DNA from: Amphiscolops sp. MND2022 | Taxonomy: Eukaryota | Length of the DNA stretch: 64,000 nt | Assembly: GCA_964187785.1 (NCBI GenBank) | Contig: OZ076409.1 | Coordinates: forward strand, 6,202,001-6,266,000 | Reading direction: 5' to 3' | Shown: one piece after another, positions 1-64,000 of the stretch | Position numbering within the stretch: the first letter of the stretch is position 1 | Layout: each line of letters starts with the position of its first letter | Position numbers and translations under genes: made by a program | The notes under the pieces: generated by a model | Told to the model about the DNA's origin: nothing | Database searches by the model: none | The model's input: only the letters and a program-made list of their open reading frames with translations

Positions 1-112
1 CGTATGTAATAAATGCGTAGCCTTAAAAACAGCACAAACATACCAATTAACATTGACATAATAAACAGCAGCTGAAATAGCAAAACATTTTCTACCATTG
101 AACAATCAATTA

Positions 113-773
113 TTCCGTTTCTGCGTTGAGTGAAGCATATCAGATATTTTATATGAACAACCAATAGAAATTGATTAGCTTGATACAGCAAATCTCAATT
201 AATGTGAACGGAAAGGGAGCTTGAATGAACTAACGCTGCATGCGATTTTGTGTACATGTAGCTTTCTTTGGTCAGCGTTTAAATTTTAAAGCGTCGTTGG
301 TGATTCTTTTTGTTCTTTTTGCTAACTCACTTGGATGCTGATATTGTTCACTTGACTCCTGATTTTAAAGCACTTTTAGTTTGGTTGCCGGTGATTGGCT
401 GAAATTTTTCAACGAAAGCCAGGCGATCCACTTAACACCTGATATACTTCACTCAACGCGGAAACGGTGTACTCCGTTTCCTCGTTAAGTGAAGCATATC
501 AGATGCGAAGTGAAACATTTCCGCTTTCGTTCAAAATTTTAAGCCAATCACCGGCCACCAAACAAAAAGTGCTTTACAATCAGAAGTCAAGTGAACAATA
601 TTAGCATCCAAGTGAGTTAGCAAGAATGCTACCATACACCAAATCGCATGCAGCGTTCGTTCATTCAAGCTCCCGTTCCGTTCACATTAGTTGAGATTTG
701 CTGTATCAAGGTAATAATTTCTATTGGTTGTTCATTCAACATCTGATATGCTTCATTTAACGCGGAAACGGTG
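113..773. mobile_element. Two inverted, abutting copies of a TA-flanked MITE (113-469 and 472-773), Tc1/mariner-type
   Basis: Each copy has TIRs C(T/A)CCGTTTCCGCGTT(G/A)AGTGAAGCATATCAG. TA at 111-112 and 470-471. The interior of copy 2 is the reverse complement of copy 1. Confidence 0.8.
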
Positions 774-807
774 TTATTAAACCAATCAATTAGTTTAGAT
801 AGCGAAA

Positions 808-1439
808 TACAGTACTGTGATTAAGAAATCATCCCCCGATGAATTATGCGTCGTTATCAACTAATTAAAATTGCTTATTTACTCTCACTTTCAATTTTGA
901 TTATCGAATTGAATTAAACCTAAGGCGCAAAAAACTTGAGATGAGTTTTGACACCGCTAATTAGCGATTCAGCGGCGGTGCAGAAAGTTTTCTGCGATTC
1001 TATAACGATTCGAATTAGCGGGAACTAACATTGCCCGAATTCGACATTTCTTCTGAATGTAGAAGGAGTTTCAAAATGAATTCCGACTCTTAGAATAAAT
1101 AGTACTTACCCTTGTACAACCGACACAGTATAAAATTTTTTTCTCGCAAAAACTGAATTTTGTTATTTTAAAACATACTTGAAAATTTTTTCAACAAAAT
1201 AGCGATTTTGAACTTAGCGGTTTGGCCAAAAAATAGCGATGTCAAAACCCTGCTTGAGATATTTTCCCCAATTTGAGCATGTTTTTGAAAAAAAAATGGT
1301 CTGGGAATTTTAGATTCTATGGATTCTACAGATTGTCTAAAGTCCAATGGTATGTTTTTTATGCCAAAATTTTCGACAGATTCCGAGAAAATCGAGCCTT
1401 AAAATAGGTCAGGGACGATCTCTCAATCACAGTACTGTG
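808..1439. mobile_element. MITE with CAGTACTGTGATT TIRs, containing a nested hAT-type MITE (943-1252)
   Basis: Outer TIR: cagtactgtgattaagaaatcatccc / gggacgatctctcaatcacagtactg. Inner element gagttttgaca...tgtcaaaaccctg is flanked by the 8-bp TSD CTTGAGAT (935-942, 1253-1260). Related copies at ~8251-8580, ~11975-12330, and split across ~20307-20440 / ~23010-23185. Confidence 0.7.
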
Positions 1440-2756
1440 CTTAAAAACTGAATCATGAAAAACAGTAAGGCCAAAATTTGATTATCCAAACCTTGAATCA
1501 AGTAATCGGTTGATTTAATCGCGAACTAGTTTCGAATAATGTATAAAATTACAATAATTTTGAGAAATCATCTATTTTTAAAGTGATCAGTAAACGATTA
1601 ATTGAGAAATGTTCATGATCAACGCATTAAAATATTTACCAGACTAAAAATGACTGAATCATCACATGAAAAGTGCAAAGTAACGTCAAGAAATTTAAGA
1701 AACTCGAATGATGAATAAATTTTTAACCGATTATTATTCTAAGAGTAAAAACGACTAAACTAATTGACGATAATTGGTTAATATTTACTTAATTGACGGA
1801 TAATTGACTTAATAAGTTGAAGGATAAATTTTAGCATTAAAGATGAACAATCAAAAAGTTGGAAATGTCTGATGGAAACTGAACTTAACAGCAAATCATT
1901 CCGAAATAAAATAAGAAACCGCAGAAAAGAATGAAGCTCCAAGAGTCCCAATTACAAAATAATGAGAGTACGATACTTAAAATTTAGTTTCCCGATTCAT
2001 AAAATTGGAGTTAATTCCATCATGGTAAAAAAAACTTTGATTCCGATATTAACAAAAATAGGTTGAAGAAAATTGGTAATTATTCATTGCGTTAGAAAGC
2101 TATAAGATAATGAACAATTTGAGGTCTATTATAATGATTCGTTGAGTTACATTTCTCGCATGAAAATCCGCATTAAGGTGTTTTTTGAACAAAAATGAAG
2201 CATTTGTCTTAAATTGAGGAATGAAAAACTAGAAAGAATGGCAACTGTTACTCAATGTTCACATCAAGATGGTGATTTGGGCTCTTTTCTGTTTTCCCTC
2301 CCAACACCAAAATTTTAGAAAGTAAATTTTCTTAAAATTCAAGACTAGCCTAATTAAAAGTAAAGCCTTCTTTCATACCGCTTCTTCATATTGAAGGAAG
2401 TTAACTTCTATTAGAGTAGATTTCCGCTTGAACAAAACATTGTTCACACATTTTGACTATAATTTTGATCGTATTCACTGTTTTTTGTGACTCAGAACAG
2501 GAAGCAGGTAATTTTCTTATCAAAATTGAGTGACTTCATTCGCAAAAATAGTGTGAACAAACTTTATATCTCAATTCCAAATCGTCACACTGCGGAAATG
2601 AATTAAAATCGAAGGTTTCTGGTTTGTATTCAAGTCTTTTAAATTTTTTTTCACTAATTTTCCAAAAAAGTTTTGTTGGTGGGGGGGAAACAGAAAGAGC
2701 ACTGCTTTGCATTAGGAGTGGGGTTTGAGTGAATAAAGAAACAGTTTTGGCTTTAC

Positions 2757-2805
2757 CTTTGGGCTGTCTGCTCTCTCGATCGGTGGGAATGAGAATGTCA
2801 GTGAC
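2757..2805 (-). CDS. DAZAP1: DAZAP1/Hrb27C-like RRM protein, coding exon 5 (VTDILIPTDRESRQPK-G, RRM2); next exon not found in the window
   Basis: Acceptor ttgtttcag|GTC and donor AAAG|gtaaag. Phase 0 start matches the end of exon 4. Stops just before the expected RNP1 (GFGF). Confidence 0.8.
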
Positions 2806-3127
2806 CTGAAACAACAAAACAAACGATACACAATGATTTATATGTAATGAGAACTTAGATTTTTTTGTTAATTCCCCAGGAGCGATACGTATAAGACAAG
2901 GAAACTCCGTAACTGGAACATAAAAAGACGGGAACGTCTAAAGTCGGCGCTATATCTAAGGCTCGAAAAGCGCAAAGTTTTTTAAATATGCCAAGGACGT
3001 ATTCATGACACAGAGGCGAAGCCGTGCTTCGCAACACATGACGAAGACAACGATTATTTTAATATGCGTATATATATTATTTTAATCGCATGCGTATATA
3101 TTCAACAGTTCAACTTTATTCAATAAC

Positions 3128-3199
3128 GTCCTTATGGCACAGTGGTTAACACTTATGCCGCGCAATCGGGAGGCTGCAGGTTCGAATCTCTCTGGGGTT
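3128..3199 (+). repeat. Degenerate tRNA-derived (SINE-head-like) sequence
   Basis: A-box TGGCACAGTGG and B-box GGTTCGAATC at tRNA spacing, but acceptor and anticodon stems pair poorly. Confidence 0.55.
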
Positions 3200-4016
3200 T
3201 TGGCTTTTCTCTAAAAGGCGCTTATTATGAAGTTGGTTATTGTGGAAAAAAAACTTTCTTAGCTGGACTGCAATGCACATTGACTTCGTCATGTGCAAAA
3301 AGCTTTGAAGTTTCGAGACACCCAAAGTGTGCCTTTCATGATTGATATGACTGGGAAATCACTTTTTCCCCGACTGGGAAAAAGCTTTTATTGAAAAAAA
3401 GACTTCGTACTTTTTTCTTTCGAAAATGTCGAATAGTGCCGAAAAATGAAAAGGGGACCCTTTGCGATTCATTAACATACAATTCTGTTGCAAAATATTT
3501 TGGGGGACTCCTCGAAGGGGGACTCGAAGGGGGACTCCTTTGAGACATAAAATTTTTTGGAAAAAAATTTCGCACAGCACCGAAAAAATTGAAAGGGGGA
3601 CCCTTTGGTCTCGTCCGGTTTTGTAGGTTACGTAAAAAAAGGTAAAAAATGAAAGGGACCCTTTGCACTAAGTTTGCATTGGCCGGACTTAGTCTGAGTA
3701 GTTTTAGTAGTTTCTGTAAAAAGTGGTACATACACGATGAGGTCTGTGGTCTGACGAAAAAAAAAAGAAAACTAGCCACTGTAATAGTCGGGCTCTTTTC
3801 ACTAGAAAAGTGCCGACTAAAACACCACTTTTTTGAAAAATTCTTCGGAAAGGTCTCATAGTGCCGAAAAAAGAGCAAGCTCGCAAAACGCTTTTCCAAA
3901 CCGAAAACATTCATATAAAAGTGAAAAGGGTACCTCTTGACCAAATGGAATTTTTCCAAAAAAGTCCCACAGTATCGAAAAAACCATCAGTCTCCCCTCT
4001 ACGTCTGCAAGCGTAA

Positions 4017-4372
4017 ACAAGCCGGGACAAGTCGGCGCCATATCTAAGACTCAAAAATAGCAAAAGGACTTCAAAGTGTGAAGTATTCTCTTCTAGAGTA
4101 CCCGCGTGAGGATAAAATTGAAAAAAATCCTATTTTTTGGTCTCCGGTAAGTCGCATAGTGCCGAAAAATGTAAAAGGGGGCCTTTGGGAGTTTTTGAAC
4201 ATCCATTCTTTTGCAATAAATAAACTCTATGCCTAAATAAACTCTATGCCAAGTGCCAGTAGTCTCTATGCAGTTAGTGGAAGCCAGCTTATAAAATCTG
4301 TCACTTCGTTGGTCTTAAAAAAAAGAAAAGTCACTACTAAAGTCTGCGTTTTTCTACGAAAAGCGCCGACTA
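4017..4372 (+). mobile_element. HINE/DINE-1-like (Helentron-associated) non-autonomous element
   Basis: 5' ACAAG...AAGTCGGCGCCATATCTAAG and 3' GCGCCGACTA subterminal inverted repeats, a 3' stem-loop (TAGTCG...CGACTA, clearest in other copies), and an internal GCCGAAAAA...AAAGGGGG module. Family members or fragments at ~2927-3000, ~3420-3820, 4906-5361, ~5590-6240, 8743-9035, ~9330-9780 and ~13940-14350. Confidence 0.55.
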
Positions 4373-4681
4373 AAAAATGTTCCAACGCAGGATTCGAACC
4401 CACGTACCCGCAGTTGAACTCACTGAAAGGAAGTTATACTGTAGGTCAAGCAGCATATAAATTACACATGATTTGAGCTTTACAAATGCTGACAGAAATA
4501 TGAACCAGCAGTTCGCTGGTCCTAAAAAAGCCACTACTAGAGTCCGCGCTTGCTACTAAATCGCCGACTGAAAAAAAATAGAAAAGGATATTCTAAGAAT
4601 GCTGAATGTGTCTGGGTAGGCCCCCAAGCTTGCATGTATGAGGGGTGTAGGAGTGGAATGGGTGAGAATTGTGGGACTAAC

Positions 4682-4828
4682 ATTTCCATACTGTCCGAAG
4701 TACTCCCTGAGCGTAGCCTCGTCGCAGCCATGGCGGGGCAGTCCCCCGATGAACAGTTTGTAGGGGTGGTCGCCCGCAGCCGGTCTGTGGTTGAAGGCCG
4801 CGTCTCCTCCGGGACCCCTTCGCTCACC
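4682..4828 (-). CDS. DAZAP1: DAZAP1-like coding exon 4 (linker end and RRM2 start: KLFIGGLPRHGCDEATLREYFGQYGN)
   Basis: ctgccccatag|GGT...GGA AAT|gttagt; 147 nt, phase 0/0; RNP2 motif LFIGGL. Confidence 0.9.
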
Positions 4829-4905
4829 CTATGGGGCAGAAAAACAACACACAAAGCATTAGTAGTTCCCTTATAATAATATTTTAATTCATCTGGTATC
4901 TACTA

Positions 4906-5361
4906 ACAAGCCGAGAACGGCCCAAGTCGGCGCCATATCTAAGGCTCAAAAATAGCAAAAGGACTTTAAAATGTCAAAGTATTGGTGAATTGGTGACCTT
5001 TTTATGAAAACAAAAATTGAAAAAAAAGTCTCACAATGCCGAAAAAACTGAAAGGGGGGACCCTTTGGGACTTTTCAACATCCGTTCTGTCGGAAAACTC
5101 CAAAAACAATTGAAGGGGGACCCTTTGGGGAATATTTTTTTTCGAAAAAAAGGTCTCACAGATCCGAAAATACTCTAAGGGAGTACCCTTGGGTCCCGTT
5201 GAGTTTCTTAGATGTAAAAATACTACTTCGTAAGCTAAGTAAGAATTTTAAGATTGTAAGAATTGTAAGAAAAGTGGACCACACAGAGTGAGATTGTCAG
5301 CTGAAAAAAACTAACCACTGTAATAGTCGGGATATTTCCTTAAGGGAAAAGGCGCCGACTA
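4906..5361 (+). mobile_element. HINE/DINE-1-like element copy
   Basis: Same 5' AAGTCGGCGCCATATCTAAGGCTC head and 3' TAGTCGGG...GGCGCCGACTA end as 4017-4372. Confidence 0.55.
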
Positions 5362-6297
5362 CAAATGACATGTCACGGATGAATACTTATTGCTAACACA
5401 GAGGCGAAGCCGTGCTTCGCAAACACTTGCGAAGAAAGTTGCGAACTTTTGAAGAAACCCAAATAAGCAATATCATACGGAGAGCCAAGGGTAAAAGGAC
5501 ATTGTTAAAATTTCATCAATTTTACAGCGCCAAAAAATCCCGAAGGAATACCCATAAATCTCGAAAACAATTCTTCTCCAAGTGGAAACAACAGAAAACC
5601 CATCTTTCTCAACCGTAAACCTTTTAAAAAAAAACAGAAAATTGAGGAAAAAATTTTTTCGGAATTTTTCGAAAAATTTTTTTGATGAAGGTCTCCGACA
5701 AGTCGCATAGTGCCGAAAACCTTGAGCAGTGCTTTATGCTCGCAAAACGATTCGTTTCTAGTAAAAATTGGGGCTTCGATGAAAACAAATTAGAAAAAAG
5801 TCGCATAGAAAAAACACTGGTCTTTAAAAAAAAACAAAAATCGGATATAGCGTGCTGGGCCTGAGAAAACCTAATTTTAAGACAAAAATTATTCGATTTG
5901 AAAAATCTCAAAATGCCGAAAACTGTAAAAGGGGGGCACTTTGAGATTTTTTTAACATACAATCTGTTGCAAAATACCAAAAAAAATGAAGCGAGGAATC
6001 TTTGGTGACATAAAAAAATTGCGAAAAAAAATCACGAAGCCGTAATAACATGCACAAAAAATTTTGGCCAGGGGCGAGACTCGAACCCACGTCCTTCTGC
6101 TTGGCAGACCTCAAAAAATCCTAATTAACCTCTATGACAAGTGCCAGTAGAAGTTGCGACTTGCACGGCCACAAATTCAGACTATGCGACTTGCGGTCTG
6201 AAACGAGAGAGTTGTCGCGCGGAAAAAAACCCGCACTTTCCCATAACACTTGCTTATCGCAAGTGTAATTAGTAACTAATTAGTGAGTAGTAGTTAC

Positions 6298-6447
6298 CTG
6301 TGGGCCTCGCATCATGCCCCCTCTGCCGAAGCCGTTGCCGCCCCTGTTCTGGTAGCCGCCCCCACCCATCATGCCGGCCACGCTGCTGTTCTGGCCGAAG
6401 TTGCCGCCCTGTCCGTACGTCTTCTGCTTCAGGGGCTTGGCGTCGAT
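6298..6447 (-). CDS. DAZAP1: DAZAP1-like coding exon 3 (IDAKP plus Gly/RGG-rich linker)
   Basis: ctgttctag|ATC GAC GCC AAG...CCA CAG|gtaact; 150 nt, phase 0/0; GC-rich codons. Confidence 0.9.
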
Positions 6448-7670
6448 CTAGAACAGAAGCAGTGTTGTGCATTTCTATTTTTTGAAATAATTTGTTTTCT
6501 TATAATTGCTTTAACTTGAAAATTTTGAAGAAGTTATTAAAACTTCATAAAAATAGATCGAGTTGACTCCCGTCTCTAACGCCGAGGTTCGATTCACATT
6601 GAGAGTACATTTTCTCTTTATTTGAACTATTACTATTCATTTACATGATTATTCCTTTGAATGAATCGCTTTTAAAGGTTGGAAAATTTAAATGATCCTT
6701 TATATTATCCTTTAATTGTCAACACTGAATAGAAGCACAACCATTATCAAATCCAAGCTTGTTGTTAATCATACAGCTTTTTCACGAAAAATGTTTTAAT
6801 TAGGACTTTCAACGAAATTCATACTGATATTTTCATCTTGGGAAAACTACCGTGGAAAACAATGTGTTATGCGCAACGGTTTTTCATTTGTTGCCAATAT
6901 TTCATTGTACAAAAATTTGACAGAGGACTAGAAAGCAAGAAAGTTGTTCACTTCATTGAATTTTTTCCAGATATCATTCACACGAGGCGTTTTGATCTGT
7001 GAACAAAACCGAACAAATTGAACAGTCAGAACTAGACCATAAACAACTGAAAAGAAATGTCTGAAAAAAACAAGTGTTTTTTATTGTTTTGTTCACATTA
7101 TTTTCATGTTTCATTCTTGAATAAACCACCTTAACAACCTTGCTGACACTTTTATCCTTAACTGGGCCAAACAAAAATGGTGCTTCTTTTTTCAGTTTTT
7201 CAAGATATATGGCACTGAAACTTATCAAAAAACATTACTCCTTAACATTTTTTGATTATTTTTTCATTAGTTCATTTTCTACATATGTGCCATATTCGGG
7301 ACGCTGGTCTACTCTGGTCGAAATTGAAAAAAAATAGATTCGAAAATGAATTGCAAAACATGATCAACTTTCGATTTGATAAGAAGAATGAAGAAATGAG
7401 CACTTAATAGCTGTTTTCAGGCATAGTGGGAGTCTTGAAAACAGTTTGAGCCTTTTTTGATGCATAGATGCCTATTGCATTCGAACATGAAACAGAAATG
7501 ACGTAATCGTTAACTTTCTCACTGTGCCATATATAATAGCAATATAATAATGTCTGGAAAAAAACAAAGTTTTTAAAATTGTTTTAATGTTTTTTCTTGT
7601 GTTTTTTTTCATGAATAAACCACCTTAACAACCTTGAAAAAAAAAACGTTTCAATACACGTCGGTAGCAG

Positions 7671-8186
7671 GGCGCGACTACAATTCTCAGGTGAAAACAC
7701 TGCGTTGAGCGTGAAGCGACGATTCGTCCGAAGCGACAATTCGTCCCATATTCCAAAAAACGACAATTCGTCCCAAGCGACAATCCGTCCCATTTTGGAA
7801 AGGCGACAATTCGTCCCAATTATTAAAAGCTGCAATTTGTCCCCAATTTAATTGCCAATAAAGACCTTTGTAATAATGAATAATAAGGAAAGATTACAAT
7901 TAGAGGCAGGTGCCAACAATTAATTTTAACATTCCACGACTAGTACGTTCAAATGCATTATTTTCTAATTATTGTCACGTGGTTGAATGAATTCATTTGT
8001 AGTTGGTTTGATTATTTCTTTCGTTTCAACCTTCAAAAGGTTGGTAATTAGCTTATCAATTAAACAATTTGGGACGAATTGTCGCCTTTTCAAAATGGGA
8101 CGAATTGTCGCCTTTTCAAAATGGGACGAATTGACGCTTGGGACGAATTGTCGCTTTTTGGAATTTGGGGCGAATTGTCGCCCAAC
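7671..8186. mobile_element. MITE with arrays of CGACAATTCGTCCC / GGGACGAATTGTCG subterminal repeats
   Basis: Inverted arrays of the 14-mer at both ends; second copy at ~14684-15028 shares internal sequence. Confidence 0.7.
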
Positions 8187-9062
8187 TAACGTTGAGAAAA
8201 CTTGTCCGAAGAACAAAGCTGAATTACGTGAAAAAATGGAATCTCAACATCAGAGTTTTGACACCTCTAATCAGCAATTTAGCGAATTAAAGGCCACGCA
8301 TAATTTTTTCAGCGATTCAAATTAACAGCAACAAATAGGTTGTTCAAATAAAAATTTCCTAGGAAAAAACAAGTAGTTTTAATTTGAAGTCCGAAAAATT
8401 CCAACTCTTACACTCGTATAACTAACTCACAGTGTGAGAAATTTTTCTTGCAAAAATTGAAGTAAATTATCATTGGATTTCAAAACATTCTTGAATTCAG
8501 TTCAATGGTTTGAAAAAAATGTTTTTCAGCGAGATTTTGAAATGAGCGGTTTAGGGATTAGCGAAGAAAAATAAGCGATGTACTACTTACACTCTTGCCA
8601 TCGATGGTGTCAAATATCAGGGGAAGAAGTAGGACTTTTAAAACGTGGTTCTTTTAGTGCCATTTCCAGTCAGAAGTTTTCAAATCAGTTATTCAGATTT
8701 TCATTAATTGAATAGCGATTTTGAAAGTAGCGGTTTAGCGAAACAAGCCGGCAACGGCCCAAGTGGGCGCCATATCTAAGGCTCAACAATTGCAAAAGGT
8801 CTTCAAAGTGTCAAGTATTCTCTCACAGTACCCGAAAAGCCCAAAAGTTGGATAAAATTGGCGCAAAAAAACGTGTGTAACGCGGAAAAAAACAGGAAAA
8901 CCTTTTTGGTTCAGTTCGCTAGGCACCATAAAATTTTGTAGAAGTTTATAGAACTATTTTGGTCAGTTCGTGTGGATTGAACAAGAAGAGTCACTACAAT
9001 AGTCGCGTTTCGCTTCATGAAGCGCCCGCCGACTAAAAAATAAGCGGCGATGTACTACTTAC

Positions 9063-9273
9063 ACTCTTGCCGTCGATGGTGTGGTTGCCGGCAGCGAGGG
9101 CTGTCTGCACGCTGTCGGGGTCCTTGAACTTGATGAAGCCGAAGCCCCTCGAGTTGCCAGTGACGTTGTCCCTCACCACCGTCGACTCCATGATCTCCCC
9201 GAACTTGGTGAAGTACTGTGTCAGCGTCTCCTCGTTGCAGTTGCGCGGCAGTCCCCCCAGAAAGATCTTTCCT
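9063..9273 (-). CDS. DAZAP1: DAZAP1-like coding exon 2 (RRM1: GKIFLGGLP...SRGFGFIKFKDPDSVQTALAAGNHTIDGKS)
   Basis: ttttctgcag|A GGA AAG...AAG AGT|gtaagt. RNP2 and RNP1 present; SRGFGF.KFKDP and HT.DG..ID.KP are characteristic of DAZAP1/Hrb27C. Confidence 0.92.
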
Positions 9274-10065
9274 CTGCAGAAAACACGAGAAACTGTCTTT
9301 TAAAGATGACAACAGGCTTTTTTGGAAAAGAAAATAAAAAATCTCAGTGCCGAAAAATATTACCAAGAGGGGACTCATGCAGTGGTCATATTAAATATAC
9401 CAACGGGCTTTTGTGGAAAAAATGAAAAATCTCACAGTGCCGAAAAATTGCCAAAACGGGAGGGCCCATGCAGTGGTTCTTTTAAATATGCCAACAGGCT
9501 TTTTTTTTAAAAAAAAAGAAATTGAAAAATCTCACAGTGCCGAAAAATTTCCAAAAGGGGACTCTTTGGTCCCATACAGTTTTGCAATTAAGGTCAAAAT
9601 GTACAACAATCGAAGGGAGAACTCTTCGGATCCTAGGGCTTACAGTCTGTAAAAAGTCGACAATTGAGAATGAGCTCTGTGGTTCTGGAAGAAATAACTG
9701 AAAGCAGGGCTTATTTTCTAACAAAAAACGCCGAAAAAAATCAAAACGAGTCACTACACATTTTAGACCGCAAAAGCACTAATCTAGCAAATTCTACGTT
9801 GTTTGTGATAGAAAAAAACGCAGTGCCGCTGCACCGCTTTCAGCAAATGATTAAAATTCAAAAATCTATTTTTCTGATTTTAAACAAATCAGTGGAAGAA
9901 CTGTTGCATGACTTTTTGGAGACACGGTATTTCAAATTTTGAAACAATTTATCTCAAAATTGAGAGAACACCAATGTGGAAATATATTAAAACTTTCTCT
10001 TTTCTAAACTTTATCTGCCCATGATTGAAAGCGTAATTGACAAGAAAGACACACTGTGTACTTAC

Positions 10066-10079
10066 ACGTTGTTATCCAT
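10066..10079 (-). CDS. DAZAP1: DAZAP1-like first coding segment (ATG GAT AAC AAC GT|, giving MDNNV)
   Basis: ATG at 10079 followed by a perfect GTAAGT donor at phase 2, completing GT+A (Val) with exon 2. Plausible 5'UTR intron at 10148-10334 (GTAAGC...TTTTCAG). Confidence 0.75.
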
Positions 10080-10639
10080 ATTTGTCTAGATGATTGATGA
10101 TTTCTTGATATTCTAATGAAGATTTTGAAGATGCACAACAAAAAAATCTGAAAATAGAACAACCAAATTCACAAAATGTTTCCAAGTCTACTTGTGAATA
10201 TTCACCAAAATTGACTTGCCGTTGAGCCGAAAGCATTTTAAAATCGCCGCAAGAATTCGTTTCGGATGAAATACAACATAATTGGTATCAATTTGAATTA
10301 ATTAGGACGATTTAAATACATGTTCACAGCTTACCGCAGAAAAACGACATAATTAGAAAATTGAGTTCAAGAAATAGCAACAAGAAGTCAATGCCATTGG
10401 CGTTTCACGTGTTTGGGTTAGCTGTTGAAGCAATTAAGTTATTATCGACTAACGAAAAGAGCCAAATATCCTTATATTCCAATGTTATGAATTGACAATT
10501 GATAATTCATAATTGAAATATGAGCAATGGAATCTCTATCACTATATCCCCCCCTACAGCAAAAAGGGGGGACATAGTGAAACGCTATTAAATACATGTA
10601 TTGCAAATTCTAATAGCGCAGATCTGCTCTTATCTAACA

Positions 10640-10760
10640 ACGCTTCTGATTGGCTGAGTGGGGATTTTGATAATAAGAACCAATAAAAAGTGTCGTTAGT
10701 TATGACGAGATCAATTGATTGACAGAATAGCATGTGAGATTAGCCAATAGGAGATAAATA
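10640..10760. promoter_or_regulatory. Cluster of CCAAT boxes upstream of the DAZAP1-like gene (putative promoter)
   Basis: ATTGG/CCAAT at ~10649, ~10680 and ~10744, 300-400 bp upstream of the putative non-coding first exon; position-based inference only. Confidence 0.3.
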
Positions 10761-10890
10761 TAAATGAGCCGAGCAATGCTATGAATGATAATTAGGTCAT
10801 GGTATCTGTCAATACTTCCAAAGGTATCTTTTTAAACATCATTCCGCTTATGGATTAAATCATTTTCTTCTATATACCAATGTACAGATT

Positions 10891-11253
10891 GGGAACTGTT
10901 CAATTCGTCGAACACGTATTAATTTAGCGAGCATGGTATGACGTAATGGAATGAATTGATTTCGGCCAATCAAATTAGAGCATTCAAAATTACGATAACG
11001 TAGTTAGCTATGTTCACATACCCCTAGTGCCCTAAATGCAGGAGCGAAGCGAAGCGGAGCGACGTGCCATATGGCCATGCCTCAATATTGCTACTTGGCG
11101 AAGGGAGCGAAGCGACCGAGCCATACAACAAATATGCTAATCGCCACAAAATATAACCAAAAGAAAATAATCGCTGATATGAAATTCTTTCGACGAATTG
11201 AATAGCTTTTCATTTTTCGACGATTTGAATGTTCGACGAATTGAAGTTGCACC
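10891..11253 (+). mobile_element. MULE-type MITE carrying core 1
   Basis: 9-bp TSD GTACAGATT (10882-10890, 11254-11262); TIRs GG...TTCAATTCGTCGAACA; internal core tatgttcacatacccctagtgccc...gagcgaagcgaccgagccatacaacaaata. Confidence 0.85.
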
Positions 11254-13390
11254 GTACAGATTACTATACCATGGTAAGTTGTTGTATGTTCGTTTCATCC
11301 AAGTGTCGTTTTCAAAAATCAACGCTTTTTTAGATTTACTTACACCAAGCTTCGGAATATCCTTCGCAGGTTGGTCATTTGTTTGTTTTTTTTATCAAAC
11401 AAAACAAACAGTTTTTTATGCAATTAAACATATTTTTTTTTGTTTTTTATTGTTTTTATGAATTTTCCACTTCGAATTGAAAAAAAGGATTTTATTGTTT
11501 CTTAATCTTTAATTACCTTAAATGTAAATTAAAGAAAATTATTTCTTGTTCAATTGGCGATACAAAAAGCAGAGTTTGGCTGCCATTTCGTTATCCAGTT
11601 GGCATCTCAGCTTTGAACGAATTGAACATAAACGAATTTTTGAACATAAACGATATATCACATTCAAAAAATAGGGGGTGAAAACAATCGAACATAAAAA
11701 ACAATAAATTATCTTATTCAAATCTCAAAATGTCAAAAAAAATGTTTTAAAACGTTTTTTATTGATGTTTTAAAACGTTTTTTATTGGCGTGTTTTAAAA
11801 CATTGTTTTAAAACATGCCAACCCTGATCATTTGAGGTGTAAATCAATATCATGATTAAATTATTATATGGTTTTGCAAAGTACTGACTACGTGAGACCT
11901 AGGAATGAAATCTAGATATATAAAGCAGAAATATATGAAGTTCAAAACCCAAAAACCTAATCTCAACTCTAGCCCAAAATTTTGATACCCCTAATCAGCG
12001 ATTTAGCGGCCGTGCAGAATTTTTTCAGCGTCTTTACCAGCGATTCAAATTAGCGGCCGCTAATAGATAGTTTGAATTCAAAAATTACTCCGAGTATACA
12101 CGGAGTTTCAAAGTGAATTTCGAAAAATTACCCTCTCACCCACGCAGAATAAAAAATATAGTACTGAACCCACGCGAGCAAAAAAAACTGAATTGGGTTA
12201 TCATCTAATTTTAAAACATACTTTAAGTCAAACGTTTAATAGCTTGAAGAAAAAGTATTTCAGGGAAAAAGCGATTTTGAAATTAGCGGTTTAGCAATTA
12301 GCGAAATAAATTAGCGATGTCAAAACCCTGCTTTGGCCCCGCTTATTTTTACGCAAATGATAATCACAACTTTATGCAAAACTGAAATTACTCATGACAT
12401 TTTTTTTCTTTTTGGACGACAGGAAATAAAGAAACCGAATAGACGACATATCAAAAATATCAAAAACAAAAATTGACAATTTGGACTTATAAATATTAGG
12501 TTTACCCAAGTTTCCATCGAACACGTACAAACACGCCAAAGTTTCGACAAAAAGATTTCATCTAAGAAAGTATTCAATCATAGAAAGCATCAAGAAAGAT
12601 CATCTACATTTATTTCTACGACTAGATTTAGCACCAGGAGAAGCAAAGTATGAAAATAGAAGGAAATTCCGGAGAATCAGCTTTTCTAATGCTGCGAAAT
12701 GAATTATGTTCAAGCTCCAATCTTTGCCGAGGCTGAACATCGTTTCTTCTGTGATTAGTCAGTCAATTCAAGTACACAAAACTCGACTCGCGACGTATTC
12801 TCGCACTTGCAGAATCGGGAAACCAAGACTCGACAAGATCGGCTTCAAAAGTTTCGCTCTAAGTTATTTGAGTGATGAGCATTTTATTTATAGCATCTAT
12901 CATTTCATACAGAGGAACAATCATTTAATCTAAATTGAAAGAAAGTTGATTTACCCATATGCAGCCAAATATTCAAGCAATGGTCGTCTTGAAGCTGTGA
13001 TTTTAGAGCGATTCATGAAAAGAAAAAAAAACAAAAATCAAATCTTACAAATTACCTACTTTGTTGTCATTTGGTCATTTTTGGACTAATTTTGGCTACG
13101 TTTCTCAGATCCCAGCCATACGATTTTGATGTCATTGCGCACGCAGGAGCACATTTGGGTGTAGAATGACTGTGGTAAAATTTAAACAATCGTATGGAGT
13201 TTTTGAGAAATTTGATATTCTCATTGAAAGGTCGGGAGAAAAAAGGTACGATTGCAGAAGTAGTCGAAAATTTTTTCCGACTCCTAAAAATAATTTTTCA
13301 TTCAAATTTCCAAAAGGGTTGCATGTTATATTCAATTCTTAATGCACATTTGATCATCACTGGATTGTTTGACTCGCGCCATCCGTCCGT

Positions 13391-13579
13391 TCACCCGTTC
13401 AGAGTGAGATCAATCTGATGTTGGTGGTGGTTGATGTTTTTGGAGAACAAGGGCAAGTTCAGACCCTTGGGGGCGTTGGCACGGGCGCATTTGGGATCCG
13501 TAAACTTCCGGGCAAGTTCTCGCTCGTCTTGCAGCATCTCGGGGTCTACTTTGCAGGGCATGCACACCGGAAAAGCTCC
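13391..13579 (-). CDS. EXD1: EXD1-like exon 8 (terminal; GAFPVCMPCK...DLTLNG*)
   Basis: cttttcag|GGA, phase 0; 62 codons to TGA at 13391-13393. A competing acceptor at 13622 would give G-stop. Confidence 0.65.
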   Translation of the reverse strand, partial: GAFPVCMPCKVDPEMLQDERELARKFTDPKCARANAPKGLNLPLFSKNINHHQHQIDLTLNG

Positions 13580-14416
13580 CTGAAAAGACCCAGAAATTTT
13601 AGGACCCCCATGTTTCTTAACCCTGGGGAAGCGGACGCGGGAAAAAGAAACAAGGTCCGAATAGCATTATATCGACATCGTTTGAATTGAATTTTTTTTT
13701 TGGGGGGGGGGGTCTTGGACAACTTACGAACAAATATCAAAAGTTGGTCCTTAGAGGTCCAGTAAAATTTCTACAACAGAAAATGTTCCAGTCACGATAC
13801 ATCATAAATTTTCTGGGATTTCAATTTTCGTACTTTGCGGAAGATGTCAATTTAGCAGCAACTTTTCACTGAAAGCATCCATATTTGAAGAGTACTAGGT
13901 AAACAAAGCGGATTTTTCCTACCGACTGCTTTGGTCTCCCCTACGTTTGGAAACAAAAAAATTTTGGTTCAGTGCAAGGCTTGAAACTCCAGTTGGTTGC
14001 AAAATATGAAAAAATTAAAGACGGACCTTTGGGGGATCTTAAAAAAATTTTAATAAGATTTTTGAACAGTGTCACGGTGCCGAAAAATGTAAAAAGGGGG
14101 CATCCTATGTTTTCGAGGTTCTGTACGCCGATGTTTTTGTTTTGGACGAGGTTCTGGCGTTTCGAGTATGTTTTGGAGGTCCGTAGTTTAAGTTGATGAT
14201 GTTGAACAAATGAACAAAAAAGTGGACCGATCGCGTTGAACTGGCGAAAAAAACTAGCCACTGTATGAGTCGTGCATTTTCTTCGAAAACGCCGACTAAA
14301 AAACACCCACTGTAACAGTCGGGCACTTTTCATAGGATAAGCGCCGACTAAAAACATGTAAAAACTGTCGAGAAACATGTAAAATTCAGATAAAATACGC
14401 GAGCCTCACCACTGAC

Positions 14417-14584
14417 CTTGTGTTTTTGGAACTGTGTGAGTCTGGTGTTGATGAGAAGAGCGCACTTGGCGTTGATTCTGTCTTGCTGCACCTTGTACAG
14501 AGGTACCAAATGCTTCGTCTCCGCCTCCGCAACCTTCCAGTAGTTGGCAGCCAGAGGACGATCCAGCCAACCCGAGTAGTCACT
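14417..14584 (-). CDS. EXD1: EXD1-like exon 7 (SDYSGWLDRPLAANYWKVAEAETKHLVPLY...)
   Basis: tttttccag|AGT...AAG|gtcagt; 168 nt. W..RP / E...L.PL ExoIII region of the EXD1 family. Confidence 0.88.
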
Positions 14585-15142
14585 CTGGAAAAATAAACCA
14601 AAAGTGCGCAATATTAGGGTGATGCCGAAAACGTCAACATCCAGAACTCTGGAAATACCAGGGAAAACTGCGCAATATAGTAGAGCGACAATTCGTCCCA
14701 TTTTGAGCAAGTTACAATTCGTCCCAATTTTTAAAAGCTGCAATTTGTCCCCAATTCAATCGCCAATTAATACTTCTGTGATTATGAATCCGGAAATATT
14801 ACTTTTAGAGACAGGCCCCAACAATTAACACCCATTGATAGGGCCTCATTTTGGCGCTTAAATGTATTCAGTTGTAAGTGGTTTGTTCAATACTTTGATT
14901 TCAATCTTCCAAGGTTGTTAATTAGCTGATCAATTAAACAATTTGGGACGAAATGTCGCTTTTTACAAATGGGACAAACTCTCTTCAAAATGGGACGAAT
15001 GATCGCTTTTGGGACGAATTGTCGCCCAACCACACAAAATTGGGGTGCTGCCGAAAACCATCTTCAAAAAACTACTCACTTTCTAGGCCTTATTCAAGGT
15101 TTTCTATCAAAAGTTTTTCAAACTGTTTAAACTGTCGATTCG

Positions 15143-15470
15143 TGCCCGTTGGGATCTTGTTTAATATTTTTTCTTGACTTTCAAATTCACGTTGTTGGTA
15201 CCCAATGGAATGATGGCCCAGTGTTCAAAGGGGCAATTTTAAGACTGAATGATGAGATAGTGTCAATTCGCTGCAAGCTGCAACCTCCTTGTAGTGTTAG
15301 TAACGGTCCCTGCATATATGAAATTGGACGGATTTACAAAACAAAACACCAAATTTCGTTAGAAAAAAGGCCAAAGAATTGACGTTCAGGATATGCACCC
15401 ACTTGGGATTGTCATTATTCACGGCAGTCTTCCCGTGCCGCATACTGTTGCCGCAATGGAAGACTCGTAA
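15143..15470 (-). mobile_element. 3' fragment of a CRE-clade element (ORF end ...GRLP* plus structured 3' UTR)
   Basis: Minus strand reads GGGACCGTTACTAACAC...GGAGGTTGCAGCTTGCAGCGAATTGACAC, matching the 3' UTR at 31198-31250; C-terminus resembles ...GRLS* of the 27.5-31 kb element. Confidence 0.65.
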
Positions 15471-15904
15471 TTTATGATTGAGATTGAAGTGGTCACGTCT
15501 TTCAAAACTTTCGAAAAATTCAACAAAGGTTTGTATTTCTATAGTTGCACCTAAACCCGTCTCCGTTTTCTCCAAGGTAAGAGTCATTTCAGTATTACAA
15601 TGGAAATAATTTCGAGTTTTAAAAATGAAAGATAAGGATCCTGAACAAATTTGACAGCTTCATTTTTTTCGTTCACGCTAACATACGATTTTGCGGCGAA
15701 ATTCATTTTTGCGAATCAGAATTAAACCGGAAGTGAGCTGAATAAAATTTTTAAAAAGACTTTTCAATGTTAAAAAAGGAGATTAATTTTTTGAAACTAC
15801 GTGAAATGTTTCATCAGAAACTCAATTGAAGGCAAATTAATTGCTGAAACAATATCATCAAGAAAAGTGTGAGGAGGAAAAAGTTCCATAAAATCAAAAC
15901 AAAC

Positions 15905-16042
15905 CTCAGACTTGAAGCAGTAATTGGGGAAAGATTCAAACTGCAGAGGTAAATAGTAACGCAACAAAGTCCGTAACCCATAGTATTGATCAGGCACCAC
16001 GTTGTCCAAGTCAAATCCGGCTGCGAGGTACCCGTCAACTAC
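15905..16042 (-). CDS. EXD1: EXD1-like exon 6 (VVDGYLAAGF...LRTLLRYYLP...FKSE)
   Basis: gttgacag|GTA...GAG|gtttgt; 138 nt, phase 0/0; continues the VFDPQ|VVD motif. Confidence 0.85.
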
Positions 16043-16525
16043 CTGTCAACACCAACTTATAATCAATTCCAACTTCCTTTGAACCGACCATGAAGTTGAG
16101 TATGAGCAACAAAAGAAACTTGATATTTTCCGATTCGAAGGTAATATGATTATAATGAAAAATTTTAGCACCAAGAATGCTAATTGCAGTAGTTTAGCGT
16201 CTTCTAATCGTCCATCACGCTTCCATCAGTGGAGCCCACTAAAGGCTCGAAAAGAGCAAAAATTTTGAAATTTGCTCTGGACTTTTTCTGAATGAAATGT
16301 TACTTTGTTTTGAACACATTCAATCACATTTGATTAGAAGCGATGAAATCAGCTCAAAAGTTAGAGAGGGACTTTGTATTGGAGCTTTGATGACTGTGTA
16401 AATGGGCGCTTTTATCTGTACACGGTATATATAGTGAAACTAGATGGAAAACGCGGCTGATAGTAATGTCTTTTCGACTTGGAATTGGCGGAAAATAAGG
16501 ATTTCATTTCGGGTTAAGTGTTAAC

Positions 16526-16758
16526 CTGGGGGTCAAAAACATTAGCGATATTGATGCTGAAACTATCTCTGAGCACTTCGTGAACAATGCCACACTCCAG
16601 ACACACTTTGAGCACATTGCGACTTTCCAGGAGTTCTTGGAAGCAGTCTCGAATAAAGCCGTAGCTGGCTCCACACGAGAGAAAGTCGATGAGAACAGTG
16701 GTCTCTGGCGTGGAAAAACAAATGAGAGAGACACGCGCAGGTATTTTCCGGAGATCTC
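16526..16758 (-). CDS. EXD1: EXD1-like exon 5 (exonuclease core: LLESRNVLKVCLEC...INIANVFDPQ)
   Basis: tctttcag|GA GAT...CAG|gttaac; phase 1/0. Matches the DnaQ-like LE...+LKV.HD...N+FDTQ pattern of EXD1/Egalitarian. Confidence 0.9.
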
Positions 16759-16793
16759 CTGAAAGACGACAAGGGAAAAGACCTAGTTCTAAC

Positions 16794-19525
16794 CAGTGAT
16801 GTACATTTAGATATTGAACTTGAGATTAATTTACACTATCATTTAAATTTCAATTGATTTGAAAATGCTGGTAATATTGAGCAATTCAAATTGCCAATTT
16901 AGATTTAAATATTGAAGAAATGTATTGTTTTTCTCCACAAATTTTGAAAGCGTATAATAACGGCAGTAAATCGTTGTGAATTCGCTCGCGGGTCGGAATA
17001 GCAGCGGTCGGAACAGTTGAGAAAATAGCAGCAGCCATTGGTGTTTGGCGAACCCTCGCGAGCAATTGCCGAAGGAGGAAAGCGTATAATAACGGCAGTA
17101 AATCGTTGTGAATTCGCTCGCGTGTCGGAATAGCAGCGGTCGGAACAGTTGAGAAAATAGCAGCAGCCATTGGTGTTTGGCGAACCCTCGCGAGCAATTG
17201 CCGAAGGAGGAAAGCGTATAATAACGGCAGTAAATCGTTGTGAATTCGCTCGCGTGTCGAAATAGCAGCGGTCGGAACAGTTGAGAAAATAGCAGCAGCC
17301 ATTGGTGTTTGGCGAACCCTCGCGAGCAATTGCCGAAGGAGGAAAGCGTATAATAACGGCAGTAAATCGTTGTGAATTCGCTCCTCGCGTGTCGGAATAG
17401 CAGCGGTCGGAACAGTTGAGAAAGTAGCAGCAGCAGCTATTGGTGTTTGGCGAACCCTCGCAAGCAATTGCCGAAGGAGGAAAGCGTATAATAACGGCAG
17501 TAAATCGTTGTGAATTCGCTCGCGTGTCGGAATAGCAACGGTCGGAACAGTTGAGAAAATAGCAGCAGCCATTGGTGTTTGGCGAACCCTCGCAAGCAAT
17601 TGCCGAAGGAGGAAAGCGTATAATAACGGCAGTAAATCGTTGTGAATTCGCTCCTCGCGTGTCGGAATAGCAGCGGTCGGAACAGTTGAGAAAATAGCAG
17701 CAGCAGCTATTGGTGTTTGGCGAACCCTCGCGAGCAATTGCCGAAGGAGGAAAGCGTATAATAACGGCAGTAAATCGTTGTGAATTCGCTCCTCGCGTGT
17801 CGGAATAGCAGCGGTCGGAACAGTTGAGAAAGTAGCAGCAGCAGCTATTGGTGTTTGGCGAACCCTCGCAAGCAATTGCCGAAGGAGGAAAGCGTATAAT
17901 AACGGCAGTAAATCGTTGTGAATTCGCTCGCGTGTCGGAATAGCAGCGGTCGGAACAGTTGAGAAAATAGCAGCAGCCATTGGTGTTTGGCGAACCCTCG
18001 CGAGCAATTGCCGAAGGAGGAAAGCGTATAATAACGGCAGTAAATCGTTGTGAATTCGCTCGCGTGTCGGAATAGCAGCGGTGCAGTTGAGAAAATAGCA
18101 GCAGCAGCTATTGGTGTTTGGCGAACCCTCGCGAGCAATTGCCGAAGGAGGAAAGCGTATAATAACGGCAGTAAATCGTTGTGAATTCGCTCGCGTGTCG
18201 GAATAGCAGCGGTCGGAACAGTTGAGAAAATAGCAGCAGCAGCTATTGGTGTTTGGCGAACCCTCGCGAGCAATTGCCGAAGGAGAGAAAATAGCAGCAG
18301 CAGCTATTGGTGTTTGGCGAACCCTCGCGAGCAATTGCCGAAGGAGGAAAGCGTATAATAACGGCAGTAAATCGTTGTGAATTCGCTCCTCGCGTGTCGG
18401 AATAGCAGCGGTGCAGTTGAGAAAATAGCAGCAGCAGCTATTGGTGTTTGGTGAACCCTCGCGAGCAATTGCCGAAGGAGGAAAGCGTATAATAACGGCA
18501 GTAAATCGTTGTGAATTCGCTCCTCGCGTGTCGGAATAGCAGCGGTCGGAACAGTTGAGAAAGTAGCAGCAGCAGCTATTGGTGTTTGGCGAACCCTCGC
18601 AAGCAATTGCCGAAGGAGGAAAGCGTATAATAACGGCAGTAAATCGTTGTGAATTCGCTCGCGTGTCGGAATAGCAGCGGTCGGAACAGTTGAGAAAATA
18701 GCAGCAGCCATTGGTGTTTGGCGAACCCTCGCGAGCAATTGCCGAAGGAGGAAAGCGTATAATAACGGCAGTAAATCGTTGTGAATTCGCTCGCGTGTCG
18801 GAATAGCAGCGGTGCAGTTGAGAAAATAGCAGCAGCAGCTATTGGTGTTTGGCGAACCCTCGCGAGCAATTGCCGAAGGAGGAAAGCGTATAATAACGGC
18901 AGTAAATCGTTGTGAATTCGCTCGCGTGTCGGAATAGCAGCGGTCGGAACAGTTGAGAAAATAGCAGCAGCAGCTATTGGTGTTTGGCGAACCCTCGCGA
19001 GCAATTGCCGAAGGAGAGAAAATAGCAGCAGCAGCTATTGGTGTTTGGCGAACCCTCGCGAGCAATTGCCGAAGGAGGAAAGCGTATAATAACGGCAGTA
19101 AATCGTTGTGAATTCGCTCCTCGCGTGTCGGAATAGCAGCGGTGCAGTTGAGAAAATAGCAGCAGCAGCTATTGGTGTTTGGTGAACCCTCGCGAGCAAT
19201 TGCCGAAGGAGGAAAGCGTATAATAACGGCAGTAAATCGTTGTGAATTCGCTCCTCGCGTGTCGGAATAGCAGCGGTCGGAACAGTTGAGAAAGTAGCAG
19301 CAGCAGCTATTGGTGTTTGGCGAACCCTCGCGAGCAATTGCCGAAGGAGACTCCTTCTGAAAATCTAGTTCTTTCACAGAGAGCCAAAAGACCACCACCT
19401 AATCAGCGTTATAACCATCAAACGTGTTGGGACCTTCAAAAATTTATTTCCCTGTCCAATTTAAATTTCAATTAATATTTTTGCTCAATTCAAATTTCAA
19501 TTGAAAAAAATAATGAACATCACCG
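16794..19525. mobile_element. Non-autonomous hAT element containing a tandem array, in EXD1 intron 4
   Basis: Perfect 8-bp TSD GTTCTAAC (16786-16793, 19526-19533); TIRs CAGTGATGTACATT / CGGTGATGTTCATT. Confidence 0.85.
16946..19349. repeat. Tandem array of a ~132-bp CpG-rich unit: 17 full and 2 partial (61 bp) units, with a 731-bp higher-order repeat
   Basis: Unit starts (gaaagcgtataataac) at 16946, 17078, 17210, 17342, 17480, 17612, 17750...19212. Blocks 17750-18480 and 18481-19211 share the same variant order. Confidence 0.97.
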
Positions 19526-19932
19526 GTTCTAACATATTGAGATGCAATTATAGCAAACGCCGCTGGACAAAAGTCAAAACATTTTGGTCCAAACTAACTG
19601 AATCAACCAATTAATCTTTCAAAGGTAATTGAAATCGGTTTCGGGACAAACACCAAATTTGCATCTCCGACAACAGACAGGAAGTATAAGACCAGACAAA
19701 AAAGTATAAGCACTCGATTAGATCCTTTCATTTTTTTGGTTCATAAAACCCAACAGATGTTTTAGTTCTCTTCTTGAAACTAATATACTTGGAACTAAAA
19801 TATCATTGCGTATAAAGCTTTGAAAATTGACTTCAATAAATTCACAGAGCAATGAGAAACTTCATTTTGAGACCGTAGCACTTGAAGGTTCTTTCTTACA
19901 GACAGTTTATCGCTTCTCAAAAAAACTCTTAC

Positions 19933-20282
19933 CTTGCAAACTGAATCCGACCACAGATTGACCGGCCAATTTTGAACACGCTTGTACCAGCTCAAACTGA
20001 TTGGTCACATGGATAATACTTCCAATACTTTCTTGGGTACTGTTTTCAGATTCAGAAGAAACCCTCCGACTTTCCGGGGCGGCGTTAATTGGGCTGTCTT
20101 CTTCCATAGCTCCGCCGCCGCACGAGAAAACCCCAGATGGCTGTTTACGGATGTTTTTGTCGCCAAGCGAATGGTCTCTCATGAGTTCACAGATTCCTGA
20201 GGGGGGTAAGCGGGTTCGCAATCGGCTCAAATGTCGGGGCTGCTGGTCCGGTTCAAACTTCCGGCCTCTGAGATTTCTGAAC
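19933..20282 (-). CDS. EXD1: EXD1-like exon 4 (linker plus ExoI region IIHVTNQFELVQACSKLAGQSVVGFSLQ-G)
   Basis: tttacttcag|G TTC...CAA G|gtaaga; 350 nt, phase 2/1, consistent with both neighbours. Confidence 0.85.
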
Positions 20283-21047
20283 CTGAAGTAAAAAGTTACT
20301 AACAAACCAGAGTTTTGCCACCACTATTTAGCGACCGCTATGAAAGTTTTCAGCGATTTCATCAGCGGTTCAAATTAGCGGTAACTAATAGAATGTCACA
20401 ATTTGAAACTTCCTGAGTATACACCAAGTTTCAAAATAGGCCCCTCCGGGGCACATTATTATTTCTGCTTTAATATTTCATTAATGATAGAATCATATCT
20501 GGAATACCAATACACTCCTGTTTTATCATAATTTAGCGCAAAATTAATCACTGTACAAGTTTACGGTGAATTCCCAATTCACAAGAGAAAATAACAAAAA
20601 CAAATTTAGTTTCAAATAACTCAAAAATGAAATGAGTTTCACTAAACATAAAAATTGTTTACGAGAAAGTTTTACTGGTCCAAATCATTCACAATTCAAA
20701 AGATTCACTGAAAAAAATATGAAAATTACAAAGAAAATTTCGTAAGATCGATTGTTTAACCGGGCATTCGGTTTTATTTTTATTTGCAACTAATTTCATT
20801 TTTGTTATTTGAAACTAATTTTGTTTTTATGTTATTTGCTCTTATGTTATTTGGTACGTAATCCAAATTTACACCGCCTTTAATTCTTCTCGGACTAAAG
20901 GAAATATAACTACTAAGCGTAGACTAAGTTTCGCATTCGCATTTGAATGCAGGCGAAGTTCTCAACGAACGAATAATTAACGCATATTTACGAACATTCG
21001 CTCGCTTCATCTCAATGACATCAGCGTACGAATGCATTACTATCACT

Positions 21048-22279
21048 TAGAGCCAATAATAATATGTAATTACATAACCGAATATGTAATACATATTCAG
21101 GCGTCTAATCGGAAACAAATATTTGCTACATGTATAACGAGCCAATAACTAACGCCAAATCAAGCTGTTAATACGGGGTAAGCAAATCCAACTAAGATAA
21201 ACACTGACAAGTGAACTACAATAAGATATTACATCGACATCAAGATGCCGAAAAGTGCTTTAACTAACGCTGAAAAGGCCGATACCTATGCAAGAGAATT
21301 CAAATGCCTAACAAGGCGTGAACAAAAATTATTTGTACCCTATGATCTACTGAAATTTCTTATGGAATGCGAAGCCAGGTAATTCAGCAGATAAAAACTG
21401 AGAGACACAAGAGCAAGCAGCAACTATCGGAGCGACAAACTTTACTATCCAACTGTCCTCAGACAAATTACTTTGCCATAGACTTGTGTAATGCATTTTT
21501 ATCGGCTAATATACCAATGGAAAAATTAGGGAACACCCAAATGAAAGCCTTCCTCGAAAAATACACCAAAAATGTTATTCCAACACCATTAAAAATCAGA
21601 AACAATTATATTTCTTCGTCATATGAAAAAAATTGGGAAATTTGCGTCTCGCTGTAGCCAATCATCCTTTCTCTGTATCTAGTGATGAAACCACTGACGT
21701 TTGTCGCCGGTATGTGGCAAATATCGTTCTAAAAGATATGGTTTAGAAAACATTAAACACTAGAAAACATTACCTTGCCCATACCGAATACATAGACGCA
21801 ACTAATTTTTCGTCGATTGCTACGTGTTTGATGAATGGCCTTCAACTAATTTATCCAAATGGAGTGAGTACAAATTTTGATCATAAAAAAACGACGACTT
21901 AAACTAGGATGATAAATCGAATATTCCCATTAACTAGAGACCGATTGGGAGCGAATACCCCATTTCCCGCGGTCCGCACTCTAAACGGGTCACGAGGGGA
22001 TACTTTTAGCGACAATGGGTTGATAAAAGTGATAGTGGTAGCAAAAACTAAATTATGAAATTGTACAATGTGCTCTATTGCAGAAGGGGTCTGCTGTCAG
22101 GAAATCATTTCCAGTTGTTGACGCTTTAGTTTTTGGAACTCTGATCTTTAGTAATTTCGCATATAAGGTATTGCAAAATTCAATGTTTGAAAGCACATTT
22201 TCTTACATATTCGACCTATTTTAGGCACAAATTATATTACATATTTCAAATTTTTAAGCACATATTATCATCGGCTCTA
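21048..22279 (+). mobile_element. Internally deleted hAT element with CGGBP1-like transposase remnant (21246-~21870)
   Basis: TIR TAGAGCC(A/G)AT(A/G)ATAATATG; 8-bp TSD CTATCACT/TTATCACT. Frameshifted peptides DLCNAFLSANIP..KL....MKAFLEKYT and SVSSDETTD...YVAN. Confidence 0.8.
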
Positions 22280-22483
22280 TTATCACTCGCTCGTTCCATT
22301 GCACGAGAATTGAAATGTCGGCAGCTTCAGAATGTTAATTCTCACGCTTATAGTCACTGCCGAACAAATATCTGAATTATTCAGTATCACGACAAGAATT
22401 GTACTGAACAAAAGTAGACATCTTGGGGGATTTCAATAATATTCCTGCTATCGCAGAAATAATAACCAGAGCCGCATATGCGG

Positions 22484-22995
22484 TAAAGGAGTCGGCTTAA
22501 GTCTTTTTCCTTCTGACTCGCTTTCGTTCGAATCGTATGAACAGTTTGTAAGAAAATCGAAAAAAGTCGAAAAATGGCTGTTTTTTTGGCCATTTTTGGG
22601 CTAAATTTGACTGTTTCTCACATCCCAGCCATACGATTTTGATGCCATTGCACATATAGGACTCTAATATGGTGTAGAATGACTGCAAAAAATTTCGTTC
22701 GAATCGTATGGACAGTTTCTGAGAAAATCGAAAAAAGTCGAAAAATGGCTGTTTTTTGGCCATTTTTGGGCTAATTTTGGCTATGTTTCTCACATCCCAG
22801 CCATACGATTTTGATGCCTTTGCACACGCAGGGGCCCCTTTGGGTGTAGAATGACTGTGCAAAATTTCGTGAAAATCGTATGGACAGTTTTTGAGAAATT
22901 TGAAATTTTCATGAAAAGGTCGGGAGAAAAAAAATCAAAAAAAAACAGCACGATTGCATAAGTAGTCGAAAATTTTTTCCGACTCCTAAAAATGA
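22484..22995. repeat. Interspersed repeat with an internal ~170-bp tandem duplication; related copy at ~13080-13300
   Basis: cccagccatacgattttgatg occurs at ~22624, ~22795 and ~13111; shared agtagtcgaaaattttttccgactcctaaaaa end. Confidence 0.7.
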
Positions 22996-23540
22996 TATTA
23001 GAAAAATTCAAACTCTTACCCTAGTAAATCCCACACAGTTTCCAGTCTGTTTTTCTTAAAATTAATTAGGTTCATTTCAATTTTAAAAGATGCTTGATGT
23101 CAAACATTGAATAGCTTGGAGAAACACCTTTTCAGCGAAATAGGGACTCTTAAATTAGCGGAAAAATTAGCCATGTCAAAAGCTTGCCATAAACAGCATA
23201 ATCGAATGTTTTGTAGGCAAGCATGTGCAACTAATTTATCAGATCGAATCTCGCCAAAGAATTAATCTCAGATTGACATTTTGGTATGCGAAAACCAAAA
23301 CGTGAACCAAACTTCTGAATTAATTCGCTCATGCCAAGTATCTAAATCAAGGAAGTCCCAATTCATTCTTCAAAGGTAACTCAAACCGGTTTCTGGATAA
23401 ACACCAAATCTACATGAACAAAGGTATCACACTCCTGTACCAACAACAATGAGACCAGACAAAAATAGTATCAATACTCGATCAGATCTTTTCCAGTTTT
23501 TCCGTCCATAAAACCCAAGAAAAAAGGAATGGGAACTAAC

Positions 23541-23733
23541 AAAGCAGACGATCTCTGTTCAACGACATTTTCGGGAATAACCATGGGCTTGTCTTCAAAC
23601 GTTTGTTCAATGTTATCTGCAGCCTCGGATGCTCTGTCATTGCAGCTTTCTTCGTGTTCAGAAACACCGGCAACACTTTGTGATCTGCCTCTAGGACGAC
23701 AAGCGGGTTTAGTCTTCTCTTCGATTGGTAACA
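23541..23733 (-). CDS. EXD1: EXD1-like exon 3 (low-complexity linker)
   Basis: tttcatttcag|TG TTA...GCT TT|gttagt; 193 nt, phase 1/2, joining exons 2 and 4 in frame. Confidence 0.78.
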
Positions 23734-23897
23734 CTGAAATGAAACAAATTGGTTCAGTTCCCAGACAAACACTACAATGGGTCCCAGAATCTTGAATCAA
23801 GACTGCTAAGGTGTTTCATTCTGTCAGGACACTTGCTACTAAGCGATTTGCTACTAGGTAATTTGCTATTAGGACTTTTGTTGTGCTTATTAGACTA

Positions 23898-24262
23898 CTC
23901 TGTTGTGCTTAATAAGAGGGGGGGGGTACCTACTACTGTCTCGGCCTGAAAATCAGGGACCCCCCCCCCTCTAATTATGACCCCCCTGGTAGCAAACACG
24001 AAAGAAAAAAAAGCTCACGCCCAGGTTCGAACCAAACAAACTGATCTCGGAAATCAATCAACAAAGACGAAAATTCAGAAAGCCGGCCGGAAAATAACTG
24101 TTTTGTTTTGTATAAACATTTGTAGTGTAAGAGATGCGTTTCAGTTTAATTTTTCTGCTTTAAAAAATGTTTTCTAGAATTCAGGAGCTGTTTAGACCCC
24201 CTCTTACTGTCCGCCAGAAATTTACTAGACACCCCCCCCCCCTCTTATTAAGCACAACAGAG
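23898..24262. mobile_element. Tc1/mariner-type MITE
   Basis: TIR CTCTGTTGTGCTTAATAAGAGGGGGGGG; TA on both sides (23896-23897, 24263-24264). Confidence 0.85.
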
Positions 24263-24365
24263 TAGGCAATTTGCTATTAGGGGAAAATGCTACCAAGGTA
24301 ATTTGCTACTAATTATAACTTTTAGTGCAAGATGGTCGAGTATGGTGCCTAATGAGAAATATTAA

Positions 24366-24912
24366 CCTCGTTAGTGATTTTGTCCTCAAACGAGGACAGC
24401 GATTTTTTCACAATCAAAAAAAATTACGAAACGCAAAAAGCATATAGGAAAAGGAATGTTTGTCTTTCTATCAACAATCCATTGGACTATTTGGGGCGAG
24501 TTGTTATTTGTGTCAATATCGTTTGTTTTTCGAACCACCGGCAAAAAAGAAACTGGAAAAAAGCGGAAATTTGCACAAAAAACTTTTCAGAAAATTAGCC
24601 TTTTCTCAATAACACAGCAACTGTTTGCTAAGTCACTGTCACACTCTAGTAACACAGTTTGCCGTCAATGAAAAGGCATATAGAAGTTTTTTCGATGAAG
24701 CTTCTGCTAAGAGTTCGACCGGCATTTGAAAGGTCCCCAAAAAGTGGCGCCAACTCCCAACCTAACTAGTATGCATTTGAAAGCTTAGGTAAAGGGTTTT
24801 CAGGAGCAGAAAACCGATTTGAGCTGTGACTATTATTCGTAGAGAAATTAAGCATTAAAAAGTGTTGCCAGTTTTTTTGTCAATTTTTAGACTTCTCGGT
24901 GCACTGACGAGG
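24366..24912. mobile_element. piggyBac-like (TTAA) MITE
   Basis: TTAA|CCTCGTTAGTG...CACTGACGAGG|TTAA; inverted second copy at 62142-62908. Confidence 0.75.
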
Positions 24913-25073
24913 TTAATTAAACCGTTGAGTGACACCTTTTTCATACGGAATACAAAATACGGGCTAAAATTGAATATATATCAAGATGCTATAAAAGCAA
25001 GGCAAACAATAGTCAGACGTCATTCGATCATTTTAAACTTGACAATCTATCAACAACTTAAAACGAATTCAAA

Positions 25074-25806
25074 ATGAGCCTCAAATTTGGAACTTCTAAC
25101 CGAGGACGACCGACTCTCATTTTTGAGGGAAATGAATAGGTTAAGAAGCAAGAAACCAACACCACCACCACCCATTGGATATGTCGAAATTGTCGAAACA
25201 ATCAAATGCTCGACAATTGTTATTACCTCGTAGAGTCATCCATCAGTGCTATAGTTCACGAGGGAGGGCTGTCATAAATCTGACAATCCCTCGGGTGCTT
25301 ATAATGAAACCATATAATTTCCGACGATCAATAAAATTTGAGATACACTGTCCTAATTTATAAATTACCCTCCACTTACCGATGTTTTTCAAATTTATTT
25401 TATGGGACCGCTATTGACACTGTAAGGAGGCTCTGCAGCTTGCAGCGTACTGACACCCAAACTCTTTTCACTGACACGCCCTCCATGTACTAAGGGCAAA
25501 AAGTTCTATATCTCTTTACACCATATCACGGTTTCAGTACGCGCGGTCCCTATTAGTGTTTTTTAATTGTTATTACCTCTGGGAATGCTGTTTATCAACT
25601 TTATACAATTCATATTGCTATCGGTGGTTAACTTCCGCCTTGTTTGTACGCTCTACTGCCCAATAAAACAGAAAAAAACTTACAGAAGCTTCTGCCAAGC
25701 CTTGTTGGAACTAGTTTCTAATGGAAAACCTCAGCGAATTATGATGGACTTTGAGAAAGCCCCAATGAATGCATTCGGGGACTTTCACCCCATCCACCCA
25801 GATTGA
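25074..25806 (+). pseudogene. Mutator (MULE) transposase remnant: FLYWCH-like N-terminus and MULE catalytic-domain fragment, interrupted by insertions
   Basis: MSLKFGTSNRGRPTLIFEGNE*VKK...HWICR, then (frameshifted) LYALLPNKT..TY...PQRIMMDFEKAPMNAF. Confidence 0.75.
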
Positions 25807-26042
25807 TTTAAATCATGCAATTATAAATCAATGACAAAAAGAATTAGTCGACAGACATATCAGAAACCGTGGCAATTATAGACTGCCGCCGGTTGAAACG
25901 AGTTGTTACGCGAAAAAAAGCACACACTTTCCGATAATACTCGCTCATCGCAAGTGTAATCAAATCTAACACGGCTCCTTTTTGCGAGCAATTCAATTGT
26001 TCCTTCACTTTTTTAATGAAACGAAATATCAAAAATGTATAT

Positions 26043-26400
26043 TGCAAAAGTTTTTCGATCGGCAAGATCATCTTTAGTTCAGGGCATCATCAGTGCATAA
26101 AATAAATTTGAATTGCAATGGGCATTGAGAGTATGGATACGATAGCAAGCTATCGGACAGAAATGTATACGGGGTGTGGGGTTGGAATTCCGTTTAATGT
26201 AAATAGCTTCCAGTGCAGGCATAGTTCTTTAGTGACTATTTCGGAATTTAGAACCTTCAAGTCTGGTATTGTAAGAGTGGACATACATTGTGAAAAACTA
26301 CCACCCAATTGCTGTTTGACTGCAGCGTGTTCCTTAACCCTAATTGAGAGTTCTTATCGTTCGATCGATATCAGATCCACGATCCACCACAACGTGATCA
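26043..26400 (-). mobile_element. Penelope-like element 3' remnant: GIY-YIG endonuclease fragment followed by a degenerate hammerhead
   Basis: Frameshifted RTIRTL / SIRVKEH...LEAIYIKRN; downstream TGCA-CTGATGA-...-GAAA-AACTTT-TGCA (26097->26043). Confidence 0.65.
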
Positions 26401-26847
26401 CCTGTCACTTTTTATTTCAAGTTTTTTTTTGGGGGGGGGGGGGGTGATAGTCAGGAAAACTGTTGAGACATTCTTATTGTTCCGAACACATAACTTGTTT
26501 CGTTTAATTTTTTCAAGATTTTAAAGGTTTTTTCAAAAGCTAGTTTTCAGCAGGGTCTGACTCGACATTAAGCGGGGTGCGGTCAGCACACTTGTAGTGG
26601 ATAAGTGTATAATTTGCTCAATGATGAATAGTAGGGATTCGACCAGTCTTCGACCGGTACATGAAAAATTCGCTACGATATATCGTGGTTCCAAATCAAG
26701 TTTTCCACATTGAGCTATTTCGCCAAACTTGATAGCTTTTGGCAGACTTTCAGGAAAATGAAGCATGAGTCAAATCAGTGGTTTGGTTTCAGTGATTCAT
26801 CATCAGACATCTAAATCAATCCAATTCGAAAAATCATCTCAACTTAC

Positions 26848-26916
26848 CCCGCTTCATTTTGACACCACTGATGACACAATTTCCAGGGATTTTCAGATTG
26901 TCTGTTACATCCACAG
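26848..26916 (-). CDS. EXD1: EXD1-like exon 2 (second half of Lsm-like domain, AVDVTDNLKIPGNCVISGVKMKR)
   Basis: ccattttag|CT...CGG G|gtaagt; 69 nt, phase 1/1. Confidence 0.82.
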
Positions 26917-26986
26917 CTAAAATGGATAGCATAATTAGAATGAATGAAATACTCGAATTTCTTCTTGGCGTGAGATCTTCTCTAAC

Positions 26987-27140
26987 CATTTTTAAGGGTG
27001 AAAACATCACCAATTTTCTGGTAATGGATAACAACCCCTTTGAACAAGGTTTCGTCTGTTTGTAATTCAACTGTTCTTCCAACGAGAGACAAATCTGAGG
27101 ATCGTCTCCCCCGACAGCCTCTGGAACGCTTATTTCCCAT
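26987..27140 (-). CDS. EXD1: EXD1-like first coding exon (MGNKRSRG...LVGRTVELQTDETLFKGVVIHYQKIGDVFTLKN)
   Basis: ATG at 27140, donor AAT G|gttaga. G..V.+......F.G.+ Lsm-like pattern, as in the EXD1 N-terminus. A splice acceptor lies 9 nt upstream of the ATG. This frame is not in the ORF track. Confidence 0.8.
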
Positions 27141-27472
27141 TTGAACCTTCTGAAAAATTTTGGAAACATTAAGAGGAAGAAAAACTTTCCCTTTTCTCAG
27201 ACGACAAAGTGTGTCAATAGTTTGGTGCCATGTGGGTCTTTGTTAGGTGGCTCATGCAAAGGGTCTGCAAACAAAAGGAAACTTTCAAGGAAAATGCAAA
27301 TCAAAAGATCATTACTCATGCCAGCAACTTCTTCATCAATCAAGTGCCATGTAGTTGTTGAATTCCGAGCGCAGCTGGAGAAAACTCTTCCAATAATTTC
27401 CAATATATCCAGCTGTTTTGGCAACGACAGTAGGGAACCCCATACAAGCCACCAGGGCATGGCAATTATTCA

Positions 27473-30400
27473 TTGCAATTAATTGATTTCAAAAAAGCTT
27501 GCCAATCAATAATTGTTAATTGGTTTTCTCATCAATTAATAGTAGTGTCCCCCAATGTCACTCCGCCCACACCCGCTGACTTCTGGACGAAAATAACACC
27601 AACACATACTGACTTTATCAAAAAATGCTACTCTGAAATAGTCCAGTGGAAGCCTCAATTTGTCACTCTCAGCAAAAACAAAACTGGACATTGCTTCATC
27701 GAAAGCCTCAGCATTATCTTCGATGAAGTTGCCGAAAAATCGGGAAACTCGAATGTAGCACTTTACTTCGCGATGGTAATGCCCCATCTAGTTCTGGCCC
27801 GTACGAAAGAGAAACGTGAAACATCCATCGGAAAAACCATTCAAAGACGAATGGAAGCATGGCTTAGCTGCGAATTCGAGGCGCTCTTCAACGAAGCAAA
27901 GGGGTGGGCGGAAGTAGGTCGAAGGAACGGGATCGAAAATCAGAGTTAGTTTTCAGGTCGACATACCAAATTTTTGAATGGGATCGAAACAACTCGGATC
28001 GAAATTTTTGTAACGTAGTCAGATATGTTCACATACCCCTAGTGCCCTGAATGCAGGAGCGAAGCGAAGCGACGTGCCATGAGGCCATGCCTCAATGTTG
28101 CTACAGGTGACTATTCAAATCGTAGAATATTCAAACCGTCGAAAAAATCAAAGCTATTCAAAGCGTCGAAAGAATTCCATAGCAGCGATTATTTCCAGGA
28201 TATAATTTGAAGATGTTAGCATATTTGTTGTATGGCTCGGTCGCTTCGCTCCCTTCGCCAAGTAGCAACATTGAGGCATGGCCACATGGCACGTCGCTCC
28301 GCTTCGCTTCGCTCCTGCATTTAGGGCACTAGGGGTATGTGAACATAGCTGACTACGTTATCGTAATTTTGAATGCTCGAATTTGATTGGCCGAAATCAA
28401 TTCATTCCATTACGTCATACCATGCTCGCTACATTAATACATGTTCGACGCTTTGAATATTCTACGATTTGAACTGTCCCCGTTGCTACATGGCGAAGGG
28501 AGCGAAGCGACCGAGCCATACAACAAATACGATAAAATTCGACCACTTTCCATTCGATCCCTGCAATTCGATCAAAAGGTTCGACCTCTGTCCTTTCGAC
28601 CAGAAATATTCGACCTATTTACAGCCACCCGAAGCAAAGGCACTGCAGCTACATATACCAAAAGTGCGGAAAACCCAGAACCCCGATGAAATGAAAAGTT
28701 TTGACATCCAAATGTCATCCGGGAAAATCTCAAGTGCATTGCGGTGTCTGGATGAGTCTCAGAAAGGCAACTCAGAGTGGGAAACAAAACCGTAATGCAA
28801 ATCCTTCGGGAGAAACAACCAAAACCGATGACATCAAAAGACAGCTACGTCACTAACGAAATAGACCACACCCTCGAACACCATCACAGTATTTTCGACA
28901 AAATTAACGCCTCGACAGTCCGAAATACAGCCATGGTAACGCAAGTTAGCCGCCGACCATCCGGCGTCGACGCCAACGACTGGCAGAGGTGGCTTTCACA
29001 TTTCGGTCAAGCATCCACGAACCTCTGCAAGGCTCTTGCGGCATTTGCCCGGAGGCTCGCAACCGAACAAATGCATGATCTAACTCCCTACAACGCATGC
29101 CGTCTCATACTGCTCGACAAAAACCCAGGTGTCAGACCAATCGGAGTGGGCGAAGTCATCAGACGCATAATTGGGAGGAACATTCTTCGATGCATCGGGA
29201 ACGATCTCAAGATCTCTGGCCAGAATAGGCAACTCTGCCTTGGTCAAAAATGTAGCATCGAACGCGCCATTCACAGTCGACGTGAGACGTTCGAGCTGCC
29301 AGAGACAGAAGGGCTCCTCCTGATTGACGCCAAAAACGCGTTCAATAGTCTAAAAAGGGATCTGGCCCTGAAAAATATTCAGAAAACCTGTCCATCCATC
29401 ATAACAGCGCTCCGAAACTCATATGGTACACCTTCAAACCTTTACGTGAATGGGAAAACTCTCTTGTCGCAAGAAGGAACTACTCAAGGCGACCCTTTCG
29501 CTATGTCCATGTATGGCATTGCGCTTCTACCGTTGAAGGACCTCGTGAACGAAGAAGGAGTGCTTCAAAAACGGTATGCTGACGATGGCAATGTAGCCGG
29601 TAGCATCGAATCGCTCCGAAATCTCTTCGAAAAAAAGAAGCTCCACGGTCCCGCATTTGGATACAACATCACTAAATGTCATCTCATCACGAAAGATTCC
29701 TCCCTTGACAACGCAAAAGACCTCTTAAAAGACGAAGAAGTTGAACTAGTGGGAGGACACCGTGTACTGGGGTCCGTAATTGGATCGTCCGAGGCCTGTC
29801 ACGCTTTCCAGTCCTCCAAACTCACTGAGTACACGAACATTGTAAACAAACTTGCGTCACATGCGAAAAAGTCACCACAGAATGTCTATCATGCATTTAC
29901 AAAAGGTGTTCAACACAAACTCACCTTCCTGTCAAGAACAACACCTGACATGGAAAACACACTGCAAAACACCGAATCTCTCTTAACGACGAAACTGGTC
30001 CCTAACATCAGCGACCGTGGTCAGTTATCTGTAGCAGAACGTTCTCTTTTCTCCCTACCGCTCAGCAAAGGTGGGCTGAATATCCTTTCACCCGAAGACA
30101 GAAGAAACGATCTGCAGTGGAGGATGTTACTTCTCATCTAGATGAAGAGGATCTAACCACCGCTGAAGCGAAACAACACTCAACAGTAAACATGATAAAG
30201 AAACAGAAGCAAGAAATTCAAAAAACTAAGCTTGAAGAAGTCAAATGCAACTTGAAGGACGAACAACGACACGCAGTTACACTTGTTTCGGAAAAGGGAG
30301 CATCCAGCTGGCTAGCAGCCCTCCCACTGAAACGCTATGGTTTCACTCTTACGAAGTCTGAATTTCGGGACGGTCTCGCGCTGCGCTACGGTTGGGAGCC

Positions 30401-31350
30401 AAAGAATTTACCTGCTAAATGCCCATGTGGTGAACCCTTCACTGTTGCCCATTCCCAACACTGCGGAAAAGGAGGCTACACTGACATGAGACATGACGAA
30501 TTACGCGATTTACGCGATACGTTCGCAAAGATAATGAAAGACGTTTGCTTCGACGTCGAGGTGGAGCCGAAACTTCAGAGGTTAGAAGGGGAATCCTTCG
30601 AATATAAATCAACTTGCACTGAAGATGAAGCTCGTCTCGATATCAGAGCAAATGGACTCTGGGATTCACGATTCTCGAGAACGTATTTTGACATAAAATT
30701 TTTTTAACCCTTAACAAGTCCTGTCCGAAAGAAGTAACGGAAGCGTATAAATATCATGAAACTTTGAAAAAACTGAAGTACGAACAGAGAATCCTTGATG
30801 TGGAAAACAGCTCATTCAATCCGCTTGTCTTCGCGTGTTCAGGAGGCGCAGGTCCTTCAGGCTCGAAAGTTATATCCCGACTTTCTCTGAAGATCAGCGA
30901 AAAAGGACAAGACAGCTACTCGGACGCCATAGGATACATCAGGACGCAAATTAGCTCAGCTTTCATACACAGTTCTGTGCTATGCCTCAGAGGATCTCGA
31001 TCTACTCGCCGTCAAACTGAAAAATCAACTATCTCTACAATGGTTGAAGAGGGAAGGTTGTCGTGACTTACCTCGACGATCCTAATTTGGTGATTCCTGC
31101 GATATATTTACAGCCGATGTTTTTTAAAATTATGATACGAAGCCCTAATTTATAAATCTCTCCTCCACTTGATGTTCTTGGTGCTTGTTCCATTCAGGGG
31201 ACCGTTTTTGACACTTTATGAAGGCTCTGCAGCTTGCAGCGATCTGGCACCTTGCTTATCTTTTTCTGACTGCCCATGCTTCAACTCGGGCTAATTCCCT
31301 TTCATAAAGACCCCCTTTTAAAATAGTTCCAGTTCGCACGGTCCTTACTT
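27473..31350 (+). mobile_element. CRE-clade non-LTR retrotransposon (RT + zinc knuckle + restriction-like endonuclease), frameshifted, 5'-truncated
   Basis: LDKNPGVRPIGVGEVIRR, LLIDAKNAFNSL, EGTTQGDP, YADD, CPCG...H...C..GG...RHD, ARLDIRANG; frameshifts at ~28777, ~30120 and ~30707. Confidence 0.9.
27902..28630 (+). mobile_element. MULE-type MITE (core 1) inserted in the CRE ORF, itself containing an inverted MITE at 28106-28481
   Basis: Outer TSD GAAGCAAAG (27893-27901, 28631-28639), TIR GGGTGG...TAGGTCGAA; removal restores ...FNEAK|ALQL. Inner TSD GTTGCTACA (28097-28105, 28482-28490), TIR GG.GAC..TTCAAATCGTAGAATATTCAAA. Confidence 0.9.
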
Positions 31351-31369
31351 TTATGTTCGTAAATAGTAG

Positions 31370-34300
31370 AGGAGAGGAAGAGAAATAAAAGATAAAATAA
31401 TCAATAGTAGCAGTAGGGCTTTTGCGGAGATCCGCAAGGGGCTTCTCACACAGTCACACAATCACGTGGTGAGTTTTCTTTCTAGCTGCCTCCGGTTTTT
31501 CTTTTGCAAGTCAGTGGATTGAGGTATAGCACACGACACGTGATCCTATGCCTCATCCACCAATGCTGTCATCTCATCTTTCTTGTGGTAGCTGCCTGCT
31601 TTATATTGGATGCTTGATGAATCAAGACAAAGCACACGACCCGTGATACTTTGCCTAATTCCACTTGTCCCGGCAATTGTTTCTAGTACAGTCGCACCCA
31701 ATTCTCCATGGCTACGTGGAATCAGGTCTAATGAAATAGATCTAAGAGAGGGGGCAAAACTGAGATCTAAATAAATTGATCTAAATAATCAGGTCTAAAA
31801 ATTGCTTCTAATTTGATCTAATTTGAGGAAAAAAATAAGTCAAATAGGATCTAAAACTAAAAACAGATATAAAGTATAAAACGTGCCTCGGATATGTCCC
31901 CATTTCCTCTAGTGCCCCGCGGCCCATTGGGGCCGCTTATATTACCATCTTGCTAAGCGAGGTCGAACAGGAGCAAAAGACCTAGCGGGAACGTAGATCG
32001 CGAAGCGATCATAGTGGGAGCTGGTCTTTAAGACGGTGAGGGCGAGCGTGCATACATCGCATATGCCCCACATTATATTTTCGCTTTCAGAACACATATT
32101 AGATCATAAAGGGGTTAGACCTAAGTATTATAGATAAAATTAGATCTTAAAGTTAGACCTAACAGTTAGATCAAAGTCCATTAGACCCAAGCAATCAGAT
32201 CAAAGGCGTACACTCCCTCTCCATGAACAGGAAAGATTTTCATCAAAGTCTGCAAATTTTGTCCAAAATATTTGCTTTAACTGGTGTTTCAGACTTTTTC
32301 GGTCGCAATTCAAGATGTCCAGCTTCAAGGTGTTCACTATTCTCGTGGTTTTATAAAAAGCCTGCTGTAATTCGGATTTGCTGGGTCTTTCCGAATTGAA
32401 CTTCAGCTCTCCGCGGACAGAGAAAATCATTCCCGGTAGTCTCAAATTATCAATGTGGTAGTGACTTCGTATCAGTTTCGAAAGCATGAGGACGTCGTTC
32501 AGTTGTCGATACATCGTCAACGGTAAAAGTTTGAGTCTATACAAGGCTTCTTTTTACGAAAAATTCTCCACTAAAACCCATTGAACGATTCTTTTTTGCA
32601 AGTTTTCCAGTTGCCTGGAAACGTACATTGAAAGTACAAAACAACAGCTAGCATAAAGAACTCTTGGGACAATCATGCTTTTGTAGAGATCTAATTTCGA
32701 CAGAATTGGAAGGTTTGAGACATTACTCTTGATCATATAAAAAGTTTTGAATCCTTTCGAACAAGCATTATCGATGTGGCGGTTCCATTTTGAGTCGTTC
32801 TGTAGAAGTAGTCCGAGATCTTTTTCCCAGCATTTGTTTTCAAAAGCGTCGTTTTCTAGGTAGAAAGTCTCGATATCACCCTTGAAAGGTAAATGAGAGC
32901 ACTTGTCCAAATTCAAGGGCAATTTGGTGTCTTGTGTTCATGTGACAACCTCATCCAGCTCCGATTGGTAAATGTTTGCATTCAGTCATATCCTCAAAAG
33001 TTTGGTATCGTCAGCGAATAGGAGAGGGATAATTTTTTCACAACATGAAGGCAAATCATTTATGTATATGAGGAACATTAAAAGTCCAACTAAAGATCCC
33101 TGTGGTACACCACTTTTGACTCTCATTTTCGGGGACAGGCTTTTGTCAAGGCGGACCCTTTGTGACCTTCCGGAGAAGTAACTGTATAGCAGTCTCAGGA
33201 GTCTTTCCTCAATATGAAACTGGTGAATTTTTCGAAGCAAAATTTCGTGATCAACTTGGTCGAAGGCTTTGCTGAAATCGGTTAGCACAATATCAAATGC
33301 AATATCAATCTAGCACAATATCAATCAAATTGTTCTCCAACCAAGCTAAATAGTCTGGAGCATCACCAACAGTTGTAGTACTGTGGATCGGCCGGGCATA
33401 AAACCATATTGAGCTTTATGTAGATAGGGGCTATCGTGAAGGAACAGACGCTTGAACAAAATTAGCTCGAAAATATTCGTTGGTATGCTAAGTAATGAAA
33501 CTGGTTTGTAGTTATCGGCGTTCAGTTAACTCCCTTTCTTGTGAATTGGACTCACAAAAGCTTCTTTCCAAACTGAAGGAAAGGTTGAGGTTTGGAACAC
33601 TTTTTTGAATAACTGGAAAAGCGATTCTGAGATGTGGTCTCTGACTTCGCGGAAGAGGATCTGGGGTAGATTGTCTGGTCCTTTTCTCTTATTCACAGTT
33701 AGTTGGCTACAAATGTTTGATATCTCCAGCCTCGTGAACTCGACGTTTTCAAACTTGGGATGAAACATATCTTGAGAAATTGGTTCGTCGAGAACTTTGA
33801 GGATGTTTTATACGTTGAAGCGAAGAAGTCGGCAAAAAGTCTGACTTTTTCCGCGTCTGAGTGAGCCTCTTCGTTACCGCATTTCAATGTAGACGGTATT
33901 TTTTCTTTTTTCAAAGCTTTGGAATACTCGAAGAGATTCGCTGAAGACCTTGTAGCTGCTAGTTGGCTTTCATAACAATTTTTGTCTTCTTGCACCATTG
34001 CATCGGACTTTAGGGGTAATTCTTGGACTGATGGAAAACTCTCTTGGTGTCTTTTCCGCTTTGTTAGACGTTTCAGTGGGTGCGATGTTCCGCGGGATAT
34101 CCATGGTAAAAGTATTGATCAATTTTTTTTTCATCTAGGCACAGAGTCTCCCAAATTTCCTCCAACCAGATATACCAGTTGTCCAATACATCTACCTTTT
34201 AACAGCAGTAGGAGCCAAATGGCGTTTGCTCCATCATATTTCTGATCTTATCAAAGTTGGCATTGCAAAAGCTATAAAAATAATTTCGAGGATTTTTCCT

Positions 34301-34930
34301 CATGTAAACTTCTTCTTCAATAACAGCGAAAGTGAAAACGATTGGAGTGTGTGAGGACAGATTACAAACAATCTCGTGATCGCGAAGTGGTTCTAAGACT
34401 ACATCGCAGATGTTTCTCGAAACCAACATAAGATTCAAGTTTTGAAGTCGATTTTTTGTTGCTGATTCAAATCATCGATGTTCTCTAGGAACATTTTTCT
34501 CTATCAGTTTCAGGTTCAAGGGTATTCCAGTTAATTCGATCAAGGTTAAAATCGCAATATGCAATGAACTTTTCGTTGTTTCTTCAAAAATAATATTTGC
34601 AATTATTGGCATAAATCAACAAACTAGAAATAATGGTCTATCAAACAAAACAAATTCTCTAAACATTTAAAACCAAACACAATTTATACTCACTAGTCCT
34701 GTGAAACGTCCGTGACTGTCTCGATAACCCAAAATTTCTTACTGGCGTTCAGGAACAATTGCTGTTCGAGGTGTACAGGGGTCAGGCTTTGGCGGAGGTC
34801 ATTCAAAGCGAAGCCAGCAGAACTAAAAAACAGTTCGAGAAAAAAACCTACAGCAGATGAAATTGAGGCAATCAACACAACAAAAACCATCGAATAACAC
34901 GTTTTTCATCATTATTTCCTTCCTCCCATT
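31370..34930 (-). mobile_element. Degenerate CR1/L2-group LINE (APE endonuclease fragments, RT, 3' UTR)
   Basis: TDFSKAFDQVDH, SGVPQGSLVG..MFLIYINDLP, LFADDTKL; the C-terminal WRIGCDCT is restored when the 31711-32216 MITE is removed. Confidence 0.85.
31711..32216 (+). mobile_element. MULE-type MITE carrying core 2 (TAGATC-repeat termini)
   Basis: TSD (T/C)TCTCCATG; same family as 59107-59957. Confidence 0.8.
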
Positions 34931-37900
34931 GATTCTATCAATTAGTCAGATCTCAAATCATTTTATTCAAGAAAAAATATTACCTTTCGTAAATGTCGCA
35001 AAAAATTTTAGTACATTCCCCTTCTAATGTAGCGGCATATCCGGTGTATGCACGATCGCCTTCACTGTCGCAAAGACCAGCTCCCACTGCGATTGCTTCG
35101 GGATCTCCGTTCCTTTTTAGATCTTTGCTCCTGTTCGGCCTCGAATAGCAAGATGAGAACATAAGCGGCCCCAAGGGGCACAGCTCTAGAGGAAATGAGG
35201 AAACATCCGAAGCACGTTCTATACTGATACAGATTATTGGTCTTATTGTTTTTCTTCTTGATGTTGAAGATTTCTACAAACTGGTATTCTACAATTTGGA
35301 CCTAACTCAAAATATTACCATGGTTCAGTTCGTAGAAAAAAATTGTACAAACTGGACCTAACTTTTCTACAAACTGGATTCTACGAACTGGCTTTCTACG
35401 AACTGGTTGCATGCCTTTTATTGAAAAGTGTTTTTATATGCAGGAAATACGACAATTGGTGTCCAGACCAGGATACATTTCAAGGATAGCATGCCCAAAA
35501 ATATCCCTGCCAGTTCTTGGTACAACTCAGTTAAAGATCTTCAGATCACTTTGTGTAAACAACTACGAGAACTTGTCCACGACAACCCCGGTTTTAGCTT
35601 GCACCCAGAGTCCGTGAACAACTCGAAAGACGTTAAAACTATCTAAAATCTGAAGAAATAAAAATACGAGAAGATTACCGGGCACGATCTGATTGACAAT
35701 ACTATCACACCCCACAGAAATAACAACTATCAACCTCAAAGTGTAACTCAGCTCGCATCTTCTTTTATCACCAACTTATGCGGCATAGTATATTGTCAAG
35801 GTACAGGATCCCCGAATATCTTTGAAGACCTGAGAACATTGGACTGCCCTTTTATTCAAGTCACGACAGATATTTTGAGCGAGTCAGAACAGCGCAGTAA
35901 AGTACTTGTTCAGAAACACAAAGCCTTACATCAATCCAGCGATCTCCGACTCAGATCCCTAGTTGTACTCCTACATTACTACCCAAACTTGAGGAAGATC
36001 TTGAAAACAAGAGGTACCAAGCGAAGAACTCACGAGAAACACAGAGAGGCTAAGCGAAAATGAAAAGACAACTAAAAGTGAGCTTTCAGAGTCTCGGACT
36101 CAGAGCTGCTGTTGTTACCTCTTAAGAGCTTTTCGAAAAAAGGTGAGATTTGGAGTTGTTTACTTTGGAGAGCTTTGGACAGCTTTGGAGCTTTGGAGAT
36201 GACTCAAATCCACATTAGTAATTCGTAGCCATTAAGACGCAAATTGTTTGAATCGTGTTTTTTAAGTCATCACCAAAAACAATGGGTGAACAGGAATTGA
36301 ACCTCAAAGAACCCGAAAAAGCTTTTATGTGGCTCAAGGCGTTCGAGGCGCGAGCGCGTATTGAAAGAAGAGGGATATCGACTCAACACCTGAAACTAGT
36401 GACCCGCCAGCTTTCGCTGCCAAAGCAAAAGATTATCGAGTGACTGATTTCTTCATGAGCCAGTACTGCCTCGAAGCGTTGAAGCAGCTCAGTAGCCTCG
36501 TCGCGCCCAGAAACATTGACGACATGAAATTCATAGACATCGGTAATGACTTCATAAATTACTTTAGGTTGCAAGAAAGACTGGTGGTTGCAGAACTCAC
36601 TGGCTTCCTTCAGATGTCTCAAGTGGGAGAAAAAACAGATACCGACTACCTTGCTAGGCTCTGAGAGGCTGCGCGTACTGCAAGTTTGTCGATCTCAAAA
36701 CTTCTCTGGATACTGAAGCTGAAATGATCCGATTACAATGAATCCAAGCTCAAATTACTTGATTCAATCAGAGCGAACGACATCTTGACTCTTGAAGAAT
36801 TGCTTCAGCTCATTCCATAAATAACCCAGGAGATTCGCTGACAGCTCAGTTCATCAGTCAACTTCAAGTGTAGTTGCATATGCGGAAAAACGTGGCTCCA
36901 AAAATAAAAACTATCTGAGTTGCCGTCAGAAGCCGGAGCAGCGTGGATGATGTGAGTTGAGACTCTACTACTTAATTAGTGAAGTGCTAAGGATGAAAAT
37001 GTCACAATTGTTCGAAGGCAAAGACACTACTCCAGAATGTGCAAAACTAGAGGACAAGAAGACTCGCGAACTGAGGGGAAAACCTATCAAAAAGAAAATG
37101 CATCAGTGTAACATACTTGTGAAGAAACGAACTTCGAAGACCCCTCCTCATCCGAAGAAAACATGTACTATGCAGAACAAATCGCGACTGAAGAGGAACT
37201 CCATCACATTGGAAAGTTAACTGAATTTCATAGCATCAAGTTAAATGATCATGACGTTCGAATGCAGAACGACACTTGTTCTTCAGTGACCATTATCTCA
37301 ACAAAAATTGGCGGACAATTTGCTCTCAAATCTCCATGCTCCTGCCCTGATGGATTATGGCGTACGATTGACAAAATGCAATATTTGGTCATCTAAAGTG
37401 TGAGGTCCAATGGGAAAAGAAAATTCATAGCGTTGACTTAGTAGTGATCGAGTCCGAGAAAAAGGTCGAATTGGATCGGCACAGACGTGACCCGAGTTGA
37501 TCACACTCACAACGCGTCTTTATCTGATGCGAAAGGTTTGCTCGCCATTAAAGGAGTTGAAGCCACTATCAAACTGAAGCCTGACGCAAAATCTGTTTTT
37601 TCGTCGCGCGCGGAATGTTCCACTTGCCATGGAAGCCCATGTCAATATTGAATTGGCGAAACTTCAAGCAAAAAAATCATTGCCCCAGTCGATCGAGGAG
37701 GTGTCATGAATGCCACGACAGTCGCATGGCAATGGAATCATTTCGTTTTTGTGCAGACTTCAAAGTTCATGGGAACGGTAAGATCAAGACTTATGACTAC
37801 TCGCTTCCCGACATGAAACATTATTTCACGAGCTGGAAGGATCAAAGTGTTATGTCAAGATTGACTTAACATCTGCTCGTTACCAAATATTGATAGTTGA

Positions 37901-40900
37901 TGCAGCGCAGGGTTTTTGTGTCATTAACGCAACGTTTGGTCTCTTCAAGTTCCCCAGACTACCTCGAAGAATAAAAAACGCATCCGGAACGTTCCAGTGA
38001 ACAATCGAGAACACTCTCAAAGGATTGGTTTGAACTATCTGTTTTCAGGACAACGTAGTGGTACATGGAGGAAGTTTTGTCTTCTTGCGCCATTGCATCG
38101 GACTATAGGGGTAATTCTTGGACTGATGGAAAAAACTCTTGGTGTCTTTTCCGCTTTGTTAGACGTTTCAGTGTGTGCGAAGTTCCGCGGGATATCCATG
38201 GTAATAGTAATGATCAATTTTTTGTTCATCTAGGCACAGAGTCTCCCAAAATTTCATCCAACCAGATATACCAGTTGTCCAATACAACATCTACATTTGA
38301 CCAGCAGTAGGAGTCAAATGGCGTTTGCTCCATCATATTTCTGATCTTATCAAAGTCGGCATTGCAAAAGCTATAAACCTAATTTCGAGGATTTTTCCTC
38401 ATGTAATCTTTTATTTCAATAACAGCGAAAGTGAAAACGATTGGAGTGTGTGAGGACAGATTACAAACAATCTCGTGATCGCGAAGTGGTTCTAAGACTA
38501 CATCGCAGATGTTTCTGGAAACCAACATAAGATTCAAGTTTTGAAGTCGATTTTTTGTTGCTGATTCAAATCATCGATGTTCTCTAGGAACATTTTTCTC
38601 TATCAGTTTCAGGTTCAAGGGTATTCCAGTTAATTCGATCAAGGTTAAAATCGCAATATGCAATGAACTTTTGGTTGTTTCTTTAAAAATAATATTTGCA
38701 ATTATTGGCATAAATCAACAAACTAAAAACAATGGTCTATCAAACAAAACAAATTCTCTAAACATCTAAAACCAAACACAATTTATACTCACTAGTCCTG
38801 TGAAACGTCCGTGACTGTCTCGATACCCCAAAATTTATTACTGGCGTTCAGGAACAATTGCTGTTCGAGGTGTACGGGGGTCAGGCTTTGGCGGAGGTCA
38901 TTCAAAGCGAAGCCAGCAGAACTAAAAAACAGTTCGAGAAAAAAAACTTCCAGCAGATGAAATTGAGGTAATCAACACAACAAAAACCATCGAATAACAC
39001 GTTTTTCATCCTTATTTCCTTCCTCCCATTGATTCTATGAATTAGTCAGATATCAAATCGTTTTATTCAAGAAAAAATATTACCTTTCGTAAATGTCTCA
39101 AAAAATTTTAGTACATTCTCCTTCTAATGTGGCCGCACATCCTGTGTATGCAAGATCGCCTTCACCGTCGCAAAGACCAGCTCCCACTACGATCGCTTCG
39201 GGATCTCCGTTCCTTTTCAGATCTTTGCTCCTGTTCGACCTCGAATAGCAAGATGGGAACATAAGCGGCCCCAAAGGGCACGGCTCTAGAGGAAACGAGG
39301 AAATATCCGAAGCACGTTTTCTACTGATACAGATTATTAGTATATTGTTTTTCTTCTTGATGTTGATGATTTCTACGAACTGGTATTCTACAATTTGGAC
39401 CTGATTCAAAATCTTACCATGGTTTAGTTCGTAGAAAAAAACTGTACAAACTGGACCTAACTTTTCTACAAACTGGATTCTACGAACTGGCTTTCTACAA
39501 ACTGGTTGCACACCTTATATTGGAAAGTGTTTTAATCTGCAGAAAATACGACAATTGGTGTCCAGATCAGGATACATTTCAAGGTTAGCATGCCCAAAAA
39601 TATCCCTGCCAATTCTTGGTACAACTCAGTTAAAAATCTTCAAATCACTTTGCGTAAACAACTACGAGAACTTGCCTAAACAACTACGAGATTTGTCCAC
39701 GACGACCCCGGTTTTAGCTTGCACCCAGAGTCCTTGAACAACTCGAAGGACGTAAAACTATCTAAAATCTGAAGAAATAAAAATACGAGAAGATTCCTGG
39801 GCACGATCTGATTGACAATACTATCACACCCCACAGAAATAAGAACTATCAACCTCAAAGTGTAACTCAGCTGGTATCTTCTTTGCGATTTATCACCAAC
39901 TTATGCGGCATAGTATATTGTCAAGGTACAGGATCCCCGAATATCTTTGAAGACCTGAGAACATTGGACTGCCCTTTCATTCAAGTCACGACAGATATTT
40001 TCAGCGAGTCAGAACAGCGCAGTGAAGTACTCGTTCAGAAACACAAAGCCTTACATCAATCCAGCGATCTCAAACTCGGATTCCTAGGTGTACTCCTACA
40101 TTACTACCCGAACTTGAGGAAGATCATGAAAACAAGAGGTACCAAGCGAAGAACTCACGAGCAACACAGAGAGGCTAAGCGAAAATGAAAAGACAACTAA
40201 AAGTGAGCTTTTAGAGACTCGGACTCAGAGCTGCTGTTGTTACCTCTTAATAGCTTTTCGAAAAAATGGTGAGCTTTGGAGTTGTCTACTTCGGAGAGCT
40301 TTGGACAACTTTGGAGCTTTGGAGATGACTCAAAACCACATTAGTAATTCCTAGCCATTAAGACGCAAATTGTTTGATCCGTGTTTTTTAAGTCATCACC
40401 AAAAACAATGGTTGAACGGGAATTGAACCTCAAGGAACCCGAACAAGCTTTTATGTGGCTCAAGGCGTTCGAGGCGCGAGCGCGTATTGAAAGAAGAGGG
40501 ATTTCGACTCAACACCTGAAACTAGTGAACCGCCAGCTTTCGCTGCCAAAGCAAAGGATTATCAAGTGACTGATTTCTTTATGAGCCAGTACTGCCTCGA
40601 AGCGTCGAAGAAGCTCAGTAGCCTCGTCGCGCCCAAAAACATTGACGACATGAAATTCATAGACATCCGTAATGATTTCATAAATTACTTTAAGCTGCAA
40701 GAAAGACTGGTGGTTGCAGAACTCACTGGCTTCCTTCAGACGTCTCAAGGGGCAGAAAAAGCAGATACCAACTACCTTGCTAGGCTCTGAGAGGCTGCGC
40801 GTACTGCAAGTCTGTCGATCTCAAAACTTCTCTGGATACTGAAGCTGAAATTATCCGATTACAATGAATCCAAGCTCAAATTACTTGATTCAATCAGAGC

Positions 40901-42209
40901 AAACGACAACCTGACTCTTGAAGAATTTCTTCAGCTCATTCCATAAATAACCCAGGAGATTCGCTGACAGCTCAGTTCATCAGTCAACTTCAAGTGTAGT
41001 TGCATATGCGGAAAAACGTGGCTCCAAAAATGAAAACGATCTGAGTCGCCGTCAGAAGCCGGAGCAGCGTGGATGATGTGGGCGAAAGCCGTTCTACTAC
41101 TTAATGAGTGAAGTGCTAAGGATGAAAATGTCACAATTGTTCGGAGGCAAAGACACTACTCCAGAATGTGCAAAACTAGAAGACAAGAAGACTCGCGAAC
41201 TGAGGGGAAAACCTATCGAAAAGAAAATGCATCATTGTAACATACTTGTGAAGAAACGAACTTCGAAGACCCCTCCTCATCCGAAGAAAACATGTACTAT
41301 CAGAACAAATCGCGACTGAAGAGGAGCTCCATCACATTGGAAAGTTAACTGAGTTTCATTGCATCAAGTTAAATGATCATGACATTCGAATGCAGAACGA
41401 CATTGGTTCTTCAGTGACCATTATCTCAACAAAAAATGGCGGACAATTCGCTCTTAAATCTCCATGCTCCTGCCCTGATGGATTATGGCGTACGATTGAC
41501 AGAATGCATTATTTGGTCATCTAAAGTGTGAGATTCAATGGGAAAAGAAAATTCATTGCGTTGACTTAGTAGTGATCGAGTCCGAGAAAAAGGTCGAATT
41601 GAATCGGCAGAGACGTGACCCGAGTTGATCACACTCACAACGCGTCTTTATCTGATGCGAAAGTTTTGCTCGCCATTAAAGGAGTTGAAGCCACTATCAA
41701 ACTGAAGCCTAACGCAAAATCTGTTTTTTCGTCGCGCGCGGAATGTTCCACTTGCCATGGAAGCCCATGTCAATATTGAGTTGGCGAAACTTCAAGCAAA
41801 AAAATCATTGCCCCAGTCGATTGAGGAAGTGTCATAAATGCCTCGACAGTCGCAAGGCAAAGGAATCATTTCGTTTTTGTGCAGACTTCAAAGTTCATGG
41901 AAACGGTAAGGTGAAGACTTAGGACTACTCGCTTCCCGACATCAAACATTATTTCACAAGCTGGAAGGATCAAAGTGTTATGTCAAGATTGACTTAACAT
42001 CTGCTAGTTACCAAATATTGATAGTTGATGCAGCGCAGGGTCTTTGTGTCATTAACGCAACGTTCGGTCTCTTTAAGTTACTAAGTTACTCAGACTACCT
42101 CAAGGAATAAAAAACGCATCCGGAACGTTCCAGTGAACAATCGAGAAAACTCTCAAAGGATTGGTTTGAACTATTTGTTTTCAGGACAACGTAGTGGTAC
42201 ATGGAGGAA
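33980..42209. repeat. Tandem segmental duplication of ~4.1 kb (33980-38074 and 38075-42209)
   Basis: Collinear copies with scattered substitutions and indels; the junction at 38074/38075 fuses Gypsy RT to LINE sequence. Confidence 0.93.
36280..38074 (+). mobile_element. Gypsy gag-protease-RT 5' part (duplicated copy), degenerate
   Basis: Paralog of 40407-42209; protease-like RMQNDTCSSVTIIS and RT CADFKV. Confidence 0.8.
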
Positions 42210-44190
42210 CAAAAAGTCATTGTGAGAAGCGATGGAGTCATTTCAAGATCGCCTGAATGACAAGGAGTTCACCATAATCAAAATCAATTCTTGAAAAATC
42301 ATGGAGAAAATTTTCGTTTTCACAATTTCAGGAAGAGGGATTGAACCCATATATCGCTTTGTCAATAGAATCAGGAAAATCCATCCTCCTCAAATTGTTA
42401 AGGAATAAAAAAAGCTCTTGGCGGAGCCCCTGTCAGGAGCGGCACCCAGTAGTTTATGTATCGAAGACATTGTCTGAAGCTGAGCAAATGTACTCTAACA
42501 TTGAGCGTGAAGCCCTAGCGGTTGTTTTTGTGGTTAAACGCTAAAAGCAGTTTTAGTTGGCCGAAAATCAACATCGAAACTGATCATTGTCCACTGGGAA
42601 TCATATTTGCTCCAAAAAAAGAACTCCCTGAAACCGCATCAGCAAGAACAACAACATGGGCGATTTCGATTATAGTTTTTGATTATGACATTAAATATCA
42701 AGACGCTTCTTCGATTCTTCATTTCGACGCCATGAAGAGAATGAATTTCGATCAGGTTCACGACTAGTGCAATCTAGTTGACAGCTTGAGTCCCAATCTT
42801 GATGAATTCTGTGTTCACTTTGCCCAGTATAAAATCATTCCATTCAAATAGTTGAGGAGTAAATCTGAACGCGATGAGCCGGTGAAGCGGATTATCAAGC
42901 GTGAAATTGATGGCGATTGGAAGCCATGTACTCAAGTAGAGAGGTTTTTCAACAAAGTATTTGGTGTCTTCACAGTCGAGAATGGGCTCCTATACAAGGG
43001 CACTCGACCTTTCTTTCCACCAAGAAAGCGGAGCATCGTAATAGAACGAGCTCATGATACGTATCCTGGTGTCCATGCGACTAACAATAAGGTAAACCTA
43101 ATGTCTTGGTGGCCTGTGGATGGGAAAAAAGTAAAAAATTCATGAAGTGCCTGCTCTGAATGTGCAAAAAGCTGTCCACTAACTGAGAAATTGGTCAAAT
43201 CTTGGCCAGATGCACAGCCATGGGGAGACTACACATGGTTTAGGCTCACATCCAAGAAGTAGGCAACAACCTTATTATTGTCGACGCTGGTTCTGGTTAG
43301 ATAGAAGCGTTTATATGCGCGATCGGCCTACGGAAATAGTCAAAGATTGTCTGTTCAGTATTTTTGAGAGATATGGTGTCCTGCACACATTAGTTTCCGA
43401 CAATGCAGAAGCATTTATCAACAAAAAAGTTGTCACGTGGCTACAAGCTTAAGGCTGCCCAAATTAGAGAGTCCAATCTACAATCCAAGGAGTAATGGAC
43501 TTGCCGAACAGGCTATGCAGACTGCAAAGAAAGTAATGAGGAGATGGATCTTGTCTCTTCGTGTCCATTTCTATGCATTTCTGAAGCGAGTTCTGTTCAC
43601 ACACCGTATTACTTCTTCTGTGGGAGGGAAGACTCTCTCGGACGTTTTGCTTGGAAGGAAAATCCGACTCCCTGCTGTCATCAATTATCCCATTGGAAAG
43701 CGTGTGCTTTTTCGCGCTGGACCTAACGCTGCGTCTTTTCCTGCAATGTATGTCGTTCGGGAGGGCAATAATACAGCATAACTCACTTAGGAAATATTAG
43801 ACGGGTCTGAGAAAGCAATTCTAGCAAATACTAGCCAAATTGCTCCCTTTGCCAGTCCAACTACTGTTGCCCCTGATCTAGTGACGGCTAGATCAACTAA
43901 AGATGGTGTTACGGCCCCGAAGTGTCGGAACAAATTTCAACATGCGTATCTAACAGAGTACCTCTGTGGTCATAGAGTCATCTAGTATACCCGAGGTACC
44001 AATTAGGAGGCACGAGTAAACCGAACCCGAGATTCAATGACTGCATTTGCAAGTGTTCATGAGAATTCTTGTAAGGGGGATGATTTGTATACTGATTTAT
44101 GTCTATTTTTTGCTGTAATTGACATATGTTTTCTTTTATATGTCGATGTCCCTTTTGTATATGCTGTTCAATGAAATTTAGATTTTTTGA
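40407..44190 (+). mobile_element. Degenerate Ty3/Gypsy LTR retrotransposon (gag, PR, RT, RNase H, integrase, PPT, start of 3' LTR)
   Basis: RNase H PVVYVSKTLSEAEQMYSNIEREALAVV; integrase VSDN..AF and SPIYNPRSNGLAE; domain order RT-RH-IN; purine tract AAGGGGGA then TG at ~44080. Confidence 0.88.
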
Positions 44191-47100
44191 AAACTGTTTT
44201 GATCTGCGGGAAATACGACAATAAGGCGCCTTCATTTAGGCGACTGGATGCAAGAGCACCCCACACCTGTTGTTTACGCATTTCTCAAGGAATCATGGTA
44301 CCACCGTCTGGGCGTTTGCCATCAGTTTTGTACATTCGACGCGGTTCGAACATTGAAGACAAGTCGAGAGATCCCAACGTCTGCTTGTGAGAGAATTGAG
44401 AGTAGCATGACGTGAGAAGCCCAAAGCAATCTGGGTGCAAGAAAGACCGTGTAAATCGTCCTTTTCAACTCTTTTACCACAGTGACACGTATGCGCAACA
44501 CAGATGTTGGCTACGAGACGTAAACCAATTGAAATACGAAGCTGCTGATGATCAAGTTTCAGGCCTTGTTTTTTCGCAAGGAACGACGTTCAGCTATTGA
44601 GAACCGATTTTGCCTTGATGAGCTGTAAAAACATTCAAACATTTGTCATCCACTCTAGAAATCAAATCTTGGGTGGTTTTGACGTAAACAGGTTTGGTCC
44701 ATTTTGTCTGGGTTCCTTCGATAAGATTTTTTGGTTTCTTCGTCAAACTCAACCATTTCTCGAACGCGTTTGTAAACGGAACATCTTCGGAGGCTTCAGA
44801 GAAAATCTTCGTGAGAATGTCATTCGCACCAAAAGCGGGGGCCAAAAACGCGGGAAGTGCTAATATTGATAAGGATGAAACTGCAAGACCAACCATTCTA
44901 ACGGGCAGAGCCAGCTGAGCACTCGAAATATCGTTGGAGTTCACGTTACACACTTTGTAAAGCCCGTGGCATACAGTTTTGTCATAGTTTTCTATGAGAG
45001 CTGGATTAAAATATGTATTGATTCTCAAGAGGCACAACAAATTTGGCAGACTGCAGCACTTTTTCAACATAAAATACCATAATGCGCATCTAGTTTCTCA
45101 ACAATTGCATTAAACTTTCCAGTTCATCGATTTTCTTTTCCAGTGAGTCTGCCTGCGAGTTAAACCGAGCGGTGAACGAAAGTTGATAAAAAAATTCTTT
45201 GATTAGTGTTTTGAAGGAGCAAAAGTTCTGGAAAGATGCTAAAATTGTCGATCATCGTTTTTCAGTAATGTCACCACTGAGGAAAAAATTTTTGCATTCA
45301 TGGAGAAAATTCTCGATTTCACAATTAATTTTAGGAAGAGGGATTGAGCCCATATATCGCTTTGTCAATAAAATCAGGAAACTCCATCCTCTTCAAAGTG
45401 GTAAGGAAGTCGAACAGCTTTGTGGATTGCTCAATTACTACAGTGGATTCATCCCGAACTTCACATCGAAAATTGCCTCAATATTTGATCCGAGGAAGAG
45501 GTCGGAGGCTGAGTTCCAGTGGACTGAAAAATGTCAACGTTCATTCGAGGGGCTGAAGTCTGAGCTAGCATCGAAACCTGTTGTTCAGCCCGATTCTCTG
45601 AAAAAAGAAGGAAGAATCACAACTGATGCGTCAGAGGAAGCTTTTGGCGGAGTCCCCTCTCAGAAGCAGCACCCTGTATTTTATGTATCAAAGACATTGT
45701 CTGAAGCTGAGTAAAGCTACTCTAACATTTAGCGTGAAGCCCTAGCGGTTGTTTTTGTGGTAAAACGCTAAAAGCAGCTTTTACTTGGCCAAAAATCAAC
45801 ATCGAAACTGATCATCGTCCACTGGAAATCATATTTGCTCCAAAAAAGGAACTCCCTGAAACCCCATCAGCAAGAAAGCAATTCTAGCAAATACTAGCCA
45901 AATTGCTCCCTTTGCCAGTCCAACTACTGTTGCCCCTGATCTAGTGACGGATAGATTAACTAAAGATGGTGTTACGGCCCCGAAGTGTCGGAACAAATTT
46001 CAACATGCGTATCTAACAGAGATACCTCTGTGGTTATAGAGTCATCTAGTATACCCGAGGTACCAATTAGGAGGCCTGCACGAGTAAACCGAACCCGAGA
46101 TTCAATGACTGCATTTTCAAGTATTCATGAAAATTCTTGTAAGGGGGATGATTTGTATACTGATTTATGTCTATTTTTTGCTGTAATAGATATATGTTTT
46201 ATTTTAAATGTCGATATCCCTTTGGTATATGCCGTTTTTTGAAATTTAGATTTTTTGAAAAGTTTTTCAATCTGCGGGAAATACGACAATAAGGCGCCTT
46301 GGTTCAGGCGACTGGGTGCAAGAGCATCCCACACCAGTTGTGTACCCATTTCTCAAGGAGTCATTGTACCACCGTCTGGGCGTTTGCCATCAGTTTTGTA
46401 CAGTCGACGCGGTTCGAACATTGAAGACAATTCGATAGATCCCAATGTCTGCTTATGAGAGAATTGAGAGTAGCATGACGTCAGATACCCCCAGAAATCT
46501 GGGTGCAAGAAAGACCGTGTAAACCATCCTGTGCAACTCTTTTACCACAGTGACACAGTGATGATCGAGTTTCAGGTCTTGTTTTTTTTCGCAAGGAACG
46601 ACGTTCAGCTATTGAGAACCGAATTTGCCTTGATGAGCTGTAAACACATTCAAACGTTTGTCATCCACTCTAGAAAGCAAATCTTGGGTGGTTTTGGCGT
46701 AAACAGGTTTGGTTTAATTTTTCTGAGTTCCTTCGACAAGATTTTCTTTGTTTCTTCGTCAAACTCAACCATTTCTCGAACGCGTTTGTAAACCAAACAT
46801 CTTCGAAGGCTTTCGAGAAAATCTTCGTGAGAAAGTCATTCGCACCAAAAGCTGCTAAGGCCTAAAACGCGGGAAGTGCTAATATTGATAAGGATGAAAC
46901 CGCAAGACCAACCATTCCAGCGGGCAGAGCCAGCTGAGCACTCGAAATATCGTCGGAGTTCACGTTACACACTTTGTAAAGCCCGTGGCATACGAGATTG
47001 TCATACTTTTCCAAGAGAGCTGGATGAATAAAACATGTACTGGTTCTCAAGAAAAACAACCAATTTGGCAGACTGCAGCACTTTTTCAACATCAAGTACC

Positions 47101-47537
47101 GTAATGCTCATCTAGTTTTTCAACAATTGCATTAAACTTTCCAGTTCATCAATTTTCTTTTCCAATGAATCTGCCTGCGATTTAGACCGAGCGGTGAACG
47201 AAAGTTGATAAAAAATAGTCTTTTTTGGTGTTTTGAAGGAGCAAAAATTCTACAAAGATGCTAAAATTATCGATCATCGTTTTTCAGTAATGTCACCACT
47301 AAGGAAAAAACTTCGCATTCATGGAGAAAATTCTCGGTCTCGCAGTTTCAGAAAAAGGGATTGAACCCATATATCGCTTTGTCAATAAAATCAGGAAACT
47401 CCATCCTCCTCAAAGTGTTAAGGAAGTCGAACAGCTTTGTGGGTTGCTCAAATTCTACGGTGGATTCATCCGGAACCTCACATCGAAAATTGCTTCAATA
47501 TTTGATCTGAGGAAGAGGTCGGAGGCTGAGTTCCAGT
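43811..47537. repeat. Second tandem duplication (period ~2.06 kb) of Gypsy 3' end + CRE fragment + Gypsy RT/RH fragment
   Basis: gaaagcaattctagcaaatactagcc at 43811 and ~45875; collinear to ggctgagttccagt at ~45520 and ~47536. Confidence 0.88.
44190..45290 (-). mobile_element. CRE-clade element 3' part (duplicated copy)
   Basis: LKKCCSLP.L..LLR, AQLALP..M.GL, and the DGKRPDG.TMIP RLE region, on the minus strand. Confidence 0.8.
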
Positions 47538-48950
47538 TGAATGTCACTAAGGAAAAACTGTTGCATTTCGTGGGCCTAATATTGAGTCCCGCCGTTTTTT
47601 CCGCTTCGAAAGTTTTTGAAATCATTCAAACGGTTCTGTAATCATCACCTAAATTTCCATCGTGAAGGTAACATAAGATTATTTTTGACTCCAAACTGTC
47701 AATCAGATCTTATACAGAATCCGAAACGAAGGCTGGAGAGTCAGGATCTCTTTGCTGGGACGTTTGACAAAATTTGATTACTGAATCAGAGTAAGAAGAA
47801 AGTCTAGCTGACTCTACAGCGAGTGTGAGTACTTATGAACTTCACGGTGTCTTTCAAAAATTTTCTTTTGCAGGAATTGTCGGCTTATCGAATTGAAAGC
47901 GTTTTCAAATGTCTTTTTCGAAATTACGTTTTTTCTTTGGTTTGGGGGCATTCTATCAAACAACGGAAACCATGTCAGGGCAATTCAGCGGGCTTTTGGT
48001 GCCTATACCTTTTTGTCAACGTATCTTGCTTGACGTGAATTGAAGACATGGTATCCGGTACATCTTGCTGCGGACAACCAGCGGAAAGTTTTGCTCACAG
48101 CGATAGGACGAAACCGTCCATGGGACTTCTTTAGCAAAAGTTATTCTGCAAAACAGAAGTACGGTCGGAATTCGAAAGGAACTTTTCTATCGAGAATCAA
48201 ATTCACAAAACTAGTTAAGGCTCTGTAAAAGTTCAGTCCAATTTGCTCGCTCGAGTTGGCAGTCAAACCTTTCTTAATTTGGGGTGAAATGATATCTAAT
48301 CCTCCGCTAGGCTAGAGCAGTTGGGAAATACAACAGAGACTCCGATGTTGAAAAACAATCGATATCTGTGGAGTCCGGATCAAGCAGTTTTCGCTCTTCG
48401 GTTGTTTCAGCTTGAGGGCCGCGTAGTTGTCGACCACGAAATCTTCAACCTTGTCGTCGCCTACTGCCTTGCTGATTCCGGACTTAACATTATCTTCGTC
48501 TAGTTTAGTGCAAATGGAACGCCGACGTCGTTCTAACCCGCCTTTCCTTTGCGGTTTCCTGTCGCGTTTCGGTTTGTTCTCAAGGACACCTTCCCGAATA
48601 CGCTTGTTGATAATTGCCTGAGTGAAGACTTCTGACGTTTACCTCCTCGAGGTAATTTTCTCAAAAAAAAGCTTAGAGAGGACAGCAATAAGCAACACAA
48701 AGGCATAATTGACGAAGTTTCAGAAATATCATTAATTTTGGGTGCCAAGTTTTCAGCAAGGGGGATTCACGAATTTTTAGGAACTCTTTTCAGATGAACA
48801 ACGCTTGAAACAAAAAAGGTGTCTTGTCTAAATTTGTCATCGTGACACTGAAAGATAGTTTTCACCAAAGAGACCTTCAACATTTAAAGTCAGCAAGGCT
48901 GCGGTTTCCGTTTCTTGATCAATGGGCGCGTTTTATTTGAACCTATCCCT
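46250..48950 (-). mobile_element. Degenerate CRE-clade element, interrupted by a Gypsy fragment at ~47318-47537
   Basis: LKKSHGRFRPIAVSKTFRWL (~48135-48075), RT HDGNLGDD (~47660), RLE QLVWD. Confidence 0.78.
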
Positions 48951-49931
48951 TGCAAAATTACAAGTTACCAAGTCTATTACCCTTGAGGGCTTCAGACTCT
49001 TCATAGCGTTCAACGTTTCGTTGTTTTTCATCAAAACTCCGAATCTTTAAAACCCCAACTCGAATCCTAACCAATTGCAGGAATACCACGTTTGGCTGTG
49101 TGCCAATCTCCCCAAAACACAACCACCACAGTGAAGCAATCCGTATATGGAACGAAACCTTGAATTGATAAAATGAAAGACAAATGCAATTATATCACTG
49201 GGTTGTGATAGTTCTTAGAAGGCAAGTGCAGCAACAAACCAACAAAACAGCCGCAGAGATGTTGTCCAGTTGTCTCAAACTCAAATCGTTGCCATATCTG
49301 AAGCTATCCAACAGGTCTATAAAAACAATCAGGCTTGATCCATGGTCTTGGAATGTATCCCTTTGTTGGTAGGCTTTTTATATACTCGTATGAAAACCAA
49401 TAACAAACACTTTGTTCGCGACAACTGTCGGTCGATTTGCTGCTGATGAGATAAATTTGCTTCTGATGAGTGTTTGTTGTTGGTATTCCTACTAGTATGT
49501 AGAAAACCTACCAACAAAGGGCTATATTTTTTCAAGGCCATGGACATCGAATTCTCATGGCTCCTACTGAAAGTAATTCAAACCACTTCACAACATATAT
49601 TTTTCTTGAAAACGATATGTTGCTTCTTGAATCCGTATTGGTTGTCTCGGACAGCCGAGAAATCCGTAATGCAAGGAAACACTACCTATGTCGTAGCTGA
49701 CCTGGTACCCTCAAGCTTTTGAGAGAGCTTCAACAATCCTTCAACAAAATCGTCAATGATAAAGCAAACGAACACTTCTAATAGGCAAATTTTAAGGAGG
49801 AGTGGTCGATGAACATGCGTAGACTGTCTTCACAACATTCGAGGAACTCTAAAGTGGCATCATGGTCGGCTATACGTGTGGCTGCCTTGTAGGCGTCCCA
49901 TCTGTTGATGAAGTACTCAGTCTTCACTCGT

Positions 49932-50131
49932 NNNNNNNNNNNNNNNNNNNNNNNNNNNNNNNNNNNNNNNNNNNNNNNNNNNNNNNNNNNNNNNNNNNNN
50001 NNNNNNNNNNNNNNNNNNNNNNNNNNNNNNNNNNNNNNNNNNNNNNNNNNNNNNNNNNNNNNNNNNNNNNNNNNNNNNNNNNNNNNNNNNNNNNNNNNNN
50101 NNNNNNNNNNNNNNNNNNNNNNNNNNNNNNN
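49932..50131. other. Assembly gap (200 N)
   Basis: Run of N. Confidence 1.
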
Positions 50132-50279
50132 ATTGCTTTCTTATTTTAGCCTAATTGTTGTATGTATGCTTCAGATGACTCTTCGTCAAATAGAAAAATT
50201 CCTGCAACTTGTGTTTTCCCTCACGACAATTCTACTCGATAATTCCTCCTGAGTTATAACCTCTTCAAGACCTCGCTCC

Positions 50280-52100
50280 CTCGTAACTTGATTGTTACTA
50301 ACTCACAAGTCTATCTGAAGTGTCAAAGTTTTCTCAAACACTGGTGCAAAAATTGGGGGATTGCGGTCGATGGTGACAAGACGTCAATAATCTTTCTCGA
50401 ATCTGAGAACACGCAAGTCCCAAAGATTTTCGGAGATACCTGTAAGGTCAACAGAAATACAAAATCCAAATATAAGGCCATTTGATAAAACCATAGTCAA
50501 ATTCTTGAAAAAAATCTGGCAAAACTGATCATTCTAATACATCTTCATGGAAACCTATTTCACTTACATCCCATTTAGGAAAAGTAGTTGAACCAGTGAT
50601 AGATAGAAAACTAAGATCATCAGACGTCCTCGACATTGATGAACAAAAATTTGGTTTTCAGCCGGGCAAGTCAATTTTGCACTACTTGTACAAAATATAT
50701 CATGATATCTTAGCAATGAAAAAATTACCAATAGCAACAGTATATGATCTAGAGAAAGCTTTTGATTCCGTAGATCAAACTTTGTTGCTAAGCAAGCTAA
50801 TAAACAGTGGTTTAAATGGTCCAATGTTAGCTACTAGAAAGTCTTTCTTATCGAATCGGAAAGTCAGTAATCAAGTCAATGATTGTATCGATATGTCATT
50901 TGTCCCTCCCAATGGTTTATCTCAGGGGGCTGTACTGTCACCACTTTTGTTTATATTCTATATTAAGGGCTTCCTTCAAGATGCGGACTTAACATAGAAG
51001 TGTGCAGATGACAGTACTTCTCTTTCAAGCAAAGAAAACCTAAGCACATCTTCAGAAAAGGCGGAAAACTATACATACAAATGGAAACAGTTGCTGAATA
51101 AAGACAAAACTGAACATATAAATTTCTCAAAAGAAGCATTTCACTTCGACTATAAGATTGTTGAGAGAAGTAAAATACTTGGCTCAATGGTTTGAACGAG
51201 ATTTGAGCTTCAAAACACATGCTGCCATTATCTCTGCCTCAATGGTTGACTTCTGGAAAGAAACCAGTATCCTTATAACGCAAGGATTAAATCCATTTTA
51301 CGCTGTACGTATCTTTGATTCAAATGTGAAACCACGTGTCACGTACAGTGTGACTATTTGCTTTCATCAAAATATGACATCTCTGGACAAGATGTGGTGG
51401 AGTGTTCATAAATCTATCTTTGGATAGGAAACTACCAAGTATCGAAACACGTAGTAAGTGTTTTAGGTAATTTTCAGCCTCCTTCTCTACTGTACACAAA
51501 TCAAGTGTTAATGTTTCTACATTCAACTGCTAGAAGTGCAAATATTCTAAACCCATGTAATTTAGCAATCATGCCCAACATATTATTATGGTGAGATTGT
51601 TTTTGGTACACAATTTTTCAACTGTAAATCGTGATCTTGACGAAAATAACGCAATATTCATGCATTATAATAGACAATCTTCAGTCAGTACTTTTAAGAA
51701 GGATGGATGAAGCAATTATGGCAACGAGAGATAAAGCGAGGTCTTATGTACTCAATATACTCAGGGCTAAAAGTAAGAAACAGCATCATAAAAATGCTCG
51801 CACCATATCCTAGGAAAATTTCTAACAAAACGCTACGTGTTCTGATGAATGATTTTGAAGTACGCGAAGTATTATTCAGAAGTAATAAGAGCAAAACCGA
51901 TATTTGTCCCTTTTGTAGAGTTGTCGATGATACTGCACATTTCTTATTTTCCTTCGTCTCATACCAAGAACACCAAAGGAGTTTCATCAAAGAGCTTAAA
52001 AATCAAACAATTGACGAAACGCTAGTTAGTTTGCTAAATTGCGAAAACAAGCATGTTATAAGCGCGTTGGCTGGCTTTATTGCAAGCGTCGAATAATTCT
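50280..52100 (+). mobile_element. Degenerate non-LTR retrotransposon (RT plus C-terminal zinc knuckle; I/Jockey-group-like)
   Basis: FGFQPGKS, DLEKAFDSV, GLSQGAVLSPLLFIFYI, CADD, CPFC....DTAHFLF. Confidence 0.78.
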
Positions 52101-52759
52101 TATAACCCTGCAATCATCACTTGCCTTCCTTCTTTGTCAACTCTATTATACTATTTTCTTTGTTCTGGAATCAATGATAGAAAGTCATTTGTACAGCCAC
52201 ATCCCGAAGGTTAAATGATCTCTTTTGCTTCTTCTCATATTCGGAAAAAAATTCTCGTCCCGAAAAATTCTGACCTGTATTTGTTCTGTCTGGTTAAAGC
52301 CAGATCTCTGAACAAGCGCCGACTTAGAAAAGGAGAACTCCTTTTTGGCGTCCCGCCCCCGCGGAATTAGGGAAATTAACTTTCTTTTTCTGTCTGTTTG
52401 GAGCAAGATCTTTGAGCGCGTTTTTTTGACCAGTTTTATAGTCTTTTTGACAAAAATGGTTGGTTGTTTTCTCAGCAATTTGGAATCAGATCCAAAAACA
52501 GCTGCTGCCTTTCAGCTGTCGCTGGCTTTGCGGAATTAATTTGAAACTAGTTTCTATTTCTATTGTATGTTGTTTGATCTCCATAAATTCACAAATATTT
52601 CAGTACACCAGACCAGAAAAATTTTTGTTGGAACTATAGCTGAAAATGTTGGAAATGAATATAAAGGCACTGTTTTATGTTATGGTGAAATACCACCATT
52701 TTCACGCGAAGTGTCTGCTCTAACTGTTTTACATACCTGAATTACGAACCGAAGTGAAC

Positions 52760-55440
52760 GTTGATCACTAAAGAATCCCCAGTTTGCCTTCAGTAGAGGT
52801 TAGTCATTCGTTCTGCAGCTAATCTTTTTCATCCAAAGGTTTACGACAGCGTTGAATCTGAGCAAAGTATTGATATCATATACACTGACTTTAGCAATGC
52901 TTTCGATGAAATCGATCACGGCCTCCTGCTGGAGACAAATTATCTATTTGGAATCAGAGGAAAATTGTTCTCTGTCTTGAAATCATACCTGACAAACCGC
53001 GCTCAAAAAATTCAAGTTCAAAATGAATCCTCAAACTTTTTCGGGATAGCAAGTGGAGTCCCCCAAGGCAGCATACTGGGGTCTTATTGTTCTTAATCGA
53101 CGTTCCATGTTCTGCTGCAAATCTAAACTCTTTGCGATTTGCTGACGATGCTAAATTTATTTAGGACTGATATGGCGACACAATTTATGCAACTGACTTT
53201 GATTCACTCTTTACTTGGACCCAAAAAATTAAATGACATTTTAAGATGGACAAGTGCGCAAATATACCTCTGGGAAATAGCCAGAAATCGTTACGCTTTG
53301 GGAAAGATGTAATTAAATCAGCATCAGTCCAATCAGGCCTTACTTTTTCAAATGACCTCAAGTGGAATCTTCATATAGAAAATGCCTGCCTTAAAGCATT
53401 CCGAGACTTTCATTCGATTAGTAGGATTGCATCTGATGGTTCCGTGAAATTGAACCTCTACAATCAAATGATAGTTCCTGTTTTTGTAACGTCAGGCATC
53501 CGATCCAAAATTTAGATGACTCCAAAAATTCGATGAAGCAGCGAAAAATGCCCGAGTCAAAATGTCCGAACTGGCAGGTCCTTGAAATCATAGAGAAGGA
53601 CAAAAAACACACACAAGACCCCCCAACCGTCCCCAAAGAACTGAAAAACATGTAGAAGCAGACGTTCGAAGATATCCGGGAGCCGCGACAGAGCAATACC
53701 CAGTGATGTGCCATTTCCACCCGAGAAATGCCAAAAAGACCTTTTGCCCCGAAGATGCAGAATGATGCCCGATGCCAGGAACTGATCAAACATGAACTGT
53801 AATTACCGTTCACAGGTTTTTGGATGATGTTTGACCTGCTAGGTCTTCACTTTAGTCCATATTCCCCAAAGACAAAGTATTTCAGCTAGATGCCCCTTTT
53901 GGACCTCAGAAGTATGTAGGTACTCGCAGGAAGCTTGAGGAATGTTTTTACAGGCTTGTGGGACGTGTCCGGATTTTGAGTGCGCCGGCACGTCGGCACG
54001 GAGCTCTCAAATGAGGAGACTCCTAAGACGTTTGGCGAAGTCCCCTAGGAGACCGCTTTTGGACTAAAACTAGTGACTAGGTCGTGTTAAGGGAAACAAG
54101 ACGTTTCGGCGACAAAGTGTCGCCGAAACGTCTCTTAACAGGGTGAGAGGAAAACTGTCGCGGAAACGTCTCTTCATAGGATGTGCGGAAACATACATTT
54201 GAAGATTACAACCTAAATTATCAGGAGACTTGGTTTTGTATACATCATATAGATATCATTTAAAAAGTATAAAACGTGCCTCGGATATGTCCCCATTTCC
54301 TCTAGAGTCCCGCAGCCCCTTGGGGAAGCTAATGTTCTCATCTTGCTAAGCCAGGTCGAAGAGGAGCAAAGACCTAGCAAGAACGGAGATCGCGAAGCGA
54401 TCTTAGTGGGAGCTGGTCTTTGCGATGGTGACCGGGAGCGTGCAAACACAGCATATACCCCATATTATAATATTTTCGCTTCCAGAATGAACGTTTTCAG
54501 CTTTTGAGGACGTTTCTGGGACAAAGACGTTTTGGCGACACTTTTGTCGCCGAAACGTCTGTCACCGAAACGTCCAGAATCCGTGTTAAGACAACGGTCT
54601 CCTGTTCAGGCAATCTAGGCATCGTCCCGTCTTCAAGATTTAGCTGCTACCTTGACATTACATTTTATGTATGCTTCCCCTTGTTATGGCCTCAGCAGGT
54701 AGATAGTTAGTTTGTGTAAAACACGTTTGTAGAAATAAATTTGTAGAAGAATGATAGTAGGGTTGTAGAAAAAAGTTTTACAACCTTACCCACTCATAGT
54801 AAGTTTGTGAAATTCTACAAACCTGCTTTCTACAATATCACTTTATTCCCCTCAGCAAATACGTTAATGGCGAATTGGAAAATTTTCAGAAACGCGTTGT
54901 TAAATGGACTGACTCTGGGGGAAAACGTTACCGAGAAAAACTTCTATTTCAGTTGATATTACCTCTTCCGTTTTATGTTCAACTGAACAACCTGTTATTG
55001 TTATCTAAATTTCATTGAGGTCAATATGAAACCAATTTTTTGAGTGTACCCACGGTCACATCTTTTTCGCGTCGGAATTTGTTTCAGCTTCCAAGGCCAA
55101 AAAAAGAGACCTCAGAAGGAAATTTCTTCTTCCAAAGTTGTCGATTAGCGGTTGTGTTGCAAATCGATCTGCTGGCACATCAAACCTGAAGAAACGAAAC
55201 GGATTTTGACAAAGTTCTGGCAACTATTCAAGATTAGATACGATGAAAGAAATAGATGCACATGGGAAATTGCGTGTGATTGTACCCTTAGCAACTGTCA
55301 CAATAGAACAAACGTAGAACAAAACATACAGGAGTGACACCCCTTGTGCTTCTTGGAGCACTAAAGCCTTACTGCTACAAAATCGAGAAGTGTTTTCACT
55401 CAATCACCTACTACAGACAAGGCTTGTACCACATAAAAAC
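52760..55440 (+). mobile_element. Degenerate CR1/L2-group LINE, interrupted at ~53490-54870 by other insertions
   Basis: YTDFSNAFDEIDH, SGVPQGSILG, FADDAKF; 3' end TWEIACDCT resembles that of the 31.4-34.9 kb element. Confidence 0.72.
54092..54582 (+). mobile_element. MITE carrying core 2 with GACGTTT(C/T)GGCGAC-repeat termini
   Basis: TSD (C)GTGTTAAG (8-9 bp, boundary ambiguous); TIR GGA....GACGTTTCGG(C/T)GAC. Confidence 0.8.
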
Positions 55441-55444
55441 ATAA

Positions 55445-57420
55445 ATTATTACATTAAAAGATCTCGAAAAAATTGTTGAAGAGGAAAAAACGCTGGGACT
55501 CAAAATTAAACCCAGGAAAAGCGAATTTTTTTCCTAGGTGACATCATTGAAAATCGACGATCGACAATTTTAGCATATTTTCAAAAACTTTGCCCCGGGA
55601 TCAAAACACCAAAGAAAGATGAACTTATCATTCTTGGTTCACCGCCCGGCCGGAAATCACAAGAAGACTTATCGGAAAAAAACTGATGAACTGGAAAAAG
55701 TACACGGGGTTGTTGAAAAACTAGATGCGCACTATGGTTTTTTTATGTTGAAAAATTGCTTCAGTCTGCCAAAGTTGTCATACTTCCTGAGAACCAGTAC
55801 ATGTTTTAATCATCCAGTACTCTTGGAAAAATATGACAAAACCGTACGCGACGGGCTTTCCAAAGGGTGAACGTGAACTTCGACAATATTTCGAGGACTC
55901 AGCTGGCTCTGCCGGCTTAGATGGGGGCTTCGGGCAATAAATTCGGTTTACTAAGTTCGAATTTGAACTTGTGCAATAAGTTCGAATGGAATAGTTTCGA
56001 GACAACAAGTTCAAATTTTCATATCATTCATATCCGATGTAAATGTAAACTGGACATCTTTCACACAAGACCCTGAGAACTCCACCGCCTAGGATCTAAA
56101 GGAATCTAAAAACTGAAATGTGGGGCATATCAGGTGTATGCACGCTCGCCCTCACCGTCGCAAACACCAGCTCTCACTACGATCGCTTCGCGATCTCCGT
56201 GCCCGCTAGGACTTTGCTCCTGTTCGACATGGGAACATAAGCGGCCCCAAGGGGCCGCGGGGACTAGATGAAATGGAGAAATATCAGAGGCACGTTTTAT
56301 ACTTAGTTCAAAATTCGAACACAGTGATTCGAACTTGTTCCGGTTTTTGGAAAATTCGAACTTAGTCCATTCGAAATTAAAATTCAAACTTATGCGTTCG
56401 AACTTGTTACCGTGCCCCTAGATGGGTGGTCTTGGGGTTTCATCCGCATCATTATTAGCACTTCCTGCGTTTTTGGCCTCTGCTTTTGGTGCGAATGACT
56501 TTCTCACGAAGAGTTTCTCGGAAGCCTTCGAAGATGTTCCGTTTACAAACGCGTTTGAGAAATGGTTGAGTTCGACGAAAAACTTCTCGAAGGAACCCAG
56601 ACAAATTGGACACAACTTGTTCACGTCAAAAACACCCAAGATTCGATTTCTGGAGTGGATGATTTGATTTCTGGAGTGATTTTCTGGACATACGTTTGAA
56701 TGTTTTTACAACTCATCAAGGCAAATTCGGGACTCAATGGCTCAACGTCGTTCTTGCAAGAACCCAGGCCTGAAACTTGATGATCCGCAGCTTCGGATTT
56801 CAATTGGTTTGCGTCTCGGGGCCAACATCTGTGTTGCGCATACGTGCCACTGTGGTAAAAGTGTTGAAAGGGACAGTTTACACGGTCTTTCTTGTACCCA
56901 GATTGCTTGTCGCTTCTCACATCATGCTACTCTCAATTCTCTCATAAGCAGACGTTAGGATCTCTCGACTTGTCTTCAATGTTCGAACCTCGTGGACTGT
57001 ACCGAACTGATGGCAAACGCCCAGACGGAGTTACCATGATTCCTTGGGAAATGGGTAAACAGCTGGTGTGGGGTGTCACGGTTGTGGATGCTCTTGCACC
57101 CAATAGTCTGAATCAAGGCTCTTTATGCAACCCGGGAAACACCGCCATCGAGGCTGAAGCGCGTAAAACTGAGAAGTACCGCGAATTAATAGACAATGGA
57201 TACATTTTCCAACCGGTTGCCTTGGAAGTACAGGGTTCTTTAGGCGAGAGCAGTGAAATTTTTGATCACGCGTCTTTGTAAAATGCTCTGTCGTTCGCAC
57301 GACGATCAACGAGTTGGCAGTTTTTTGAAGCAATGGATTCTTCAGATCTGCAATGCGGCCTGTGTTCTAGGAACAGAGCGACAGAGATGCGTTTGAAGAA
57401 TTTCATTACAAATAGCTAAT
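55445..57420 (+). mobile_element. CRE-clade element 3' half with a core-2 MITE inserted at ~55924-56418
   Basis: LKNCFSLPKL.YFLRTS, LPA.|MGGLGV split by the MITE (duplicated TAGATG), CHCGK...HGLSC, DGKRPDGVTMIPWEMGKQLVW.VTVVD. Confidence 0.88.
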
Positions 57421-57518
57421 TTTTTAAAAACCTGTATGTCATTGCAGCTTTAAATGAAAATTCTACCGGTCGACTGCGATAGTGGCTGGTATGAGTAGTT
57501 TGTTAGTTTGTTGTTTTG

Positions 57519-57876
57519 CGGGGCAGGGACGTTTCGTCACCAGCTTTTTGGGCGACAAAAATTTCAGCCCATTTCGGTGACAAAAATGTCGAACAAATGT
57601 CGCGTAGACTAAATGGCCAAATATGTTCACATACCTCTAGTGCCCTAAATGCAGGAGCGAAGCGAAGCGGAGCGACGTGCCTTATGGCCTTGCCTCAATG
57701 TTGCTACTTCGCCAAGGGAGCGAAGCGACCAAGCCATACAACAAATATTCTAACCTCTTCAAAAATATCAGTTAATTGACCAATTTGATCAACCTATTTG
57801 GTCGACACTTTTGTCGCCCATGTGTCCGACGCCATATTGTCGCCCAAATGGCTGGTGACGAAATGTCCCTGACCCG
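57519..57876 (+). mobile_element. MITE carrying core 1 with CGGG(G/T)CAGGGAC(G/A)TTTCGTCACCAGC TIRs
   Basis: 26-bp imperfect TIR; core 1 at ~57622-57748; TSD unclear. Confidence 0.78.
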
Positions 57877-58198
57877 TTTCTGCTACTGATCTACTGGGAT
57901 AGTGGCTGGTATGGGGTTCCCTACTTTCGTTGCAGACCACGGGTGTGTGTCTTCCCTCAAAATGATGATACACATGGCACTTGATTTATGACGAAGATCC
58001 ATGATATCTGATAGAGAAAAAATGTATAGCAATGCAGCTTTTTAAAAAATTTCTCTCAACCGGTTGACTGGAATAGTGGCTGGTATGAGTAGTTTGTTGG
58101 TTCGACGCTAGCGATGATTCGTTTGAGGTCCTCAAGAACCGTCCGATAGTCATCCGAAAGATTTCCGTCGTCGAAGTACCAAACATTATATTTTGAAA

Positions 58199-59090
58199 TT
58201 ATTGGTTAGCGAGGTCTTGAATAGTGTCGGAGAAGAGAGCTGAGCCTTCGGGGTCCCCTTGCTGACAGCCCTCTTGCGATTGAATAACTTTCTCTCCGAA
58301 GAAAAGATGAGAGGATTCGCTATATGCAGAGTGCGTATAATTGTAAATCTGGCGTCGTTTTCGAAAAACGGTGTCTAAAATTTTGTCACGTTTCAGCGAG
58401 TTAAAAGCATTTTTGAATTCCATTTTCAGAATAACGTTTTCAGGATTCTGCTCGTTCTCAATGAGGTTTCGAAAAACATGTGCTGCGATTTCAGCTCCAC
58501 GACTTGTTCCGCAGCCGAACTGCGTACCATGGAAATCAATTCGTCTCTGGTCAGTCGCGAAAGAGCTTACACATTTCGAGCAAAGTCGACGCAGGGTATT
58601 TCCAACAGCAATTGGTCGAATTCCGCAGTCTTTTTTCCGAAGACCGATAAGTTTAGCACCAAAGAAAAAAGGTCTCAAACCTACAGGGACTTTGCCTTTC
58701 AAGACAATATTCAGTACGCTTGTTAGCTTCTGGAGAAACGCGTTGCCTACGGATCCGTTGCTCTTCGCGATAAGGTCTTTGTACAACTGGGGCACAAGTA
58801 GGCTTGGTCCTTTCGAAGACCCAGAAGGGAAGGAGTTGATTGCCTTCGCTACGATGGGTTCAAACGAAATTAGGCTATCTTCGACATTTTGTTGGGCATG
58901 ATTTGGGGCTCGAGGGGGATGTTTCGACTGAAGTTTTTCGTAAGTGTTGTTGTCCAAGGGAGCTACTGAGTCGTCAGACGCTGCTAGTCTTATTCCCGCT
59001 CGGACGTTCCCCTCATCGAGCTTGGCCCATTTTTGCTCGAGTTTAGAGTCCTTTCATCTCGAGAATGGACAAAATACTTCCTGAGCAAGA
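58199..59090 (-). mobile_element. CRE-clade RT N-terminal fragment
   Basis: GIRPIAVGNTLRRL, QFGCG...GAE..AH, KNAFNS, GCQQGDP. Confidence 0.85.
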
Positions 59091-59106
59091 GTCGAAGTTT
59101 GCAGAG

Positions 59107-59957
59107 GGCTACGTGGAATCAGGTCTAAAGAAATAGATCTAGGAGAGGGGGCAAAACTGAGATCTAATTAATTGATCTAAATAATCAGGTCTAAAAATCT
59201 CTTCTAATATGATCTAATTTGAGAGAAAAATATGTCAATAAGGATCTAAAACTAAAAAGTGATATGAAGTATAAAACGTGCCTCGGATATGTCCCCATTT
59301 CCTCTAGTGCCCCGCGGCCCCTTGGGTGGGCGGAAGTAGGTCGAAGGAACGGGATCGGAAATCAGAGTTAGTCCTCAGGTCGACATTCCAAATTTTTGAA
59401 TAGGATCGAAACAACTCGAATCGAAATTTTCATAACGTAGTCAGATAGGTTCACATACCCATAGTGCCCTGAATGCAGGAGCGAAGCGAAGCGGAGCGAC
59501 GTGCCATATGGCCATGCCTCAATGTTGCTACTTGGCGAAGGGAGCGAAGCGACCGAGCCATACAACAAATACGATAAAATTCGACCGCATTCCATTCGAT
59601 CCCTGCAATTCGATCAAAAGGTTCAACCTCTGTCCTTTCGACCAGAAAAATTCGACCTATTTACAGCCACCCGCTGCGTATATTCCCATCGTGCTAAGCG
59701 AGGTCGAACAGGAGCAAAGACGTAGCGAGAACGGAGATCGCGAAGCGATCGTAATGGGAGCTGGTCTTTCCGACGGTGAGGGCGAGCATGCATTCATCGC
59801 ACATGCCCCACATTATATTTTCGCTTTCAGAACACATATTAGATCATAAAGGGGTTAGATCATAAGTATTTTAGATAAAATTAGATCTGAAAGTTAGACC
59901 TAACAGTTAGATCTAATTCCTTTAGACCCAAGCAATTAGATCAAAAGCGTACACTCC
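59107..59957 (+). mobile_element. MULE-type core-2 MITE with a core-1 MITE (59324-59672) nested inside its core
   Basis: 9-bp TSD TTTGCAGAG (59098-59106, 59958-59966); the inner element is the GGGTGG...CCACCC family, without a clear TSD. Confidence 0.87.
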
Positions 59958-60299
59958 TTTGCAGAGATACATAAAGTTCTACTGGAGATTACTAAACAGC
60001 AAGAGATTAACAAACAAAAAATTGAAGAAAATTCAACTATAGCAGAGGAAGCCAAATCCAAGTTATCGAATCCAAGCCCCAAATAGAAGTTTTGAAAGAA
60101 TCTGAATACAATCAACGTGCATATGCTGATGTAGTCAAACAAGCTGAACATGAAGGCACCAAAGAACGTAGATAAAACAAAGAGACCCGGAAACAATTCT
60201 TATGCTAATGCGACTCAACATCTGACTCAACAAGCTGCACAGCCTTAGACATTTAATAACTGTTACATACAATGCACGCGGAGTAGAAATACCAATCTC

Positions 60300-60900
60300 T
60301 GTCAAAAATTGTGTTGCTTCTCTATGTATAGACGAAACATCAATTTATCCCAGATGAACATATTTTGGAATGAGCGATCAGAGTCGGATCGCGCTGAATA
60401 AATACTTCAACATTACAAATCCATATGTCTTGTGCATCAATGAAACGAAAAAGGACATGACTAACGATTTATTTGATAATTACACCGTGGTATCAGCATT
60501 CAATGGTGCCATGATTATACATTCCAGCCTTCCTTACCAACGATTATATCTCCTAAATTTTCATTTTGACAGCATTTGGATTAACTGTTTCAAGCGAAAA
60601 AAAGGTTGTCATTGGCACCGCATATATTCAACCCAACTCTCCTGAAAAAAATGCAACATTTCATTAACTCTCTAGGAATCCTGAAGTCCTATTGTGTTTC
60701 TAATGCGTTAGATGGACAAATTTTTTCATTGGCGATTACAACGCCCGAAATGTCGCTTGGGGGGACAACACTGGTAACTTACATGGAACCATCCTTGAAG
60801 AGTACATTGGAACCGATTTTGCCATCTTAAATGGACCGGAGCCCATTTTTCTTGCCAAAATGGTTCTAGTGTTTTTGATCTGATAATTTGCTGCTGTTAC
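60300..60900 (+). mobile_element. LINE APE-endonuclease remnant
   Basis: VLCINETK and GDYNA motifs in broken frames. Confidence 0.6.
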
Positions 60901-62141
60901 AAAGCAGAACCAAACCAAATTCTTGGCTGACGCTGTTTTTGTCTGATGCTCTTGTGTTGTTAGGGACCTCCCCCGTCTTAAGAATACCTATGGAGGGTCC
61001 CCTTCAGTGCTTCAGTTGATGAAATGTGTAAATATTAGCTTATTTATTTGCTTCTTTATATAAATTTTTATTCTCGTAGAATTCGGCGTTTTGGTTGTTT
61101 CCGACACATCGGGACTTTCCCGTTTTTTGCACACCACGTTTGTGTGCCATGTTCTCCCTGACATCATGATTTACATGACAACAGATTGAATGCATAACAT
61201 GATACCCAGTCAATAGCTTTTTTTCGAACTAATTTATAATTCCGTTGTTTCAGGCCCTATGAAACCAAGAAAGCGTCACAAAGAAGAATTTGTTGTTCTC
61301 GACCCTCAAAGTTCTGTCCAGCATTCTCGACGACTGTTGAATTTGAGACCGCTGAGCAAGTAATTGTCTTTATTGTATGACTATTGTCAAAGTCGCAACT
61401 AGGAATAAATGTAGTTTGACCTCGATCGAATTTTGAAGACTTTTGATTTTTTCAAAGAACTTTTTTTTTGTTTCTAAATCATCGTGGTTTTCTATTATAA
61501 TGTCTTGACCTTTTTTGCCTTATCATTTTTGTTGTACTGTTGATCCTCCTGTTCTCGGCGGCATATTTCTCGTAATTGATCCCATTCTTTTTTGTAGTGG
61601 CACGCGGCTAACTGGAACAACCTATTTGAGCTTTTCTCAATTAATGTATTGGATTACTATTTTGCCCAACAATTTGATCAGGAAGAAGGACGAAAAGAAA
61701 TCAAAATTTTGCGAAAAAAGTTGCTCAAAATGTCTAAAATGCAAAAAAAAATCAAACTGCGATGTCTTTATTTCGAAAAAGGCTTATAATTGAGTGTTTT
61801 GCAACTTTTTCTTCGGTCATAGCGAAGTTCTTCTATAACGATCTTTTTTCTTTGCACCAAGCGGGTTCACTTGTATTATAATAATCAGTAATAATCTCCC
61901 GATGACGTCACATGAATCTTCCTGAACGGTGTCTTCCCAGGAGTCCGAAAATTGGTTTTAATTACCACGAGTCCGAAAATCAATTTTAATTCCCACGAGT
62001 CCGAAAACTAATCTTACACAAATGTTCCGAATGACGTCTGACTATTGTTTGCCTTGCTTTTATAGCATCTTGATATATATTCAATTTTAGCCCGTATTTT
62101 GTATTCCGTATGAAAAAGGTGTCACTCAACGGTTTAATTAA

Positions 62142-62908
62142 CCTCGTCAGTGCACCGAGAAGTCTAAAAATTGACAAAAAAAACTGGCAACATTTTTTAA
62201 TGCTTAATTTCTCTACGAATAATAGTCACAGCTCAAATCGGTTTTCTGCTCCTGAAAACCCTTTACCTAAGCTTTCAGATGCACACTAATAAGGTCGCGA
62301 GTTGGCGCCACTTGTTGGGGTGAGAGCGCCACCCCGGCTGCGCCTGGCCTTTCGAATATTGGTTGAACTCATAACTGAAGCTTCATTGAAAAAACTCCTA
62401 TATGCGTTTTCAGTGGTGGCAAACTGTGTTACTAGAGTGGGACAGTAACTTAGCAAACGGTTGATCAGTTATTGAAAAAACGGTATTTCTGAAATTTACT
62501 TTTTTTTGCAATTTTTCACTTTTTTCAGTTACTTTTTTGCCAGTGGCTCGGAAAAGAATCTATATTGACACAAATAACAATTCACACCAGATTCTACGTA
62601 GTTCCGTCCTCTGTCTCAGAGGCTGAAGAGCGACACGCCGCCAACAAGCAATCGTAGAGTCATCTATCAGTGCCATAGTTCACGAGGGAGGGCTGTCATA
62701 ACTCTGACAATCCCTCGGGTGCTCCTCGCAAAACCAAGTAATAATTTTTGACGATCAATAAAGTTTGAGATTCACACCAGATAGTCCAATAGATTGTCGA
62801 TAAGAAATACAATTTTTTGGTTTCCTCTATGCTTTTTGCGTGTCGTAATTTATTATTGATTGCGAAAAAAATCGCTGTCCTCATTTGAGGACGAAATCAC
62901 TGTCGAGG
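62142..62908. mobile_element. piggyBac-like MITE copy with a ~180-bp insertion (62593-62769) flanked by a 13-bp TSD
   Basis: TTAA|CCTCGTCAGTG...CACTGTCGAGG; ATTCACACCAGAT duplicated at 62580-62592 and 62770-62782. Confidence 0.72.
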
Positions 62909-63254
62909 TTATTCCGTAAATAGAAACTTGAATCACTTCAAACTTTGACATTAAAGCTTCCAGCGAATCAACGAGAATATAGGGTTCTCCGGTTGTGCTA
63001 TTTTGCTGATAGCTTCGTAATTAGGTAATCCCGAGTTCTGAATCATTGTTAGACTGATTAACTTCGTGTTTCCCCGAACATTACGACGCCAACCGGGAAA
63101 AACTGACCGCAACAAATCTGTTGTAGTGTTATGTGGATTCTCCAACTGCATCATAATACATGTGTTTTCAAGAATGGAGAACAGTGGAATGAGACACTTT
63201 CCTGGATTCTTGCACTAATACCTGTGCGATAACTTGTGAAGAATCGCTTTGGAG

Positions 63255-63664
63255 TAGGCTCTGCAGAAATTCACGTTGAAGGACCATCAAAATCGACGCT
63301 CTCGTGTCACGCTAATTCCGCTCCAACTTCACGCATTTTTCTGTCCAAAATAAAATTTCTTTGGCATTCATATACAAAAAGAACTGTTTCTTCTGAGTTT
63401 TAAAATCTGTATTTTCGCGCTCAGTTGTTAGAGTTTTCATTGGGTGCAAAAATTTTACTGTTTCGTTGTTAATTAGGAAACGACAAAAATAGATTCTCCT
63501 GTTGAAATTGATGTTTTTGCATTTTTTATTCAATTCCACGCCATATTAACCCAATTTTCGAGGAAAACGGAGTTAATTCACGCTTTTATCTTCGGTGACA
63601 CGCTGAAATTTGTTGGAGCAATAATTCACATGATTTCACGCCGCGTGAAATTCTGCGGAGCCTA
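63255..63664. mobile_element. MITE with TAGGCTC(T/C)GCAGAA.TTCACG TIRs and internal TTCACGC repeats
   Basis: 21-bp imperfect TIR; superfamily unclear (either TA-flanked or TAGG termini). Confidence 0.65.
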
Positions 63665-64000
63665 TGATAAACTTATTCCCTCTATAAAAACGTAAATCAC
63701 CTCAAACTTTGATTTTGAATCTTTGTTAGACCTACTCTGTGTTTCCCTGAAGTGTTCATGGCCATTCCACCTATCAAAACATTCACGTTCTTCAAGTTTT
63801 GGTACTGAGTGATTTAGTTTTTGCTTGATTTCGAATTCACAGGATTAGGCCAACGTCAGCGCCAAACAAATCAGCAATGTTTACATTCTGAATGTGAACT
63901 GAAACTTCTTCTGAAACACACGGTTTATATTGTTGCGTAATTAAGTCGCCGCTTTGAAGTTGAATCATAAAACTACCACCCTCCCACGTTTAATGCAACC

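Follow-up and report, generated by a model that had tools for sequence, protein, structure and literature searches.

MITE families with different termini in Amphiscolops sp. MND2022 share homologous, non-coding internal cores of 126 bp (core 1) and 182 bp (core 2), and this sharing extends genome-wide, beyond the window in which it was noticed. The window is the whole stretch analysed here, 64,000 nt on the forward strand of contig OZ076409.1 (6,202,001-6,266,000; assembly GCA_964187785.1). Extrapolation from about 17 copies per Mb of each core gives roughly 16,000-18,000 copies of each in the genome, and ~30,000 or more for all cores together. We favour, with a probability of about one half, the explanation that the core is a selected cis module, independent of any particular transposase, which is relayed by capture within insertion hot spots; its molecular action is deduced. 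The likely reason for its retention is that it improves the copying of any carrier, whatever transposase mobilizes it.

Core carriers and their autonomous partners

The core-carrying elements that a sequence-only reading had proposed for the window are real and were recovered by self-BLAST and by reading (Table 1). The two carriers at ~35030 and ~39135, which had been counted separately, both lie in one 4.1-kb tandem duplication (33977-42209, 94% identity) and therefore represent a single insertion. The 9-bp TSDs described there are perfect at 10891, 27902, 28106 and 59107, whereas the TSD measures 8 bp at 54092 (perfect) and at 31710 and 55925 (both degenerate). Likewise, the TIR types of the core 1 carriers are not all unrelated: the elements at 10891 and 28106 are 91% identical on both sides of the core, over ~110 bp each, although their tips differ. 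The family B element at 27902 sits in a non-LTR retroelement region. The family Q element is inserted in a copy of a CRE-like LINE, and the family D element in a 3′ UTR belonging to that LINE family.

Table 1. Core-carrying elements, in window coordinates
Element	Position	Strand	Core	TSD and remarks
MULE MITE family C2	10891..11253	+	core 1, ~11009-11133	perfect, 9 bp
MULE MITE family B	27902..28630	+	core 1, ~28023-28105 and 28482-28529	perfect, 9 bp; core interrupted by nested 28106..28481
MULE MITE family C	28106..28481	-	core 1, ~28223-28347	perfect, 9 bp; nested in family B core 1
MULE MITE family A	31710..32216	+	core 2, 31890-32072	8 bp, one mismatch
Core 2 with a further arm type	~35026..35413	-	core 2, 35026-35208	outer end approximate
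Second copy of the 35026 element	~39126..39510	-		within the 4.1-kb tandem duplication; outer coordinate approximate
MULE MITE family I	54092..54582	+	core 2, ~54283-54462	perfect, 8 bp
MULE-type MITE family Q	~55925..56414	-	core 2, ~56119-56285	degenerate, 8 bp; ends approximate
MULE MITE family D	57520..57875	+	core 1, ~57621-57746	degenerate
MULE MITE family A	59107..59957	+	core 2, split at CTTG hairpin by nested family B	perfect, 9 bp
MULE MITE family B	59324..59672	+	core 1, 59445-59570	none; nested in core 2 of the 59107 element

Judged by their sequences, the carriers are non-autonomous Mutator (MULE) elements. They are short, non-coding, numerous and homogeneous in length (families of 344-356, 350, 555 and 692 bp), with long TIRs that contain subterminal tandem repeats. 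At least nine terminus pairs, each defined by TIR and TSD, flank core 1 and at least eight flank core 2, all with TSDs of 8-9 bp; in a random genome sample, perfect 8/9-bp TSDs were found for 17 candidates versus one in the shuffled control. The Mutator origin suspected earlier is borne out by cognate autonomous MULEs, FLYWCH elements among them, that share these ends. The ends of 7 of the 16 autonomous MULEs tested match core-MITE arms, and PF10551 was present in all four autonomous MULEs scanned, FLYWCH in three. Within the window, the ends of the family A element at 31710 match the autonomous MULE in L130 and those of the family I element resemble the one in L134; no partner for families B, C, D and Q was found among the autonomous MULEs tested.

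The transposases of the seven end-matching MULEs are only 22-42% identical to one another in amino-acid sequence, compared with at least 96% identity of the cores, in agreement with the earlier proposal of exchange among families that use different transposases. Nor do the termini derive from one ancestral TIR. Ownership of the core by a single transposase clade was rejected, since the transposase tree needs at least four changes of the core label. The core was absent from all 12 autonomous elements tested; two apparent cases of a core within an autonomous element (L127, L129) proved to be cognate MITEs, bounded by TSDs of their own and lying inside or next to the parent.

Core conservation and capture from other MITEs

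The two cores had been thought to share their left end. They are indeed homologous, but the likeness spans the whole length, and core 1 and core 2 can be aligned end to end (z 6.2 versus 300 shuffles). A third core (core 3), whose copies are 15.8% diverged, is older than both, and the left block of core 1 differs from that of core 3 at ~3 of 59 sites. The window contains 10 occurrences of the motif GAGCGAAGCGA (0.02 expected), and a 22-nt left-block pattern had no exact match in viral and prokaryotic genome contigs. Nearest-neighbour folding compared with shuffles upholds the description of the cores as hairpin-rich for core 2 on the plus strand (DNA z -2.0, RNA z -2.35). It does not do so for core 1 (DNA z +2.6), which folds worse than shuffles and bears short mini-hairpin motifs only. 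C(GNA)G/C(TT)G hairpins are distributed 4:0 between plus and minus strand in consensus core 1, 2:0 in consensus core 2 and 21:1 in 20 core-3 copies, and the GAA-loop stems are kept on one strand although the stem sequences change.

Family consensus sequences of core 1 differ at 0-2 of 126 sites and those of core 2 at 1-7 of ~182; the core is more conserved across families than the TIRs. This near-identity could partly result from the capture of young copies in one burst; the evidence for constraint within the core at lineage level is no more than suggestive. As the sequence-only reading had observed, the shared interval varies: common flanks beyond the core extend from 0 to ~117 bp, nested within one another and shuffled between the two sides, several core-2 lineages part within 2-7 bp of the core edges, and neither a TSD nor fixed ends were found around the core. 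The DNA adjoining the core derives from other MITEs and has no origin in the autonomous parent; one junction displays an 8-bp microhomology between autonomous arm and donor MITE. These junctions indicate that cores are captured from other MITEs, their immediate donors; no host-gene source was found in the part of the genome scanned.

In well over 17 captures the breakpoints lie beyond the limits of the core. The 413 core hits yielded 86 unpaired internal breaks, none of which represents an amplified family with a partial core. Core-less MULE MITEs also amplify (7 of 17 random-sample candidates lack a core), and the core is therefore not obligatory. In copies selected by their arm, private substitutions amount to 2.78% in the core versus 2.35% in the unselected arm (10 copies), and to 1.96 versus 1.56% (16 copies). 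Individual copies thus mutate neutrally, core and arm at equal rate, and any selection must act on transposition and not at the level of the host. Transposition does not require the core, nor does host selection conserve it. Of the earlier idea of a selected cis module, selection on the core receives indirect support from the missing partial-core families; it is not selection on the host.

Insertion hot spots and competing explanations

Of 69 insertions belonging to three families, 19 are located within a core-MITE (1.4% expected), compared with 0 of 56 control loci. A second core is present within 1 kb at 75 of 109 loci, whereas the figure is 5 of 51 for control loci and 5% for random points. 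Cover by cores drops from ~10% at <1 kb to 0.57% at 15-25 kb. The piles mix families, carriers as well as one core-less family, and same-family neighbours are under-represented; local hopping was rejected as their cause because neighbours come mostly from other families. Within hot spots the core itself is hit in 8 of 69 cases (12%) versus ~9% local cover, at scattered positions and with no orientation bias (66:78), so that it is not a sequence-specific target. Later insertions into core-MITEs (10 of 51) do not significantly exceed those in an age-matched control (2 of 28; p 0.2). A CRE-like LINE family is co-enriched 7-15-fold in hot spots, with 4-9% cover versus 0.6% at random, and is present at about a third of the hot loci; carrier flanks are rich in retroelements, including retroelement ORFs. 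A shared outside cue may therefore create the piles, and given this LINE co-enrichment the core itself is one candidate cause among others. A repeat initially taken for a C/D-box SINE, on sub-threshold Rfam hits only, is the 3′ UTR of the CRE-like LINE.

In the model that we favour, several MULE families insert into core-MITEs of other families or within ~1 kb of them, as the insertion data show. The junctions point to a deletion derivative of the new MULE whose gap is filled from the neighbouring MITE, probably by template switching during gap repair, to give new ends around a core whose donor flank varies. High copy number would be attained only by derivatives in which the core is intact, as the lack of amplified partial cores suggests. 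The core may open its surroundings to transposase, whether these serve as donor or as target, by way of a host factor that recognizes either the core sequence or the one-strand DNA mini-hairpins. The module has been handed on over successive invasion waves, first as the old core 3 and later as cores 1 and 2. A further-reaching version, possible but on balance doubtful, would regard the core as a selfish non-coding replicator, a Mutator parasite that makes its own landing pads by means of the mini-hairpins or the host factor, draws in invading MULEs, is repackaged in their ends and outlives its carrier families.

Selection may be unnecessary if an outside cue, retroelement bodies or chromatin, gathers MULEs. 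With MULE families drawn to the same spots, the nearest gap-repair template would usually be another MITE, and a functionless core would be passed along the capture chain. The LINE co-enrichment and the retroelement ORFs are consistent with such neutral hitch-hiking, as are the hits on the core at no more than its local share, the neutral mutation of copies, the core-less families and the ectopic filling of MITE interiors proposed for Anopheles P-MITEs in the accessible part of that report (PMC1562414). We nevertheless consider it unlikely: it leaves unexplained the capture breakpoints outside the core and the missing amplified partial cores, the few left-block differences that separate core 1 from the much older core 3, and the one-strand GAA-loop stems that outlast sequence change; moreover, of the 21 loci of the core-less family that contain a core, 14 are without the CRE-like LINE.

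It is improbable that the core was at first, or still is, a small mobile element in its own right, non-autonomous rolling-circle (Helitron-like) or SINE-like, that inserts into MULE derivatives. A CTAG near one end, the GNA mini-hairpins and the core-2 lineages that part close to the core edges fit this origin, as does the 19-mer GGAGCGAAGCGACCGAGCC, found in 101 prokaryotic metagenome stretches, many with palindromic-repeat contexts as judged by eye. However, the CTAG lies ~20-25 bp inside the conserved block, the variable, shuffled flanks come from other MITEs rather than from the autonomous parent, and among 153 full cores clustered no solo core with its own ends was recognized; the sequence-only reading had listed a prevalence of such solo cores as evidence against its claim. 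Helitron/HINE-like elements would have fixed ends, a terminal hairpin with CTRR and solo copies, and SINEs a tRNA/5S/7SL/snRNA head, an A-rich tail and a TSD of their own; the core fits neither description. It shows neither tail nor TSD, ARAGORN detected no tRNA gene in the window, and Rfam gave no match over 59000-60000 at E<=5. Less credible still is a host promoter or enhancer under selection at the level of the animal, with MITEs serving only to spread it. The G+C content of the cores (54-59% versus 39% for the genome) and focal, ~1-kb hot spots consistent with open chromatin would suit it, but the core and the unselected arm have equally frequent private substitutions, the part of the genome scanned revealed no source in a host gene, and the carriers lie largely in retroelement DNA.

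Comparison with known systems

How MITEs originate, and what lets some of them out-replicate their parents, is still an unanswered question. The only report of a conserved common MITE interior that we found, in a literature search that reached few subscription journals, concerns the CMITEs of Acropora corals (PMC2872659); none concerned Mutator. As described in the available part of that report, six piggyBac/TTAA families of ~100 bp, with ~1600 copies and one autonomous partner, have different TIRs and a common internal region that is more conserved than the TIRs and that the cognate autonomous element lacks; this region was suspected of acting in transposition, its origin being unknown. The likeness to our elements is one of organization: an interior common to families with different TIRs, conserved above them and missing from autonomous partners. 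The present carriers differ in being Mutator elements of 340-700 bp with variable 8-9-bp TSDs, without TTAA TSDs or piggyBac termini, and in the number of their terminus pairs (at least 17), cores (~30,000 or more) and divergent partners (seven). They also have three homologous cores, of two ages, as well as capture that can be traced from one MITE to another and hot spots shared across families. The CMITEs, as far as the accessible text goes, raised the puzzle of the conserved interior without solving it. Here the pattern is joined with cognate transposases, capture junctions, a core age series, matched core-less controls and a hot-spot effect, which renders the role of the interior directly testable. 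If the core raises transposition or attracts insertions whatever the transposase, DNA transposons would have in it a portable cis enhancer or landing pad, and it would form a unit of selection at a level below the transposon.

Further parallels are drawn from the accessible parts of the respective reports. Muta1-type (type 2 foldback) MULEs of Aedes aegypti (PMC5225508), with 8-9-bp TSDs and a ~500-aa FLYWCH/DDE transposase, resemble our families in their long TIRs of short subterminal repeats and many non-autonomous derivatives; the interiors of those derivatives are heterogeneous and include host gene pieces, whereas the families described here converge on one. Parental ends combined with an interior from an ectopic template are also found in Anopheles gambiae P-MITEs (PMC1562414), for which gap repair or two adjacent copies were proposed, and in Pack-MULEs. 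The P-MITE interiors are unrelated to the parents and, in what is described, have no shared source; here the same module is taken repeatedly from another MITE. Finally, MITEs nested in MITEs recall the rice MITE multimers and Ditto, where one family is targeted by many others (Jiang and Wessler 2001, via PMC5172404). Self-insertion is common in rice, whereas same-family neighbours are under-represented in our piles and targeting is coupled to capture.

Core copies and their carrier families

Core-bearing elements had been placed by the sequence-only reading at a series of positions in the window, and self-BLAST together with direct reading recovered all 11 of 11 segments, with corrections of detail. 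The host genome comprises 1.07 Gb in 13 large chromosomes. In a random sample of 60 evenly spaced 10-kb stretches (599,600 bases), matches of at least 60 bp numbered 10 for core 1 and 9 for core 2, which extrapolates to ~16,000-18,000 copies per core genome-wide, with a wide error because the cores cluster (they were found in 10 of the 60 stretches). Cores make up 0.38% of this sample, and complete elements of the carrier families 1.4%.

De novo scanning of the same sample for elements of the form GG...CC flanked by perfect TSDs of 8-9 bp returned 17 candidates, compared with 1 in a shuffled control; a core is present in 10 of the 17 (one doubtful, within a tandem array) and absent from 7. Terminus pairs with both TIR and TSD number 9 with core 1 and 8 with core 2, the latter including the family Q MITE at window 55925. 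Clustering of the flanks separated 23 arm-pair types among 72 full copies of core 1 and 35 among 81 of core 2, counts that are inflated by nested insertions and chimeras. The core is shared across families, and its carriers are ordinary Mutator MITEs. The arms of each family consist of arrayed short motifs of its own, a build also seen in Muta1-type foldback MULEs (PMC5225508).

Locations of cores, carriers and neighbouring repeats (L-numbers denote DNA stretches from elsewhere, mostly the same genome)
Feature	Location	Remarks
Core 3 copies	L462-L481, L347:5755-5915, L138, L203, L225	
LINE family, presumably CRE-like (restriction-like endonuclease type)	window ~55470-58016; L345, L338, L104	
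Core-less inverted-repeat elements	window 115-771, 7714-8182, 14684-15025, 10471-10765	approximate
311-bp control family	near window 10532	one copy, among the core-less inverted-repeat elements
Tandem segmental duplication	window 33977-42209	~4.1 kb, 94%
Tandem segmental duplication	window 43810-47543	~2 kb spacing, 88%
Satellite array	window 16946-19350	unit 132-134 bp, identity ~96%
Chimeric elements	L052:1523 and 2170, L033:39, L035:794	left arm of one family, right arm of another, core as joint
Core-bearing MITEs inside or ~25 bp from their own autonomous parent	L127:3890-4325, L129:6135-6617	each with its own TSD

Autonomous parents and passage of the core between families

MULE-domain matches in the genome number at least 150; 20 with long frames were examined and yielded compact elements of ~2 kb, and the ends of 16 were tested. 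In 7 of these 16 the ends match core-MITE arms, with core 1 (L124, L127, L129, L140) or core 2 (L130, L134, L135) as partner. A domain scan of the parents confirmed MULE in 4 of 4 and FLYWCH in 3 of 4. The core was absent from all 12 autonomous elements checked, a nested MITE in L127 being masked. The transposases of the seven matching parents are only 22-42% identical and scattered across the tree; compared with the overall consensus, family-consensus cores show changes at just 0-2 of 126 sites for core 1 (3 families) and 1-7 of ~182 for core 2 (7 families). Such divergent transposases, combined with near-identical consensus cores, indicate that the core moved between lineages long after these had split. 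Mean divergence of copies not picked by their core is 3.1% for core 1 and 5.4% for core 2.

Past the core edge, homology continues on each side for between 0 and ~117 bp, and the stretches shared by the families are nested, as left by capture from MITE to MITE. In the MITE of parent L129, the parent end is followed by ~35 bp, the core and ~62 bp that are common to family C, and in stretch L079 the parent arm gives way to family-C sequence at an 8-bp microhomology. Judged from sequence, these junctions fit a neighbouring MITE filling a deletion derivative: a new MULE deletion derivative would have its gap filled from an adjacent MITE, yielding new ends with the core. Ectopic-template gap repair has been proposed for Anopheles P-MITEs (PMC1562414, available part). 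The L129 and L079 junctions do not fit the insertion of a free element into a derivative of the parent.

An older core and the shared hairpins

The core has also been relayed across element ages. A recurrent break led to the older core 3 (~165 bp; 397 first-look candidates), which diverges by 15.8% from its own consensus and no longer has recognisable TSDs (both for 20 copies plus the query). Its arms are of foldback type and of several kinds, one being that of family C. Alignment z-scores are 13.8 for core 3/core 1, 6.2 for core 1/core 2 and a weak 2.6 for core 3/core 2; by eye, the left blocks of cores 3 and 1 differ at ~3 of 59 sites.

A hairpin with a GAA loop lies on one and the same strand in all three cores, but its stem differs: core 3 has a stem of 7 bp, core 2 reads GATCGC-GAA-GCGATC and core 1 GGGAGCGAAGCGACC. 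Relative to core 3, two changes in the core 1 hairpin put adjacent G.A pairs, which should be stable in DNA, in place of two Watson-Crick pairs. C(GNA)G and C(TT)G hairpins show plus:minus ratios of 4:0 in core 1, 2:0 in core 2 and 21:1 in core 3, counts that derive from few ancestral motifs; core 1 was not singled out by standard folding. GCGNAGC mini-hairpins are described as exceptionally stable in DNA, with examples both where phage replication is primed and in N4 promoters, their RNA counterparts being far weaker (PMC13037366, available part). Exact copies of a 19-mer from core 1 are present in 101 prokaryotic metagenome stretches (L361-L461), many by eye in palindromic intergenic repeats, with no wider homology seen around it; these matches probably reflect convergence on a stable DNA hairpin. 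Another abundant repeat (L079, L084, L092), which includes a palindrome with GCGAAGC, is unrelated to the cores.

Insertion hot spots and the nature of the core

MITEs of different families pile up focally. Copies chosen by arm or from a core-less family, checked at reconstructed empty sites, were found nested within a core-MITE for 10 of 30 copies of a core-less 260-bp family (with query), 5 of 17 of family B and 4 of 22 of family G. Among controls, this was so for 0 of 27 copies of a 311-bp unclassified element with 8-bp TSDs and 0 of 29 loci (25 independent) of a core-less 600-bp MULE family, which may predate cores 1 and 2. In the order-independent neighbourhood test, 75 of 109 loci (six families) had another core within 1 kb, compared with 5 of 51 controls; for random points the share was 5%. 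In the surroundings of 20 copies of the 260-bp family, cores account for ~10% of the sequence below 1 kb, 2.6-3.6% between 1 and 3 kb, ~2% between 3 and 5 kb and 0.57% between 15 and 25 kb. Pile neighbours are mostly from other families. Same-family neighbours are under-represented (counts from L232-L290, L142-L170 and L003-L060): B makes up 4 of 31 of its own neighbours versus 57 of 122 of those of other families (p 4e-4), and G 3 of 44 versus 28 of 109 (p 0.008), a deficit that could stem from target immunity or from loss of close same-family pairs.

Several results speak against a hot spot made by the core itself: insertion points spread over core and arms without orientation bias, the core is struck at about its local share, and core-MITEs do not receive significantly more secondary insertions than the control (p 0.2). 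Moreover, the CRE-like LINE covers 4-9% of hot loci versus 0.6% of random sequence and 0% of controls, albeit only 0.8% in the core-1 search set. In MULE hot spots this LINE family shows a 7-15-fold enrichment, and it is a frequent MULE target; its 3' UTR end carries C/D-box-like motifs (sub-threshold Rfam snoRNA matches) and an A-rich tail.

We favour the core as a selected portable module, at a probability of about 0.5, and infer that it gives a transposition advantage; it would act through accessibility, via a host factor or ssDNA hairpins. The core is retained intact on transfer. Among 413 core matches, nested insertions account for 43 internal breaks, while another 86 are unpaired; the latter are single events, so the sample holds no amplified partial-core family, even though captured pieces exceed the core by a modest length only, and bearing in mind that chained captures are non-independent and rare families may escape it. 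Breaks that seemed to recur turned out to come from tandem duplication, from the edge of an alignment, from two distinct internal deletions and from core 3. That the core is an independent element, moving by itself, we consider improbable. That it hitch-hikes neutrally in hot spots set by an outside cue is a less likely alternative to the selected module. In arm-chosen copies, private substitutions are equally common in core and unselected arm; the copies are therefore neutral and not conserved by the host, and a host regulatory element is very improbable. Shared variants are rarer in the middle of cores 1 and 2, at most suggestive of constraint.

The literature searched, most subscription journals lying outside its reach, held no Mutator case in which variable TIRs surround a conserved interior, and no link of a conserved MITE interior to capture or hot spots. 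Such an interior has already been described for the coral CMITEs (PMC2872659, available part): those elements are piggyBac and the present ones Mutator, whereas the conserved interior with variable TIRs is common to both.
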